From NCBI GenBank assembly GCA_963847445.1, contig CAWJZV010000046.1, positions 256,001 through 320,000 of the forward strand: a DNA stretch of 64,000 nucleotides. Direction: 5' to 3'. Both the position numbers and the translations under genes were made by a program. The DNA comes from an uncultured delta proteobacterium (lineage in GTDB: Bacteria > Desulfobacterota > Binatia > UBA9968). The notes below the pieces were generated by a model, which was not told where the DNA came from, did no database searches, and saw nothing but the letters and a program-made list of their open reading frames with translations. Numbering within the stretch: position 1 is the stretch's first letter; each line of letters begins with the position of its first letter. Positions 1 through 64,000 of the stretch are shown piece after piece.

Positions 1-118
1 GGCGAGTAGATACCAATTCAGGAGAATAGCAAGTCCCCGCGCTGGGTCTCGCGGCCGAGACGCGGCGACGCTATCCGCCAAGCCGTTACCGGAGTGGTGG
101 GCGCGTGGATGTTTTTCT

Positions 119-1153
119 TTAGAATCCGGCGCCTTTGGTGGTCAGTTTCATGCGATAGATATTGGTGTTCGAGGTGATGAACAGCGACGAGCCATCTTCG
201 CCCCAGGCGAGGTTGCCAGTGGGGACGCCGGTTTCAATGCTGCCGAGATGTTTGCCGTCGGCGGAGATGAGGTGGATGCCGCCGGGGCCGGCGCCGAAGA
301 TGTTGCCTTCGCGGTCGACTTTCATGCCGTCGGGTACGCCAGATTTGTTCTTTGCCCATGCCGTGCCGTTGAACAGCACTTTGCCGTTCTCAATGTTTCC
401 GTCCGCTTTAACATCGAAAACCATCCAGACCGCGTTGGCCGGGATCGGCGTTGCTGATGTAGAGCGTCTTTTCATCCGGCGAGAAGGCGATGCCGTTGGG
501 CGCTTTGAGGTCCTTGGTCGAGCAGCGTGAGCTTGCCGTCTTTGGAAGAGTTGTAGACGCCTTGGAACGGAGTCTCTTTGCGCGGGTCGTCGTAGGATTT
601 GCGGCAGACCGAAGGGCGGATCGGTGAAGTACAGATCGCCGTTGGATTTGAACACGACATCGTTGGGGCTGTTGATCCGTTTGCCTTCGTAGCGGTCGAC
701 CAGCGTGGTTTTCTTGCCGGTCTTTTCCAAGCGGCCGATGCGCCGGTCGCCATGTTCCGCCGACACCAGGCGGCCTTCGGGATCGAAGGCGAGGCCGTTG
801 GATCCCGGCTCCGGCCCGTCGAATGGTCGCGGTGCCGGTGTAGCCGCTCGGCTTGAGAAATACGCTGGTGCCTTTGCCCTCCTGCCATTTGATTATCGAG
901 TTGGTCGGGATGTCGGAGAAGAGCAGATAGCCTTCCTTGCGGTTCCACACCGGACCTTCGACCCAGTGGCGACCGCTGACGATGCGTTTCAATCGACGTT
1001 GAGCGGCACGAGCTTGTCGAACCTTGGGTCGATACGAATGATGTCGATTTGCTGGATCGGTTTGGCCGGCTGCGGTTGCGCGAGGGCGCTCGATGCGATC
1101 GTTATGGCGGCGGTGGCCAGGGTCCAATGTAATTAATCGTGAATGAGCTTCAT
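119..1153 (-). CDS. SMP-30/gluconolactonase family protein, probably exported; frameshifted
   Basis: Motifs WVEGPVWN, LLFSDIP, NSPNDVV, FTDPPFG, APNGIAFSPDE and PDGMKVD spread over ORFs 408..1244, 472..948 and 119..766. Confidence 0.88.
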
Positions 1154-1185
1154 GGCTGCTGTCGCGTAGTGTGATCATCGTGATC

Positions 1186-1440
1186 TCAGTCGTTAAAGAT
1201 TGTTCGGAGATACTCGCCGCAGGCGCCGCATACGAGCTCGACATTACTCGGGCCGGAGATTTTCCAAGAAGCGCGGCAGGCTTGCCACGAAGTTCGCAGG
1301 TTTCGTGGCCGAAAAGCGGCAGTCATCGGTCGGACCGTCGGTGTTCGCGGTTGTCGCAGTGGGCGTTAGTTAGATCGTCGATCGGGATCTCGCGTTTGTC
1401 GGCGAAGTTTTGCATCGGAGTTCTCTTTTTCGGTTCCATG
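1186..1440 (-). CDS. small hypothetical protein with a C-terminal CGAC motif; frameshifted
   Basis: ATG just downstream of an ECF-type promoter; a downstream frame reads VELVCGACGEYLRTIFND-stop. Confidence 0.35.
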
Positions 1441-1456
1441 GTGTTGGGTTTAGGAG

Positions 1457-1485
1457 TTAGATGCACCGGTGTGAGCATAGGTTGC
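1457..1485 (-). promoter_or_regulatory. ECF-type promoter, copy 1: GCAACC-N16-CATCTAA
   Basis: Read directly; same motif and spacing recur at 5906, 9887, 10597, 10756 and 17579. Confidence 0.8.
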
Positions 1486-1499
1486 GGGCGGTAGTTTAG

Positions 1500-1682
1500 C
1501 TAATCGGCGATTCGCGAGACCATGGCGCCGCAACCAGGGCAGTTGTGATGTTCTTCAATCAAACCGCCGAGCGAGATGTCGACCTTCGCGGCCTCGGGCA
1601 GTTCGGCAGCGTAGATCAGTTTATCGGCGTGGTGATTTATTTCATCGCCGCACTTAGGGCAGACCATCTTATTCTTTGCCAT
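1500..1682 (-). CDS. small zinc-ribbon protein
   Basis: 60 aa with CPKC and CPGC; GGAG RBS; directly follows the FMN reductase gene. Confidence 0.75.
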   Translation of the reverse strand: MAKNKMVCPKCGDEINHHADKLIYAAELPEAAKVDISLGGLIEEHHNCPGCGAMVSRIAD

Positions 1683-1691
1683 TTCTCCCGG

Positions 1692-2264
1692 TTAGCTTTC
1701 CAGGGCGATGTGGTCGCGGCCGTAGCGTAGAGCCTTGGCCATCCAGACGAGTTCGTCTAAAAATTTGTCGGCGCGCTTGATAAACGCCTGATCGAGGAGC
1801 TTGCCCGATTCGTCGAATACGTTGGCGACGTTGCCGAAGTTGACATCCCAAAAAATATTGACCAGGCCGAGCTCGCGAATCACCGGCAGCAGATTCTGAA
1901 TCGCGCGCACGCCGCCGAAAGGCCCCGCGGATACCCCGACGATTCCGGCCGCTTTGTGGATATACTCCTTCAGGCAGCTGTCGAGCACATGTTTGAGCAG
2001 GCCGGGAAAGCTATGATTGTATTCCGGTGTGACGATCACCAGAGCGTCGGCCATGGCCATTTTTTCCGCGAAGACCGGGTCCTTGATACCATCTCCGGCA
2101 TCATCCATCGGCAATGGTATCTGCGAAATATCGATCAACTCCGTGGTAACTCCCTGCCGATTTGCGATCTGCTCCGTCATGAAGCGCGCCGCGTGGGCGC
2201 TTATGCGTCCTTTGCGGGTTGTTCCGAGAATTACCGGTATGCTCAACGGCCGGGTGTTGATCAT
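1692..2264 (-). CDS. NADPH-dependent FMN reductase (SsuE/ChrR-like flavoprotein)
   Basis: GTTRKGR, TPEYNHSFPGLLKHVLD, GPFGGVRA motifs. Confidence 0.92.
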   Translation of the reverse strand: MINTRPLSIPVILGTTRKGRISAHAARFMTEQIANRQGVTTELIDISQIPLPMDDAGDGIKDPVFAEKMAMADALVIVTPEYNHSFPGLLKHVLDSCLKEYIHKAAGIVGVSAGPFGGVRAIQNLLPVIRELGLVNIFWDVNFGNVANVFDESGKLLDQAFIKRADKFLDELVWMAKALRYGRDHIALES

Positions 2265-3933
2265 CTTACGCTCCTTCGCTGTGCTTGGGAGAGATGGTCA
2301 ACTGCCGCATCAGGCCGAATACCCGGAACATTCAACGCCATGCGATAGAGTGTGTTCTGCGCGGTGATGTAGAGCGTCTTGCCGTCGGCGCCGCCCCAGG
2401 CGAGGTTGTGCGGGTTCTTCGGCGTCTTGATCGTGCCGAGGTGTTTTCGGCGCGAGATCACCCAGATACCGCCGGGGCCGCAGACGTAAAGATTGCCTTG
2501 TGATCGACTTTGATGCCGTCGATGGCGTCTTCGCCGGGCGCCTCGTCATGTCGAAGAAGACTTTGCCGTTGGACAGCGTGCCATCGGCGTCGACTCGGTA
2601 GCGCATGACGACTTTCTTTTCCGGATCCCAGTTGCCGACGTAGAGATATTTCTCGTCCGGCGAGAAGGCGATACCGTTGGGGCCTTTCAGATCGGTGCTG
2701 ATCCAGTTTGAGCTTGCCGTCTTTCAGGCTGAAGACGCCGCTGTAGGGCAACTGTTTGCGCGGGATCGTCGTAGAATTTCGGCAGATCCAAACGGCGGAT
2801 CGGTGAAGAACAGCGCGCCGTCGGAGCGGTAGACGAGATCGTTGGGCCTGTTGAGCCGCTTGCCTTCGTACTGTCGGCGAGAACGGTCACGCGTCCGTCT
2901 TTCTCGATGCGCGCGACACGGTGGTTGCCATGCTCGTTGATCGTCAGCCTTCCTTGCGGGTCGAGGGTTAGGCCGTTGGAGCCGGGCTGAAAATATTCGC
3001 CGATGTCTTTGCCGGAGTAGCCGCTGTTGGTTTTGAAAACCGACAGCTTGCCGTCGCCGCCGTATTTGTAGATCGTATTGGCATTGGGATCGCTGAAGAG
3101 AAAATCGCCGCTCTGGGTCCAGATCGGTCCTTCGGTGAATTGAAAACCTTCGGCGAGCTTAAAAATCTTCGGGTTGAGCGGCACGATGGCATCGATGGCC
3201 GGATCGACGCGCTCGACATTGACGTTGACTTCGTGCGGCGCGACGGCGACCGGTCCAGCCGGGACTTGTGGAATTCCAACCGGCGCATAGCGCATCCAGA
3301 TATAGTTGGTCGGCGGCTGCGATATCGGGCCGTTGGCGCCGAAGATGGCGAGCTGAATGGTCTGCCCCGGCTTGACGCCGCGGCCGATGACCAGACGATT
3401 CTCTGCGTTCCAGCCTTTGATCACCGAGCCGCCGCTCTGGCCGGCGGCGCGCGGCAGTTCGCCGTCGACCCAGACTTCGGCGTAGTCGTCGAGCGAAGTC
3501 GAAAACGACCGTCGAGCCGGTCGGATTGAAGTTGCCGATGCGCTCGGGGACGGTGATCTTGATTCGATACCAATTGAAAGCGAGCTTGCCGTTGGTGCGT
3601 CGCTTATCCAGGCTGGTCGGTTCGATTACTTCCCATTTCGAATCGTCGAATTCGGCACGGCCGGCTTGCGGTGTGATGTCGTAGGTCTTGTTCGGCGTCG
3701 TCGATGGTTGTCCGTCGGCGCCGACGGCTTTGAAATCGACTTCGATAATTTTCGTGTCGCTGTAGCGCCATTGGCCTTTGACGAGTTGGACGCCGCCTTT
3801 GTTCCGAGGTCGACTTTGCGCCTTCGGCGCGCGTTTGGTGGGCTGTTTCGTTGAGGGGATGGCGTGAGACGATTGATTCGGCGCCCAAGTGCAACCACAA
3901 GGGTTGCGGGAATTATACTTGAGTTAGTTTCAT
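2261..3933 (-). CDS. large SMP-30/gluconolactonase family protein with an extra N-terminal domain and signal peptide; frameshifted
   Basis: FQFTEGPIW, FSDPNAN, PGSNGLTLD, GPNDL and DGIKVD in fragments 2687..3424, 2458..2751 and 2261..2461; N-terminal fragments continue to about 3933. Confidence 0.82.
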
Positions 3934-3943
3934 TGAACCTCAG

Positions 3944-4813
3944 TTAGCGGCGCGGACTTTGACGACGTAGTAGTTGAGCGGGCCTTTGACTTCCTTGAAC
4001 CAGTGCGGCGTGTTGTGCGGCACGATGATCACGTCGCCTTTGGTGACGTGCGTCTTTTCGCCGCCTTTGACGTTCGCTGCCGCGGATCTCTTCGGTCTCG
4101 ATGTTTTTACCGCCGACAATGGTGCCGCCGGTGACCGAGGTGGCACTTGCCGTCGAGCATGTAGATGATGTCGGTGTCTTTGGCGTGGACTTCGACCACG
4201 CCGGGCTCGTCACGGTGGCTGGCGTGGACTTTATAGTTGGCGATTTCGAGTAGCGGCATGCCCTTCTCAAACGCCTTGTTCACCTGACCCGCGGAGAAGT
4301 AGTTCGACCTTGGGCGCCGCTGCTTTCGCCATCTCAGTGTCTGCGGTGAACGCCAGCACGTCGGCCTTAGCGATGTCTTCGTCTTCCTTCGGCGTGTTGC
4401 CGCTGACGCCGATGGCGCCGATGGTTTTGCCGTCGACGTTCAGCGGCAAGCCGCCTTGCAGTGGCGTTGCGCCGGGTAGCGCCAGAGACGCGATTCGGCC
4501 ATTCTTTATCTGCTCTTCGAAGTCGCGGCTCGGCCGGCGGAAGATCGCCGCCGTGCGCGCCTTGCCGATGCCGACATCGACACTGGCGACCTGGGTGTCG
4601 TCGAGACGTTTGACGATCAGCGGGTATCCGCCCTCGTCGACCACGACGATGACTACCGTGGCATTGCGTTTCTTGGCTTCGATTTCGGCGGCGAGGGACG
4701 ATCTTTTCCGCCGCCGCGAGTGTGAGAATCTTTTTCTCCGAAAGCTGCGCCGAACTCATTGACGGCGCGATCAGCGCGAATAACACAATCAAGATAAATG
4801 CTTTGAGTTGCAT
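3944..4813 (-). CDS. HbpS/GlcG heme-binding protein fused to a C-terminal cupin; frameshifted
   Basis: Signal peptide; VVDEGG..GKARTAAIFRRPS..LQGGLP..GAIGVSG; cupin KGDVIIVPHNTPHWF. Confidence 0.85.
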
Positions 4814-4899
4814 CCTATTCTCCTTGATCCGAACCGTTGTGCGTTTGAACCCTTCGATTGACTCAGACCAGGCTCTTGAACCTTTGAACGGTTCGTTGC

Positions 4900-5372
4900 T
4901 TAGCGCAGCGCCGCCGCGCCAGCCATAGCGAGATCTTCATCTTGCTGGGCGCTGGAGGCGCCGCTGACGCCGATGGCGCCGACGATCTGGCCGTCGAACA
5001 TGATCGGCACGCCGCCTTGCAGCGGCGTGAAGTCATGCAGCGAAGTCATGGCGGTGCGTCCTTTGTTGATAATGTCCTCGAAAGCTTTGGTCGGCCGTTT
5101 GAAGATCGCCGCGGTACGCGCCTTGCCGATGGAGATGTTTGCGCCGGCGGCGAAGGTGTTATCCAAACGCTCGGCCGCCATCAAGTTGCCACCATCGTCG
5201 ACCACCGCGATGGCGGCGCCGGAGCGTTTAGTTTGTTCGCTTCGGCGACAGCAGCGCCGATGACTTTCTTGGCGCCTGCTAAATTCAGGCCTGGTTTTGC
5301 CGTGGTCTGCGCTTGTGCGTCAGAAATCATTAGGACGGAAAACAAGGTTACAGGCAGGACTAAAAACTTCAT
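4900..5372 (-). CDS. HbpS/GlcG family heme-binding protein, exported; frameshifted
   Basis: Signal peptide; VVDDGG, GKARTAAIFKRPT, LQGGVP, GAIGVSGA. Confidence 0.88.
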
Positions 5373-5456
5373 GGCGTCTCCTGTCGGTTATATTGGCAAA
5401 AATTGCTGGCCGGGCTCTGAAGGGCGAACCCGGCCAGCGTCGCATGGAGGACGGCT

Positions 5457-5861
5457 CTACATGACGGGCTTGTCGAAGGCGGCTTCGCCGAGATTACTCT
5501 CGGCCCAAGCACACCAGATCACGACCTTGGCGACTTCCTTGATGTAGTCGGGCAGAGTGATCTTGCGATTCATCTTGTTGTCTTTAATGGCGATTCTCTG
5601 CAGCATGAAGACCGTGCCCTTGGAGTCGACCACCTGCCAGTGCGGATCGGGCGTATCGGGGTTCTTGAAATCGTCAGACAAGGACAGTACAAGCTTGCCA
5701 CCTTCTTTGCTCGACGTAACAAAGCCGGTATTCGCCTTCGCTCCCTTGAATGCGCCGCTCTTCATCATCATCTCAGCGGCGTAGAGCTGGCTGCTACACA
5801 GCAGACCTGCCCCCAAGGCTACCGCTAAGGTTTTGCCGTGTCGTTTAGTTTTATCTTTCAT
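5457..5861 (-). CDS. DM13-like exported electron-transfer protein
   Basis: Signal peptide; SGAFKG, LSDDFKNPDTPDPH, VVIWCAWAESNLGEA resemble the DM13 pattern; AGGAG RBS. Confidence 0.65.
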   Translation of the reverse strand: MKDKTKRHGKTLAVALGAGLLCSSQLYAAEMMMKSGAFKGAKANTGFVTSSKEGGKLVLSLSDDFKNPDTPDPHWQVVDSKGTVFMLQRIAIKDNKMNRKITLPDYIKEVAKVVIWCAWAESNLGEAAFDKPVM

Positions 5862-5905
5862 CGTACTTTCTCCTTTGTGTTGTGGCTTCATGGCCGATTC
5901 GCCAG

Positions 5906-5934
5906 TTAGATGCAGCGATGGTGAAAAGAGATGC
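5906..5934 (-). promoter_or_regulatory. ECF-type promoter, copy 2: GCATCT-N16-CATCTAA
   Basis: Identical -10 and 16-nt spacer, variant -35; upstream of the DM13-like gene. Confidence 0.7.
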
Positions 5935-6047
5935 GCGGTGCGGGGACTGGAATGCAGAATGGAAAATGGCTAACGCAAAATGGCTGTACCCTTACGATGA
6001 CCGTGGGTGCAGCCTTCTGCCTTCCGACTTGTGATTCTGGCTTCTTG

Positions 6048-7053
6048 CTACGTGAATTGCGGCAGGGCGGTCTCGGCCCAGCGCGGTCGGACGCCGGCCA
6101 TGTCGAGGGACGCCATCACGCGTTTGGGTTCGCCGAGGTCGTTCCAGCGCACGCCGGTGACTTTCAGCACCGCCAGCCGCTCGGGCTTTGAGCGCCAGCA
6201 CTTGGTGGGAAAAGTTGACTTCGTGTCAGGCGAGTTGTAGAGCAGCTCGATCGCTTTCGCTTCCGCGGCAGTGCCGAAAAGCGGCGTCAACGCGGCGAAG
6301 GAGCGATAGAGTTCGGGGATCGCGCTCTCGATGATGTCGAGCAACGCTTGCACCGAGGCGACCATGACAAAGCTGTTCCACAGGCAGCCGCGCAGTTGCA
6401 GCACTTGCGCGAGCATGCGGTTGGGTTTTTCCCAGAAACGGCGCACGCCGAAGACTTTGCGCGTGACCGCGAATGGCCTGGCTCGGTTCGATCCAGCCGT
6501 ATTCGACTTCCGGGCTTTCGGGTTCGAGGCCGAGCAGCATGATCAGATCGCGCCGCGCGGCGGCGGTATCGAGCGCGGTGCGGATCTGCGCCATGAACTT
6601 GGCGTCATCGGAGATGTAATGATCGGAAGGGAAGAACGCGACAATGGCGTTGGGATCCCGCGCCGCGATGCGCAGCAGGCTATATAGGATCGCCGGCGCG
6701 GTGCCGCGATTGCTCGGCTGCACGACCAAGTTGGCAGTCGGTTTGTCGTGCAAGATTGGCTCGGTAGAAATTTTCATGGGCGCGATTGACGACATAGAGC
6801 GTGCGCTGCCGGCGCGAGCTCCAAAGGCGGCACGGTCTTGGGTCTCTTCGAGCAGCGTGCCGCGGCCGAGCACCGAGCAGAACTGTTTGGGCCGCTCGTC
6901 GCCGGCGATATGGCGGGTAAGAGATTTAAGCCGGGTGCCGTCGCCGCCGGCCAAGATGACCGCCCATTCGTGGTCCGCGCGTTGCTCGAATGTTTTTGCT
7001 CGTGCTGTTTCATTTCGCGTCCTCGATCTTTTTAGTTTCGCAGGCCCGTGCAA
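6048..7053 (-). CDS. sugar-phosphate nucleotidyltransferase (mannose-1-phosphate guanylyltransferase-like); frameshifted
   Basis: VILAGGDGTRL, PKQFC, QPSNRGTAPAI, FFPSDH, EYGWIEP, RRFWEKP, WNDLG. Confidence 0.88.
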
Positions 7054-7072
7054 TCGTCCGTCTTTTTTGTGT

Positions 7073-7743
7073 TTAAGTTGCTGTGCGCTACTTTCGGAAG
7101 GATGCGGCGCGGTGATAGTTGCTGCTCAGCTGCCGCCACTGTCACCGCCGCCGCGCCGCGCCGATTCGTCGCGCCGCGCGCGGTCGATTTCTTCGTCGAA
7201 GTCTTTTCCGATGCGTTGGGCTGCTATGCCAAGCTGGTTGTTATCGAGTATGTTGGCCAGAGCTCTTTCGGACGTCGCGACGTATTGTCACGCCGCTATC
7301 CCAAGACAACCCAAAGACCGGGTCTGCCGCGATATACTCGATGGTTTCATGGATGCTCTTGAGGCCGGCTTCGATCTCTTTTCTGCCGCGATCGCGGTCG
7401 CCGCTGCGTAGTAAAGTCAAACCAAGATAGAGATGGGCCAGGGCATCGTCGTGATGGATGCTGACGGCTTTTTCCAGGGTCGTCCGTGCAGCCTTATCAT
7501 TACCGGTTTCGTAGTAGGCTCGGCCTAGATAGGTCAGGACACGTGCCGGGACCCATGTAGGGGTGCGATACTTCGGGTCTGATCGGCGGCGCGCATCAGA
7601 TAGCCGACCGCGTCGTTGGGGCGGCCGGTTTGCAGGGCATTGCGGCCGGCGGTGTACATCGCCGGCGACTGGCACGCTGGCACGCTCGAAAAGTAGATTA
7701 GCGCGGATAAACAGCTCGGAACGAGTAACGTACGAGTCTTCAT
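7073..7743 (-). CDS. TPR-containing exported protein or lipoprotein; frameshifted
   Basis: Hydrophobic N-terminus; TPR-like TYLGRAYYETG and ALAHLYLGLTLL. Confidence 0.7.
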
Positions 7744-7777
7744 GTGAGACCCTCCTAGGTTCTTGGGCTTCACCTTC

Positions 7778-8574
7778 TTAATCCTTAAGACTGCCGGTTT
7801 GCCGCAGAAGATGCAGCGTTTGGCAGTTGTCGTGATGGAGTTTGGCGCAGGCCACATCGTGAGAGCCGCGGCTCCGTATGTAGACCTCCGCAGCCGCCAG
7901 CATGCCGATCAGCGGTGCTGTGAAGTAAACCCAGAGACCGTCCATGAGTTCGCGACAATTGCCGAAGCCAAAGTAGCGCGCCGGATTCATGCTCATGCCG
8001 GAGATCGGCGCTTCGAATGTAATGTACGCAGCTACCAAGCGCCGGCGCACAGGCCGGTAAATTTATGCAGCTTGGGGTGGTTCGAAACATGCAAGATCAC
8101 GGTCATGAGAACGAAGGTAATGGCGATTTCTGCTGCGAACGCTCCAAGACTACCCAAAGTACCGGGCACAGTGACGACGTAATTGACGGACGCGTGCGCC
8201 GCCCTGGGAGGAGTAGAAAGCCGCGATGATGGCGCCGGTGTGGCCGCCGACAAATTGCGCGGCGATGTACAGGATGGCGTCCCACTTGGCGACCTTGCCG
8301 AGCCGGAAGAAGGTTAGGGTGGTCGACGGGTTGAATGCGCGCCGGATTGTTTGCCCCAGGGTGAATAGATGATCGCGATGGCCGTGCCGCCCATCGCCAA
8401 GCCCATCATGAAGCGGCGTAAGCGTAGAGTTGACGACCGCTTGGTGCACGGGGGACGGCTGGATGCTCGAGCAGGGTGGCGAAGCTGAATGCCGAGATCA
8501 TGAATAGCCCCAGGCAGGCGGCTTCGATCAGGTATTCGGGCCAGTGGTGTTTGAGAGCCAGCGTCATCTCTCAT
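7778..8574 (-). CDS. MIP/aquaporin family channel with a Cys/His-rich C-terminal tail; frameshifted
   Basis: HWPEYLIEA start, SGAH..NPS and SGMSMNPAR loops, multiple TM segments, tail CAKLHH..CIFC. Confidence 0.85.
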
Positions 8575-8664
8575 TGGATGACGGCGGCGGAGCGCAAGGG
8601 TGCAGGCGGTTCGTGGCTCGTGCTCGTCGCGGATTCACGAACACGTACGAACCACGTAACTTGA

Positions 8665-9779
8665 TCAATTGAGTTGGATGACGTTCTTGATCCCCGTGGC
8701 TTTGCCGAGCAACAGCTCGCGATGGTCGGTCATGCCAAAACGGCCGGTGATCAACGATCGCACCGCCTCGGGCCAGGCGTCGTTGAAGGTCTGCAGGTCG
8801 CGGATCGCGGTTTCGAAAATGTCGCGGCCGGCGTTGACGGTGCCGAACACCACCTGGTTCTTGAGCACGAGATTGCGCATCATCAGATCGGTGTCGATTT
8901 CCACCGGCCCTTTGCGGCCGGGCACACCGGTGAAGATAAAGATGCCGTTGGTGCCGAGCTATTGCATCATGTCGAAGGCCAGGCGCGACGCGCCGGTGGC
9001 TTCGTAAACCAGGTCGACGTTGCCGATCTCGCGCGGCGAGCTGCTCGAGCGAATGAGTCTGCGCCGAGCGGTACTGGGCGCCGATCATTTCGAGCACGCG
9101 CGGATTTGTCGTTGGGCGCCGGTTCGCGGGCGTAAACGTAGGTGTCGAAGTCGGCATTCACCAGCGCCATCGCGCCGAGCAGGCCGACCGGGCCGGCGCC
9201 GAGCACCACGGCCTTGCGACAATGAGCGCGGGCTTTGCCCGGAACCACCGGGCAGCCCCAGGGCAGCCGTTGCTGGACGTGCCAGACCTGGGCCAGCGCT
9301 TTTTCGGCGATGGTCAGCGGCTCGACCAGCACGGCGACGTCGCGCAGAGCGCGCGGAACGAGGTTCATGTAAACTTCGTCGTCGACGACGAACTGCGTCA
9401 TGAAGCCATGCTGCTCTTTGATGCCGCGCTCGGTGAAGTCGCCGGTGAAGCAAAAGTCCTGGCGGCTCGCGCGGCAGGCCATGCAATGATCGTGGGGGCA
9501 GGGCCGGCGCACCATCGGCACCACCAGATCGCCGACGTTCACCCGCGTGACCTCGGCGCCGACCTCGACGACTTCGCCGAGCGACTCGTGGCCGATCACC
9601 AGATCGGCCATGCCGGCGGGCGGCGTGCCGTACTCGAAGGCGCAGATCTCCCGGTCGGTGCCGCAGACGCCGACTTCGAGCATGCGCAGTTTGACATCGG
9701 TGGGGGAGGACAGCTTGGGTTCGGCGATGTCGATCAGCGAAACCTGTTTGATTGACGGCGTGACGGCGATGGCGCGCAT
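8665..9779 (-). CDS. zinc-dependent glucose 1-dehydrogenase (MDR family); frameshifted
   Basis: GVCGTD, GHESLG, VRRPC..C..C..C, ERGIKEQHGF, EPLTIAEKA, GAGPVG, VFGTVNA. Confidence 0.88.
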
Positions 9780-9886
9780 GTTATTCTCCTCTGTTGGCGA
9801 ATGACCGGAAAGTTTAGCGGTTATTCAGTTAACCGAAATGGTTGGGTGCAAAGCCGTCGCGATCCGACGGTTTGACCTTCGCTTCG

Positions 9887-9915
9887 TTAGATGAGTGGGG
9901 CGCGCAAAAGGTTGC
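9887..9915 (-). promoter_or_regulatory. ECF-type promoter, copy 3: GCAACC-N16-CATCTAA
   Basis: Exact motif upstream of the glucose dehydrogenase operon. Confidence 0.8.
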
Positions 9916-9942
9916 GCCTTCAGCGCCACAGCCAGGAAGTGT

Positions 9943-10209
9943 TTACAGAGAGCGGCGTAACTGCAAATACGGCTGCGGCGGTTTGTTCAGCCGCCCGCGG
10001 AGAAAGCTCCGGGTCATCTCAAGGGTTTTTTTGTAGGTTGCCAAAAACGCGCCGCAGTCTCGGCAAGCGCCGAGGTGTGCTTCGAAGGCACGGCGCTCGG
10101 CTTGGCTCAGATCGTTCGTCAGATAGTCGCTGAGCAGATCGACTTCGTCGCGACAGGTAGAAATGGCGCGGTTAGCGCGGCGATTTTTCCTGGCTGGTTT
10201 GGCAATCAT
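9943..10209 (-). CDS. zf-HC2 (ZAS) anti-sigma-like protein, copy 2
   Basis: TCRDEVDLLSDYL..FEAHLGACRDC (HxxxCxxC). Confidence 0.88.
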   Translation of the reverse strand: MIAKPARKNRRANRAISTCRDEVDLLSDYLTNDLSQAERRAFEAHLGACRDCGAFLATYKKTLEMTRSFLRGRLNKPPQPYLQLRRSL

Positions 10210-10305
10210 GGTTGCATCCTGCGCGGCGAGCGCGCTTCTGTTCCTGGCGAGCCAGGAATGCGTCGCTTCGGATTGGGAAATACTCTGGTGCAGCAAAGGC
10301 CATCA

Positions 10306-10567
10306 CTAGGCCCAAGCCGCGCTGCGACGGCCGAGATTACCGCGCCGCAAGGAGCGAGTCGGTTTGCCGCTGGTTAGACGAACCGGTGCCAACGCGCGCC
10401 CGAATCGAACCCGGTGTGAGAGAAAAAAATATGCGCCAGGCTTTCCATCACCGGGCATCGTCATTGGTCTGGCTGGTGAGTGCCTGCAGGATCTCCAGCA
10501 AACTGGTCTTGATAGTCAGCTTTTTCGATTCGCTGAGTGCATTACCGTTGGCTCGCTCAGTTCTCAT
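10306..10567 (-). CDS. small hypothetical protein related to 17734..17946; frameshifted, missed by the ORF track
   Basis: MRTERANGNALSESKKLTIKTSLLEILQALTSQTNDD..; purine-rich RBS; directly after promoter copy 4. Confidence 0.55.
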
Positions 10568-10589
10568 GTCTGTTGCCCTTTCTATAAGC

Positions 10590-10691
10590 TCAAGACTTAG
10601 ATGCGCCCGGAGCAATAAATGTTACAGCAACGTCATCGTCGGAGTCAGTTATTACGCAGGGGAAAACGGCTTCCCAGCTGTTCATCGTCAT
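10590..10691 (-). CDS. 33-aa small ORF MTMNSWEAVFPCVITDSDDDVAVTFIAPGASKS
   Basis: GAGGAG RBS, downstream of promoter copy 5; RBS spacing fits the second Met better. Confidence 0.35.
   Translation of the reverse strand: MTMNSWEAVFPCVITDSDDDVAVTFIAPGASKS
10597..10625 (-). promoter_or_regulatory. ECF-type promoter, copy 4: GTAACA-N16-CATCTAA
   Basis: Same -10 and spacing. Confidence 0.72.
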
Positions 10692-10755
10692 TTCTCCTCG
10701 TCTGCATCTTCTACGTCTGAGCTCGACCAATGGATTGGCCGAGAACTTTTGTCGA

Positions 10756-10784
10756 TTAGACGTGTGCGGCGAACTTTTGGTTGC
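10756..10784 (-). promoter_or_regulatory. ECF-type promoter, copy 5: GCAACC-N16-CGTCTAA
   Basis: Same motif, downstream of the sigma/anti-sigma pair. Confidence 0.8.
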
Positions 10785-10876
10785 AGGCCATTGGCGGGGC
10801 TTCGCTAAGAGGCGGGCCTGCCGAGTGAAGTAGGATGGGCTGGTTCAGAGGTGACAAGGGGCAGGCGAGGCAGATG

Positions 10877-11188
10877 TTACGCCGCCAGCTGAGTCAAGAG
10901 GCAAAAAACTATCGCGGTGACTCGGCGCAGTTTGCTGCGCAGAAAGCCAAGCACGTTGTCGCGCACCTTGGGCGGAATCTCATCGGCGCCTAATGTCGCG
11001 GTGGTTTGGACCGTCTTCTTGTAGGTTTTCACAAAATTGACGCAGTCCGGACAGCTGCTCAGATGTTGAGTAAACGCTTGTTTCACCGTTGGGCGCAGTT
11101 TGTCGGTTAAGTAATCCAGCAGCAGATCGGCGATCTGTTTACAGGTTTTTGCGGCTAACGGGCGGCGCGTCGTTTTGACTTTGGGCAT
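10877..11188 (-). CDS. zf-HC2 (ZAS) anti-sigma factor, copy 1
   Basis: TCKQIADLLLDYL..FTQHLSSCPDC; immediately downstream of the ECF sigma gene. Confidence 0.9.
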   Translation of the reverse strand: MPKVKTTRRPLAAKTCKQIADLLLDYLTDKLRPTVKQAFTQHLSSCPDCVNFVKTYKKTVQTTATLGADEIPPKVRDNVLGFLRSKLRRVTAIVFCLLTQLAA

Positions 11189-11202
11189 CGATGACTCTTT
11201 CC

Positions 11203-11946
11203 TTACGCTGCGGAGATAGCCGAGTTGGACCGCCAGCTTGCCGCGCAGGAACAGGCGCGCGCGATGCAGCCGAGTTTTGACCGCCGAGACCGTCAAGCCG
11301 GTGGCGGCGGCGATTTCCTTATCGGCCAAGCCTTCGAGATCGCTCAGGACGATGACGTTTTATCGACCGGTTTCAATTGTTCGAGGGCTCTCGCGATCAG
11401 CGCTTGAGTTTCACTCTTGGCGTAGTGTTCGTCGAGGGTATCCGACCAGTCGACCACCGGCCGCGCTGATGGTGGCCGTCGGCTTGAAACTTGGGCAGGA
11501 ATTCCTCGTAGGCGATTTCCTTATTTTTCTTGCTGCGGCGAATGCGACCCAAGCGCGGCGTTGACAGTCAGCCGATAGAGCCAGGTGGAGAATTGCGAAT
11601 GGCCCTGGAACAATGGGCTTTGCGGAAGGCGGTGAGAAAAACATCCTGGATCACTTCTTCGGCGTCGCGGGGCATCGCCTTCAGAATGCGCAACGCGACG
11701 TTGTAGAGTTTGCCGGAATAAAGGTTGAAAGCCTGCTCCAGGGCGGCGTGGTCGCCGGCCTTGAAGCCGGGTCACGAGATTGACTTCGTCCTGGGCCCGA
11801 CCGCGGGGTTTGGGCGCCAGCGAGGGGTTAGCGTTGCGCCGGGCGATCTCGCGAGCCAGCGGCGGTGTCAAACTGCGGCCGCGCGATCGTTCAACCGATT
11901 CGTTGTCCAAAATAATCATGATCCCCTCCCCATCGAATGACATCAT
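11203..11946 (-). CDS. ECF sigma-70 family factor; frameshifted
   Basis: Region 2 (DAEEVIQDVF, FQGHSQFSTWLYRLTVNAA) and region 4 (KEIAAATGLTVSAVKTRLHRAR). Confidence 0.9.
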
Positions 11947-11978
11947 TGTGAAGTTAATAGTTTTTGCGCGTTGCCCGA

Positions 11979-12260
11979 CTAAGCGCCTGTTTCGCTGTCG
12001 GAGCTTCCTAGGAGCATTTCAATAAATGGCGAGCAGTTGACGATGTGGAAAGACCCGCCGCGCAGCTTGGTTAATCTGCGTGCGACTTCGTCGCTCATGT
12101 ACACCACGCCGGTCATATCGAGAATTAAATTTACCGAATCAGCCCGGTCGTGAAGCGACCAGATTTTTTCCAGTTCGGCGTAAGATTGTGAGTCAATATT
12201 GCCATCCAGCCGTATTCGTTTGGTGGTTTCGTTGACGTTTTGTTCGGTGATTCTCAGCAT
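11979..12260 (-). CDS. STAS-domain protein
   Basis: MLRITE..IRLDGNI..LILDMTGVVYMS..IVNCSPFI. Confidence 0.8.
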   Translation of the reverse strand: MLRITEQNVNETTKRIRLDGNIDSQSYAELEKIWSLHDRADSVNLILDMTGVVYMSDEVARRLTKLRGGSFHIVNCSPFIEMLLGSSDSETGA

Positions 12261-12296
12261 GTTTTTCTTCGCCTGACTTGCTTGCCCAAGCTATTT

Positions 12297-12312
12297 AGCA
12301 GATGTCATGCCA
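12297..12312 (-). promoter_or_regulatory. sigma54 -24/-12 promoter TGGCATGACATCTGCT
   Basis: GG-N10-GC spacing, about 35 bp upstream of the STAS start, divergent from a sigma54 activator. Confidence 0.78.
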
Positions 12313-12365
12313 CATCGTAAGCTTTGAAATAAATTAAAGTTTCGCAAAAATAGCCGATGGGGTGC

Positions 12366-12411
12366 TGTGGCATTTCGTTGTGGTATTTCGCGATGGTTGC
12401 GAAATGCCGCA
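12366..12411. promoter_or_regulatory. candidate upstream activator sequence (TGTGGCATTTCG, TGTGGTATTTCG, inverted CGAAATGCCGCA)
   Basis: Two direct and one inverted copy of a 12-mer, with an AT-rich tract between it and the sigma54 site. Confidence 0.6.
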
Positions 12412-12485
12412 AGCAGCTGGTAGAGTTTTCATGCTCCTAACGATCGCGACTGCACGGCATTCGGCAGTCAACAAAGGCATGGTGT

Positions 12486-15198
12486 ATGTCTGATCCGCAA
12501 AACCTTGGTGTTCGAATGACGCCCGCAGATCCTTCAGTAAGCGTCTGCTTCGGTGCCCAGGTGAGCGATATTTCTCCGTCCAGCCATGTCGCTTACTTTT
12601 GGAACGATGAAAAGGAGTTTGCCGATGGCGTGAAGTTTCTCGAGTCCGGACTATCGGCCAGCGATCACTGTGTGATTTTTGGCCACGATGAAGCCAATCA
12701 AATGGTTTGCGACGTGCTTAAGGGACGCGGCTATGACGTCGATGGTTTGCTGGCATCCGGGCGCATCACTATCCTCGGCGGCGGCCACGGAAGCGTCGGA
12801 GATTCTCGCCAAGATCGGCGCGGTGTTTGAAAAATCATTGGCCGCCGGCGCGTCGCTGATTCGACTTTTAGGCAACATCGGTTGGGGCAGAGCCAACTGG
12901 CCGGACGAAAAATCGTTGCTGGCGTTCGAAGCGCAGGTGACCGAAGCGGCGAAACAGTTTCCTTGCGTCGTGGTCTGCATGTACGACGTCGCCGGTTTGC
13001 CAGGATCGATCGTCCACCATGGCGGGATCGGCACTCATCCGCATATCGTCAGCAACGGCCACGCGCAAGCCAACCCGCATTATGTGCCGACCGAGATCTT
13101 CTTGCGCCGCATGGAAACCGTTGCCGGCGCGGTGGCCGAGCGCCGGCGCAACGAAGCAACGCTGCACCATATCACCGAAGGCACGGTGCAGATCGTCGGC
13201 GACGATTTTTTTCGCCAACTGGCGCGCCATCTCGCCGAGGCGCTGCGTGTCCGCTACTGCTTCGTCACCGAATGCACCGACGATTCGCAGACCCGGCTGC
13301 GCGCGCTGGCGTTTTGGGACGGCCATGGGTTTGCGCAAAACGTCGAATATCCGCTGCGCGGCACGCCCTGTGAAAAAGTCATCGAAGGCAATATTTGCTC
13401 CTACCCCGATCGGCTGCAATCAGCTGTTTCCCGAGGACAAGGATCTGGTCACCCTCGGCGCTGAAAGCTACGCCGGCGTGCCGCTGGCCGAACTCGACAG
13501 GGCCGGGTGCTCGGCCATCTGGTGGTGATGGACAACCGCGCGCGCGAGTTTGGCCCGGCGAAAATGAGCTGCGCATATTGCGTATCTTCGCCACCCGCGC
13601 CGGCATCGAACTCGAACGGAGCGCGCCGACGCAGGTACCTCTAACGCCGAATTGACGCGCGCAATAAACAGATCGCGGCGAAACGCGTGGCAATCTGCTC
13701 GAAGTCAACAATGCGATCGTCACCAAACTGACCCGGGATGAGCTTTTCGCGGTGATCTGCTGACTCACTGGCAGCAAGGCGATCTGTTTCGACCGGCTGG
13801 CGCTTTCGCTTTACGATCCGGAGCTCAAAGCCTTGCGGATCGTCACCTACGCCGGCGCCTATCAGCGGGCGGATTACACGCCGATCGGCCGCGTGCTGAA
13901 ACTCGACGACAGCCCGGCGGGGCAGGCGTTTTGCCAGCCAAAAACCGGTCCTGTGCAGCGATCTTGAAATCGAGCGACTGCACCGCTTCCGAGGAACGCG
14001 CTTACGGCCATGGCTTTCGCTCGATGTGTGCTGTTGCCTCTGGTGGTGCATGGCCGATCCATCGGCGCCATTACGGTCGGCAGCCTGACCCGTTCGCAGT
14101 ATTCCGCAGCCGACGCGGAGTTTCTCATGGAGGTGGCCAACCAGATCGCCATCGCCGTCGAGAATATGCAGCTGCACGAAGAGACCGCCAGCGCTGAAAG
14201 CGCGCTTCGAGGCCGAGACGGTTTATCTTGCAGGAAGAAATCAAGACCGAGCATAACTTCGAAGAGATCATCGGCCAGAGCGCGCCGGTGCGCGAGCTCT
14301 TGCGCAAGGTCGAGCAGGTGGCGCCCACCGACGCCACGGTGTTGATTTGCGGCGAGACCGGCACCGGCAAGGAATTGTTGGCGCGCGCGGTGCACGACCG
14401 CAGCAAGCGCAAGGATCGCGCCGTTGGTCAAAGTCAATTGCGGCTCGATCCCGTCGGGTCTGGTGGAAAGCGAGCTGTTCGGCCATGAAAAGGGCGCGTT
14501 TACCGGCGCCACCCAGCGGCGCATCGGCCGCTTCGAACTCGCCCATGGCGGGACGATCTTTCTCGATGAGGTGACCGAGTTGCCGCTCGATACCCAGGTC
14601 AAACTGTTGCGCGTGCTGCAAGAAGGCGAGTTCGAACGAGTCGGCAGCAGCCAGACGATCAAGGTCGACGTGCGCGTGATCGCCGCGACCAATCGCGATC
14701 TCGAAGCAGGTCGTCGGCAACGGCAGTTTTCGCGCCGATTTATTTTATCGTCTTGAATGTTTTTCCGCTGGAAGTGCCGCCGCTGCGCGAGCGCAAGGAC
14801 GATATCCCGTTGTTGGTCAACTTTTTCTTGAGCCGGTTCGGCAAGAAGCTCGGCAAAGAAGTGCGCGGCGTGACGCGGCGCTCGATGGAGAGTCTGGTTC
14901 GCTACAGCTGGCCGGGCAACATTCGCGAGCTGCAAAACGTCATCGAACGCGCGGTGGTGCTGGCCACTGGCCCGGTGGTGCAAGTGGAGAAGCGATGCGG
15001 CCTTGCGGCGAAAACGCCGGCCAGGAGGAACCGCGCCTGCGACTCTGGAGAACAACGAGCGGGCGCATATTCAACGCGCGCTAGCCGAAACCAACTGGGT
15101 GATTCATGGCAAGAAGGGCGCGGCGGAGCTGCTCGGCATCAACCCGAGCACGCTTGCGCTCGCGCATGGAGAAACTAGGGATCAAGAAGCAGGCGTAA
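12486..15198 (+). CDS. sigma54-dependent activator, MEDS-GAF-GAF-AAA+-HTH (FhlA-like); frameshifted
   Basis: MEDS (HVAYFW..LLAFEA..VCMYD), GAF (YPLRGTPC), [54 protein letters not shown]. Confidence 0.92.
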
Positions 15199-15207
15199 CC
15201 TAGCTTG

Positions 15208-15332
15208 AGGTTCAAATCGTTCAAATCGTTCAAGCCGTTCAAATCGCTGATCGCTCAACGATTCGAACGGATCGTAGCGATTGAACGGCTTGAACGTTTT
15301 GAACGACTGGAGCGTTTGAACGACTTGAACGC
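15208..15332. repeat. inverted pair of 9-bp tandem repeat arms (GTTCAAATC / TTGAACG family)
   Basis: gttcaaatc-gttcaaatc-gttcaagcc-gttcaaatc followed by complementary ttgaacg units; related arms at about 4845, 42523, 44808 and 46741-46890. Confidence 0.85.
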
Positions 15333-15919
15333 GCGAAGCATTTTATAACCGGCGCCAGCTTGAAGGCCAAGCGAAAACCCAAAAGCAGCGCGAGTACCGC
15401 GCCATATTGCACCGGGCGGCGGATGTCGGCTTTGACCAGCCAGTAAAAGTGCAGCACGCCGAGAATTGCGATGCCATAAACCAGATAGTGCAGTTGTTGC
15501 CAGCGCTTGCCGAGGCGGCGGATCATGGCGGCGCTCGATGTAACCGCCAGCGGGATCATTAGCACCAGAGCGCTGAAGCCGACGGTGATGTAGGGCCGCT
15601 TGAAAATGTCTTTGGCGATGGCGGCGAAATCGAAGAACAGATCGAGCACCATGTAGGTGGAGAAATGCAGCGCGGCGTAGAAAAACGCGAACAGGCCGAG
15701 CATGCGGCGCAATTTGATCAGTTCGTTCCAGCCGGTGAGCCGGCGCAGCGGCGTGACGGCTAGACTGGCAAGCAAAATAATCAACGACCAGGAACCGGTG
15801 AAGCGGGTGATGTACTCGATCGGGTTGGCGGTCAAATTATCGCTGTAATAGCCGTAGCCGAGTTGGCCGAGCGGAATGAGGCAGACGATGAAGAGCGCGG
15901 GCTTTAGATAGGCAAGCAT
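15239..15919 (-). CDS. msrQ: methionine sulfoxide reductase heme-binding membrane subunit
   Basis: ANPIEYITRFTG, LRRMLGLFAFFYA..H, KRPYITVG, LGKRWQQLHYLVY, LHFYW. Confidence 0.95.
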   Translation of the reverse strand: MLAYLKPALFIVCLIPLGQLGYGYYSDNLTANPIEYITRFTGSWSLIILLASLAVTPLRRLTGWNELIKLRRMLGLFAFFYAALHFSTYMVLDLFFDFAAIAKDIFKRPYITVGFSALVLMIPLAVTSSAAMIRRLGKRWQQLHYLVYGIAILGVLHFYWLVKADIRRPVQYGAVLALLLGFRLAFKLAPVIKCFARSSRSNAPVVQNVQAVQSLRSVRIVERSAI

Positions 15920-15929
15920 AGGAATTAAT

Positions 15930-16015
15930 AAATTGAGAATGGAAAATTCAAAAAAATAGGATCAGACGACTGGGTTGATCTGTCTGGCATTTTCAATTTT
16001 CACATTTTCCATTAT
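15930..16015. repeat. AT-rich inverted short-period repeat between msrP and msrQ
   Basis: aattgagaatggaaaattcaaaa ... attttcaattttcacattttccatt. Confidence 0.65.
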
Positions 16016-16016
16016 T

Positions 16017-16979
16017 TCAGTAATTTTTCTTAAGATCCATTCCTTTATACAAGCTCGCTACTTGATCGCCGTAACCGTTGAACATCAAGGTCTTGCGCCG
16101 GCGGAATTCGCCGATGCGCCGTTCGGTCGCCTGGGTCCAGCGCGGATGGTCGACTTCGGGATTCACGTTGGAATAAAAGCCATACTCTTGCGGCTGCATC
16201 ATGTTCCACGATGCTGCCGGCTGCTTTTCGACGAAGCGAACTTTGACGATGGACTTGATGCTCTTGAAGCCGTACTTCCACGGCACGACGAGACGGATCG
16301 GCGCGCCGTTCTGTGCCGGCAAGACCTCGCCGTAGAGACCCACCGAGAGAATCGTCAGCGGATGCATCGCTTCATCCATGCGCAACCCTTCGACATAGGG
16401 CCATTCCATGGTCGGCAGCCTTTGGCCAGGAAGCCGCTTGGGATCGTTGAGGGTGACGAATTGGATGAACTTGGCGTTGCTGGTGGGCTCGGCGAGTTTG
16501 ATCAGGGCGCTCAATGGAAAGCCGACCCATGGAATCACCATCGACCACGCTTCAACACAGCGCAGCCGATAAATCCGCTCTTCCAACGGCGCCAGCTTGA
16601 TCAGCTCCTCGATGTCGTAGGTCTTGGCCTTTTTGACTTCGCCTTCCACCGCGACCGACCAAGGACGGGTAATCAGATACTTGGCATTCTCCGCCGGATC
16701 TTCTTTGTCGGGGCCGAGTTCGTAGAAATTATTATAGCTGGTGATCTCCTTCAGCGTGTTGAGCTTTTCGTTGGTGCTGAAATTACTTTTCTTGACGTTG
16801 GCGAGTTTCTCGGCGCCATAGGCGATGCCCGATTCTGTGCCCAGCTCCAAGCCGCCGAGTATCGCGCCGGTGCCGAGCGCCATGGCCGATGCCGAAAGCA
16901 TGAATTGGCGGCGGTTAAGGTAGTGCTCCTTGGGCGTGATCTCCGCTGCTTTGATATCGGCGGGCTTTTTGATCAGCAT
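16017..16979 (-). CDS. msrP: periplasmic methionine sulfoxide reductase, molybdopterin catalytic subunit
   Basis: Tat signal [49 protein letters not shown]; true start MLIKKP at 16979. Confidence 0.97.
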
Positions 16980-17008
16980 TGATTCTCCTCTGCGAACCTC
17001 GCGCGCCG

Positions 17009-17530
17009 CTATTCGGCGAGCAGTTGTTTGATCGTCGACTCGGTTTTGCCGTAGGCGCCTTCGCCTATATGGCTGTAGCGGATTGAGCCCTTTTTGTCGA
17101 CCAGCACGATGGTCGGCCAAGCCCAGACGCCGTAGCGTTTCCAAATATCGAAGTTGTTGTCTTGCACCACCGGGAACTTGATGCCGAGTTTCGCCGTCGC
17201 ATCTTTCACTTTGTCGATTGGTTTCTCCCAAGGAAACTCCGGCGAGTGGACGCCGACGATGGTTAATCCGGCTTGCTCGTACTTATCATGCCAACTCCGC
17301 AACTGCGGGATGATGTTTTTGCAATTGATTCAGCCATAGGTCCAGAATTCCACAAGGACGACTCGGCCTTTAAGGCTCGCGATGGTCAGCGGTTTGCTGT
17401 TGATCCAATTATCGCCGGCGATATCCGGCGCCGTCGTGCCGCTGGTGAGCGCCGCGCCGGCGCGCGGCCATGCCAGCCAAATCGCTAGCGCGAGAACCAA
17501 AGCGACTGAATAAGCTGTCAAACGCACCAT
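17009..17530 (-). CDS. exported redoxin (TlpA/DipZ-C-like thioredoxin fold) with an in-frame TGA at the catalytic site; probable selenoprotein (UxxC)
   Basis: ORFs 17330..17530 and 17009..17302 are in one frame: [32 protein letters not shown]; hairpin CCGC-AGTT-GCGG about 21 nt after the TGA. Confidence 0.88.
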
Positions 17531-17578
17531 GTACTTTTACCATTTCTCCTCGACCCTAGCGGCATGTCAGCGCATCAA

Positions 17579-17607
17579 TTAGATGCCATCCGCACCGGAG
17601 TGGTTGC
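17579..17607 (-). promoter_or_regulatory. ECF-type promoter, copy 6: GCAACC-N16-CATCTAA
   Basis: Exact motif upstream of redoxin-msrP-msrQ. Confidence 0.82.
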
Positions 17608-17683
17608 GAGGTTGGGCAAATTTTCTATTAAACGTCGGTTTGCCGGGCAAAGTTCCCCAGCGGTGACTGACAAAGTGAATTTC

Positions 17684-17727
17684 AAAAAACCCAGCCGGGG
17701 GCTCGTGAGAGCCCCGGCGCGGTGGGT
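17684..17727 (-). terminator. rho-independent terminator
   Basis: GCCGGGGCTC/GAGCCCCCGGC hairpin followed by a T run on the minus strand, after 17734..17946. Confidence 0.8.
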
Positions 17728-17733
17728 GGGCGG

Positions 17734-17946
17734 TTAGTGGAGGAGTTGGGAGAGGGGCGCAAAATTTTCTAATTCTTTATCTAAGTCAACCGGTTGGGCA
17801 GTTTTCTTGATCATTTCCATCACCGCGAATCGAGCCAGGTTGTAAGCGTCTTTATCGTTGTCGGAGTATTCGAAAGCGACTTCGCTGGCGGCGGCGATCA
17901 AATCTCCCAAGGTGGTGTCGATCCTGCGGCTATTGGGTTTTTCCAT
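17734..17946 (-). CDS. small hypothetical protein (IDTTLGDLIAAA motif)
   Basis: 70 aa, AAAGGA RBS, own promoter and terminator. Confidence 0.75.
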   Translation of the reverse strand: MEKPNSRRIDTTLGDLIAAASEVAFEYSDNDKDAYNLARFAVMEMIKKTAQPVDLDKELENFAPLSQLLH

Positions 17947-17976
17947 GGTCTCGCGGGTCCTTTCTCCCTTGCTTGG

Positions 17977-18004
17977 TTAGACGATTGCGGAGAAAAAAGG
18001 ATGT
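17977..18004 (-). promoter_or_regulatory. ECF-type promoter, copy 7 (variant): ACATCC-N15-CGTCTAA
   Basis: Same -10; spacer is one short but contains a T6 homopolymer prone to indel error. Confidence 0.55.
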
Positions 18005-18072
18005 AGTGCGTTGTCAACTTCACTGACCTGCGAAATGGTAGAAATCGCTCGTCTTCATGCGCATTGAAAGTT

Positions 18073-18205
18073 CGTCATGCCGGTGAAAATCATCCAGACC
18101 CATCATCCACCTGGATACCGTTTTTCAACGGTATGACGGACTCTGTCCGTCACCTGGATTCCGGCCCCGGATCGAGTCCGGGGCAGGCTCTGCGCCGGAA
18201 TGACG
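18073..18205. repeat. REP-like palindrome, CGTCAT..ATCCA/TGGAT..ATGACG family
   Basis: cgtcatgccgg..catcca..ctggatacc..gtatgacg and ctggattccggc..gccggaatgacg; relatives at 23121, 41255 and 61300. Confidence 0.8.
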
Positions 18206-18305
18206 GAAGGGCAGTCGGCTGCCGGTCGACAATCTCAGCACCGCTCGGAAAAGCGTCGACGGTTGCTTATTTCGACCAATGAATGCTTCCGGCGGGCGTG
18301 GCAAC

Positions 18306-19073
18306 TTACTGTTCAGGCGGCGGATCGATCTCAGCTTCTTCAACCTTCTTGGCTGGCGCGAGCTGTTGGGCGTTGCGATTTTCACTCTGGCTCAGGTAGC
18401 CGACACTGGCGAGGCGGTTCAATATGATGTTGCGCCGGGCGGCTAGGCCGCGCTCCTTGGAGTTGCGCGGGCTCGGCAGCAGGGCGGCCAAGGTCGCGGC
18501 TTCGACCAGGTCGACGGAACCGGCGGATTTGCCGAAGTAGTGTCGCGCCGCCGCTTCGACGCCGTAAATATTGCGGCCCAATTCGACGACGTTCAAGTAA
18601 ACCTCGAAAATGCGCCGCTTCGACAGGGCGTTTTCCAGCTGATGGGCGATGATGATTTCTTTCAACTTGCGCAGCGGATTTTTCGACGGGCTGAGATAAA
18701 GGTTCTTGGCAAGCTGCATGGTGATGGTGCTGCCGCCTCGGCTAAAGCTCAAGGTCTCAAGATCCTTCTTGAACGCGGCCTTGAGCTCTGTCATGTCAAC
18801 GCCCTTATGGCTGTAGAATCCGGCGTCCTCACTGATCAGGACGGCTTTTTTAATATGCTCTGAGATCGCACCGTAGGACACCCAGATTTGTTGGCGCCGC
18901 CCGCGTGAGTTTTGCTTTTTGTACTCTTGGTCGCGCAAGTCCATGAGCGCAGTGCTATTAGGATTCTTCTGCTTGAGCCGCGAAACGTCGGGCAACGAGA
19001 AGTAAAAATAGTAACCGGCGCTGACCAGGAGGGTCGCGACCAAGGTGCTAAGTAGGACTCTTTTCATGTTCAA
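18306..19073 (-). CDS. mtgA: monofunctional peptidoglycan transglycosylase
   Basis: SEDAGFYSHKGVD, RGGSTITMQLAKNLYL, RKLKE, YLNVVE, YGVEAAARHYF. Confidence 0.92.
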   Translation of the reverse strand: MNMKRVLLSTLVATLLVSAGYYFYFSLPDVSRLKQKNPNSTALMDLRDQEYKKQNSRGRRQQIWVSYGAISEHIKKAVLISEDAGFYSHKGVDMTELKAAFKKDLETLSFSRGGSTITMQLAKNLYLSPSKNPLRKLKEIIIAHQLENALSKRRIFEVYLNVVELGRNIYGVEAAARHYFGKSAGSVDLVEAATLAALLPSPRNSKERGLAARRNIILNRLASVGYLSQSENRNAQQLAPAKKVEEAEIDPPPEQ

Positions 19074-20104
19074 TAAATAACTTGACGGCTTTGCTGGTCA
19101 TCGATGAGGTGGCATAGCGGTGCAGCTGGGACGGCAGGATCCAACGCCATCCGGGCTGGCAGGCGTTTCGTCAGCGGCCAACGATAGAGTAAGACGGGCG
19201 CATGAATGCGCCGGTTGGTTATGCTATGGCGCAGCTCGCCCAAGCGCTGCGGCCGCGGGCCGGCGACGGCAAGCGGTTTGAGTTCTTTGCGAATCGCCGC
19301 CTCCGGTTTTGCCGTTGGCGCGATCTCGACGCCGGGGAGTTCCCACAGTTTAGCCAGCAAGCCATCGGCTTGACGGCGCCGCAGGAGTATCTTGCCGTGA
19401 TAATTGACGATGGCCAGCGGCCAGGTGACGTCGCGAAAGTTTACTCTTGGCCGCTGCTGTGCAGATTGGCGCTGTCCCAGCCGATCTCGGCTCCGGCAGT
19501 CGGAAGTCACCGGACAGTCGCCGCAGCGCGGCTCTTTCGGCGTACAGAGCGTGGCGCCGAGTTCCATCAAGGCTTGGTTGAGATTTCCCGGTTGCGAGGT
19601 TTGTGCCAGTTTGCCGGCGATCGTGCGCACTGCCGCTTCGCCGTTTGTGCGAAATAGCCGGTTAAACACGCGGCGCACGTTGCCGTCGACGGCGGGATAT
19701 TTTTCGTCGAAGGCGATGCTGAGCAGCGCTCCGGCGGTGTAGGCGCCGATACCGGGGAGGGCGCGCAGCAGTTCATAATCCCGCGGCAGAGTGCCGCCAT
19801 GTTGGGCGACGATCTGGCGCGCGGCTTTGTGTAAATTCTCGGCGCGCCGGTAGTAGCCCAGCCCTGACCACAGGCGCAGCACCCGCGGCAGCGGCGCGCC
19901 GGCAAGCGTTTGCAGGGTCGGAAACGCTGCAACAAAACGCGCGTAGTAGGGCAACACGGTCTTGACTTGGGTTTGCTGCAGCATGGTCTCCGAGATCCAG
20001 ATGGTGTAGGGATCGCGCGAGCGGCGCCAGGGTAAATCGCGCTGGTTGCTTCGATACCAGTTGAGCAGCCGGCGCCGCAGCAGAGAAAGATTTACTTCAG
20101 CCAT
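19070..20104 (-). CDS. mutY: A/G-specific adenine glycosylase
   Basis: RDLPWR, WISETMLQQT, WSGLGYYRRA, LPGIGAYTA, VDGNVRRV, CX6CX2CX5C cluster. Confidence 0.96.
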   Translation of the reverse strand: MAEVNLSLLRRRLLNWYRSNQRDLPWRRSRDPYTIWISETMLQQTQVKTVLPYYARFVAAFPTLQTLAGAPLPRVLRLWSGLGYYRRAENLHKAARQIVAQHGGTLPRDYELLRALPGIGAYTAGALLSIAFDEKYPAVDGNVRRVFNRLFRTNGEAAVRTIAGKLAQTSQPGNLNQALMELGATLCTPKEPRCGDCPVTSDCRSRDRLGQRQSAQQRPRVNFRDVTWPLAIVNYHGKILLRRRQADGLLAKLWELPGVEIAPTAKPEAAIRKELKPLAVAGPRPQRLGELRHSITNRRIHAPVLLYRWPLTKRLPARMALDPAVPAAPLCHLIDDQQSRQVIY

Positions 20105-20159
20105 GAATGCAGTCGGGCGGGTTTTCAGTTATGGTTATTCCGGGTTTCCAGTTAAGAGG

Positions 20160-20250
20160 ATTCACCGCAGAGGAACAGAGCACGCAGAGTTCGGAGAAGT
20201 TCTTGATCAAAATTCTTTTCTCCGCGTCCTCCGCGCCTCGGCGGTGCAAA
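20160..20250. repeat. inverted 9-bp-period repeat (CACCGCAGAG..CGCAGAG / CTCCGCG..GCGGTG)
   Basis: ttcaccgcagaggaacagagcacgcagag ... ctccgcgtcctccgcgcctcggcggtg; partial copy near 50531. Confidence 0.75.
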
Positions 20251-20340
20251 TCCGAACCGTGCTTCACAGGAAAGCCAGAAGCGCCTCAGTTATAAGGCAC
20301 TGTAAATGAAATCAGCTTCGAAGGGAACTCGCTGCGCGCC

Positions 20341-21207
20341 GTGCTGCCAATCATATTCGGGCTGTTAACTTCATTTTGCTTCGCGGTGGCCAGTCTGCTG
20401 GCGCAACGCGGCTACCATATCGGGCCGGCGCCCTGGGGCGCGTGGATCACCATCGCCGCCAACGCCGCGTTTCTCCTGGCCGGCCATTGGCTGATCGAGG
20501 GCGACACTCGAATGTTCATTGCTGACAATTTGATCTTCGTTGCCGTCGGCCTGTTCGTTCCCGGAGTAACCCGGGTGCTGAGCTTTCGCGGCATCCGCAC
20601 CATGGGCAGCTCGATTACCTCCACCATCGTCAATACCACGCCGATGTTTTCCACTGTGTTGGCGATTCTCATCCTTGGCGAGCGGCCGAGCGCGTTGGTC
20701 CTTGGCGGCGTGCTGCTGACGGTCGGCGGGCTGATCACCGTGTCCTGGGGCGGCGAGAAGGTTTCCTACTCGAAGATCGAATTGGTGTTTCCGTTTCTCT
20801 GCGCGTTGTTGTTCTCGATGAAAGATATTTCGGTGCGCTGGGGCTTGGGTGGTGGCGGCGGCCAACCGATCCTCGCCGCGGCCATCGCCGCGCTGACTTC
20901 TACCGTGGAGATTTTCCTGATAACCCGTTACGCCCAGGGCGAAAAGTTCGCGTTGCCGCGCTTGCCGGTGTTGCGCTGGTTTGTCTGGTCGGGGATTTTT
21001 ACCGGCGGCGCTTTTTTATTCATGTATATCGCCTTCAGCCTGGAGCGGGTGTCGATCGTCGCGCCGCTGGTGAACAGCTATACGGTCTTCGTTGCCGTCT
21101 TGACGCCGTTCATGGCGCGCCAGATCGAGCGTCTAACGCCGCACAAATTGGCCGGCGCCGCTTTGGTGGTCGCCGGGATTTTTGCGGTGTCGTTCGGCAA
21201 GGATTAG
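20341..21207 (+). CDS. EamA/DMT family transporter
   Basis: About ten hydrophobic helices; TTPMFSTVLAILILGER. Confidence 0.88.
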   Translation: MLPIIFGLLTSFCFAVASLLAQRGYHIGPAPWGAWITIAANAAFLLAGHWLIEGDTRMFIADNLIFVAVGLFVPGVTRVLSFRGIRTMGSSITSTIVNTTPMFSTVLAILILGERPSALVLGGVLLTVGGLITVSWGGEKVSYSKIELVFPFLCALLFSMKDISVRWGLGGGGGQPILAAAIAALTSTVEIFLITRYAQGEKFALPRLPVLRWFVWSGIFTGGAFLFMYIAFSLERVSIVAPLVNSYTVFVAVLTPFMARQIERLTPHKLAGAALVVAGIFAVSFGKD

Positions 21208-21224
21208 CGCGATGCAGATGGGTC

Positions 21225-21297
21225 GAAGATTGAGTATGGAGGATGGATGATCGCAAGACTCGGACCACGATCCTCGATCCTCAATCATCCATCGTCG
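21225..21297. repeat. inverted 7-bp-period repeat between convergent genes
   Basis: gattgagtatggaggatggatgatcg ... cgatcctcgatcctcaatcatccatc. Confidence 0.7.
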
Positions 21298-21299
21298 AT

Positions 21300-21701
21300 T
21301 TATTTCCCGACACCGCCGACGGTCAAAGACAGGACCGTGTCCTTCTCTTCCTTACTGATGCCGATGAGCAGGGTCTTGCCGTCCTTGCTGTAGGCGAGCA
21401 TGGCGCCGCCGCTGAGTAGTTTCATGTTTTCCTGCCAGCCTCGCGCCGGCAGTTCCTTCTTGTAAAACTCGACGAGCTTGGCGCTTTCCATGTTGCCATG
21501 AAAGCTCGCCTGACCCGCGCCAAATCCTAGGAACGAGACTTCCACCGGCTTTTCCGCGCCCTTCTTCATGGCGCCCGGCACGGGAACGGTCACGCCGCCG
21601 ACGGTTTCGTCGCGTGAGCCGGCGCAGGAGCTGGCGAGTATGAACAGCAAGAGGACGGGCAGTGAAAAACGGCAATTTACGGGATTCAATCTCCAGCGCA
21701 T
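21300..21701 (-). CDS. hypothetical lipoprotein
   Basis: Lipobox-like LASSC; VEFYKKELPARGW motif. Confidence 0.7.
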   Translation of the reverse strand: MRWRLNPVNCRFSLPVLLLFILASSCAGSRDETVGGVTVPVPGAMKKGAEKPVEVSFLGFGAGQASFHGNMESAKLVEFYKKELPARGWQENMKLLSGGAMLAYSKDGKTLLIGISKEEKDTVLSLTVGGVGK

Positions 21702-21742
21702 TTGAACCTCCAGTTAAATTAAAACACCGGCATACCGGCAGC

Positions 21743-22924
21743 TCACGAATTGGCCTCCGGCGCCACCGGCAGGCCGACAAAAAACCACAGGATCAGCAAA
21801 GCAACGCCGACAAATTCCGGCAGCGCCGGCGAGATATGGCTCAGGGCGCCGCCGAGCATGCCGCCGAGGGACGAGCCGATGAAGCCGAAGGAATTATAAA
21901 CCCCGCTCGCCGTGCCGCGGCCACCGGCGGGCACCTGCTGAGTGAGAAACGCCGGCAGCATCGGTTGGTAGATGCTGTAACCGAAGAAATACGCCGCGCC
22001 GCTGACATATAGAAGCAGTTCGTACTGGGCATTGGCGCCGACCAGATAGATCGCGTAGCCCACCGTCGCCGTGAACCAGCCGATCATGATCGGCCGGCGA
22101 AAGTGGCCGGCTTTTTCGGCGCGGCGCATGTAGGGGAAGACCAGCAAGACGCTGGGCAGGAAGATAATCGAATAGACCTGCCAAAGTTTGGCTTTGTCGA
22201 AACCGATTTCGGTCCAGCTCAACGGGTAGGTGAAAAAAAACAGATTCAACGTAAAGGAAAGCACGAAGGTGGCTGTGAATATCGGCCGTAGTTTTTCTTG
22301 GGCGAGAATCGCTTTGAACGTCATCGGCGCTTCGGCGCTGATGACGCGCCGGTCGGGGGGAAATGACGTGGCGGTCAGAATCATGGCGAGAAATCCCAGC
22401 CCCGCCAATAGGTAGAACAAACCGTTAAGGCCGATCTGCGCGGCGAGCAGCGGCCCGGCGAGCAGGCCGATCATGAACGACGCGCCGATGGCGATGCCGG
22501 TGATGGTGTAAGCTTGAGCGCGCACGCTTGGTCGGGTGAGATCGGCGAGCACTGCGAAGGCGACGGCGCCGACCGCGCCGGTGCCCTGGAGAGCGCGCGC
22601 CAGAATGAGACTGTATATATCGGTTGCCAAGGCGCAGCCGATACTGCCGAGGCTAAAAAGCAGCAGACCGACGAGGAGCACGGGTTTGCGTCCCCAACGG
22701 TCGCTCGCCCAACCTAGCGGAATCTGGAAGACACACTGAATCAGCGCGTAAATGCCGAAGGCGACGCCGGCGAGGGCGGCCGATGCGCCGGGGTAGCGCA
22801 CCGCATAGGCACTGAAGATCGGCAGCATGAGAAAGATCCCGAGCAAGCGCAGCGCCGAGATCAAGCTGACGGTAATAACCGGCGCGATCTCTTCGCGGGT
22901 GAAGGAGTGAGCACTGTCAGCCAA
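21743..22924 (-). CDS. MFS transporter (YajR-like)
   Basis: GWASDRWGRKP, ARALQG, about 12 TM segments. Confidence 0.9.
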   Translation of the reverse strand: MADSAHSFTREEIAPVITVSLISALRLLGIFLMLPIFSAYAVRYPGASAALAGVAFGIYALIQCVFQIPLGWASDRWGRKPVLLVGLLLFSLGSIGCALATDIYSLILARALQGTGAVGAVAFAVLADLTRPSVRAQAYTITGIAIGASFMIGLLAGPLLAAQIGLNGLFYLLAGLGFLAMILTATSFPPDRRVISAEAPMTFKAILAQEKLRPIFTATFVLSFTLNLFFFTYPLSWTEIGFDKAKLWQVYSIIFLPSVLLVFPYMRRAEKAGHFRRPIMIGWFTATVGYAIYLVGANAQYELLLYVSGAAYFFGYSIYQPMLPAFLTQQVPAGGRGTASGVYNSFGFIGSSLGGMLGGALSHISPALPEFVGVALLILWFFVGLPVAPEANS

Positions 22925-23033
22925 AGTGAAGCGTGGTCTCCGATGCCGTTGGAATAGACCGTTAAATTACATGCTTTGCCGGAAATAGGAAGAGGGCGGT
23001 GCTGCATGGCGGCCCCGTAAGCTGAGGAGATTT

Positions 23034-23322
23034 TTTCACCACGAAGTGTTTCATGATCTTACGCTCGTCGACAGACAATGAAAATGGATGGAATTCCCTT
23101 TCTATGCTATCTGCTCGACTCGTCATTTTCGCGCACGCGGGAATCCAGGTTTAGTCTGCGCCGAATTAGCCTGGATACCCGCTTTCGCGAGTATGACGGA
23201 GCCCCGGAGGCTCTTCGTTGTGCATATCATCCCCTCACATGTATTTTCGAAGGAGGCGCGAAGGACACGAAGGTTCCGAATTTGAGTCTCATCCTTCGTG
23301 ATCTTCGTGGCCTTCGTGGTGA
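23034..23322. repeat. composite nested palindromic element
   Basis: CACCACGAAG..GCGCGAAGGACACGAAG / CTTCGTG x3 arms interrupted by an insert that contains a CGTCAT..ATGACG palindrome (23121-23198). Confidence 0.75.
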
Positions 23323-23362
23323 GCTGTCCTTTTCCAGATCTTCTTCGGTTGCGGCGGCCGCG

Positions 23363-24289
23363 CTATGCCCTTGGGTTGAATGCAGTCGAGGCCGTTACGC
23401 CGGCGCTACCGGAACCGCGCCTCTGGTGGCGGCGCGGCGCGGCGCGTTGGCTAGTTCGACACCTTCGCTGTCGAAGGCTTTCTTCAGACGGCGGCGATAT
23501 TCGCGGCCGATGGTATTTTGCTGCGCGGGTTGGGTTTTGAATCTCGCCTTTGATCGTTACTGCGACCTCGGTGAAGTTGTCGACGCCGTAAACTTCGATG
23601 GGTTCGATCATCGCCCGGCCAAATTCGGATTCTTTGCGCATGTCGTCGGCGACCCGCCGCATGATATCGACGACTCGGTCGGTATCTTCGTTGTAGGACA
23701 CGGTGACGTCGATGACATAAGCCGACCAGTCCATGGTGGCGTTGGCCAGGGTCGTGATCGAGCCGTTGGGAAAGACATGGACGAGTCCCGCTTGATCGCG
23801 CAGCGCCACGGTGCGGAAGGTGACCGATTCAACCACGCCGCCGGTACCGTTGACGATCGCCATATCGCCGACGCGGATCTGATTCTCCAACAACAGAAAA
23901 AATCCGCTGACCAGATCGCGCACCAAATGCTGCGCGCCGAAGCCGACGGCGAGGCCGACGACTCCGGCGCCGGCGAGGATCGGACCGATGTTGACGCCGA
24001 TCTGGCTGAGCGTGATCAACACCACGACAAACCAAAGCAGCCCGCTGCTGATGGTCCAGAGCACGCTCGACAAAGTCTTGATGCGTTTGGCGGCGGCGCC
24101 CGGATAGGTCTCGCCGTAACCCGTGGTGCGGATCAGCAATGCTTCGAATTGGCTTAAGGCGGCGCGCAGTAGTTTGACGAAGACATAGGCGACGGCCACG
24201 ATGACGGCGATCCGGATGATCCCTTGGAGCGCGTTGACCGCGACGGCCATGATCCTTGTGACGAAAGATTCCCAGGCGATTGGCGACAT
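23363..24289 (-). CDS. MscS family mechanosensitive channel; 3' frameshift
   Basis: LAGAGVVGLAVGFGAQHLVRD..ENQIRVGD..G.VE..FPNG. Confidence 0.92.
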   Translation of the reverse strand: MSPIAWESFVTRIMAVAVNALQGIIRIAVIVAVAYVFVKLLRAALSQFEALLIRTTGYGETYPGAAAKRIKTLSSVLWTISSGLLWFVVVLITLSQIGVNIGPILAGAGVVGLAVGFGAQHLVRDLVSGFFLLLENQIRVGDMAIVNGTGGVVESVTFRTVALRDQAGLVHVFPNGSITTLANATMDWSAYVIDVTVSYNEDTDRVVDIMRRVADDMRKESEFGRAMIEPIEVYGVDNFTEVAVTIKGEIQNPTRAAKYHRPRISPPSEESLRQRRCRTSQRAAPRRHQRRGSGSAGVTASTAFNPRA

Positions 24290-24453
24290 GTTGGATTCCC
24301 CCTTGAGCGATAGTTCTTGAACTTTTGTCGCAAGAAATCAGCGCAGATACCAGGCCGAGCGGCAAATCGACCGGTGAAAAATTTCTTGACTTGGATTCAG
24401 GCTGGGATAGGTTGTGCGAATCGTCAATTTGGCGGAAGGACGTTCATATCATC

Positions 24454-25456
24454 ATGCGTAGCGAAACTCCCGGCAGCTATGGGGCAACACTGTTGGCACT
24501 CGCGCTGGCGGTGTTGTTTTCAATTCCTTTTGCTGCACATGGGCAATCGGTGCCTGTAGAAAGTCCGCTTGGCCCTTCCGACCAAGGCGGTTTCCTTCTT
24601 GGCGTTTTATATCGCTCATCGCCGGGGCTTTTACAGAGACGAGGGCATCGAGTTCGAGCCGATTGTCATGCAACCGTCGCTAGCGAGCACGGCGGTGCTT
24701 ACCGGCGACTTGGACTACAACGGCGCGGTTACCGGCGTGATCGGCGCGGCGGTGGCGGGCCGGCCGATGAAAGCAGTGTTGTTTACGGTCGCTCGCCCGT
24801 TGCAGTATTTGATGAGCAGGAACGACATCAAAGACGCGCGCGAGCTTAAAGGCAAAAAAATCGCCGGCAGCTCTCCCGGCGGCACGGTGACGTTCCTGAC
24901 CAAACTTGTGTTGAGAAATGTCGGATTGGATTCCGAGCGCGATGTCTTTCTCAATCCCATGGGTGGGACGGGAGCGAGCCGCCTAGCGGCGCTGGAGTCC
25001 GGCGTGGTCGACGCGGTGATCTTGGAGAGCCCGGATAACTTTCTCGCCCAGCGCAAGGGTTTTCGCGAACTGATTTTCTTCGGCGACCAGGTGGAGTTCC
25101 CGCAAAACGGCTTCGGCACCTCCGAGAAGAAGTTGAAGGAAAATCCCGACGAGGTTTTCCGCATGGTGCGCGCAACGCTGCGCGGCCTAGCGTTCAGCTG
25201 GGACAAACGGAATCACGATCAAGTGATCGACATCGTCATGCGCGAGATGAAACCGATCGGCGCATCACTCGCCAATGAATCTCTCGGGCAGGTGATGCGC
25301 GTCATTACCAAGGATGGTTCGGTCAAATCCGAGTCGATCCAAGTGCTCATCGATTTGGTGCGGGAAAACGCCAAGGTCGCGCGCCCGGTCACGGTCAACC
25401 AGGTGGTGGATTTTTCGTTTTTAGAGAAGGCGCAAAAGGAGCTAAAACTGAAATAG
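24454..25456 (+). CDS. ABC substrate-binding protein (NMT1/SsuA-like); frameshift after the signal peptide
   Basis: GFYRDEGIE, ELKGKKIAGSSPGG, RLAALESGVVDA, ENPDEVFRMVRA. Confidence 0.88.
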
Positions 25457-25562
25457 ATTGACGAAAGTTGGCTGGAATAGAAAATAGTGACATTGTCGGC
25501 GGTAACGCGGTGAAGATGCGAAGCTGTAATTCACAAACTACCTGAGAGCATCCGACGATACG

Positions 25563-25607
25563 AAAAGGCGCCGTTTGAGGCATGCTGATGTCTCAAGCGG
25601 CGTTTTT
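25563..25607. terminator. long hairpin, bidirectional-terminator-like
   Basis: aaaaggcgccgtttgagg..tctcaagcggcgttttt. Confidence 0.65.
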
Positions 25608-25845
25608 GTACGTGCCTACGACTATGAATACCGACATTCTTGTATGCTGGCTCCCTTGACAGATTGCGTATTTTTGATACAAGCCGCGTCGGCGTAATTG
25701 TGCAAAACCTCCGCCGAGAAAGTGTACGAAGCTTTTATAACTGGAATTTGACTCAACGTTACGCGCCACTAAGAGAGGACGAGCATTCGTACGGATATAA
25801 TGGCGGTTTGTTCCGAGTGCGGCACAGGCGCGGTAAGAGGACTGC

Positions 25846-28800
25846 ATGAAAGCATTTAGATTCGCGCTTGTGACTTTCCTGAGCGCAAGCCTGGCTTTCC
25901 CCCCGTACATGGTTCCTGCGCTGTTTGCCCAGATAACGCCGCCGGTGGGCGACGGCCTGTGGGTGGCAAGCGAGGACACCCTCAGCAAATTTGCCACCGA
26001 CGACGGCCGCAAGTTGGCCCAGCCGGCAAACACAAAGAATCGCGTGCGGCTGGCTGTCGATCCCTCGCGGACAACCCTTTGGGCTTATGGCTCAAGCAAA
26101 TTGTTCGCCTACAACGAGGAGGGACAACAGCTGCTGAGCGCGAGCGTGCCCGCGCCCAATAGCAGTTCGCTCAACGATGCGGCGCTGGCGGTCAACTCCA
26201 GCGATGGCACGGTCTGGTTAGCGATCAAGAAAAGCCTGCATCACTTCAGCCTCCAAGGCCAGCGGATCAAGACGGTGCAACTGAGTAACGACGTGGTCGG
26301 CCTATCGTTCGATCCCGTCACGGGAAAGTTGTGGGTCGCGACCAAAAGCGCGGTTCGGCCCTATGATAACCAATCGGTTGCCGGCGCGGCGTTGGCGTTG
26401 GGAAACAATCCGCAAGTTAAAGCGCTCGCCGTTGACCGCGGCAATGGCGCGGTTTGGGTCGGGCTATCGAATAGTTTGCGGCTGTTTTCATCCAACGGCG
26501 CCCAGCTCTACCAGCGCAGCGTCAATGGCATCGCGCATCTGGCTGAGGACGGCGCCCATGGGGTGTGGGCAGCGAAGCAGGACACGCTCCATCGTTACAG
26601 CCCGACGCTGCAACCTTTGCTCACTGTGAACATCGACGATGACGATGACATTGTCGCCCTAGCGGGTGACGCGCTCGATCAGTCGGTTTGGGTCGCCGGC
26701 GAGGAATCGATCGTTCACCTGGCAGCCGATGGCAGGATCTTGCTGCGTATACTGAGCAAGCGCGGGGATCACGATAAGGATCGGGATCACGACGATGACG
26801 ATGACGAACTGGATGACATTAACGACATCGCACTGATGCGCCAGTCGCCAGGAAACCGCGCGCCAGTGGCGGTTAACGATGCGGCGACGACATTGCTCAA
26901 CACGACGCTGCCGATTCAAGTGCTGGCCAACGACAGCGACCCGGACAACGACCCGCTGACGATCACGGCGGTGACGCAGCCCGCCCATGGCACGGTAACC
27001 AACACTAATACCGTCGCCACCTACACGCCGGCGACGGGATATCTCGGCCTCGACTCTTTTACTTACACGATAGCGGACGGCCAGAATCACACGGCGACCG
27101 CAACCGTTAACATCAGCGTCAATCAAGCGCCGGCGATCACCAGCGCCAACGCGGTGACGTTTATCGTTGGGACCGCCGGGACATTCGCGGTGACGACCAC
27201 CGGTTTCCCGGTGCCGACGATCACGCGCAGCGGTGTGGCGCTGCCCAACGGCGTGACATTTGTGAACAACGGCAACGGCACGGGCACGCTAAGCGGCACG
27301 GCCGCGGCCGGCACCAACGGCAGCTATGCGCTTACGTTTACAGCAAGCAACGGGGTGTCGCCCAACGCCAGCCAGATTTTCACGCTGACGGTAAATTCGG
27401 CTGGACCGGTTAACCGTCCGCCGACGATAACCACCACGGCGGCGACAACGGCCACCGTTGGCCAGCTGTATGGCTACGATGTCGATGCCAGCGATCCCGA
27501 CACGGGTGACGTGCTGACTTTCTCGTTGGATACTTTCCCGTCGGGTATGACGATCAATTCATCCACAGGAGTCATCGAGTGGACTCCGAGCGGTACTCAA
27601 CTTGGCGTTAACAATGTCACGGTGCGCGTGCGCGACCTCACCGGACTGTTCGCTACTCAAAGCTTCACCGTGCAGGTCGCCCCGGCCGCCAATGGTACGC
27701 CGTTTTTCACATCGGCGCCGCCAACGACCGCGATCGTCAGCCAGCTTTATAGTTACGATGCCGATGCCAGCGATCCTGAGGGCGAGGCGTTGACTTTTTC
27801 CTTGGACCAAGCTCCGACGGGCATGACGATCGATCCGAACACGGGCTTGATTCAATGGACGCCGGGGCAAAACCAACTTGACGGCAACAGCGTTGTCGTG
27901 CGGGTGCGCGATGTCGGCGGGCGGTTTGCCAACCAGGCCTTTGTCGTGCAGGTCAACGCAACGCCGACGCTCCCGCCGATCATTACCTCGACACCGGTGG
28001 CCGCGGCCGCCGTCGGCAAACCTTACGGTTACAATGTGATCGCCACCGACCCCGACGCTGGCGACACGGTCACCTATTCGCTCAATGGCGCGCCCTTGGG
28101 CATGACGATCAATAGTACGACGGGCGCGATTGCATGGACGCCGGTTATCACCCAAACCGGCGCACAGAATGTAACGGCGATCGCGAGCGACGGTCGGGGC
28201 GGCAGCGCCGCGCAGACTTTCTCGATCAACGTAAGCGCGGCCCAAGGGAATCGTGCGCCTACCGCTCAGGACGACTTGTACGCCGTGCGCCGAGGCGACA
28301 CGCTGACTGTCCCAGCGCCGGGGGTTTTGCAGAATGATGGCGATCCAGATGGGCAGAACTCTCACATCCGAGCTGGTCGCTGGACCGACAAAGGGCGCAT
28401 TCAATTTTGCCGCCGATGGCTCGTTCAACTACACGCCGGCGCCGCCGTTGGCGAATTCCACCGAGCCGCAGCTAAAATTCAGCTACTCCGATGTCAATCC
28501 CGCGATTAGCATCACGCGCACTCAACCGATCGTCATCGACCTGGATAAGGATGGCGTGCCGGAGATCGTGTTCATTAGCCAAGGACCGTTCGGCACCTGT
28601 AAACTGATCGCCCTCCACGGTAACGACGGCTCAGTGGCATTCTCGCTCAATGCGTATCAGCCGGCCGCGTCGCCGCCGATCGTGCTTTGCGATTCTTTTA
28701 CCGAGCTAGCAGCCGGCGATATCGACGGCGACGGCTTCCCCGAGATCATCGCCGTCGATGGTGATGATGGAATCAACGTGCCTGCACCCAATCGTGACAT

Positions 28801-31800
28801 CTTCCGCCGCCAACTGATCGCGCTCAATCACGATGGAACGCACAAGTGGACCAGTGAAGATATTCTCAGCAAAGACGTGTCCGGCGGCCTTGGCCGTATC
28901 ATCAGCACAGGCGGGTTTCGTAAACCCCTTATCGCCGACCTCGATGGCGACGGTACACCTGAGATATTGGTCGGATATAGCGCGCGGGTGGCGACCTCGC
29001 CAGGGGTGGCCGCCGAGGATTTTGTCACTGCTTTCGACAATCAAGGTCGGATTCTCTGGATCGTCCGTGGCAGCGGGTCGAACGAGGGTCTAAGTCCCGC
29101 CACCGGCACGGTGATCGTCCAGGACATCGATCTCGACGGCAGACCGGAAGTCCTGTACAGCGACGACGTTTATGACAATCAGGGCAATCGGCTCTGGAGC
29201 GCAGCGACTTGTCCTACTTGCAGCCCCCGGGTGAAAGACGTCGTCGTCGCCAATCTCGACGACGATCCTTTCGCCGAAGTCGTTTACTTCGATGGCTTCG
29301 GGCAGGTCTACGTATACGAGCACACCGGCGCCCTAAAATGGGGGCCACTCGACGTGGGAACCGCGGACAGCGCGCTGACCGTCGGCGATGTTGATGGCGA
29401 CGGCAAGGCCGAGATCGTCGTCACGTCCGGCACTAACATTGTGGTCATCGCCGGCGACGGCTCTTCGACCCGCTCGATCCCCGTGCCGCTCGCCACCATA
29501 TTTGACGGCAGCCGTAATACGACGATCTTCGACTTGAACGGCGACGGCAAACCGGAACTTATCCACCAGGGCTTGCGCAGTTCGTTCGACACCGCTTCTC
29601 AGACCGGGGGTTTATTCATCTTTGACGGCGCGACCGGTGCTCTCTTGCATTCCATCAGAGCCGTGCGGGGAAGCGGCGATAGCGGCCCTGTGGTCGCGGA
29701 CGTGAACGGCGACGGCAGCGCGGAAATCGTTACGGGCGGCTGGAACGGCTCGCCGTTGCTCCATGTCTTCGAGGGCAAAAATGGGCCCTGGGCCAAAGCG
29801 CGGCCGATCTACAACCAATACAGTTATAACGTTACCAACGTTAACAGTGACGGGACGATTCCGGCGCACCCGGCACCCAACTGGCTGACGCCTGGGTTGA
29901 ACAACTTCCTGGTCAACATGCCGCTGCCGGAGGAACGGACCGCAGACAAGGATCTGTTTACCTACAAAGCCAACGATGGCGCGCTGGACTCCAACACCGC
30001 GACGGCGCGGATCGACATCCTGCCGCCCAATCACGCGCCCAACATTTTGTCGCAGCCGCCTACGGTGGCGTCGCCGACCATCGAGTATTTGTACGCCGTG
30101 CGTGCGTTCGATGCCGATGTGGGTGAAGTTCTTACATTCACATTGCCTCAGGCGCCCACCGGCATGACCATCGATCCTGCCACCGGTTTAGTGCGCTGGA
30201 CGCCGAGCGCAGGACAGATCGGCCGCCATACGGTAGCGTTGAAAGTTACCGATTCACAGGGAGAATTTGCTTATCAGGGATTCGCCATCGAAGTAGTCGG
30301 AGCAGTGATCGTCCCGGCTGTGATTGGACAAACTCAAGCAGCGGCGCAAAGCGCACTGACCGGTGCCGGGCTTACGGCTGGCACGATCGTTACTGCGGCC
30401 AGTAGCACGGTGCCGGCGGGCCAAGTGATCAGCCAGGGGATCGCTGCGGGTACTCAAGTGCCGGCAGGCTCGGCGGTCAGCCTGGTGATCTCCTCGGGAG
30501 CGCAGACAGCCACCGTACCGAACGTAGTCGGACAAACCCAGGCAGCCGCGCAAAGCGCGATCAACGGCGCCGGTTTGAACATCGGCCTGGTAACCACGGC
30601 GCCAAGCACGAGCGTAGCGGCGGGAAATATCATCAGCCAAGATCCCGTCGGCGGCACGCCGGTCCCTCTCGGCTCCGGTGTTAATTTGATCGTTTCCATC
30701 GGCACCATCAATCTCACCGGCTTGAGCTCCATTGTCGTCGAGCCGGCGACGGCGATCATCCTCGTCGGCGAAGAACAGGCGTACAGCGCCACGGGTGTGT
30801 TCAGCGACGGCACGAGCCAAAACTTGACCGGCATCGTCGGCTGGTCCAGCAGCGCGGCCGCAGTCGCGACGATATCGCCGGTCGGCATCGCCAAAGGCCT
30901 TAGCGACGGCAACACGACGATTCAGGCCAGCGCAAACGCGATCACCGGCAGTGCCACGCTCAACGTGCGCGCGCGCATCGCCGATGGCACGCTGCCCAAC
31001 GCGGTAATTGTCGAGCCGGCAAACAATGCCGAGGTCACCAGTCCGGTTGACGTCGTCGGCAACGCCACCGATGCCAATTTTCTAAAATACGTATTGGACT
31101 ACGCAGTGGCCGGAGAAACCAACTTCACGGTTCTGACCGAAAGCGCCGTGCCGGTGACCAACGGCGTCCTGGGTAAGTTCGACCCGACCATGCTGATCAA
31201 CGATCAGTACACATTGCGGCTGACGGTCTTACGATCGCGGCGGCAATACGCAGCAGGCCAGCGTGAACGTGCAAGTGGCGCGGGATATGAAGATCGGACT
31301 GTTTACAATTACTTTCCAGGATCTCAATGTCGCAGTGTCTGGCCTGCCGATCACGGTTAACCGGACTTACGACAGCCGTGACAAGCGTAGCGGAGATTTC
31401 GGCTTTGGCTGGCGCTTGAATTTACAAACGATGCGGATTCGCACCAATCGAGTGTTGGGCACGGGATGGGTGCGCAACCAAGCAGGCGCGGTCATCAATC
31501 TCACACCGACTGACGCTCATAAAGTCAGTGTCACCTTGCCCGACGGCAGAGTCGAAGAGTTCGACATGCAAGTGTCGCCGACTTCAGGGCTGGGCGCCCT
31601 TGATTTCACCAATGTCGTCGGCTTCACGCCGCGCGCTGGGACCGTCGGCAAGCTGGAAGCTCTCGGCTAACAATGGTCTTGTGATCTTGAACGCGGGAGC
31701 GCGCGATGAACTGGTCGATGACGACACTCTCAATACCTACAACCCGCAGCTTTTCCGCTATACGACGGTAGATGGGAACGCAGATCGAGATTCACCGAAC

Positions 31801-34800
31801 GAGGGCGTGAAGAAGGTCACTGATCTCAACGGCAATACTCTGACCTTCGGTCCCAATGGCATCACGCATTCGTCAGGCAAGGGCATAACCTTTACCCGTG
31901 ATCCAGAGGGGCGGATCACGCAGATTACCGATCCTGCGGGCAACATCCGCACCTATGCTTACGATGTTAATGGCGACTTGATCAGCGCTACCGATCAAGT
32001 AGGGAATGTCGCCCGATATAAATACAACCGCAGTCATGGATTGATCGACATTATGGACCCGGCGGGCAATCATGCCGCGCGAAATGAGTACGATGCTAAC
32101 GGACGGTTGATCGCGACTATCGATGCCAATGGCAATCGCGTTGAATTCACCCACAATTTGAACAGCTCGCAGGAAATTGTACGAGATCGCCTCGGTAATG
32201 TGACGGTGTTCGAGTACGACGCTGCGGGTAACGTCGCGTCCAAGACGGACGCGCTGGGTAATCGCACGACATACACCCACGACAGTCAGGGTAACCAACT
32301 TACCGAGACCGATCCGCTCGGGCGGACTGCCAGTAATACGTACGACGCTCGACGCAACGTGCTCACCCGCAGGGACTTTGACGGTAATTCGACGACCAAC
32401 ACCTACAATGCCCTGAATCAGGTGCTAGTAACCACAGACCCTGAAGGGCGGACGATAACCAATATCTACGACGCGAAGGGTAACCTCACGCAGATTACTG
32501 ATCCGGAGGGCGGGGTTACGCGGCATACCTACGACGCCGCAGGCAATCGCCTCACGACAACCGACCCGTTGGGAAACGTGACCCGAAGCACGTACAACGC
32601 TTTTGGCAACAAGACATCAGAGATCGATCCCGTCGGGACGCTGACCACTCTTACCTACGATACAAGTGGCAACGTTCTGTCGAGCACCAAGGCCGGCACG
32701 CATACCACGCAGTTCCAGTATGACGCCGCGGCGCGCCTGATCAAGCTCATCGACGCACTCGGTCAACAAGTCATCACAACTTACAGCCTAGCGGGTGATG
32801 GTAAAAAACCCGCATCGGTCACCGACGCCAGGGGACAGGTCAGGGCCTTGGATTACGACGCGCGCGGAAATCTTATTCGCACGGCGTATTCTGACGGATC
32901 CGCGGACACCACCGCTTACGACGCCGAGAATCGCGTCGTAAGCAAAACTGACCGAGACGGCCGGTCGACCTCATTCGAGTACGACGCGCTCGGGCGCCAG
33001 ACCAAGAACATCAATCCGGATGGGACGTCGAGCACTAAGACGTACGATGCGGTTGGGCGGGCGGTCACGCAAATGAACGAACGAGGAAGTGTCACAACGT
33101 ACACTTATGCGCCTAACAAACAAACGGTGACGGATGCGATCGGCAACGCGACGGCGCATGAGTTCGATAGCAAGCGGCGGCGGATCAAGGCAACCGACGC
33201 GCTCGGGAATGTGGTACGGTTCGTCTACGACAGCGTTGGCAACCTTTTGACAACCACTTTTCCCGACGGTACGGCCAAGATCACGTCTTACGACGCTGCG
33301 AAGCGCAAGATAGCAGAAACGGATCAAGCGGGGCGGGTAACCCAGTTCGCATACGATGCAGTCGCGCGTTTAGTCCGCGTCACGGACGCCGCAGGAAGTA
33401 TCATTGCCTACACATACGATGCGCTTGGGAATCGGATCAGCCAAACAGATGCCAATAACCATACTACCCAGTTGACTTACGATTTGCTGGGTCGCGTGAT
33501 TAAACGCACGCGGCCACTCGGCCAATTCGAGACGTTTACCTACGACGCGAACGGCAACCAACTCTCTCATACCGACTTCAACGGCCAGGCGATTTCATAC
33601 ACCTATGACGCAAACAACCGGCAGGTCGCCAAAATACTACCGGGAGGGACCGTCGTTTCCTTTGCATACACGCCAACGGGACTTCGGACAGCGGCTGGTG
33701 GAGATACATACGTCTATGACGCAATGGCCCGGTTGGTCCGAGAGACCAAAGCAAATGGCGATATCCTTACCTACACCTACGATCCTGCGGGTAATCGCAG
33801 CTCGGTTACGACGCCGCAAGGAACGACGACGAGCACCTATGATGCGCTCAATCGCTTAGCAACCGTCGTGGATACTACAACCGGCACGACCAGCTACGGG
33901 TACGATGCTGTGGGCAATCTGGCATCGACCACGTATCCGAATGGGGTGACGACTACCTACGCCTACGATAATCTCAATCGCCTCAACCAGATGATTAATA
34001 GTGGCCCAAGCGGCTTGATTTCATCGTACAGCTATACGCTTGGCGCAGCGGGAAATCGTCTGCAAGTTGTCGAAGCGGGGCCGGCGACGACAGGGCGCAC
34101 GGTGTTCTATAGCTACGATAGCGTCTACCGCTTGACACAGGAGGTTATCGACGAACCGGGCGCGGCCAATGACCAGACCATTGCCTACACCTACGACGCG
34201 GTAGGTAATCGCACGCTGATGAATCGTAGCGGTGTCAGCACCGCCTACACTTATGACGCCAACGATCGCCTGCTCACCGAGGCGAGTCCTGCAGGAACTT
34301 TCACGTCGACTTTCGATGCCAACGGCAACCTCAAGACTCGTGGCAACGGGACGAGCACGGATTCCTACACTTACGACGCTGAGAACCGACTCGTGAGTGC
34401 GAATGTCCAGACCGGGGCCAATCCTGGCTCGGTGAGTTATACCTACGATGCCGACGGTATGCGCACTAGCAAGACTGCCGGTGGCATCGCCACTGCGTTC
34501 CTGCTGGACAAGAATCGGCAGTATGCCCAGGTGCTGGTGGAAAGCACGGCTAGCGCTACGGTCACTTACAGCTACGGCCACGGTCTCATCAGCCAGACAC
34601 GACCAGGGACAGGCGCACGCTTCTATCAATACGATGGACAACTTTCGACCAGGCAGCTGACCAACACAACTGGCGGCGTAACCGATACCTACAGCTATGA
34701 TGCGTTTGGAGTGCTGCTGAGCTCAACTGGATCAACACCAAATCTTTACCTATACACCGGCGAGCAACTTGATCCGAATGTTGGGTTCTACTACCTGCGT

Positions 34801-35493
34801 GCTCGCTACTACAACCAGGCGACGGGGCGGTTCATCTCAACCGATCCAGAAGAGGGCAATATTTTCGATCCGGTCTCCTTGCATCGATATCTCTATGCCA
34901 ATTCCAATCCCGTCACCAATTGGGACCCGTCCGGACGATCTATTTTGGCTGAGCAACTATTGGCGATTGCGTTGCGCGGAGCGTTATATGGTGGGCTTTC
35001 GGGTGTTGCTGTCTCACTTTCATTCACTTTAGGGAGGGGTGAAACTCCAACAGTTGGCGGGGTCCTGGTTGCGTTTGGAACAGGAGCATTCTTTGGCGCT
35101 ATTTCCGCGGTTTTTGGACCAGGGACAGGAATTGCGGCGGCAAGCGTTCCGACACTCATTACTGCGATATTGCGTACGGCTGTGAGCATAATCGAGATTC
35201 ACAAAACCAGGAACGTTTACATCAGCGACGTTGAGCTTCAAGCTTTAGCTTATTCCCCTTTGACCTTAACATCCGGTACAGCGATCGACGCGGGAGCCAG
35301 CGGAACAAAAGAGGGCGCTTTCCTCGTGCTGGTAGTGGCGGCGTTTAATTTCATAGCTGGATTCTCGACAAAGCAGTTTTCGGAGTTTGTCAAAGAGCCG
35401 ATTCTGGGGAGATCGCCAAATTCGGAGTCCGTCTTCTGGTATAAGGAGAATAAGTATCCACAGCCGATTAAAGAGATCCTTGCTGCTTTCTAA
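25846..35493 (+). CDS. giant (about 3200 aa) secreted Rhs/YD-repeat protein: signal peptide, beta-propeller, cadherin/He_PIG Ig repeats, FG-GAP, 2 PASTA, Big_2, YD shell, C-terminal tip; split by three frameshifts
   Basis: Contiguous fragments 25846..28509, 28334..31360, 31263..31670, 31528..35493; NRAPVAVND, PxGMTI repeats, DLDGDGxPEI, VPNVVGQTQAAA, YDxxGR repeats, YTGEQLD..YYLRARYY..NPVTNWDPSG. Confidence 0.9.
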
Positions 35494-35505
35494 CAAGAGA
35501 GGACG

Positions 35506-35973
35506 GTGGGACTTGACAGGCTGTATGAATCTGAGTTTCCTATAGATGTTTCGACATCAATGGAAGTGAACTGGCGTGCCCTAACTCTGGCCTTCGTTCT
35601 CATCGCTTCGAGTGCTCCATCGTCGCAAGCGCAACATCATCCGCTGGTCGGCACCTGGCGGTCTTCCGCGGTCACTCAGGCCGGCGAGCAGCAGGTGGAA
35701 ATCGTGATTCAAGCCAACGGGACCTATAGCCAACAGTGGCGCGGTCGGAACATCTTGAATACCTACACCGGTCGGTGGCGGGTGATGGATGGTGGGATCG
35801 TCCGCTTCGACATCGATGACTGGCAGCCCAAAGAGTGGTGCGGGCCTCTCGGCTGCACCAAGATCCTGCGCCCTCCAGGCACTACGGCTCGCATCCAATT
35901 TCAGGGAGCGAACCGCTTCCGAGCGACGCCCATGGATGGCAGCGCGAGTTTAGTCTATCAACGGGCGGGCTAG
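35506..35973 (+). CDS. small exported protein (lipocalin-like LVGTW motif) downstream of Rhs; possible immunity or accessory protein
   Basis: Signal peptide ending SQA, PLVGTWR, C-x4-C; the true start may be the second Met. Confidence 0.6.
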   Translation: MGLDRLYESEFPIDVSTSMEVNWRALTLAFVLIASSAPSSQAQHHPLVGTWRSSAVTQAGEQQVEIVIQANGTYSQQWRGRNILNTYTGRWRVMDGGIVRFDIDDWQPKEWCGPLGCTKILRPPGTTARIQFQGANRFRATPMDGSASLVYQRAG

Positions 35974-36117
35974 ACGACATTCGTTCGCCATGGAGCGGTA
36001 TCGTCCTCAGCGGGAGAGCAGGTCCCGTCTATTTTCAAAGCATAAGCAGGTGATCCATTATACCTCTGCTCGAGCGGCAGACGTTTAGCGGTTCCCCTGT
36101 GGTTACTTTTGCGACCG

Positions 36118-36896
36118 CTATTTGCTAGCGATTTTAGGTTTCAGGTCATCGAAGCTGCCGCCGAAGTAGGAGACGTTGTGAAATGCTTCCTTGGCAATAG
36201 CCTCAGTCGCGGCGCGGGCTTGAGCGCCGTCCTTGCCAAAAACGATGATGCGCGTGTTGTGGTCCTCCATCGGTAATCGACCATCGTCCCTTTGCCTTCT
36301 TTACATCTGCAATTGTGACGTTGCGCGCTCCCGGAACGCTCCCGGCCTTGAACTCTTCGGGGCCGCGAGCGTCAAGAAACACGGCTGTCTTGTCCTTCTC
36401 AAGGACGTAGATCACGCCCGCAAGCTCTATTTCGGTAACACCGACCAGCGCACGCCACACGGGAATGCCTAGCTGATAGCGCCGCACGTTGGTGTATCCA
36501 GCAGCGATCAGTTCCTCTGAAAGTCGTTTGCTTTTACCGCAGAAAGGTCCGTTGCAATATAACACAATGGGCGCAGACTTATTGTTTCCATACGACGCGC
36601 CCGACCTCCGTGACATCAGACACGTACAGCGAGATCGGGACCCCCGGCTTTTCAGAAACATTGACCGCGCCGGGAATATGGCTCATGGAATACTCCATAA
36701 GTGGCCGGGCGTCGAACACCGTAGCGCTCTTCTCCGCAAGGATCTTACGGAGATCGCTGGTTGACACCTCAGGGGCCTTTTGACCGGACTCCATCAAAGT
36801 GGTCTCGTAGACGGTCGCCGGCGACTCGGCGTTGGCGCAAGTCACGACTGCGCCCAGTGCGAGCAAAAATATTATTTGGAAAAGCGTCGTTTTCAT
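36118..36896 (-). CDS. exported tandem rhodanese-domain protein; frameshifted
   Basis: FDARPLMEY..SHIPGA, VLYCNGPFCGKS, GYTNVRRYQLG, FLDARG..GSVPGA. Confidence 0.85.
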
Positions 36897-37066
36897 GGTC
36901 TTAGATTCCTTTTCGTGAATTGAGTTTAACAGCCACTCATTTTGCTCTCTCTCACTACTTAATCGTCTCCCGCATACATGTTTGCTCCTCCCTATCATTT
37001 GGTAAAAATTGCCACCTCTTGTACCTCGGCGTTCGGTATGCAATGAGCCTAATCAGAGAGCTGCGG

Positions 37067-37110
37067 AAAGTCCCAAAAAAAGTCCAAAGAAATTCCAAAA
37101 TGTTTCCAGA
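37067..37110. promoter_or_regulatory. four 11-bp phased direct repeats (candidate winged-helix binding boxes)
   Basis: aaagtcccaaa / aaaagtccaaa / gaaattccaaa / atgtttccaga; CCA at 37073, 37084, 37095 and 37106. Confidence 0.7.
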
Positions 37111-37130
37111 AGTTTCGTTCAGGTCCGGAC

Positions 37131-40077
37131 ATGCAGGAAGAACAACAATCGTTTTTTGGTCCGTTTCGGCTGGATCCAACTAACGAATGCCTTTGGCGTG
37201 GAAACAAAGAGATTCGGCTACATCCGAAAGCCTTTGTGTTGCTACGCTATCTCGTGGATCGCCGCGGTCAAATGGTGACGAAAGAGTCTCTGTTGGAGAC
37301 GCTCTGGTCGGCGGTCAACGTCACCGAAGCGGTCTTGTCGGTCTATGTTGCGGAAATTCGGAAAGCTCTCGGTGAGGACCCAAAGAAGCCCACGTTTATC
37401 GAGACACTGCACCGTAGGGGCTATCGCTTCATTGCCCCCGTCACTATTTCCCATCGGCCAGAGGCAAGTCAGAGTACGGCCGGCAGCGAGGCATTGATAA
37501 GACCGATCATGTGTGAAGCGGCTACGGTCATCGGCGCTGAGCCGATCATCGGCCGTGAAAAAGATCTATCCTTTTTGCTGGAAAAATTGGAAGCGGTGCT
37601 GCACGGGACGGGAAGCGTTGTGTTCACCACCGGTCCGGCAGGCATCGGAAAGACCCGGCTGGTACGAGAGTTCCGACATCACGCAGTGCGCTGTGGCTTC
37701 CAATGGTTCGGAGGCAAGTACGAAAAAGCTGGAAACCATCCCTATTCGGTCTGGGTAGACATGCTGAAGGGATATCTCCAGCAACGGGACGCCGCATCGC
37801 TGCGCATGCTCATGGGCCCATACGTAACGGAGCTGGCAGGCATCGTCCCTGAAGTGATGCCGCGAGAGAATGGCACCTCAAAGGTCGCGCCACAAGACTC
37901 GGGAATTGAACAGAAGCCGCCCTACTTGAGGCATGGACTCATTTTCTGGTCCAAATTTCCCGGGAGGCACCGCTTGTGCTTTTTCTCGATGATGTGCAAT
38001 GGGCAGGCTCTCTGGAGCTACTGCATCATCTGGCGAGCAACATAGGAAACCAACGGGTTCTCGCGCTGGTTGCTTATCGGGATGAGGAACTAAAGATGAA
38101 TCCGAGCCCGTGGAAGACGGTTCTCGCGATGAACCGGGAGCGGCTTTTTCATCCGCTTTCTTTGGATCCTCTCGATCAAAAAGAGGTGGCGCAGTTAATA
38201 TCGCAGAAGGTCGAAAAGACCATTGCTCCCAACCTCGTTGACGTCATCTATCAGAGGACCAGGGGGAACCCGTTTTTTGTGGAGGAAATTGTACGACTCC
38301 TCCATGAGCGAAAAGTCATAGTCGATACCGAGGCAGGCTTGGATTTGAGAGAATCGGCATCGTTAGAGATGCCCGAGTCTGTGAAAACAGTGATTAACGA
38401 ACGCGTTGAGAGGCTTGGGAAGAATGCAGTGGAGTTGCTTCGAATGGCCTCGGTCATTGGACGGGAGTTCCCATTGCGCGTGCTTGAAGAGTTCGCAGGC
38501 GAGCAGGAAGAGGAACTCATTGGCGTGATGGACCGCTGCGAAGGGTACGGGCTAGTCCACTCAATATCGGGAGTGGGAGAAGAAAAGTACGCCTTCACAC
38601 ACGACTTATTGCAGGAGGCTCTCTATGAGAGTATCGGCCCCGCGAGACGACGGCGTTACCATCTGCGAATAGCGCAAGTCATCGAAAAGCTCTATGCTTC
38701 GCGACTGGAAAACAGGTATGAGAGTCTGGCCTACCATTTCCGAGAGGGCAACAGCTTAGAAAATGCTGCTATCTATTCTCATCGAGCGGGTGTAAAAGCA
38801 GCGTCACATTTCGCCTACCGGGACGCGCTGCTGTACTTTGAGCAAGCTCTTGGGGCGCTCGAACATCTGCCCGAGGGTCGACACAAGTTGGAGCAAGCCA
38901 TCGCTATTCGGATTGACCGTGGCCCTGCGCTTATCGCCCTTGGAGGTTATTTGGCCCCAGGGGTGGAAGAAAACTACACCCAGGCGGGAAAACTGTGCGA
39001 GCAATTGGGAGAGACCACTCAACTTTTCCCGGTCTTATGGACGCTATCACGAATCCGTAACTGGCGGGGTCAATTGCCGGCAGCAAGGCAGCTAGCGGAA
39101 CAACTGCTTTCGCTTGCCCGGCGCGAACAGGACTCGCTTCGGCTATTGGAGGCCCATCACACGCTATGGGCGATCTTGCTGGACATAGGTGAGTTGGCCT
39201 CGACCAAGGACAACGCAGAGCAAGGCTTTATGCTGTACGATCGCGTGCGCCACGGGCAGCTCGGTTCCGTATACCGGCGGGCATGACGCAGGGGTGTGCT
39301 CGCGAATCCATGCGGCGAAGGCCGTATGGTTACTTTGGCTACCCGGATCAAGCTTTGCAGATAATCGAGGGCGCGCTGATCATGGCAACGGAGCTGTCCC
39401 ATCCGTACAGTTTATGGTTGGCCCTGATGGCAGCTATTTGGATACATCATCAACGCGGGGACAGGCAGGCTGCTCAGGACCGAGTGGAAAACTTGCGGGT
39501 GCTAGCGACGGAACAGGCGCATCGACGCTGGATAAGGACAGCAACTTTCTTGCAAGGGTGGCTGATGGTCGAGCGGGGTCAATGGGAGCGGGGGATAGCG
39601 CAAATGCGCCAGGGCGAGAGTGAACTGGTTATAGAGGCGAGACAGCAGACTTACTACGCGACGCTGGTGGCGCAGGCCTGCCTCAAAGGTGGGCAAACCG
39701 AACAGGCTCATAGTGTTCTGACCAAAGAGCTAGAAAGAGTTCGCGATACTGGGGTTCGTTACTACGAGGCTGAATTACATCGAATAAAAGGAGAGGTGCT
39801 GTTACGGCGCTCAGCTTCGTCTCGAAATGAGGCAGAGACGTGCTTTCACACGGCTATCGATTTGTCCCACGACCAAGGGACCAAGTCATTGGAGCTCCGG
39901 GCAATAATGAGCCTGAGTGATCTATGGCAAAAACAGGGGAAAAAAGAAGAAGCCCGGCAAATGCTTCAGGATATTTACGGTTGGTTCACTGAGGGTTTTG
40001 ACACGGCAGATCTCAAACAGGCCAAACAGCTCCTGAATGTGTTTTCCGGACGAACCCGACTCCCGGCTCCGGAGTAA
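37131..40077 (+). CDS. OmpR/PhoB-type wHTH + AAA_16 ATPase + TPR transcriptional regulator; frameshifted
   Basis: FGPFRLD..EIRKALGE..IETLHRRGYRF, GPAGIGKT, LDDVQWA, RTRGNPFFVEE, AELHRIKGE, ELRA..YGWFTEGFDTADL. Confidence 0.92.
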
Positions 40078-40431
40078 TGTCAGAAATAAGCGGTAATTCA
40101 TTATCCGAACGGAGGTTCAGCTGCGCGAGTTGTTCGCTTGTTCAGGAGGACGGAAAAAGAAACCGCGGAGGCATTGTTACTTAAAAATCTACGCGGTGAA
40201 CGCCGCGACCGTTCCTTTTGGTCGCTGAGAACTTTGAGATTTTGGGAGTTACGACTAAAGAATCAGTTCGAAAAAAAAATTGCGGATGATCGCGCTCTTT
40301 GTCGTTCGTAATTGGGGCCAGTCCTTCATTTCTTCAAATTTCTCTCTGAAATTCTTTTTCGAACACTAAACCTAACCGCTACACCGGCACACGCCACGCG
40401 TCCAGTGTTTCGCAAGATTTACATTTTGTCG

Positions 40432-41223
40432 CTATGAGTTTGAAGGTAATAACCGATGTGTGATTTCGTAAAGCCAAGGATCGTTCTCAATTAGACGCGA
40501 AAAGTTTGAAAGCACTAATTTTTCGACTCTCTCCGGCGTCGATTGCCGCAATTCGGCCACCGTTTTCACAACATCGATAATCGCCTCTGGCATACCGATC
40601 TCGTCGTTTTTCTTCAACCACTTGAGCGCGCCGGGATTGTCCGTTTCGGTGAGCAATAGATGATCCGGCACCGCCTTGGCGATGTCTTTGATGTAGTCGG
40701 AATAAAGCACTTCGACGCCGATGGTAAAGTAACAGCCGAAGTCGATCATCGCTGCTAGAACATCCATCGGTCCGGAGTACCAATGGATGATCGCGCGGCG
40801 GACGTCATATTTTACAAGCAAGTCGAGGATTTCTTTTTCGCCGGCTTTGGTGTGCAGATTGACGAACTTGTTCTGCTCGCCGGCCGCGGCGATGAAGTAT
40901 TCCAAGACTTTTCTCTGCGCGGGATAGGTTGTCGTGTCCTTCACCCAGTGGAGATCCAGGCCGATCTCGCCGATGGCGGGGCTACTCTCGATATAGCGGC
41001 TGAGTTCCGGCAAACGATCGGCGTACTCAGCGGCGCGCCGGGGATGGATACCGAAGGTGGGCAGAACCAGTTCAGAGCGCTCGCCGATCTTTTGCAGCTC
41101 CAGGTACGATGGCAAATCCATCGCCGTGGCGACGGTAAAGATTTGCTGCTCGGCGATCTGCTGCAGAGCGCGATCGAGTAGAGCGCCGTATTTGTCTAAA
41201 TGAACATGGGCGTCGATGAGCAT
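40432..41223 (-). CDS. tatD: TatD family DNase
   Basis: IDAHVHL, GIHP, AIGEIGLD, LH, IIHWYSG, LLTETD. Confidence 0.9.
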   Translation of the reverse strand: MLIDAHVHLDKYGALLDRALQQIAEQQIFTVATAMDLPSYLELQKIGERSELVLPTFGIHPRRAAEYADRLPELSRYIESSPAIGEIGLDLHWVKDTTTYPAQRKVLEYFIAAAGEQNKFVNLHTKAGEKEILDLLVKYDVRRAIIHWYSGPMDVLAAMIDFGCYFTIGVEVLYSDYIKDIAKAVPDHLLLTETDNPGALKWLKKNDEIGMPEAIIDVVKTVAELRQSTPERVEKLVLSNFSRLIENDPWLYEITHRLLPSNS

Positions 41224-41254
41224 GGTTGTTTCCGTTTCAGGCGAAGTAAAGTTC

Positions 41255-41362
41255 CGTCATGCCCGCGTACGCGGGCATCCAGGCCCGCCCTCGACCTGGA
41301 TACCGTTCTTCAACGGTATGACGGACATAGCCCGCCACCGTCCCGCGTTCGGGGGAATGACG
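41255..41362. repeat. REP-like palindrome, CGTCAT family
   Basis: cgtcatgcccgcgtacgcgggcatcca..ctggatacc..gtatgacg..gggaatgacg. Confidence 0.78.
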
Positions 41363-41564
41363 ATAGTGTGAAAGTCCGGCTGCGAGTCGACACTTATAAA
41401 ATTCCTCAGCGTTTAACCTAAAGGTTGTTCAATAGTACCGGCGATCATAGTTCTCGCCGTCTGTGTCCGCAAGCATGTGTAGTGAATCGCCTTGAGCCGA
41501 CGTAAAGCTGCGTGTATCATCCGGCGATGTTTGGTTATGTTTAGTTTATAAGGATAGAAACCGG

Positions 41565-42542
41565 ATGAATTTTCTTGTTGTCGTGTTGCTCTTGCTCGCC
41601 ACAGCGGTGCCTTGCCAAGCGCGCAAGGTGTCGGTGGGTATACCAGTCGTCGACGTGTCGCAGAGCGCGCTCTATGTCGCGCGCGACCGCGGCTATTTCC
41701 AAAAAGAAGGGCTCGAGGTCGAGCTTGTTTTGATGCGTGGCGGGGTGGCCAATCAAGCGCTGATTACCGGCAACGTTGATTTCACGACGGTGCCGACGGC
41801 GGCGCTGCAAGCGGGTCTGCAAGGGGCGCCGGTGAAGGTGTTGCTCAGCACTTTCCACAAGCCGATGTTCTGGCTTTACTCACGCCAGACGATTCGAACT
41901 CCCAAGGATCTGAGCGGTAAGAAAGTCGCGGTGTCGAGTTTGGGCGCGGCGGGAGATTCGGCGTTGCGCGAGTGGCTCAAGAAAAACGGCATGGATGAAA
42001 ACCGCGAAGTGGCGATCCTCGCCATCGGTACTACCGCGACGCGGCTTGGCTCGCTGGCCACCGGCGTCGTCGATGCCGCGATGATGACCTTCCCACATAA
42101 CATCACCGCCGGAGAGCAGGGTTTTCGCGAGCTGATGTCGTTCATCGGCTCGGACATCATTCAACTGCAAGGCGCCATCGTCACCCACGATGGCTTGCTA
42201 AAATCCGATCCGAGCTTGGTGGAGAAGTTTCTCCGGGCGACGATCCGGGGACTGATTTACTATTCGACCAATCGCAGCGGCGCGGTGTCGATTCTGGCGC
42301 GCAACGCCAGGTCGTCGGAAGATCTGGCGGGCAAAGTTTATGATCTGGTCAAACCGGCGCTGACTCCTGACGGGATTCTCAATGACGATTTGCAACGGCG
42401 GGTCATGAGTCCGCTCTTGGAGCGCGTCGGGCGTAAGGATGTTTCAATCGGGCGATTTTTCGACTTTCGCGTTAGCGCGGAAGATCAATGCGGAGTTAAA
42501 GGCCGGAGAAGCCTTAGAGATTGGTTTCAAAGGTTCCAATAG
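41565..42542 (+). CDS. ABC substrate-binding protein (NMT1/SsuA-like)
   Basis: Signal peptide; GYFQKEGLEVELV, DLSGKKVAVSSLG. Confidence 0.9.
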   Translation: MNFLVVVLLLLATAVPCQARKVSVGIPVVDVSQSALYVARDRGYFQKEGLEVELVLMRGGVANQALITGNVDFTTVPTAALQAGLQGAPVKVLLSTFHKPMFWLYSRQTIRTPKDLSGKKVAVSSLGAAGDSALREWLKKNGMDENREVAILAIGTTATRLGSLATGVVDAAMMTFPHNITAGEQGFRELMSFIGSDIIQLQGAIVTHDGLLKSDPSLVEKFLRATIRGLIYYSTNRSGAVSILARNARSSEDLAGKVYDLVKPALTPDGILNDDLQRRVMSPLLERVGRKDVSIGRFFDFRVSAEDQCGVKGRRSLRDWFQRFQ

Positions 42543-42552
42543 TTCCAGATGT

Positions 42553-43878
42553 TCAATTCATGACCAGGAAAACGGTGCTTTGATCTACTGCTGGTCCTCC
42601 TAGACTAGAGTCAGTTAGCTTTTTCTTCCAGTGCTCCTGCCAGTCGGCGCCGGCGGCGAGAACTTCGGATTCAACTGTGAGTTGCGGGAAGCGGTTGGCG
42701 TCGGGCGCGCGAATCACATGCGGGCCTTCGCGGCCGGCATCGACGTCGCGAATCGCACGCAAGAGCTGGCGGCGCGCGACGATGATGGCTTTGTCGCTGG
42801 GGCCAAGGAATTCCTTGCTGCGGTCGACGATCTCGCCGCACCCTTCGACGATGGCGACATCGTGGACGTTGAAGATCCGTCCCATGCCGGAGAAGCTCCA
42901 AGTCTTCATTGCCTCGCGGTCCTGCAGGTAGCGATTACTCTTGTTGCGTTTAGGCCGGTAGCCGGGGCCGAGCTCGTCTAATATTTCTCGATCGCGCTCG
43001 ATGTCGCGCTTGTTCCATGGGCGCGCTGCGGCGAAACACGAAGTCGTAGCGCCAATGGTGCGTGTCGTCGATGGGGACATGCCAGTAAAGATTGTAGCCG
43101 TCGCCCGACATCGGTCCCGGGATCGTCGCCTTGTTGGGAAACACGTAGTTGGTCACGCGAAAAAACGTCCGGCCGTCGACATCGCGCAGGGAGAAGATGC
43201 GCACGCCATAATCGGTCTCTTCGGCGTCGATGCGCGGCGCCATGTCGGCGTCGTAGAGCGCCAGCGGCAGCTTGCCGTCGTGCCGGTCACGGTGCGTTTC
43301 AAATTATCCGGCACGTTGGCTTGGCGGTGTAGATAGGAAACGTGGCTCGGATCGAGATTGCCTTCGTTAGCCTGAAAGAAATTGCATTCATGATAAAACT
43401 TGGAGACCAGCACATGACCGGCCGGCGCGACTAGCGGTTCGTAGTTGGGCAATAGCGGCGGCTCGCCCGGTCCCATGTAGGCGAAGATAGCTCCAGCGCG
43501 CTCTTGGCAGGGGTAGGCCGGATGGCGCACTTTCTCGCAAAAGCGCCGGTCCGGCGGCTCGCAGGGTTGCTCGATGCAGCGGCCTTTACGGTCGAACAAC
43601 CAGCCGTGGTACAGGCAGCGCAGGCCGCCATCTTCCACTCGGCCATAGCTCAAGTCGGCGCGCCGGTGCGAGCAGTATTGGCCGATCAAGCCGAGCTTGC
43701 CGTCGTTGCCGCGGAACAGAACCAGATCTTCGCTCATGACCTTGACCGGCAGCGGCGCGCCGTCGCTCGGCAGCTCTGCGACGAGGGCTACCGGGTGCCA
43801 ATGACGCCGCAATAAATTTCCTCCCGGCGTGCCCGGACCGGTGTGAGTGATTAGGTTGTTGTCTTCCTGGGAAAGCAT
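42553..43878 (-). CDS. Rieske non-heme iron oxygenase alpha subunit (phthalate 4,5-dioxygenase-like); frameshifted
   Basis: CSHRRADL..CLYHGW Rieske motif; EGNLDPSHVSYLH; VPIDDTH; HDVAIVE. Confidence 0.92.
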
Positions 43879-44087
43879 CTGGTCATTTCCGATTTTAACA
43901 TACGAGCCGTTTTTCGATCGTAGCAGGGGTTTTATCACCATTCCCGCATTGGTGGCAATCACTGTTGGTCTGCCGTCTTATGCACAGGCGTCTGGCGGTC
44001 GCGCCTTGCATTGTCGCGGAACAGGTTGGCAGAGGCGGTACGTCAATCGTCGAATAGAAAAGTGACGTGAGATGAACGGGGGTAGCT

Positions 44088-44798
44088 ATGGCTAGCAGTT
44101 GGGACAAAGTTCGGGTCGATAACAGCGATATGCCGCTTTACGTGAATCTGCCGGCGAGCGAGCGAACCGTGCCGGGTATCGTTGTCGTGCATGGACGGTC
44201 GGGTTTGGAAGACTTCATCAAGGATACCACCAAAATGTTCGCCCAGCTGGGCTATGCGGCAGTGGCGCCGGATCTGTATCATCGCGACGGCCCGGACTGC
44301 AAAGACGGCAACGACGTGCGCAAGGCGCGCCTGCGCGATCCGTCGATCATTCGCGACATCGAAGGCGCCATCGGGTTTCTCAAGAATCACAAGCAGGTCA
44401 ACGGCGGCAAGCTCGGCATCGTCGGCTTCTGCATGGGCGGGCGGCTGGTCTACCTGATGTCGGCGGCGAGCAAGGACTTGAAAGCCGGCGTGATGTTTTA
44501 CGGCAGCAGCACCATGGAGCCTTACGGCGGAGCCGGGCCCACGCCGTTCGATCGCACCCGTGAAATCAGTTGCCCGATCCAAGGCCACTTCGGCGCCGAC
44601 GATCAAAATCCCTCGCCGGACGACATGCGCAAGCTCGATGCTGAACTGACCAAGTTTGGTAAACCGCACGAGTTTCACAGCTATGCCGGCGCGGCCCATG
44701 CCTTCGTCAACTCAGGATCGACAAACTACCGTCCCCACGCTGCGGCGTTGTCGTGGCCCAAGGCGATGGAGTTTTTTGCCAGGCATCTGGTCGGATAG
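44088..44798 (+). CDS. dienelactone hydrolase family protein
   Basis: APDLYHR, GIVGFCMGG, FYG, YAGAAHAF. Confidence 0.93.
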   Translation: MASSWDKVRVDNSDMPLYVNLPASERTVPGIVVVHGRSGLEDFIKDTTKMFAQLGYAAVAPDLYHRDGPDCKDGNDVRKARLRDPSIIRDIEGAIGFLKNHKQVNGGKLGIVGFCMGGRLVYLMSAASKDLKAGVMFYGSSTMEPYGGAGPTPFDRTREISCPIQGHFGADDQNPSPDDMRKLDAELTKFGKPHEFHSYAGAAHAFVNSGSTNYRPHAAALSWPKAMEFFARHLVG

Positions 44799-44807
44799 GG
44801 ATCCGGA

Positions 44808-44848
44808 GCTCCAATCGTTCAAAACGTTCAAGCCGTTCAAATCGTTCG
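44808..44848. repeat. GTTCAA 9-bp tandem arm
   Basis: ctccaatcgttcaaaacgttcaagccgttcaaatcgttc. Confidence 0.75.
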
Positions 44849-44899
44849 GGTGGCGCGGGAGACACACGGAGCCTTTTTTACCATCAATATTACTCAACA

Positions 44900-45803
44900 C
44901 AGCCGCATGGCGCAGAACTTTTAATTGCTCGACGGAGTTCCCGGCGGCAGGATATAGGGCGAGCCGACTTGTCTGAAGGCGCGAACCATTGAGGTTAACC
45001 GGCGCTCGCGGGCGGTCTTGGTAAACTCCTCGATCTCGGGCAAGCGGTCGAAGCCGGATTTTTTTAGTCCGCGCGGAACTTCCATGATCGCGTGGATGTC
45101 GATCATGCCTTTGGCGAGCATATCGGCGTTGCGCCGCACCAAAGTGTCGGGATTGTTTACGCGACCGTCGATTTCACCTCTGGCGAGCGCGATGTCCTGC
45201 TCATTTCCAGAGTAGCCAACGAGCATTTTCGGTTCTCTCAGGCCGATCATCCAGGCAAACAGGCGGCCGACGAAATAATTGGAATGGCCGACCGCCTGGG
45301 CGCCGATGCGTATTCCGGGCGCTTGGCGCAGTGCTTCCAAGCTGGCAAAGCCGGCATCGCGCCGGGTGATAAAAACCCAGTGGTAGGTGCTGTGGGCGGA
45401 ACCCAGATAGATCAGTTTGTCGAGATCGTAGAGGACCCCGGCCTCTTTCAACGCGGCATTGGCGACCAGGCCGCCGCCGATGCGGCCGATGGTGAGCCCG
45501 TCAGGCTTGGTGTTGTGAAAAATATGGTTGGCGGCCTTGGTGCCGCCGCCGCCGGGCATATATTGGTAGGCGATGGTTGGCTCGCCGGGTATATGCTTTC
45601 TCAACACCGGAATCGTCGCTCGCACCATAGTATCGGACGTGTCGCCGGGGTCGGAGGATTGCAGGATCGTGAGAGTTTTTCCCTGGTAGAACTGCGCCTG
45701 AGACAGCGCGGGATGCACCGACCACAGGTTTAGCAACAGTGTCAGCGTGAGTGATCGCCGACGGGTTTAGAATTCGTTGGGAGCATTTAGCGTCTCCTTG
45801 CAT
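44900..45803 (-). pseudogene. TctC/Bug-like binding protein, apparently 3'-truncated
   Basis: FYQGKT, HIPGEP, MPGGGG..AANH..KPDGLT; similarity to paralog 51666..52722 stops shortly after PPGTP, about 50 aa short. Confidence 0.6.
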
Positions 45804-45878
45804 CGATTTAAGGTTCGCCTAGGCGTAATATCGCGCAGCGGTGCAATCGTTGTCAATGTGGATTTAGTTAATCAAAGG

Positions 45879-46175
45879 TCATGAAAATTTCCGAATGACT
45901 GCTTCGATCCGTGACTTCCGCAGCTCGCGAATAGCTTCATCGATGTCGCCAACGGCGTCGCGATCCCGCCGATCTTCATGATCCTTTTCCCGCGGACGGT
46001 CTTGAAATACTTTGACGTGCCGGAGAGCTGCAGGTATTGGTCGACCCCGATGATAACGGCGCGTGGCTTTTGCGCTTTGTGACGACATAGGCTTCGCCAT
46101 GCTTGGCGACCCGGTCGATTATCTCGCCGAGTTTCGATCGAGCTTGACGAAAGTCAGGGTTTTTTCTTTCATCAT
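45879..46175 (-). CDS. Phd/YefM family antitoxin; frameshifted, not recovered intact by the ORF track
   Basis: Reconstructed MMKEKTLTFVK..LGEIIDRVAKHGEAYVVTKR..PRAVIIGVDQY; AAGGAG RBS; TGTACA palindrome at 46202-46207. Confidence 0.75.
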
Positions 46176-46294
46176 GACGGTCTCCTTGTGGAGACTCGAA
46201 ATGTACACTAAGTGGACGGCTCGGTCGAACTTAGAGGGGTTGACATTGTCGAACCGCTTGGAGCAAATAGGGCGCATAACACAAGGAGGTCTTT

Positions 46295-46730
46295 ATGGGA
46301 CTATTAAAAATCGAAGGCGTGACGCATTGGTCGATTCCGGTGAACAACTTGGACGAGTCGGAGAAGTTTTACGGCGATCTGCTTGGGCTCAAGCATCTTG
46401 GCCGGCTCGGCAACTTCCGGGATGTCTTGTTTTAACGTCGGCGATCACAACATTTTGCTCTGCGAGCGCTCGAAGGACGTGGACAAACCCATGTCGAGGA
46501 GCGCAACGTGCATCATTCGTTCACGGTGGCGCCGGAGACGATAGCCCAGGCGTGCAAGGTTTTCAAGGAAAGAACGTGAAGATCGACGAGCTGTACTATC
46601 GCAAGGGCGGCTATTTTCCCGGGCGTGAGCTTTACTTCTTCGATCCCAGCGGCAACCGTTTGGAGCTGCGCGATCCGACTTGGAAGGCGGGAATGCCGGA
46701 GCCATCCTTGACGAAGTCGCCAACGGGTAA
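46295..46730 (+). CDS. VOC/glyoxalase family protein; frameshifted
   Basis: GVTHWSIPVNNLDESEKFYGDLLGL..RELYFFDPSGNRLEL; AGGAGG RBS. Confidence 0.85.
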
Positions 46731-46740
46731 TCAGCTGTTG

Positions 46741-46890
46741 GGTTCAAAACGTTCAAGTAGTTCAAAGGTTCAAGGTGGCAATTCGGACAAGACGGTTTGA
46801 GATTTCATTGCGTTCGGGTTGGCTATCCTGCACGAAATTTGGAAACGGCTTGAACGATTCGAACGTTTGAACTCGAATCGTTCAAGCCGT
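46741..46890. repeat. GTTCAA 9-bp repeat arms between convergent genes
   Basis: ggttcaaaacgttcaagtagttcaaaggttcaagg ... cggcttgaacgattcgaacgtttgaac. Confidence 0.78.
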
Positions 46891-46912
46891 TTGCATTTGG
46901 CGGTTATGCCGA

Positions 46913-47756
46913 CTACTTCTTGACCGGCTCGGGCACACCGGGCAGCTTGGTTTTCTCGTTGTAGTATTCTTGCGAAAATTCCGGTTTGCGCCGTTCGGAA
47001 AAGGCGGCTGAGCCTTCGTCGTAGTCTTTGCTGTTGCGCAGGTGGGCGTAGAATTCCCGGTGCACTTCGAAGCCTTTTTCCCATCCCTGGATCTCGTAGA
47101 GCAGTTTGTCTTCGATGAACTCGACGGTGTGCTGGGCGATCAGCCGGCCGTTGCGGTTGATGGTCGTGGCCAGTTCGATGCAGTCGTCCAATAGTTTGGC
47201 CGGTTCGCAGACCTTCTGCACCAGGCCTAGACGAAAAGCGGTGTCGGCATCGACCATCTGGCCGCTGAGCGCAAACCAGTAGGCCCATCCGGTGGGCAGC
47301 TGGCAGACGTAACTCGGCCACGCGGCCAGATGCGACCAGCGCACTTCGGAGCAGCCGAATTTCGACGCCGGCACGCAGTAGCGAATATGGCATGACAGTG
47401 CCAGGCTGAAGCCGCCGCCGACCGCGTAGCCGTTGATGGCGGCGATGATCGGCTTGTGCATTTGCAGCGGGCGCAGGCTGGAGTAGCCGCGCGGGCCGGA
47501 GCGCGGTCCGGTCATTTCACCTCGGGCGAAGGCGATGTTTTCCTTCAAGTCGCCGCCGACGCAAAAAGCGTCCGCGCTGCCGGTCAGGATAATCGACCAG
47601 ACATCATCGTCGGCTTTGGCTTTTTGCCAGCATTCATCGAGCGCCCAATAAAGGTCGCGGCTGATGGCATTCTTTTTTCTCCGGGCGATTGAGCTTGATG
47701 ATCGCGATATGGGGATCGCGCTTCTCGTAAATACATAGGGGTCCTGGTTCGGCCAT
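46913..47756 (-). CDS. enoyl-CoA hydratase/isomerase family protein; 5' frameshift
   Basis: KKNAIS, AFCVGGDLKE, KPIIAAINGYAVGGG, GLVQKV, AFSERRKP. Confidence 0.92.
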
Positions 47757-47871
47757 GTGTTCCTCCTGTTGTTATGATAAGGCAAAATGTAGAAATTAGA
47801 TAATTTCAGAACGGTTCAGAAGTCATTCGCGCTTCATTGTCAATTTTTACTTTATCCTGGTTGTCGAATTG

Positions 47872-49082
47872 TTAATAAAGCACCTTCTCTTCGTCCAATT
47901 TCTTGATTTCATCGTCGCTGAGACCCAGCAGGTTGCGGGCGATCTCGTGGGTGTGCTCGCCCATGAGCGGCGCGACGCCGCGGACTTTGCCCGGTGTCAG
48001 CGACATGCGCATCGGGCACGTTTTCAGTTACGACATCGCCGGCTTCAGGCTCGGTGAGGTTGACGAGAAAACCGGTGGCGGCGTACTGCTTGTCGTTCTT
48101 GAACTGATCTTCGACGTCTTGCACCGACGGCGGCGCAGACATCGACGCTTTGGACCAGCTCCATCACTTCGTAGGGATCATGCTGCATGGTCCAGCTGGT
48201 CACCCACTTGTCGAGTTCGTCTTTGTGGCGCACGCGTTGCCAGTGGGTGGCGAAATTGGCGCTGCGCTTGAGCCCTGATTTTTCCAACAGGCCGGCGAAG
48301 CGTTCCCACTCGTCTTGCGTGTAGACGGCGATCACGCACCAGCGGTCGTTGCCTTTGCATTGATAGGGGCCGTAGGGCGAGGCGACCAGACTGCGGTTGC
48401 CTTCGGGCTGGGGCTCGCGCTTGTTGACGGTGTATTCGAGATACCGCGGTCCGAGCAGGGCGGCGCCGATCTCTTGCTGGGCGTTGTCGATCCACTGACC
48501 GCGGCCGGTCTTTTTTCTTTCAATCAACGCGAGGACAACGCCGAAGGCGCCGGTGACGCCGCCCATGAAGTCGGGATGCTGCGTGCGCGGCTCGGCGGTG
48601 GCCGTGGTCGCGCCGGGGTAGTTCCACAAATAGGTCGTCGCCATGGTGTTGCCGACGTTGGGACCGTAGGTGAGGTCGGCGGCGTGGGGGCCGGAGCAAC
48701 CCATGCCTTTGACGCGGATCAAGATCATGCGCGGATTGATCATCTGCAGATCCGGCCAATTGAGGCCCCACTTTTCTAAAATGCCCAGGCCGAAGTTTTC
48801 CACCAGCACGTCGGACTTTTTCACCAGCTCTTTGACCAGCTCGCGGCCCTTCGGGGTCTGCATGTTGACGGTGAAAGATTTCTTGCCGCGTTGGAGCTTC
48901 ATGAAGTCGGGCTTCTTGTTCCACAGCTTGGGATCTTCGCCGCGATGGCCGTCGCCGCGCAGACGGGTCTCGCAGCGGATCACTTCCGCGCCGAATTCAC
49001 AGAGCACGCGCGCGACGGTGGGACCGGCGGCGCCGGTGGTTAGCTCGATGACGCGAATGCCTTCAAGGGGTAGTTGGCTCAT
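47872..49082 (-). CDS. family III CoA-transferase (CaiB/BaiF)
   Basis: PLEGIRVIEL..AGP..GAEVIRCE, RGKKS, DVLVENF, INPRMI. Confidence 0.92.
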
Positions 49083-49112
49083 GGAAAATTCCTTTCAAAC
49101 AATGGCTGGAAG

Positions 49113-49193
49113 GTTGGAGTATTGGAATGGTGGAGCGTTGATTGGGTCCGGAACCCATCACTCCAACACTCCAGTACTCCAATCACTCCAATC
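49113..49193. repeat. inverted 9-bp repeat (ACTCCA family) inside the CoA-transferase operon
   Basis: ttggagtattggaatggtggagcgttg ... cactccaacactccagtactccaatcactcca. Confidence 0.8.
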
Positions 49194-49201
49194 TCTTGCC
49201 T

Positions 49202-50406
49202 TCAGATCACTCCCTCGGCTTGCAGGGCGACGAGGTCGTCGCTGTTCATGCCGAGATCGCCGACGTAGATTTCCTGGTTGTGCTCGCCCAACAGCGGCGC
49301 GGGGCGGAAGATGCCGCCTGGAGTTTCCATCAAGCGCGGCACTGGGCCGAATTGCTTGTATTTGCCGACCATCGGATGCTCCATGTCGACGAATAGGCCG
49401 CGCGCCTTGGTTTGTTCCATCTCGACGAATTCGCCGGCGGTGTTGATCGGCGTGACGGCGATGCGGCGCTTCTGACCTTCTTCGTAAAGTTCTTCTTTGG
49501 TGTGCTTTGCACAGAATTCGGCGACGGCGCCGACGACGATGTCGGGATGTTTGCGCCGGTAGGCCATCTTTTCGAACTCCGGACCGGAGATCGACGGCGG
49601 GCTGCCCATCCACTCGACTAGGCGGCGCCATTGTTCGACTGGAATGATGAAAATGCGCGCGTAGCCGTTCTTGGTCTTGTACGGATCGTAGAGGTCGGTC
49701 TCTTCGCCTTTGCGCGAGGCGCGCGCCGGTTTGTCGCCGGTGTAACCATAGTTGGGAATGAAATAGCCGGCGATGTGGCCGCCGCATTCATGCATCGACA
49801 CGTCGATATGCTGGCCCTTGCCGCTGTCGAGCCGATGATAGAGCGCCACGGCGATGCCGAAGGCGCCGTAGGTCGACGCCATGCCGTAGGCGATCTCTCC
49901 CGGCGGCTGCAGCGGCGGTTCGCCCGGTTCGCCGGCGAGATAGAGCAGGTTGCCCAGCGCGATGCCGGCCATGTCGTTGGCTTTGTAGTCTTTCCAGGGA
50001 CCGTTCTGGCCGAAGGGTGTGATCGAAGCGACGATCAATGTCGGATTGACCGCGCTGAGGTCTGGTAGGTCAGTCCCAATTCCTTGGCGCGCGATGGCCG
50101 ATAGGTTTCGATGACGACATCGGCTTTTTTGCATAGTTCGAGCAGGATCGCCCGGCCGTCGGGCTTCTCGACGTCGAGCGTGATGCCGCGCTTGTTGGTG
50201 TTGAAGTGAAGAAAGTACAGACTCTTTTCCGGGTGCGGCTGTCGTCTTTGAACGGCGGCACGCGGCGCGATTCGTCGCCGGCTAGGCGCTTCGATCTTGA
50301 TCACGTCGGCGCCCATGTCGGCCAAGAGCTTGGTGCAGTGCAGACTGAGCGGCCCGCCCAAGTCGAGCACGCGGTAGCCGGTCAATGGTCCTGTTGGTGT
50401 TGCCAT
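49202..50406 (-). CDS. family III CoA-transferase (CaiB/BaiF), partner subunit; frameshifted
   Basis: GPLTGYRVLDL..LLADMGADVIKIE, NTNKRGITLD, SITPFGQNGP, GKGQHIDVS, APLLGEHN. Confidence 0.92.
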
Positions 50407-50642
50407 GAAATTCCTCAGAGCGAAATGTAAATTGATTCGTCGCGATTCTTACTTGGATGAAAGTGGGGTGTCAAGGCGGTGACCGGGAAGTTTCGGGTTT
50501 GGGTTCGGTTCTGAAGTTACGGGAAGGACTTCACCGCCGAGGCTCGGAGTTCGCAAAGGTTGCGTCTTCGCGATGAGAATGTTTTTTGGATTTACAAACT
50601 GCTGATCGCTTGGTTAGTATCGTGACCGACAGGAGTGAAACC

Positions 50643-51650
50643 ATGATCAAGCTTGCCATCTCGTTCGTGTTGTTGATTACAATTCCATCGCCGGCCTCGG
50701 CCCAGACCATGGCGCAGATCGTCGAAGGGGCCAAGGCGGAGAAGGAGCTGTTGACCTACGCGACCACTCAGGCGCCGGTGATGAATCGCTTGGTGCAGGG
50801 GTTCAATAAAAAATATCCGTTTATCAAAGTCGAGTATTACCGCGCCGGCGCGGAAAAGATCGCCCAGCGTTTCGACACCGAGGCTGCCGCCGGGCGCCAT
50901 GTGGTCGATGTCGTCAACTTGAGCGGCTCGGAGATGTATTGGACGGCCAAGAAAGGCAACTTCGCGGTTTACGATTCGCCGGAAAGAAAGGCGATTCGCC
51001 CAAGCTATAAAGACAAGCAAGGTTTGTGGACGGCGCAGTACTCGACCATCGCGGTGATCGGTTACAACCGCAAGCTGGTGGCGCCGGCCGACGTGCCGAA
51101 GAGTTATGACGACATGCTGCTGCCGAAATGGAAAGGTCATATCGGTTTGGATCAAACCGACGACGACTGGTACATGGTGCTGGTGCATGTGATGGGCGAG
51201 AAGAAAGCGTCGGAGTTCATCCGCGCTCTGGCCAGGCAAAATGTCGAATTTCGCCGCGGCCGGCAACTGGCGGCGGAACTGCTCGCCGCCGGCGAGTGGG
51301 CGATGGCGCCGACCATGCGCATCGCCGCCGGCGAAGAGATTCGCCGGAAAGGCGCGCCGGTAGATTGGGTCGCCATGGAGCCGCTGTTTCCCAATCCGCC
51401 CAACGCTCTGGCGCTGGCGCGCCGGGCGCCCCATCCCAACGCCGGCAAGCTGTGGATCGATTACATTCTGTCCAAAGAAGTCCAGGATTATTACGCCAAC
51501 GAAGTCGGCGTCAGCGTCGGCCGCGCCGATGTGGTTTTGGCCAACGAGCGGCTGCGCAAGTTGCGCTACGGCGAGATCGACTGGCCGGTGTATTTGGAAA
51601 AGCTGCAGCACTATCAAGACGAGTGGCGCAAAATCATGAAGCCTTACTGA
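50643..51650 (+). CDS. extracellular solute-binding protein (Fe3+/thiamine ABC-type)
   Basis: GAKAEKEL, FNKKYPFIKVEY, PKSYDD..PKWKG, APHPNAGKLWIDY. Confidence 0.9.
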   Translation: MIKLAISFVLLITIPSPASAQTMAQIVEGAKAEKELLTYATTQAPVMNRLVQGFNKKYPFIKVEYYRAGAEKIAQRFDTEAAAGRHVVDVVNLSGSEMYWTAKKGNFAVYDSPERKAIRPSYKDKQGLWTAQYSTIAVIGYNRKLVAPADVPKSYDDMLLPKWKGHIGLDQTDDDWYMVLVHVMGEKKASEFIRALARQNVEFRRGRQLAAELLAAGEWAMAPTMRIAAGEEIRRKGAPVDWVAMEPLFPNPPNALALARRAPHPNAGKLWIDYILSKEVQDYYANEVGVSVGRADVVLANERLRKLRYGEIDWPVYLEKLQHYQDEWRKIMKPY

Positions 51651-51665
51651 GCGCGGGAGTTGTCA

Positions 51666-52722
51666 TGTTGTTATCCAGATGGAGAGTTCTCGAAGGCGAT
51701 TGTCGCCGCGGTTTTGGTCGGTTTGCTGCGACATTGCCGGTGTCGCCGCGCAATCGTCGTTCTTCGACGGCAAGACGATCAGATTGATCGTCGGTTATCC
51801 CGCCGGCACCACCCATGACATCTGGGCCAGGATGGTGACGCCTTACTTGAAAAAATATCTCCCCGGCAATCCCGATTTCATCGTTCAGTCGATGGCCGGC
51901 GCGGGCTCCATGGTGGCGGTCAATTACATCAACGGCGTCGCCAAGCCGGACGGCCTGACGCTGGCGACGTTTAACGCGGCGCTCTATTTCGAGCAGTTGA
52001 TCGGCCGCAAGGAAGTACAGTTCGACTGGCCCAAGCTTGGCTGGATCGGCAGTTCGACGCCGGCGACGCGGCTCTTCTACATCCGCGCCGATCATCCCTT
52101 CTCGACAATTGCCGACCTGCGCCGCGCGACCGATCCGCCGAAGTGCGGCTCTGCGGGGCGCGGCGGCAGCGGCTATATTTTGCCCAAATTGTTCGAGGAA
52201 GCCCTCGGCCTCAAGCTGGCGATCGTGACCGGTTATCCGGGCGGCGGCGAAGTCGATCTAGCGATCGAGAAGGGCGAAGTGCAATGCAACTCCACTTCGC
52301 TCTCGGTTTATTTCGGCCGCGAACCGTTTCACACCTGGCGCAAGAAGAACTTCGTGCGCGTGCTGATTCAGACCGGCAACAAACGCGATCCCCGGCTCGC
52401 CGACGTGCCGACGATTTACGAGCTCATGGATCAGTACAAGACGCCGGAGGCGAGCCGCCGTTTGACCGCGGTGTTTCTCGACGCCGGACGTTTCGGTTCC
52501 TGGCCCATCGCCGCTCCGCCGGGGGTTCCTGGCGAGCGCGTTAAAATGTTTCGCGACGGTTTCGTCAAAGCGCTGAGCGATCCGGCCTTGCTGGCGGAAG
52601 CCGCGAAGAAACAACTGGAGGTCGAAACCATTCGGGGCGAGGAGCTTGAAAGCCTGGCCAAGGAAGTGATGGCTCAGCCCCGCGAGGTGGTCGAGCGGCT
52701 GAAGGATTTGCTGGCCAAGTAG
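51666..52722 (+). CDS. TctC/Bug-like tripartite tricarboxylate transporter binding protein
   Basis: FFDGKTIRLIVGYPAG, LPGNP, AGAGS..N..KPDGLT, VTGYPGG, APPGVP. Confidence 0.9.
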
Positions 52723-52804
52723 TAACGATGCGACAACACTTTTTGACTACTATCGGGGATAATTTGCGCGGCTTGGGCAAATTTCTCGATGCGCCAAAGC
52801 CAAG

Positions 52805-52830
52805 AGGGCGGGTTTCAAACCCGCCCCTAC
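52805..52830 (-). repeat. GTAG-family REP
   Basis: Minus strand GTAGGGGCGGGTTTGAAACCCGCCCT; compensatory variant at 54013. Confidence 0.85.
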
Positions 52831-52902
52831 GACTCCCGATTCTTTTTTTGCGCCCTCTGCGTTCTTTGCGGCCATGCTTTTTTTCGGTCGCGGCTTCGCC
52901 GC

Positions 52903-53896
52903 GTGCACAACGCGCTTGCTTGTGCAGTGGCTATCACGGCAATTCTATTCACGGTAGTCTCCCGGACCGGTTCGTGCCGCCGACAAACTGCGCGTCGCCT
53001 TCGTCAGTCCGAGCGTCGCCTTGTCGCTGCCGTGGGTGGCTAAAGAGCTGGGGATTTTGGCCAAGTATGATTTAGTCGCCGAGATTCTGCTGATTACCGG
53101 CAGCCCGCGCTTGGTCCAAACGCTGATCTCTGGCGATGTCGATGTCGTGTTCGCCGGCGTCACGGCGCTCACGCGCGCGCGTCTGCGCGGCGCGGAGGTG
53201 GCGATACTCGGCGCTTCGGCCAACCTTTCGAGCCAGAAGTTGATGGTCATTCGCAGCTCGAAGGTTCGCCGTCTCGAAGACTTGAAAGGCGCGACCATCG
53301 GCGTGTCGCAGTTCGGTTCCGAAGCCGACACCTTCACGCGCAATGCGCTGGCGACGGTGGGACTCCGGCCGGACCGAGATGTGACGATTCTTCAGCTCGG
53401 CGGCCATCAGCAGGTTGCTGCCGCCATGGCGGCGGGAAAATTGGAAGCCGGCGGTTTGGGCGGACTCGCGGCGCTCACCGCGGAGCGCGCCGGGGCGCGG
53501 CTTCTCAGCAGCGCCGCCGAGCTGAAGATTCTTTCGCCCGCCGGCACCTTCGCGACCACGCGCGGTTATATTCAGCGCAAGAGAAGCGTCGTCGAGCGGC
53601 TGATGCGCTCGTTCGTCGAAGCGATTCATTATCTGAAAACCAACCGGAACGGTTCCATCGCTTTGCTGCAAAAGTACCTGGGCGGGCTGAGCGCCGTGGA
53701 GGCGGCTTATCTTTACGACGAGCAGGCCGATTTGTTAGAACGATTGCCGGCGCCCAATGAGAAGGCGCTCCAGGCCGTGCTCGGGCGCGAGAACGATGCA
53801 AAGTTGAAAACCATGTCGCCGGCGGATTTCATCGACGCGAGCTTTTTTAGAGATATTGAAAAGAGCGGCTTGATCGAGCAGTTGTACCGGAAGTAG
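52903..53896 (+). CDS. ABC substrate-binding protein (NMT1/SsuA-like); 5' frameshift
   Basis: LPWVAKELGILAKYDL, DLKGATIGVSQFGS, GLRPDRDVTILQLG. Confidence 0.88.
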
Positions 53897-54012
53897 TGGG
53901 TTAGCGATGTTCGTGCGGCGAGCATGCGCATCAAGAAGAGTGTCTCGCGCAAAGGGCGCCAAGGACGCAAAGGGAATGACTTCAGAGAAGCCAGCTCACG
54001 GGAAATCCGGAT

Positions 54013-54038
54013 GTAGGGGCAGGTTTGAAACCTGCCCT
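54013..54038 (+). repeat. GTAG-family REP
   Basis: GTAGGGGCAGGTTTGAAACCTGCCCT. Confidence 0.85.
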
Positions 54039-54122
54039 CTTGGAATGCTCGCAATTGCAATGCTGTTTCGAAGTTGACGATGGAATATTAACCCGGCCTC
54101 CAAAACACGAAAGGAGAAAACC

Positions 54123-54485
54123 ATGGCACGCATAGGACATATCGCATTACTGACCAAGGACACCGAGAAACTCGCGGCGTTCTACAAGACTTCCTTCGGT
54201 CTCAACGAGGTCGCCCGCAGCGGCGAAGCCAGCGAACATGGCAGAGCGATCTATCTCTCCGACGGCCATATCAATTTGGCGATCCTTCCGGCGCGCAACC
54301 GGCGCGAGGGGATCTATCACTTCGGCATGCAAGTGGAAGACGTCAAGGGCGCGACGCAAACCGCGCTTGCCGCCGGCGCCACCGGCGGCACGGCGAATCT
54401 CCCCAAGGATGGACGCTTCGCCGAAACCTTCGTGCTCGATCCGGTGGGGACGCGGGTGGATTTGTCGCCGGGGTGGAAAGTGTGA
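54123..54485 (+). CDS. VOC/glyoxalase family protein
   Basis: IGHIAL..FYKTSFGL..LSDGHINLA..HFGMQVED..DPVGTRVDLS. Confidence 0.9.
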   Translation: MARIGHIALLTKDTEKLAAFYKTSFGLNEVARSGEASEHGRAIYLSDGHINLAILPARNRREGIYHFGMQVEDVKGATQTALAAGATGGTANLPKDGRFAETFVLDPVGTRVDLSPGWKV

Positions 54486-54568
54486 CCTAGCTTTGCACTC
54501 TAGCTTCTTCGACCGCGCCAGTTCGCTGCATGAGGCGACGCTATTACAACGTTCGTTAGCGCATCGAT

Positions 54569-55597
54569 ATGCGTGAAATGATGGAGCAGGTTATGCAATC
54601 CAACAAATTCATCAGGGTCTGTTTGTTGACAGCTATGGTTTTATTGTTTTCACGCGCGCAACTCCATGCGCAGCCGGCGCTTGAACGAATCAACGCGATC
54701 TATGCATCACTTGCCGGCGATCATGCCGCGCTTTACGTGGCCCAAGAGATGGGCTTGTTCCGCAAGTACGGTCTGGATGTCAATCTCAGCTACACCGCGG
54801 GAGCGGCGCAGGTGATTCAGACCATGATGGCCGGCGAGAATCAGATCGCGACGGCTGGCGGCAGCGGCGTGGTCGACGCCGATTTCGCCGGCGCGGATCT
54901 GGTCGCGGTGGCGGGCATGGTGAACATGCCCGCCTTCTATATCGTCGTTCAACCTGAGATTAAATCGATTCAAGATTTGCGCGGCAAACCGGTGGGCGTC
55001 ACCCGCTTCGGCTCGTCCACCGATTTCACCATGCGCTATATTCTGAAGAAGGCCGGTCTCGAGCCCGACAAAGATGTGCCGTTGCTACAAATGGGCGGCC
55101 AGCCGGAACTCGCGGTGGGAATGGAAGCGCGGCGGATATTTGCCGCGCCGATGACGCCGCCGGCGCTGCAAAAGACGCTCAAGGCGGGAGCGAGGATCCA
55201 GATTCCACCGAAAACTATCGGTCTCAGTTTTCCTCACGTCGGCATCGTCGTGCGCAAAACTTATCTCACCGCGCACCGTCAGGTCGTGAAGAATTTCATT
55301 TCCGGCTATTCCGAGGGCGTCGCCATGCTGCAAAAAGACAAGGAGGGGAGCAAGAAAGCGATCGCAAAGTTTCTCCAGACCACCGACCCCGAGGTCCTCG
55401 AAGCGAGTTGGCAGTTCGGCGTCGACGTCATCGAACGCATCCCCAATCTCGATCCCGAAATGTTCAAGCTCGTCCTCGAAGAGCGCGCGCAAACCCGCCC
55501 GGAAGCCAAGAAATTTAAACCCGAGCAGTTTTTCGACGACAGTGTGGTGAAGGAGTTAGAGAAGGAAGGGTTTTTCAAGAAGATCTTTGCGCGGTGA
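54569..55597 (+). CDS. ABC substrate-binding protein (NMT1/SsuA-like)
   Basis: GLFRKYGLDV, DLRGKPVGVTRFGSSTDF, GLEPDKDV. Confidence 0.92.
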   Translation: MREMMEQVMQSNKFIRVCLLTAMVLLFSRAQLHAQPALERINAIYASLAGDHAALYVAQEMGLFRKYGLDVNLSYTAGAAQVIQTMMAGENQIATAGGSGVVDADFAGADLVAVAGMVNMPAFYIVVQPEIKSIQDLRGKPVGVTRFGSSTDFTMRYILKKAGLEPDKDVPLLQMGGQPELAVGMEARRIFAAPMTPPALQKTLKAGARIQIPPKTIGLSFPHVGIVVRKTYLTAHRQVVKNFISGYSEGVAMLQKDKEGSKKAIAKFLQTTDPEVLEASWQFGVDVIERIPNLDPEMFKLVLEERAQTRPEAKKFKPEQFFDDSVVKELEKEGFFKKIFAR

Positions 55598-55658
55598 AAC
55601 GGAGATTCAGCAAAGTGTCGGCCTCGTAAGATAGCTCTTGCCAACGAAGAGATTTGCT

Positions 55659-56765
55659 ATGGCATACTACATAGATCTTTTCTCACCCGAGACTTACGAA
55701 GCGTTCAAGCGCTCGCCACGCGATATCTCGGGTTTTCGAATACGCCACAAGGGGATGGCCGAACGAATTAAGTCGGGGGACCTATTGGTTTGTTATATGA
55801 CTCGGCTCTCGCGATGGTTTGGCGCGCTCGAAGTTACTGAGGGTCCATTTATAGACGATAAGCCGATCTTTGTTCCAGAAAACGATCCATTCGTCGTGCG
55901 ATTCCGGGTGCTCACATTGGTATGGCTAGACGTAGACAGGGCTATTCCGATTCATGATGACGAAATCTGGAATGGTCTCTCGTTCACACGAGGTCTGGAA
56001 CATGGTTCCACTGCTTGGACTGGGAAAGTTCGAGGTAGTTTAGTCCGCCTCGAAGATCGTGATGGACAGTTCCTAACGCGAAAAACTTCAAGCTCAAACC
56101 GTGCAAGGGAAGACGTACGCGGTCACCGAGGATGATGCGCGAAAGCTGGCTACGCACACAGTTAACCGTCCAGACAAAGTCGTAACTGTGTCAGTACCGG
56201 AAGATTATGGTTCCGCGGAGGATTTCGAACCTCAAGAGGAAATCACAACTCGGGAGTCGACCAGAATCCAAGCTCTAATTGCGAGCATCGGCGCTCAAAT
56301 GGGTTTAGCCATTTGGCTGCCGCGAGCGGATCGTGGTGCTGTGTTGAGAGAGTGGAAAAGCGAATCGCACAACCTGCTTGCTCGCCTTCCGTTAAATTAT
56401 GACGACACAACTCTTCGCACGATTGAGCAGATCGACGTAATTTGGTTGCGCGGACGCTCGATTGTCAGAGCTTTCGAAGTGGAACATACGACATGCAGTC
56501 TACTCGCGGCATACTACGCATGGCTGATCTCCTGGCGCTGCAACCAAATATGGACATTAGACTTCACATTGTGGCGCCGGTCTCCAAACGCGATAAAGTC
56601 TTCTCGGAGATTCGACGCCCAGTTTTTTCATTACTTGAAAGAGGCCCGCTTGCGGACAGTTGCACGTATCTGTCGTACGATAGTCTTCGCGAGCTTGCAG
56701 CCGACAAGCACCTCGCACATCTTTCGGATAGCGTACTTGATGAATATGCGGAAGAGGCTGAGTAA
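55659..56765 (+). CDS. EVE-domain protein with a C-terminal PD-(D/E)XK-like nuclease domain; frameshifted
   Basis: N-terminal IKSGDLLVCYMT..G.LEV..PF.D (EVE/PUA-like); C-terminal IDVIWL..AFEVEHTT..GILRMADL; visibly lower GC than the flanks. Confidence 0.75.
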
Positions 56766-56929
56766 GGCCGAATGATAAAAGGTAATGACACGAGGGGCAG
56801 AAATCCCATCGGGCCCAGATCTGGAAATTAAGCATGCCTGTAGGGGTTTGGACTAGAACTCTACGAAAATCCCTGCGCCAATAACAGCGCATGAATCCCA
56901 TTTGAATATCTCTGCGAAGTAAACTGTAA

Positions 56930-56976
56930 GCCGGGCATGCGGTCGCGTTTTTCAGGGCGCGACCGCATGCTCCGGC
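56930..56976. terminator. strong hairpin between convergent genes
   Basis: gccgggcatgcggtcgcg..cgcgaccgcatgctccggc. Confidence 0.7.
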
Positions 56977-57007
56977 CTGACAATCGATCTCACTCGTGAG
57001 GCGAATT

Positions 57008-57298
57008 CTACTTCACTTCGTAACGCTTGACGGTGGCGCGCCCGCCTTGCAGGCCGCGGGAGTGTTTCTGAATCTCCGTGTGGGCTTCGCTTTTTCGATA
57101 CTTGTCGATGCTCGCCTGACTGTCCCACTCGGAATAGGAGATGAATTCGCCGCGCTCATCGGCGCATTCCAATAGTTTTTCGGACAGACATCCCGGTTGC
57201 TTGATCATGAGAGGGGCGCAGTGGTTTTTCCACAGGCTGATCGCTTGCGAAACCTGATCCGGCTTTACGGTAACGAAAATCATTCTGACAATCGACAT
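57008..57298 (-). CDS. antibiotic biosynthesis monooxygenase (ABM) family protein
   Basis: KQPGCLS..FISYSEWDSQ..YRKSEAH; AGGAGG RBS. Confidence 0.88.
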   Translation of the reverse strand: MSIVRMIFVTVKPDQVSQAISLWKNHCAPLMIKQPGCLSEKLLECADERGEFISYSEWDSQASIDKYRKSEAHTEIQKHSRGLQGGRATVKRYEVK

Positions 57299-57663
57299 AA
57301 TGACCTCCTTGTCAATAAATCAAAGCCAAGACACTTACTTGCTGGAAGATTGTGCGGCGAATTACCTGGTCAGTAGCTTAATGAGCACAACCCTCTTTTG
57401 TCCCTCCTTTCGAATCTACTCTTTAAATTACCATCTATCACAAGATAGGGAAGAACCATATTAATTTTACCAGCAACATTGTCGGCTGGACAATTGTCCT
57501 GGCAGACAACGATTTGCAATCGTGGTAATCAAAACTGTGGAAGTCGCCTGAAGCACGGAAATACTCGCGCGAAGGTTTCAAGGACTGCCCAGCGATTGTG
57601 GACTTCTAATTAGATTCTCGGCGGCATTGGCGGTGTCACGCAAACGGATCAAAAGGAGGGAAT

Positions 57664-58029
57664 ATGTCGATCAAGCTGAATCACACGATTGTGCCGGCAA
57701 AGGATAAAGAGGCGGCGGCGAGTTTCTTCGCGCAGATTTTTGGCCTCAAGTACGATGGGCCGATGGGTCATTTTGCGCCGGTAAGGGTTAACGAGGAGTT
57801 GACGCTGGACTTCGATAACGCCGAGTCGTTCGAGCCGCACCATTATGCATTTCACGTCAGCGATGAGGAATTTGACGCGATCTTTCAGCGTATTCAGAAA
57901 GCCGGTATTACCTGGGGCAGCGAGCCGCGGAGTCCGACGAATCGCCAATTGAATACTCGCAAGGGCGGGCGCGGAATTTACTTTCATGGTTCCGACGGCC
58001 ACTTGCTCGAACTACTCACACGCGCTTAA
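57664..58029 (+). CDS. VOC family protein
   Basis: LNHTIVPAKDK..HYAFHVSDEEFD..GGRGIYF..DGHLLELLT. Confidence 0.92.
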   Translation: MSIKLNHTIVPAKDKEAAASFFAQIFGLKYDGPMGHFAPVRVNEELTLDFDNAESFEPHHYAFHVSDEEFDAIFQRIQKAGITWGSEPRSPTNRQLNTRKGGRGIYFHGSDGHLLELLTRA

Positions 58030-58145
58030 CGACGGGGTTTGATCAGAACAGATAACAAGATCGGGCTTTGCTTCCAGGTATTATCGTAACGCAGCTTGGC
58101 GATCAGATCTCGACAGGCGCCCGTTCCGTTTAGCTGCCCCAGAAT

Positions 58146-58186
58146 GACGCGGGGGCGCGAGGTTGGCGTCCTCGTGCCCCCGCGTT
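58146..58186. terminator. hairpin between convergent genes
   Basis: acgcgggggcgcgagg..cctcgtgcccccgcgt. Confidence 0.65.
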
Positions 58187-58223
58187 TGGGCTATCGTGCT
58201 AATGCGGTGATGATCGAGCAGAA

Positions 58224-59821
58224 TTACTGGCCGCGCGTCGCCGGATCGACGCCGGCGAATTTCAAAAAGTCGATCATGCGAAAACTCTCCGGCGTGCCGC
58301 CAAAGGTTGGCAGCGTGGGCAGCCAATTGCGCTGCGAGTTGAGATAGGAATCGTCATCGAGTTGGAGCAAGCCGATGAATACCTCGGCGACAATGCGTCC
58401 GCCGACCGGACCCAGGCGCAGGCCGTCTTCCATCAGTTCCGCTTCTTTCAGGATGTAGTAGAAGAGCGGCGTCGACTCGACGAAGCTCGGCAAGATCGCC
58501 TTCAACTCGCCCAGATCGCTGTTGCTCAACTGCGGCACTCCCATGGCTTTGGCGATCGCCTGGCCCGACGGCACCTCCCAGGTCAAGGTGCGCAGGAGAT
58601 TGCGCGTCATCAGCGATGTGGGTGGTGTGCCGCTGAAAATCGTTTGCAGCGGTAGGTTGAACAGCGGCGTCGAGATCTTGGTGTCGATCCGTTTATTCGG
58701 ACGGACATCGGCTTCGAATCCAGGAAAATTAAAAAATGTTTGCCAGCCGATGAACCGCCGCGGTGCGCGCGCGCCGCCGCGTAGATCGATGGGATCGGCC
58801 TGGCCTTGACCCGCGGGCTCGAAGACCATGCCGAAGAACGGCTTACCGTTGTCGCCCGCTAGATTGGCGCGGTAGGACGGCCGGATCATGCTGTGACCGA
58901 AACGATAACCGATCTGAAACTCCACTGGAATGAACGCCTCTTCGCGCGGGCGGTAATACTTTCGACCGCCTTTCAACACCGTGTCGACCATGGGTTGACC
59001 GACGAACGACGGGTAAAAACTCGTGCAAGTATCATCCACTGGTAATGCCAAATGGCGAGGCGGCGCGCCCGGTGAAAAGCGTTGTAGTTATTGATTCTCG
59101 GATGCTGTGCGCGCACCAGATCGACGGCGTTGTTGTGAAATTTTAACAATGCCGCCTGGAGGCCTGAAATTATCATATTCTCGTCGTTGCGGGGATCGGC
59201 AATGATCGCCGCGTTGGTCGTGGGATTGCGCGGCAGGTCCTCGAATAGCCCGCTGTTCTCGACCAGAAACTTGATCCGGTCGTCGGTACGATACAATCTC
59301 GGCGAGTCGGCCGGCCCGCCGCCATAGACCGAGTCGAGGTCGAAGATCGGAATACGCGCGTTTGGGGATCTTCTAGGGATGGCTGGAATTCCCAAACGAG
59401 TCGTCTGGTCAAAGGTCATGTCATGGTCGAGAAATTGCCCCATGAAGGTCGTGCCGGCGGTATGCTCCGGGTTGTTACGGTTGCCGTTACTCAGAGTTAA
59501 ATCGGTGATCAGCAGGATCGGTCCCTTGGCAAGGTCGTCCTTGGCGTCGAGGATGCCGCCAGGCTTGCCGAGTTCGGTCAGCGCGGCGCGCACTGTGTCC
59601 GTGGCTGCGGCGAATGGCGCGAGCCGAAACATTCTACCGAAGTTGTCGCCTTCCGAATGTTCTGGTCGCCGTCCCCGTTCTTCGTCTTCAGCTGCCCTTC
59701 CTGATGGTACTCCTAGGGCAGTAAGAGCCCAGGCACTTGCCGCTCCCGTGCCGACTTTTTTCAGGAACTGCCGGCGGCCGAGATCGACCCTCGCGACGTG
59801 TTTTAGTTTTTGTTTGTTCAT
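58224..59821 (-). CDS. Tat-exported heme peroxidase (peroxidase-cyclooxygenase / animal-type family); one frameshift
   Basis: GRRQFLK, FMGQFLDHDMTFD, DLDSVYG, ADPRNDEN, WHYQW, PVEF..YRFGHSMIR, TPLFYYILKEAE, LGPVGGRIVAE. Confidence 0.92.
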
Positions 59822-59951
59822 AAATTTCTCTCCTCTTCTTGTGTAGTCAAACTTCTACGGCTCCGACGCGGCCCATCGTCGGCGGGATCGAGTTCGTTGT
59901 ACGTTCGCACTGCCCGGATATTGATTGTTTGCGGAGTTCGAGCGAAAGAGC

Positions 59952-59967
59952 AGCAATTAGTCGGCCA
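59952..59967 (-). promoter_or_regulatory. sigma54 -24/-12 promoter TGGCCGACTAATTGCT
   Basis: TGGC-N7-TTGCT with GG-N10-GC spacing, about 130 bp upstream of the peroxidase start. Confidence 0.65.
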
Positions 59968-60243
59968 TTGGCGCGGTTGTTTATTCCGCAACGGACTAAA
60001 ACTATCGATGCGCTAAAAGCGTAGAAATTGACGCGCGGTCGTATAAACTGGGAAAAAATTTGTCTTGGCGCGCAGCGCAGCGGCGCCTGATCGAACGCGG
60101 CAACGGACAATATTGTTTGTCGTCAACTCAGAATGAGCAGAGAGCGCCGATTACAAAGTTCGCAGCCGTGCTCGACATCCCATCGCTTCTTGTTATATGG
60201 AATGCGTATTATTAATTTTGAAAGGAAACCCGGAGTTCGACTT

Positions 60244-61246
60244 ATGATGATTCACAAGATCTGCGCATGTTTTTGTCTGTCAATGATGTTGTTGTTGAGT
60301 GCCCGCGCCGAGTCACAGGAGAAAAAACTCGACCGTTCTGCGTGTCGGCGGCGGTTCGGCGTCGGCGGCGCAGATGACGATCTGGTTCGCTAAAGAAGCC
60401 GGTTTCTATGAGAAGCATGGGCTCAATGTCGAGGTGATTAGCATTCCGGGTAGTTCGCTGGCGATACAAGCGATGTTGTCGGGGGAGTTGCCGATCATTC
60501 AAGCCGGCGGCGCCGGCCCGATTCAAGCCGCGCTTTCGGGAACCGACACGGTGATTCTTGCGACCATCGTGAAAAAATTTAACTGGTGGATTTTCGGCCA
60601 ACCGAATATCGCGCGAGTGGAGGACTTGAAGGGCAAGATTTTTGGCGTGACCCGCTTCGGCACCCAGTCCGATCTGGCGTCGCGCATTGCTCTACGCAAG
60701 GCCGGGCTCGAGCCGGAGCGGGATGTGACGATGATTCAAACCGGCGGGCCGGCGGAAACCGTAACCGCCATGGCTGCGGGCCGGGTCAACGCGGCGGCGA
60801 TCAGCCCGCCGGCGACGCTGCAAGCGAAGCGATTGAAGCTCAAGGATTTGATGGATCTGACCACCCTCGATGTCGAATATCACGTCAATGGCGTGGTGAC
60901 GACGCGGCGCTACTTGAAGGCCAACGAAGATATCGCCCGGCGTTTTCTGCGCGCCTATACCGAAGGCGCGGTGCGCGGCATGAAAGACAAGGCCTTCGCG
61001 ATCAAGACCATGGGCAAGTATTTTCGCACCGACGACAAAGAGGTGCTCGACGAAACCTACGAGCTCAGCATCAAGAACGGGTTCACCGTGCCGCCGTACC
61101 CGGCGGGCATTCCCGGTCTCTTGCAAGATTTGGAACGAACTATGCCCAAAGCCAAAACCGCCAAGCCTGAGGAGTTTATCGACAATCGCTTGGTGCGCGA
61201 AATGGATCAGAGCGGCTTCGTGAAGTCGCTGCTGGCGGCGAAGTGA
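60244..61246 (+). CDS. ABC substrate-binding protein (NMT1/SsuA-like); 5' frameshift
   Basis: GFYEKHGLNVEVI, DLKGKIFGVTRFGTQSD, GLEPERDV. Confidence 0.9.
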
Positions 61247-61267
61247 GGCCGAGCATTGGGAAAATCA

Positions 61268-61405
61268 TCCCGCAAAGGCTAAGTGACAGGTTAGAGGCCT
61301 GTCATCCCGAGCGAATGCGAGGGATCTAAGATGGATTTCTCCCTATCGGTCGAAATGACATAGCCCTTATTTTCCTTTGCGCCCTTAGCGTGCTTGGCGC
61401 GAGAT
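61268..61405. repeat. composite nested palindrome (CGCAAAG/CTTTGCG arms around a TGTCAT..ATGACA element)
   Basis: cgcaaaggctaag [tgtcatcccgagcgaatgcgagggatct..gtcgaaatgaca] ctttgcgcccttagcgtgcttggcg. Confidence 0.75.
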
Positions 61406-61478
61406 ATTCCGAATCTCGGTTGCCGCGGGGCCCGGGTAACCGTTCGTAGTGAATTCAAATCCTCTGTAGGAGCAGTCG

Positions 61479-62453
61479 ATGGCGCTATCCACTGACGATA
61501 AATTTCGCGTGACGCTACTCGGCACCGGCGCGCCGCCGCCGCGCTTGGATCGTTTTGGGCCGAGCACATTGGTCGAAGTCGGCAAGCAGAACTTTATTTT
61601 CGACGCCGGTCGCGGGGCGATGCAGCGGCTCCATCAATTGGCCATTCCGTTTAGCGATATCACCGGGCTTTTTCTCACCCATCATCACTCGGATCATGTC
61701 GTCGGCTTTCCCGATCTCTGGCTCACCGGCTGGATCGGCCGGCCCTGGGGGCAGCGGGCGCAGCCGTTACCGGTTTACGGTCCCGAAGGAACGCGGCAGA
61801 TGATGGAGCACCTGCCGCTGGCGTTTCATGTCGATATTCGCGTGCGCAGCCGGAGCTATCCGCCGGACGGCGTTAAACTGGACGCCCGCGAGATCCGCCA
61901 AGGCGTGGTGTTCGACCATGACGGCGTCAAGGTCAGTGCGTTCGAGGTCGATCATGGCGGCGAAGAGTTGCCGGCCTATGGTTACCGCATCGATTACCAA
62001 GGGCGCTCGGCGGTGCTGTCGGGCGACACCACGTTCAACGAAAACTTAATTCACCACGCTCAGGGTGTCGACTTGTTGGTGCACGAGGTGACCGCGGCGG
62101 CCGGCAGCGCGGCGGAGAATCCGCAGCAACTAAAACGGATCGGCGCCAACCACACGACGCCGGAGCAGGCCGGTGAGGTATTCGCGCGGGTGCGGCCGAA
62201 GCTGGCGGTTTACAATCATCTGTTGCTGTTCGGCAGCGCACAGCCCGAAGATTTGATCCCGGCGACGCGAAAAAAATATGACGGACCGTTGATCGTCGGA
62301 TCGGACTTGCTGCAGATCGAGATCGGCAGCGAGATTCTCAGCAGACCGTTCCGGCCCAAGATTTGGTCAGTGAGGACGGCAGCGGCGCCAGTTTTCCGGA
62401 GATGCGAGTCCGGTGCACGCAGGAAATGCCGGACATTGCCTCACAGCTGTTGA
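61479..62453 (+). CDS. MBL-fold hydrolase, RNase Z/arylsulfatase-like
   Basis: LLGTG, FDAGRG, THHHSDH, VDHG, SGDT, LLVHE, NHTTP. Confidence 0.9.
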   Translation: MALSTDDKFRVTLLGTGAPPPRLDRFGPSTLVEVGKQNFIFDAGRGAMQRLHQLAIPFSDITGLFLTHHHSDHVVGFPDLWLTGWIGRPWGQRAQPLPVYGPEGTRQMMEHLPLAFHVDIRVRSRSYPPDGVKLDAREIRQGVVFDHDGVKVSAFEVDHGGEELPAYGYRIDYQGRSAVLSGDTTFNENLIHHAQGVDLLVHEVTAAAGSAAENPQQLKRIGANHTTPEQAGEVFARVRPKLAVYNHLLLFGSAQPEDLIPATRKKYDGPLIVGSDLLQIEIGSEILSRPFRPKIWSVRTAAAPVFRRCESGARRKCRTLPHSC

Positions 62454-62501
62454 CTAGCGGTGAGTTGCTGGGATAACCCAATCTAAGGAAATATCGATCG
62501 A

Positions 62502-63497
62502 ATGAAAGCAATTGTTAAATGGCTAATTTGCTTGGGCTGGTTTGCGCTGGCGTCGATCGCGTCTGCCGCCGCGCTCCTCGAGCCGGTCACCATCGGCTAC
62601 TCGACTTTTTCCGGCGCCTACCTGCCGCTATGGATTGCTATTGAAGAACGATTGGGCGCTAAATACGGTCTCGATATGCGGGCGATCTATGCCGGCCGAA
62701 TCAGACCGCAACAGCTCCTGGCAAGCAATGAAGTGCCGTTTGTCATGGCTTCAGGCACCGGCGCTCTCACTTCGCATATTCTCGGCGTCAAGGACCAAGC
62801 GATCATCTTGGTGACGATCAACAAGGTCAATTCGGCGATTTTCAGCAGACCGGAGATCAAGCGGGCCGAGGATCTGCGCGGTAAAACCATCGCCACCGGC
62901 CGCCCCGGCGCCTTCGGCGATACCATGGTGCGCTATGTTTTGCGGGCCAAGCTTGGGCTCGTGCCGGATCGCGACGTGAAGATGCTGCCGATGGGCGAAG
63001 CGCAGTTGGCTTTCCCTGCGCTGGAACGCGGCGTCGTCCAGGCGGCGTCGTTGACCATGCCGTTTACCTTGATCGCCAAGAAAATGGGCTACCGGGAGTT
63101 GATCGACTACGACCAAGCAGGGGTCGTTTATCCGTACAACACAGTCACCGTGCTGCGCCAGACGGTGGTGAAAAATCCCGATCTAACCGAGCGCGTTCTA
63201 AAAACGCTCATCGATGGAAGTCATATCGCCAAGACCGAGCGGGAGAAAAGTTTGGCGGTGATGAAGAAATACATGCGCGGAACCAGCGACGATATCTTGG
63301 AAGAAACCTATCGCTACACTAAGAGCGTAAGCGAAGAGGTGCCGACGCCGTCGTTAGAAATCATCAAGGCGGCGCTGGAAATTCTCTCCTATGAATACCC
63401 CAAAGCGAAAGACACCGATGCCAACCTGATCATTGACACCACGATCATGAAACGCATCGAGCAGAGCGGCTTTATCAAAGCCTTGTATAGAAAATGA
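62502..63497 (+). CDS. ABC substrate-binding protein (NMT1/SsuA-like)
   Basis: Signal peptide; LPLWIA..KYGLD, DLRGKTIATGRPG, GLVPDRDV. Confidence 0.92.
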   Translation: MKAIVKWLICLGWFALASIASAAALLEPVTIGYSTFSGAYLPLWIAIEERLGAKYGLDMRAIYAGRIRPQQLLASNEVPFVMASGTGALTSHILGVKDQAIILVTINKVNSAIFSRPEIKRAEDLRGKTIATGRPGAFGDTMVRYVLRAKLGLVPDRDVKMLPMGEAQLAFPALERGVVQAASLTMPFTLIAKKMGYRELIDYDQAGVVYPYNTVTVLRQTVVKNPDLTERVLKTLIDGSHIAKTEREKSLAVMKKYMRGTSDDILEETYRYTKSVSEEVPTPSLEIIKAALEILSYEYPKAKDTDANLIIDTTIMKRIEQSGFIKALYRK

Positions 63498-63565
63498 AAG
63501 CTTGGAGTGGTGCTAGACTTCGATAAGCGTGTGCCACAACGCCTACGATCGATGTAACCGATAAA

Positions 63566-64000
63566 ATGCTTCGACTTCGCTACAGCGCAATCTATTCAAC
63601 TTTCGCCCTCGCTTTTTATCTGCTCCTTGGTGGGCCCGCTAATGCGGCTTCCGCGCCTTCGAAGATTTTCTTTGCCTACGGAACTCTGAGTGCGCGGCTG
63701 GTTCCTTTCTGGATTGCCGAGGAACAGGGATTCTTCAAAAAGTACGGCGTCCCGGCCGAGCTCGTATTCGTGCGCGGCGCGTCCACGCTCATGGCTGCGC
63801 TGGCTTCGGGAGACGTGCCGATCGGAGTGACCGGCGGAACTCCGGCGCTCGGAGGTGCGGCGGCGGGCGCTGATCTCACGATCGTCGCCAACGTTGCCAA
63901 TCGCGTTAACGTCGAAGTGATGGTGCGACCGGGGACGAAGAGCGTCAACGATTTGCGCGGTAAGCGCTTCGGCTTGCAAAGTTTCGGCGGCACCACTTGG
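63566..64000 (+). CDS. ABC substrate-binding protein (NMT1/SsuA-like), runs off the window end
   Basis: MLRLRYSAIY..PFWIAEEQGFFKKYGVPAELVFVRG..DLRGKRFG. Confidence 0.88.
   Translation, partial: MLRLRYSAIYSTFALAFYLLLGGPANAASAPSKIFFAYGTLSARLVPFWIAEEQGFFKKYGVPAELVFVRGASTLMAALASGDVPIGVTGGTPALGGAAAGADLTIVANVANRVNVEVMVRPGTKSVNDLRGKRFGLQSFGGTTW

Follow-up and report, generated by a model that had tools for sequence, protein, structure and literature searches.

An 18-kb cluster opens the window, by which we mean the whole 64-kb stretch of DNA analysed here. It holds an ECF sigma factor gene flanked by genes for a small STAS-domain protein and a zf-HC2 anti-sigma factor (ZAS1), a divergent gene for a sigma-54 enhancer-binding protein (EBP), a second zf-HC2 paralogue (ZAS2), and the genes that the earlier note on this DNA had listed, all of which were identified: redoxin-MsrPQ, two HbpS-like proteins, a DM13-like protein, an FMN reductase, a glucose dehydrogenase, two SGL lactonases and a MIP channel (Table 1). 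The host is an uncultured soil bacterium. A Pfam search of the 144-aa DM13-like protein gave no match; the protein shares 28% identity (E 2e-5) with a genuine DM13 protein that this genome encodes. The cupin and HbpS-like genes are one fused gene in genome G004, and the ~85-aa small protein has so far been found in Binatota-type records only. Many genes of the cluster, that of the sigma factor included, carry single-base frameshifts.

Table 1. Features of the cluster, with positions in the window.
Feature	Position	Strand	Remarks
SGL/gluconolactonase-family gene 1	119..1322	-	frameshifted in the assembly
ECF-type promoter site	1457..1485	-	exact consensus, 26.7 bits; precedes SGL lactonase 1
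63-aa zinc-ribbon ORF	1500-1691	-	
NADPH-dependent FMN reductase	1692-2264	-	
SGL lactonase 2	2261..3923	-	unassigned ~300-aa N-terminal domain; several frameshifts
Cupin + HbpS-like, and second HbpS-like gene	3940..5387	-	frameshifted
144-aa secreted DM13-like protein	5457..5891	-	
ECF-type promoter site	5906..5934	-	GCATCT -35 variant, 26.8 bits; 14 nt upstream of DM13-like gene
NTP_transferase (mannose-1-P guanylyltransferase-like), TPR protein, MIP channel, archaeal-type glucose dehydrogenase	6048..9779	-	each frameshifted
ECF-type promoter site	9887..9915	-	exact consensus, 29.0 bits; 107 nt upstream of glucose dehydrogenase
ZAS2, second zf-HC2 anti-sigma paralogue	9943..10296	-	C-x25-H-x3-C-x2-C; no adjacent sigma; behind ECF site
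~85-aa conserved small protein	10306..10566	-	frameshifted in the window
ECF-type promoter site	10597..10625	-	GTAACA variant, 26.5 bits; ~30 nt upstream of ~85-aa small protein + ZAS2
ECF-type promoter site	10756..10784	-	exact consensus, CGTCTAA -10, 21.4 bits; precedes degenerate copy of ~65-aa "WEWPK" small protein
ZAS1, zf-HC2 anti-sigma	10877..11188	-	directly downstream of sigma
ECF sigma factor (regions 2 and 4)	11200..11946	-	six single-base indels vs G021
Small STAS-domain protein	11979..12260	-	first gene of sigma operon
Sigma-54 promoter TGGCATGACATCTGCT	12297..12312	-	~37 nt upstream of STAS start codon
Putative enhancer (UAS), repeated TGCGAnATTTCGCAA-like dyads	12365..12415	.	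in divergent intergenic region
Sigma-54 EBP, MEDS-GAF-AAA+(GAFTGA)-HTH_8	12486..15203	+	many frameshifts
MsrQ	15239-15919	-	
MsrP	16017-16979	-	
Secreted redoxin	17009-17536	-	one frameshift
ECF-type promoter site	17579..17607	-	exact consensus, 20.4 bits; 48 nt upstream of redoxin-MsrP-MsrQ
70-aa ORF without assigned function	17734..17946	-	behind 17977 variant site
ACATCC-N15-CGTCTAA site, weakest of set	17977..18004	-	20.2 bits if 15-nt spacer permitted; precedes 70-aa ORF

Seven bipartite sites lie about 14-130 nt upstream of genes of the cluster. The site at 5906 heads a run of DM13-like, HbpS-like, HbpS-like/cupin, SGL lactonase 2, FMN reductase and zinc-ribbon genes, and that at 9887 a run of glucose dehydrogenase, MIP, TPR and NTP transferase genes. 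The earlier note had described seven copies of GCAACC-N16-C[A/G]TCTAA; its positions, strand and spacing stand, whereas the consensus is exact in four only (1457, 9887, 10756 and 17579, all minus strand), the sites at 5906 (GCATCT...) and 10597 (GTAACA...) having two -35 mismatches each at a spacer of exactly 16 nt, and that at 17977 a spacer one base shorter. The motif is not as frequent at random positions: 0.00 exact matches are expected in the window (100 shuffles), and a scan of the 7.19-Mb genome returned the same four and none besides. Allowing up to two mismatches gives eight matches in the window (2.49 expected); the extra ones, at 19190 (minus) and 34811 (plus), score below 9 bits by matrix.

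A weight matrix trained on relatives alone (75 sites kept of 102 seeds) recovers all six N16 sites at 20.4-29.0 bits, the runner-up in the 64 kb reaching 12.7. Counts for relatives in this report (sites, targets, matrix, sigma-54 loci, ZAS copies, co-occurrence) include the unpublished L019/G005, and no claim depends on L019/G005 alone. The refined motif reads tGCAACyTTT-N12-gCRTCTAA, equivalent to G[C/T]A[A/T/C]C[C/T]-N16-CRTCTAA. GCATCY, GTAACY and GCACCY forms of the -35 reappear at orthologous sites in relatives, the GCATCT of the 5906 site in L013, L019 and L021, and the deviant forms are therefore not noise. Across 31 loci (358 kb), the sigma strand has 110 copies of CRTCTAA and the opposite strand 12, with TGCAACCTTT surfacing unprompted at a fixed distance upstream; sites of at least 18 bits number 107 and 0, a count with some circularity, as 75 of the 107 went into training the matrix. 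An ORF starts within 260 nt of 102 of these 107 (median 37 nt), which bears out the remark that each copy is just upstream of a gene. The spacer sequence between the motif halves is not conserved.

In orthologous loci of Binatia-type MAGs, the motif stands on the sigma strand ahead of the same genes: the small protein with ZAS2 (21 loci), glucose dehydrogenase (14), the WEWPK protein (12), MIP (9), HbpS-like (7), NTP transferase (6) and redoxin or MsrP (3 + 3, also in G023). Its AAC-N16/17-CGTC/TCTAA form matches motifs that the supplement of PMC7826278 lists for ECF21, ECF30 and ECF111. By these sequence comparisons, the motif is real and conserved and behaves as a promoter set of ECF type, tied to the adjoining ECF sigma/ZAS pair as the earlier note had proposed. 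The claim of a self-contained regulon does not hold: with the relatives' matrix, the genome has 11 matches of at least 20 bits (2 in shuffled sequence), of which six are the sites above and five fall outside the window. The statement that no copy lies beyond 18 kb is thus correct for the 64-kb window and incorrect for the genome. Strong satellite sites precede DM13/GMC oxidoreductase genes 39-47 kb from the cluster (a DM13-GMC oxidoreductase-glyoxalase set, with the DM13/GMC targets kept in three other genomes) and, on a different contig, glutathione reductase; others precede an MGH1-like (mannosylglycerate hydrolase-like) glycosidase and a solute-binding protein with MatE. Rhodanese, MOSC/YiiM and cytochrome b561 are also among the targets.

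The sigma operon itself has a promoter of another kind, a layer that the earlier interpretation had missed. TGGCAY-N5-nTGC stands 45-53 nt ahead of the STAS ATG in 14/14 loci, and the sigma-54 promoter with upstream dyads is found in 21. The EBP domains (MEDS or PAS, GAF, AAA+, HTH_8) are present beside the operon, and rpoN is intact; the EBP is intact at 1016-1055 aa in G004 and G014, and the sigma factor at 236-272 aa in relatives (19/21 rows of alignment A1). In none of the 21 loci does the region -350..+60 around the sigma-54 promoter hold an ECF-type site above 8.7 bits. Most ECFs are autoregulated; the STAS-sigma-ZAS1 operon is, judged by its upstream regions, not autoregulated by a promoter of its own type, which removes the usual anchor for tying the motif to the sigma factor. 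We infer that the sigma factor is switched on by a second sigma system, sigma-54 with its EBP. In this analysis, the sigma lineage was seen only in Binatia-type MAGs. Against NCBIfam equivalog models the protein scores below every cut-off; its nearest characterised relative by sequence is SigW, which is both the best of the named models and the closest solved structure (5WUQ, E 6e-25).

Both anti-sigmas are ~90-105 aa long, with no transmembrane stretch seen by eye. C-x25-H-x3-C-x2-C occurs in all 48 ZAS1/ZAS2 copies collected, a count that reports presence in every locus and not independent invariance, because the search pattern requires the motif; in a separate ZAS2 alignment, C17, H43, C47 and C50 are invariant in 16/16 rows. 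A complex model of sigma(60-253) with ZAS2 scored 0.83, against 0.01 for the best of three controls, and passed a mark reached by 116/157 solved complexes and 2/215 mismatched pairs; this pass may mirror no more than likeness, since ECF/class-I anti-sigma complexes are among the solved structures and ZAS2 is itself related to ZAS1. At least 86% of contacts agree between runs, and partner pLDDT is at least 77. The position of ZAS2 behind an ECF site could possibly provide negative feedback on the sigma factor.

From neighbourhood and co-occurrence, we consider it likely that the motif is the promoter read by the adjoining ECF sigma, in a circuit of the following kind. The divergent EBP would bind the dyads and, with sigma-54, transcribe the STAS-sigma-ZAS1 operon; soluble ZAS1 would hold the sigma factor until a second signal, possibly thiol oxidation, frees it. 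Free sigma would then drive at least six or seven promoters of the cluster and the satellites, along with two conserved small proteins and ZAS2, which might re-capture it as negative feedback. Synteny of the sigma locus is conserved in relatives. Within 3 kb of the 11 other sigma-70/ECF genes of G000 there is no such site; a single look-alike of 13.2 bits differs from the motif in its -35 and spacer. The 17 sigma-bearing genomes hold 93 pattern matches versus 23 for the control; the 14 genomes without the sigma factor hold 36 versus 10, and co-occurrence is imperfect in that some sigma-less relatives retain sites.

The genes of the regulon suggest a role in mending oxidised methionine and thiols, alongside oxidation of sugars as a potential source of NAD(P)H, and both the oxidative/chlorine-stress and the ZAS thiol-switch readings fit this content and the C-x25-H-x3-C-x2-C motif. 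It is possible, though rather unlikely, that the regulon is real and serves adaptation to osmotic conditions or desiccation, or a switch of carbon source, through sugar oxidation, compatible-solute turnover and water/glycerol flux. The MIP channel, glucose dehydrogenase, two lactonases and GDP-mannose-type NTP transferase among the targets would suit such a role, as would the satellites before the MGH1-like glycosidase, GMC oxidoreductase and solute-binding protein with MatE, and the MEDS/PAS-GAF sensor of the EBP is of a type linked to small-molecule rather than redox sensing. Other targets, however, fit oxidant repair, namely MsrPQ with redoxin, the glutathione and FMN reductases, HbpS-like proteins, rhodanese, MOSC/YiiM and cytochrome b561, and the RsrA-like Cys/His spacing is invariant. 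Elsewhere, msrPQ is described under ECF control with hypochlorite or chlorite (PMC4436054, PMC8315932).

With the sigma factor, the EBP and many targets frameshifted, the circuit may not work in this genome. We think it unlikely that it is a decaying relic here, with real frameshifts and a silent regulon that works in relatives. The sigma gene has six single-base indels in ~760 bp and the EBP gene at least 15 single-base gaps relative to relatives, while all 16 sigma orthologues of other genomes are open, and rpoB, rpoC and dnaE are undamaged in this genome. Moreover, in the close relative G003, at 90-94% nucleotide identity, the equivalent of 7.8-15.2 kb of the window has been lost, sigma and EBP included, the WEWPK ORF is degenerate here, and long-ORF coverage of the cluster is at the 5th percentile. 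Yet other 18-kb stretches lie below it, and frameshifts occur elsewhere too, canonical uvrA (C25) and a dnaE2-type gene (C30) each being in four pieces. All promoter sites are intact. In each gene tested, substitutions relative to relatives fall mainly at third positions (sigma 32/15/64, EBP 128/90/307, glucose dehydrogenase 72/46/204), so the indels are very recent or artefacts, and the single-base gaps are mostly insertions in the window, a typical signature of consensus error. The frameshifts of the cluster are probably assembly errors.

That a different ECF reads the sites, such as an RpoE-like paralogue present in all genomes of the genus, with the adjoining sigma serving other or overlapping targets, strikes us as improbable. 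In its favour, sites persist before redoxin-MsrPQ and elsewhere in G023, G007 and G003, where the search for sigma orthologues gave none exceeding 38% identity. In G023, which is 97% complete and whose best sigma match has 36% identity, one site of 22.9 bits precedes redoxin-MsrPQ and another of 30.9 bits lies close by. Sigma-less G007 and G016 are likewise enriched for the pattern, and in G003, which lacks the sigma module, the redoxin promoter is identical. The adjoining sigma has no own-type promoter, and paralogous ECF genes bear GGAACTTTT...CGTCTAA or TTAACC-N15-CGTCTAA upstream, likely promoters that share the -10 CGTCTAA with the cluster sites. But the -35 of the cluster is distinct (G-C/T-A-x-C-Y, with G and A near-invariant) and its -10 mostly CATCTAA, unlike the sites of the paralogues, and the sites crowd on one strand around the sigma gene in every sigma-bearing locus. 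Among genomes without the sigma factor, the most contiguous (G044, G019, G045, G046) do not rise above background, with 5 matches versus 6 in the control, whereas G023, G007 and G016 are fragmented (190-650 contigs) and their sigma gene may merely be unassembled. It is very improbable that the motif is not a promoter and serves as an operator bound by an ordinary transcriptional regulator, or is a dispersed repeat: fixed-spacing bipartite sites can be operators as well, but the strand bias relative to the downstream gene is strict (110 vs 12; 107 vs 0), with start codons near and direction fixed, the form matches ECF21, ECF30 and ECF111 motifs as listed (PMC7826278), and the unconserved spacer argues against a repeat element.

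Parts of the circuit that we favour have counterparts in described systems. ECF control of msrPQ is already known from other bacteria: in SigF-NrsF (ECF16) and BcrS-AbcS, the ECF adjoins and drives yedYZ/msrPQ-mrpX in response to hypochlorite or chlorite (PMC4436054, PMC8315932). As these systems are described there, the regulons are tiny (one operon) and no sigma-54 layer is mentioned, and the anti-sigma of SigF is the membrane protein NrsF; here, there are many promoters plus satellites, and the anti-sigmas are of ZAS type. In an unsystematic look, no gene like their methionine-rich MrpX was noticed. The order STAS (-1), ECF, soluble zinc-finger anti-sigma (+1) is that of ECF19s7/s18 as listed in the PMC7826278 supplement; those groups are mostly actinobacterial there, with the anti-sigma fused to a mycothiol-isomerase-like domain, and the sigma factor matches SigK-type models weakly (76.6 bits, cut-off 226).

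SigW-RsiW of Bacillus subtilis (ECF30) offers the best structure match (5WUQ) and named NCBIfam model, at 129.5 bits against the equivalog cut-off of 209. ECF30 motifs are listed as TGCAACA/TGAAACTTT and CGTC/CTCTAAT, similar to the motif here (PMC7826278 supplement). RsiW is membrane-anchored and removed by proteolysis, unlike the short ZAS proteins, and the SigW regulon differs in content from the cluster. SigR-RsrA (ECF12) is the thiol-stress switch of Streptomyces (PMC4960319, PMC3961337). The systems share a small soluble zinc anti-sigma and thiol reductases as targets (here glutathione reductase and redoxin), while on the RsrA equivalog model, for which the cut-off is 62.5 bits, ZAS1 reaches 29.8. 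The ligand spacing of RsrA is likewise C-x25-H-x3-C-x2-C. SigR is autoregulated, whereas the sigma factor here lacks an own-type promoter; the SigR promoter form differs from the motif, and we know of no sigma-54 input to SigR.

By analogy, the overall design would be a HrpL-like cascade plus ZAS control. In Pseudomonas syringae, an EBP-dependent sigma-54 promoter, activated by HrpR/HrpS, drives the gene for the ECF HrpL (ECF32), which in turn drives a clustered regulon (PMC8999054); going by that account, the predicted arrangement here is alike in its sigma-54 promoter, EBP and clustered regulon. HrpL has no anti-sigma, whereas two ZAS and a STAS protein accompany the sigma factor here; its promoter motif is unlike ours, and the systems differ in the MEDS/PAS-GAF sensor domains that the EBP here bears. 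Negative feedback acts at the sigma-54 promoter in the HrpL system and is proposed to act through the second anti-sigma here, and the targets are type III secretion in the former and repair and redox genes in the latter.

The bipartite element GCAACC-N16-C[A/G]TCTAA, a putative ECF promoter, occurs in exact form at four positions of the window (1457, 9887, 10756, and 17579), all on the minus strand, and at no other position of the whole assembly (7.19 Mb, 48 contigs); it is absent from 100 dinucleotide-preserving shuffles of the window. The earlier note had counted seven copies of this consensus. Seven related sites do lie on a single strand within 18 kb, but only four are exact, and the claim was overstated because the sites at 5906 and 10597 differ at the -35 element and the one at 17977 has a spacer of 15 nt. 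For comparison, we used orthologous loci from genomes of the same genus and from GenBank MAGs labelled 'Candidatus Binatia', 'uncultured delta proteobacterium', or, in a few cases, otherwise. The heptamer CRTCTAA, searched with no -35 element assumed, was found 110 times on the strand of the sigma gene and 12 times on the opposite strand (31 loci, 358 kb), and a column profile of these 31 loci places TGCAACCTTT at constant spacing upstream of it. Among the relatives, the -35 element takes the forms GCAACC, GTAACY, GCATCY, and GCACCY, while the -10 element is almost always CATCTAA or CGTCTAA; the sites at 5906 and 10597 therefore fall within the natural range.

A weight matrix built from 75 of 102 CRTCTAA seeds, taken from relatives only and with the window excluded from training, yielded 11 matches of at least 20 bits in the window's own genome (2 in locally shuffled sequence) and 6 of at least 24 bits (0 in locally shuffled sequence). 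Six of the 11 are exactly the six N16 sites of the earlier note, which had suggested such a scan; they score 20.4-29.0 bits, and the best other position in the 64-kb window reaches 12.7. Two positions with two mismatches, 19190 (minus strand) and 34811 (plus strand), score below 9 bits and were taken as chance, and the genome match at C25:81761 is a false positive, given that it lies within uvrA and is kept as coding sequence in four relatives (G003, G004, G008, and G014). The other five of the 11 strongest matches fall outside the window, which contradicts the proposal of a self-contained regulon. Weaker sites on contig C5, all three on one strand and with matching sites in the relatives G003, G009, G022, and G004, may constitute a further satellite of the regulon. 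Genes for a DM13 protein and a GMC oxidoreductase also lie behind sites in G008, G014, and G015, at 40-50 kb from the sigma gene in the two contiguous assemblies among these, and among the further targets seen in relatives are cytochrome b561, MOSC/YiiM, rhodanese, DUF520, and a second FMN reductase.

Positions of putative promoter sites and associated genes (plain numbers, window; C-numbers, contigs of the same genome; L109, fetched locus covering the C5 sites)
Feature	Position	Strand	Bits	Description
Variant site	5906	-		-35 GCATCT (two -35 differences), spacer still 16 nt
Variant site	10597	-		-35 GTAACA (two -35 differences), spacer still 16 nt
Variant site	17977	-		ACATCC-N15-CGTCTAA
ZAS2 gene	9943-10296			second zinc anti-sigma
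~85-aa small-protein family	10306-10566	-		
'WEWPK' protein	10593-10691	-		degenerate
Sigma-54 promoter	12297-12312	-		TGGCATGACATCTGCT, before STAS operon
Sigma-54 EBP	12486-15203	+		divergent gene; Sigma54_activat + HTH_8
70-aa ORF	17734-17946	-		behind variant site 17977
Site	C46:217163		29.9	genome's best; then DM13 protein, GMC oxidoreductase, glyoxalase-family gene
Site	C46:213613		22.7	then 418-aa protein without known identity, MGH1-like glycosidase
Site	C46:208992		24.0	then small ORF, solute-binding protein, MatE
Site	C18:131347		23.3	glutathione-disulfide reductase 20 nt downstream (TIGR01424, 648 bits)
Site	C15:50880		24.2	then small ORFs
Site	C5:9547 (L109)		15.9	before methyltransferase
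Site	C5:10936 (L109)		15.1	before DUF3641-containing gene
Site	C5:12124 (L109)		19.4	before DedA/VTT-pyridine-nucleotide-disulfide oxidoreductase gene; recurs in G004

Across the 31 loci, all 107 sites of at least 18 bits are found on the sigma strand, a count that is partly circular because 75 of these sites trained the matrix. An ORF starts within 260 nt of the site in 102 of the 107 cases (median distance 37 nt). Grouping the first downstream ORFs across the loci gave the following recurrent targets: a ~85-aa small protein with a second zf-HC2 gene behind it (21 loci), glucose dehydrogenase (14), a ~65-aa 'WEWPK' protein (12), a MIP channel (9), an HbpS-like protein (7), an NTP transferase (6), a 144-aa DM13-like protein (4), and redoxin, MsrP, and a spondin-domain protein (3 each). 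Pfam bore out the genes that had been listed for the window from sequence alone; the 144-aa DM13-like protein has no Pfam match itself and is 28% identical (E 2e-5) to a genuine DM13 protein encoded in this genome. For the two small proteins, no family was found in Pfam or NCBIfam; an Atlas search with the 87-aa protein returned only a Binatota 'hypothetical' cluster, and one with the 67-aa protein gave no trustworthy match. The window's copy of the 'WEWPK' protein aligns over its first ~10 residues only, and its promoter at 10756 is intact. The 70-aa ORF and the ~85-aa family have the short pattern I-x-T-T-x-x-D/E-L-I/L in common and could be distant paralogues. Relatives have two more genes in the cluster (in G004, L015 16820-17467 and 18722-19513), one for a potassium channel of the TMEM175 type and one for a spondin-domain protein; neither was found in the window's cluster.

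The sigma factor of the cluster comprises regions 2 and 4 only (Sigma70_r2 and Sigma70_r4_2, in the window's fragments and in intact 253-aa orthologues) and scores 102 bits against TIGR02937 (cut-off 42.9), as expected of an ECF (group IV) protein. Among solved structures, SigW is the closest to it (5WUQ, E 6e-25), and all NCBIfam equivalogs stay below cut-off (best PRK11922, 154.4 vs 204). We do not claim a regulatory extension at the N-terminus, since the ~60 residues there lack sequence conservation. A small STAS protein is encoded before sigma, and a zf-HC2 anti-sigma, ZAS1, occupies position +1, both in the window and in every locus covering that stretch. ZAS1 and the second zinc anti-sigma ZAS2, each ~90-105 aa, match the zf-HC2 profile and carry the ZAS ligands, H-x3-C-x2-C plus an upstream Cys; C-x25-H-x3-C-x2-C is present in 48 of 48 copies, a motif that the retrieval pattern itself demanded, and the four ligand residues are invariant in a separate alignment of ZAS2 (16 rows). 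The RsrA equivalog TIGR03988 gives 29.8 bits (cut-off 62.5), so that likeness to RsrA does not extend to the equivalog level. When the sigma core was modelled in complex with ZAS2, the score was 0.83 (best control 0.01), a level that 116 of 157 solved complexes and 2 of 215 mismatches attain, with contacts on both sigma regions, but the model may reflect likeness to solved complexes rather than binding, because structures of ECF/class-I anti-sigma complexes exist and ZAS2 is itself related to ZAS1. Between model runs, 86% or more of the contacts are shared, and the partner has a pLDDT of 77 or higher.

The earlier note overlooked a sigma-54 layer over the sigma operon. No ECF promoter of the cluster's own type precedes STAS-sigma-ZAS1: the best matrix score between -350 and +60 of the operon's promoter is at most 8.7 bits in 21 of 21 loci, and the sigma factor does not appear to be positively autoregulated from such a promoter, a usual, not universal, trait of ECFs. 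Located 45-53 nt ahead of the STAS start codon is TGGCAY-N5-nTGC (14 of 14 loci; the element is also seen in a count of 21 loci), which has the -24 GG and -12 GC, the 10-nt spacing, and the conserved distance to the gene of a sigma-54 promoter. This pattern has one match within C46 250-280 kb and 69 genome-wide. Two or three TGCGAnATTTCGCAA-like dyads, putative activator sites, lie 75-115 nt upstream of the promoter (21 loci). A GCAACC hexamer at window 12395-12400 (minus strand), considered as an ECF -35 element, belongs to such an enhancer dyad (TTTCGCAACC) and has no CRTCTAA 16 nt on. The divergent gene encodes an enhancer-binding protein (EBP) with MEDS-GAF-AAA+-HTH_8 architecture in the window and in G014, and PAS-GAF-AAA+-HTH_8 in G004; GAFTGA is readable in the translation of window 14346-14756, and rpoN is present (TIGR02395, 445.8 bits; open 494-aa frame at C9).

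Neighbourhood and co-occurrence in the sequences support, and do not decide, that the adjacent sigma factor reads the motif. Motif neighbourhood and strand agree in every locus, and the 11 other sigma-70/ECF genes of the genome have no site within 3 kb, save one 13.2-bit look-alike, TTAACC-N15-CGTCTAA, which precedes an RpoE-like ECF gene on contig C45 and is probably that gene's own autoregulatory promoter. Downstream of the C45 ECF gene (stretch C45:83608-84880; L111 2609-3829) lie a zf-HC2 anti-sigma of membrane type and a basic repeat protein. The C45 case shows that the -10 element CGTCTAA is common to ECF paralogues of the genus, and paralogous ECFs in relatives carry GGAACTTTT...CGTCTAA; the -10 element is therefore generic, and the -35 element plus CATCTAA specific to this cluster. 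Of the 30 other genomes of the genus, 16 carry an open sigma orthologue. GYAHCY-N16-CATCTAA gave 93 matches vs 23 for the control in the 17 sigma-bearing genomes (the window's included), 36 vs 10 in the 14 genomes without sigma, and 5 vs 6, that is, background, in the four sigma-less genomes of highest contiguity (G044, G019, G045, and G046). This pattern separates the genomes better than the looser GYAHCY-N16-CRTCTAA, but not cleanly; the looser form was rejected as a phylogenetic-profile test, its control rate being near the signal. As counter-cases, G023 (97% complete in 650 contigs, with 36% identity for its best sigma match) carries strong sites ahead of redoxin-MsrPQ and elsewhere, the pattern is enriched in G007 and G016 too, and G003 has kept an identical redoxin-MsrPQ promoter with the sigma module missing. 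On contig C34 of G003, a close relative (L108), flanks of 90-94% nucleotide identity enclose no counterpart of window 7833-15219 (7.4 kb; MIP, glucose dehydrogenase, ZAS2, small ORFs, ZAS1, sigma, STAS, and EBP), the TPR gene abuts MsrQ, and nothing is alignable to window 1-7126. One unpublished genome (G005, locus L019) entered the seed/matrix, heptamer, variant, 107-site, and target counts, as well as the 14- and 21-locus sigma-54, 48-copy ZAS, and co-occurrence counts; no conclusion hangs on it alone.

The genes are consistent with repair of oxidised Met and Cys and with a sugar-oxidation shunt that may yield NAD(P)H. On the redox and repair side are periplasmic MsrPQ and its secreted redoxin, glutathione reductase, FMN reductases, HbpS-like proteins, DM13, cytochrome b561, MOSC, and rhodanese; sugar oxidation is represented by a glucose dehydrogenase of archaeal type, two lactonases, and a GMC oxidoreductase, and transport by a MIP channel. 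An osmotic, desiccation, or carbon-related role is possible as well, and would suit the MIP channel, the MGH1-like glycosidase, the GDP-mannose-type transferase, and the small-molecule-type sensor of the EBP. One could envisage a three-layer sigma circuit private to Binatia, in which a MEDS/PAS-GAF EBP and sigma-54 would license production of the non-autoregulated ECF sigma and an RsrA-like, thiol-sensing ZAS would then gate it, so that two signals would be needed (an AND gate). ZAS2, made from sigma's own promoters along with the two lineage-specific small proteins, would shut sigma off; periplasmic methionine-sulfoxide repair would be coupled to a glucose-gluconolactone oxidation shunt regenerating NAD(P)H for the glutathione and FMN reductases, and the MIP channel would serve as an oxidant or water conduit. 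Taken as a whole, with thiol gate, shut-off, coupling, and conduit all included, this circuit seems to us less likely than not, but a fair possibility.

Many genes of the window's cluster are split across frames when read as stop-to-stop ORFs, among them the genes for sigma, the EBP, redoxin, glucose dehydrogenase, the two lactonases, HbpS-like/cupin, MIP, TPR, and the NTP transferase. Real frameshifts in a decaying cluster would agree with the six single-base indels of sigma relative to G021 and with intact rpoB, rpoC, and dnaE in the same genome, but a canonical uvrA (C25:79476-81931) and a dnaE2-type gene (C30:221674-224394) are each in four frame pieces as well, the cluster sits at the 5th percentile of long-ORF coverage and is not an extreme outlier, differences from relatives are dominated by third positions in every gene tested, and single-base gaps are mostly insertions in the window. 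We therefore favor assembly error by a clear margin over decay, and the genes of the window are probably mis-assembled, not dead. Frameshifts are patchy across this assembly, and public sequencing runs contain up to 0.21 of the sampled words. Intact orthologues, e.g. from G004 or G015, are the material of choice.

To our knowledge, Binatia (Binatota) have no cultured member, and the Binatia records met here are all MAGs by title; any regulatory circuit deduced for them is therefore new information on their stress response. A full-text literature search returned no paper pairing 'Binatota' with 'sigma factor'. For ECF biology, the cluster would join transcriptional control by sigma-54/EBP with post-translational control by a ZAS, which reviews treat as alternatives, and a second anti-sigma from a putative ECF-dependent promoter would add a further layer. 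It also offers an apparently orthogonal, well-defined set of promoter, sigma, and anti-sigma with ~100 natural promoter variants.

The ECF promoter form, the ZAS, sigma-54-dependent ECFs, and ECF-driven msrPQ are each known already. We did not find described their combination, in which a non-autoregulated ECF is under sigma-54/EBP and also has a paired ZAS, a second ZAS is ECF-dependent, and two small proteins specific to the lineage and this target set are added; none of the titles surveyed describes such a system, and a matching ECF subgroup description could exist in the supplements of PMC7826278, which are covered here in part. The covered part of that supplement (Casas-Pastor et al. 2021) gives similar promoter forms for ECF21 (GCAACC / CGTCT), ECF30, and ECF111, and records for ECF19s7/s18 a STAS gene at -1 together with a soluble anti-sigma of the zinc-finger type. 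Sigma-54/EBP control of an ECF sigma is known from HrpR/S-sigma-54-HrpL (PMC8999054); HrpL is classed among the ECFs that lack an anti-sigma. The sigma-54 input logic is common to both systems, and anti-sigma control is added here; HrpL-type ECF32 combines the lack of an anti-sigma with hrp-box promoters and type III secretion targets, whereas the present cluster has two ZAS genes and redox/repair targets and does not belong to that type. In Azospira (SigF-NrsF, PMC4436054) and Brucella (BcrS-AbcS, PMC8315932), an ECF sigma is documented to control msrPQ/yedYZ under hypochlorite or chlorite; the anti-sigmas of these two systems differ in type from the one here. SigF-NrsF (ECF16) has the msrPQ target in common with the present system, but its anti-sigma NrsF is a membrane protein, while the anti-sigma of the Binatia cluster is a soluble zf-HC2 protein, which sets it apart from ECF16.

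Follow-up and report, generated by a model that had tools for sequence, protein, structure and literature searches.

The window, i.e. the whole 64,000-nucleotide stretch of DNA that was analysed, encodes at the head of an msrP-msrQ unit a redoxin that is a genuine selenoprotein; its kind is already known, and it belongs to a DipZ-type subfamily. Family-level conservation indicates that its UGA codon is read as selenocysteine via an in-frame SECIS element, and, as judged by gene order, the link between the redoxin and msrPQ within this subfamily is conserved but optional.

The redoxin frame runs from 17530 to 17009 on the minus strand, which the initial annotation had not specified. Translation joined the two ORF fragments from which the initial annotation had proposed one 173-aa frame broken only by TGA, yielding 173 residues with a single internal TGA at 17330–17332. 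This TGA is codon 67 in the context EFWTYG*INC, and the ortholog codons and an identical contig from the public run X1 (see below) point to Sec67 as the attacking residue of a U-I-N-C motif; Cys70 (17321–17323), which is nearly invariant in 84 Cys homologues, would be the resolving cysteine. The Pfam models AhpC-TSA, Redoxin and Thioredoxin_8 all scored above cut-off, and a thioredoxin fold with UxxC and a downstream Trp-Pro motif is present (W138 and P139 are invariant). The best PDB match was the DipZ thioredoxin domain 2HYX (E 2e-39), followed by SOQ1 and NHLRC2, and the N-terminal domain of PilB was matched weakly in the structure-database search (E 1e-7). No NCBIfam family reached its curated cut-off for the redoxin (ResA, StoA, TlpA and WAxxUGC were tried; best 67.6 vs 170). 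The N-terminus is hydrophobic, with 15-residue Kyte-Doolittle means of 1.8–2.1 for windows starting at residues 1–9, as is that of the orthologs inspected, and a signal peptide or membrane anchor is predicted at 17450–17530, in line with the initial annotation as far as hydropathy goes. By comparison of fold and motif the protein is classified as an exported or membrane-anchored TlpA/DipZ-like reductase. Databases carry it as fragments of 66–74 aa and 97–103 aa, labelled 'hypothetical' or 'AhpC'.

A redoxin ortholog was found in 40 of the 61 genomes of the same Binatia order (counted one per genome), 38 of them with one TGA and two without. The codon position was checked in 30 Binatia loci, resulting in 28 TGA and 2 TGC, and in a 201-genome sample of the class (45 matches at E ≤ 1e-35) TGA copies were confined to the order of the source genome. 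For the Methylomirabilia, 121 genomes yielded 73 orthologs, 69 with TGA; the codon was read in 19 of the 20 fetched loci as TGA (16) or TGC (3). The in-frame UGA is thus conserved and aligns to the catalytic Cys of the redoxin homologues, and the alternation of TGA and Cys codons that had been predicted for this position is borne out by the presence of both among the orthologs. In the tree the Cys copies nest among Sec copies, which suggests repeated Sec-to-Cys reversions. Two Binatia Cys redoxins (L022 of genome G003 and L037 of G013) still have the hairpin intact, their genomes contain selA, and they are probably recent reversions of this type. A misread GANTC methylation site as the source of the TGC-AGC in G003 was rejected, as such a change occurred at only 1 of 18 GANTC sites.

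The hairpin that had been noted some 25 nt after the TGA was recovered in both position and sequence: its core CCGC-AGTT-GCGG lies at 17308–17297 with the loop beginning 25 nt past the TGA, and the putative SECIS element as a whole, (C)CCGC-AGUU-GCGG(A), occupies 17296–17309 of the minus strand. For bacterial SECIS elements a loop of 3–9 nt located 16–37 nt after the UGA, with G in one of its first two positions, and a stem of at least 4 bp are described in section 5 of PMC13188914; the values found here are 25 nt, an AGUU loop and a stem of 4–5 bp. The folding energy amounts to −7.4 kcal/mol in a 30-nt window, a value which depends on the window folded, compared with a SECIS threshold of −7.5. 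It is the weakest of the 34 hairpins folded, the other 33 spanning −8.3 to −13.1 kcal/mol, owing to a G→A change that breaks the fifth pair. Furthermore, the energy of a 73-nt fold was not above chance (z = 0.39); the support for the hairpin comes from conservation. In the 19 family-f1 loci with TGA, 44 degenerate codons encode a conserved residue, and just three of them are invariant: CCG (+8), TTG (+10) and CGG (+11), exactly the stem and loop. TTG and CGG have usages of 22% and 20% in the source genome; given the kinship of the 19 loci, the invariance does not amount to a statistical test. All TGA loci carry the loop G (47 of 47), whereas it is missing in 4 of 6 Cys loci, being gone in all four from Methylomirabilia and kept in the two from Binatia. 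In distant redoxin copies the stem sequence changes and the pairing is kept. The invariant codons and the loop G support the earlier proposal that this hairpin is the SECIS element.

Downstream of the redoxin stop msrP starts after 29 nt (16979 to 16017, minus strand; NF003767, 484 bits vs a cut-off of 207). It encodes the molybdenum methionine-sulfoxide reductase with a twin-arginine signal and a single Cys, the Mo ligand, and is followed by msrQ (15239–15919, minus strand; NF003831, 198 vs 130) for the haem-binding membrane subunit, which keeps its His residues. The position of the redoxin at the head of an msrP-msrQ unit is therefore confirmed and extends to its relatives: in families f1 and f2 msrP adjoins the redoxin in all 25 orthologs (one at a contig end). 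For the Sec redoxins of family f3 none of 15 is linked to msrP; msrA is adjacent in 6 of 8 loci, in convergent orientation. Among the 66 Methylomirabilia genomes that have both genes, 32 carry redoxin and msrP on one strand within 5 kb of each other, either directly adjacent, with a kinase and a regulator in between, or with msrP first; the other 34 are unlinked, some possibly through short contigs. The order msrA-msrP-msrQ-redoxin was observed at locus L144. A survey of 14 further f1/f2 msrP loci revealed eight without an upstream redoxin and three with remnants, and at least nine f1 relatives have lost or truncated the redoxin yet kept msrP, from which we conclude that the redoxin is dispensable. 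The Mo-ligand Cys of MsrP is conserved in 49 of 49 sequences, and 45 of the 49 contain no other Cys. Obligate presence with msrP and a thiol target on MsrP, which would be expected of an MsrPQ subunit, were thus not found for the redoxin. Two further observations were made: a second, more divergent msrP copy is located at 7464–8429 of contig C27, also in many congeners, and a conserved 70-aa ORF (17734–17946 of the window, minus strand) in most congeners separates the redoxin from a transglycosylase gene; it matched no Pfam family, and its Atlas clusters are all 'hypothetical' and mostly from Binatota.

Upstream of the redoxin two promoter-like motifs were found on the minus strand, P1 (GGAACTTT-N15-GTT, 17631–17656) and P2 (GCAAC-N18-CATCTAA, 17579–17607), each in 16 of 19 family loci; judged by their shape, we take both to be ECF-sigma-like. 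P2 is kept upstream of msrP in four genomes without the redoxin, and P1 or P2 persists in six genomes in which the redoxin is lost or truncated. Genome-wide, 11 P1 and 8 P2 sites were counted compared with 5 and 4 in one shuffle, and since none of the sites listed lies ahead of the exported msrA, msrB or ccdA, no regulon is claimed. One RNA-run contig, from a 95%-identical relative, spans the redoxin-msrP junction, which is weak evidence of co-expression because a contig does not demonstrate a single transcript; the RNA runs cover small shares of the window and are silent on level and strand. A sigma70-like motif (TTGACA-N17-xAxxxT) at the 3' end of the redoxin, ahead of msrP, occurs in 11 of 20 family loci (L025, L026, L028, L029 and L031–L037), is absent in the source genome, and could drive msrP separately where present. 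A general promoter/terminator scan was not used, its hits being near shuffle level (4 vs 1.9 and 8 vs 4.8), and the Rfam scan of 15000–19000 gave nothing at gathering score. Apart from the redoxin locus, P1 and P2 occur together at 9538–9577 of contig C5 ahead of a methyltransferase-like and radical-SAM-like pair (named by appearance), two more P2 motifs precede a zinc dehydrogenase-like and a gluconolactonase-like gene of the window (9915 and 1485, minus strand), and near 10877–11946 there is a sigma factor with a frameshift, accompanied by a zf-HC2 partner.

The longer homologues give an indication of possible partners. In the best 120 of 2682 the redoxin domain is fused to MsrB in 75 cases, most of the others being DipZ-like with CcdA fused, and 52 of the top 53 are MsrB fusions. 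A careful tree (141 columns) resolved two supported Sec-rich clades, each with Binatia and Methylomirabilota (99/94 and 99/95), besides a clade of MsrB fusions (100/92) and one of DipZ-like sequences (95/81) apart from the redoxin, with the deep forks unsettled. A sister position of the Sec copies to the MsrB fusions, seen in a quick tree (88), was not upheld. Transfer of the redoxin between the two phyla is plausible. Directly upstream of the redoxin, ccdA is found at L159 and L160; the source genome has a ccdA behind its own ResA-like gene. The MsrB (contig C42) and MsrA (C33) of the source genome carry N-terminal export-like signals. Exported MsrB did not co-occur with the redoxin in family f1, being present in 14 of 21 genomes with and 6 of 9 without it. 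In many Methylomirabilia a histidine kinase and a response regulator follow the redoxin, even where msrP is elsewhere, and no ccm genes were found among the 44 neighbours scanned. Two loci from Nitrosomonadales/Gallionella, L071 and L077, hold msrB with two redoxins of the family, L071 also msrA. In Chloroflexota (L089:753–3910 and L090:3373–6521) the gene after msrP encodes a Trx(CxxS)-NHL-repeat protein that looks like a lipoprotein and resembles NHLRC2/SOQ1, and L089 has a CxxCH-motif protein upstream.

Whether the UGA is recoded can be asked for the family and for the source strain. A sequencing error, or a nonsense mutation without recoding, might be suspected in an error-prone assembly whose redoxin hairpin is not unusually stable, the more so as PQLR codons alone can give a similar stem (L067). 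At family level this reading is refuted and we give it practically no credence: TGA recurs in 107 of 113 orthologs (Binatia order and Methylomirabilia), conservation continues in the half of the redoxin downstream of it, and all 19 loci have TTG as the loop codon. For the family, recoding is also supported by selA scoring above cut-off in 56 of 61 genomes of the order and by an intact tRNA-Sec in 16 of the 30 congeners. The recurrence in orthologs and the X1 contig, which equals 17020–17411 with 0 differences including TGA and hairpin variant, show that the TGA is not a sequencing error, as had been anticipated from the mainly indel-type errors of the contig; a relation between run X1 and the source sample is possible, so that X1 perhaps gives no independent support.

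For the strain it is possible, if doubtful, that a genomic island has destroyed selC, so that UGA now acts as a stop and the redoxin is a fresh pseudogene of a family which truly is a selenoprotein family. The Sec machinery, which the initial annotation had named as a check, was recovered in part: selA, selB and selD are located at 191.5–195.9 kb of contig C14, with frameshifts, and no intact selC was found in the source assembly, only a 5' and a 3' piece (L133, L134) without the anticodon part. The 5' piece (tRNA nt 1–23 with its native upstream flank; 239464–239486 of C4, mid-contig) differs at two positions that are constant across the 11 relatives compared and is followed by lower-GC DNA that is present elsewhere in two other genomes; the 3' piece, the last 28 nt, lies at 77575–77602 of C12. 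An integrase-like ORF, named by appearance, adjoins it (C12:77650–78840). The split selC bears on every selenoprotein call in the source genome, and with only these pieces in the assembly the strain may no longer make the redoxin. Loss would further be consistent with the weakest hairpin of 34, its G→A change being shared by X1, and with eight single-base indels in the 4.3 kb of selABD compared with 3.1 expected (P = 0.015), many being present in fdhA as well. On the other hand, these selABD indels are mostly insertions (7:1), a bias shared with the background (32:12), where the number of insertions per 3.3 kb ranges between 0 and 14, and TGA is retained in selD and fdhA. Furthermore, the assembly is 91.8% complete and C4 and C12 both end inside the island, so an intact selC may be unassembled; in 14 of the 30 congeners tRNA-Sec was likewise not found. 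A tRNA-SeC proposed by ARAGORN at C2:139122 was discarded, as were five relaxed calls, for poor structure and no match to the tRNA-Sec of the relatives. Loss in this strain would be compatible with the function proposed below for the redoxin family.

With respect to that function, we regard it as fairly probable that a CcdA-fed Sec-redoxin reduces envelope thiols, possibly those of exported MsrA/MsrB, in parallel to methionine repair via quinone, MsrQ and MsrP. The selenolate would attack disulfides or sulfenic acids, with Cys70 resolving, and the redoxin would probably be re-reduced by a CcdA-type membrane carrier; donor and clients are inferred from ccdA adjacency (L159, L160), from the fusions seen in DipZ and with MsrB, and from the precedent of PilB and Etrx. 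Being presumably co-transcribed with msrPQ from shared stress promoters, it would act beside MsrPQ as an accessory arm and not as a subunit, so that envelope Cys repair, possibly with MsrA/MsrB recycling, would be induced together with quinone-fed Met repair. A coupling of Cys and Met repair, as proposed in the initial annotation, is thereby plausible, with Rosetta-stone support from the MsrB fusions among the top longer homologues. Several observations stand against the function proposed here: exported MsrB does not track the redoxin, the grouping of Sec copies with MsrB fusions is lost in the careful tree, family f3 and 34 of 66 Methylomirabilia are unlinked, the ccdA of the source genome sits behind its own ResA-like gene, and msrP possibly has a separate promoter in 11 of 20 loci.

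The second half of the earlier proposal, an alternative electron route to MsrP, was not supported. In its strict form the redoxin would be a direct donor to MsrP (or MsrQ), its selenolate reducing the Mo centre and bypassing the quinones, and if true, a CcdA-fed selenolate as third MsrPQ component would mean quinone-independent, selenium-dependent envelope methionine repair in Binatia and Methylomirabilota. The tight, repeated linkage in two phyla, which survives rearrangement, is in favour of such a role, and so are the Chloroflexota loci L089 and L090, where a related Trx(CxxS)-NHL protein follows msrP and no msrQ was detected. We nevertheless consider it highly improbable, as MsrP has no conserved second Cys, msrQ keeps its His residues and comes after msrP in every linked locus of sufficient length, the relatives mentioned above retained msrP after redoxin loss or truncation, and MsrQ is given as the donor of MsrP in the available parts of PMC13488963 and 10.1101/243626. 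Less far-fetched, though still rather unlikely, is a general periplasmic reductase for cytochrome c or metal-site maturation or for the resetting of sensor kinases, merely co-regulated under the stress promoter. The nearest named models of the redoxin are ResA, StoA and TlpA, all of which score below cut-off; these models, the kinase and regulator after the redoxin in many Methylomirabilia and the persistence of the promoter motifs without the redoxin fit such a role. Against it stand the absence of an adjacent kinase in the window and of ccm genes among the scanned neighbours, and closest long relatives that are MsrB fusions and not DipZ.

The envelope thiol reductase acting beside MsrPQ, i.e. 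the reading we prefer, is assigned by guilt-by-association. The same domain is MsrB-fused in Acidobacteriota and stands beside msrP/msrA here, a pattern indicating that it was recruited to envelope repair more than once. Two abundant uncultured soil lineages thereby gain a widespread subfamily of exported selenoproteins. As the Sec and Cys versions of the source genome and G003 are 95% identical, the benefit of Sec in the periplasm is directly testable, and the broken selC possibly shows a selenoprotein-using strain caught losing the trait through island integration. No published account of a selenoredoxin-msrPQ coupling was found in the literature examined; selenoprotein catalogues and their supplements may already list the family. 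A term search of the main text of PMC13326102 gave no mention of Msr, redoxin or TlpA.

Among the known systems, UxxC redoxin selenoproteins are already catalogued in PMC13188914, and within the available text they share with the redoxin the Pfam domains, UxxC and a coding-region SECIS fitting the consensus. In the same portion, Table 1 contains no DipZ-type or msrPQ-linked entry and section 9 on operons no Msr, while one of the Table 1 entries, e.g. PF08534, may be the same family. The FWxYxCINC and GVHxPEF motifs of DipZ (2HYX, 5CYY), SOQ1 and NHLRC2 align with the redoxin, which in contrast to DipZ is a free-standing 173-aa single domain with no CcdA or C-terminal domain and with Sec for Cys. 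In the Neisseria Trx-MsrAB protein (PilB) and the pneumococcal Etrx-MsrAB2-CcdA system an exported TlpA-like reductase is likewise tied to Met-sulfoxide repair. According to the available part of PMC13488963, exported Msr enzymes rely on a fused or partner Trx with CcdA/DsbD, and MsrP on MsrQ. The redoxin, unlike PilB and Etrx, carries Sec and neighbours MsrP, an unrelated molybdenum enzyme reported to need no thiol donor. Compared with MsrPQ (YedYZ), whose NCBIfam cut-offs msrP and msrQ both exceed, the unit here begins with an additional selenoprotein gene, and in Methylomirabilia the unit often includes a two-component system.
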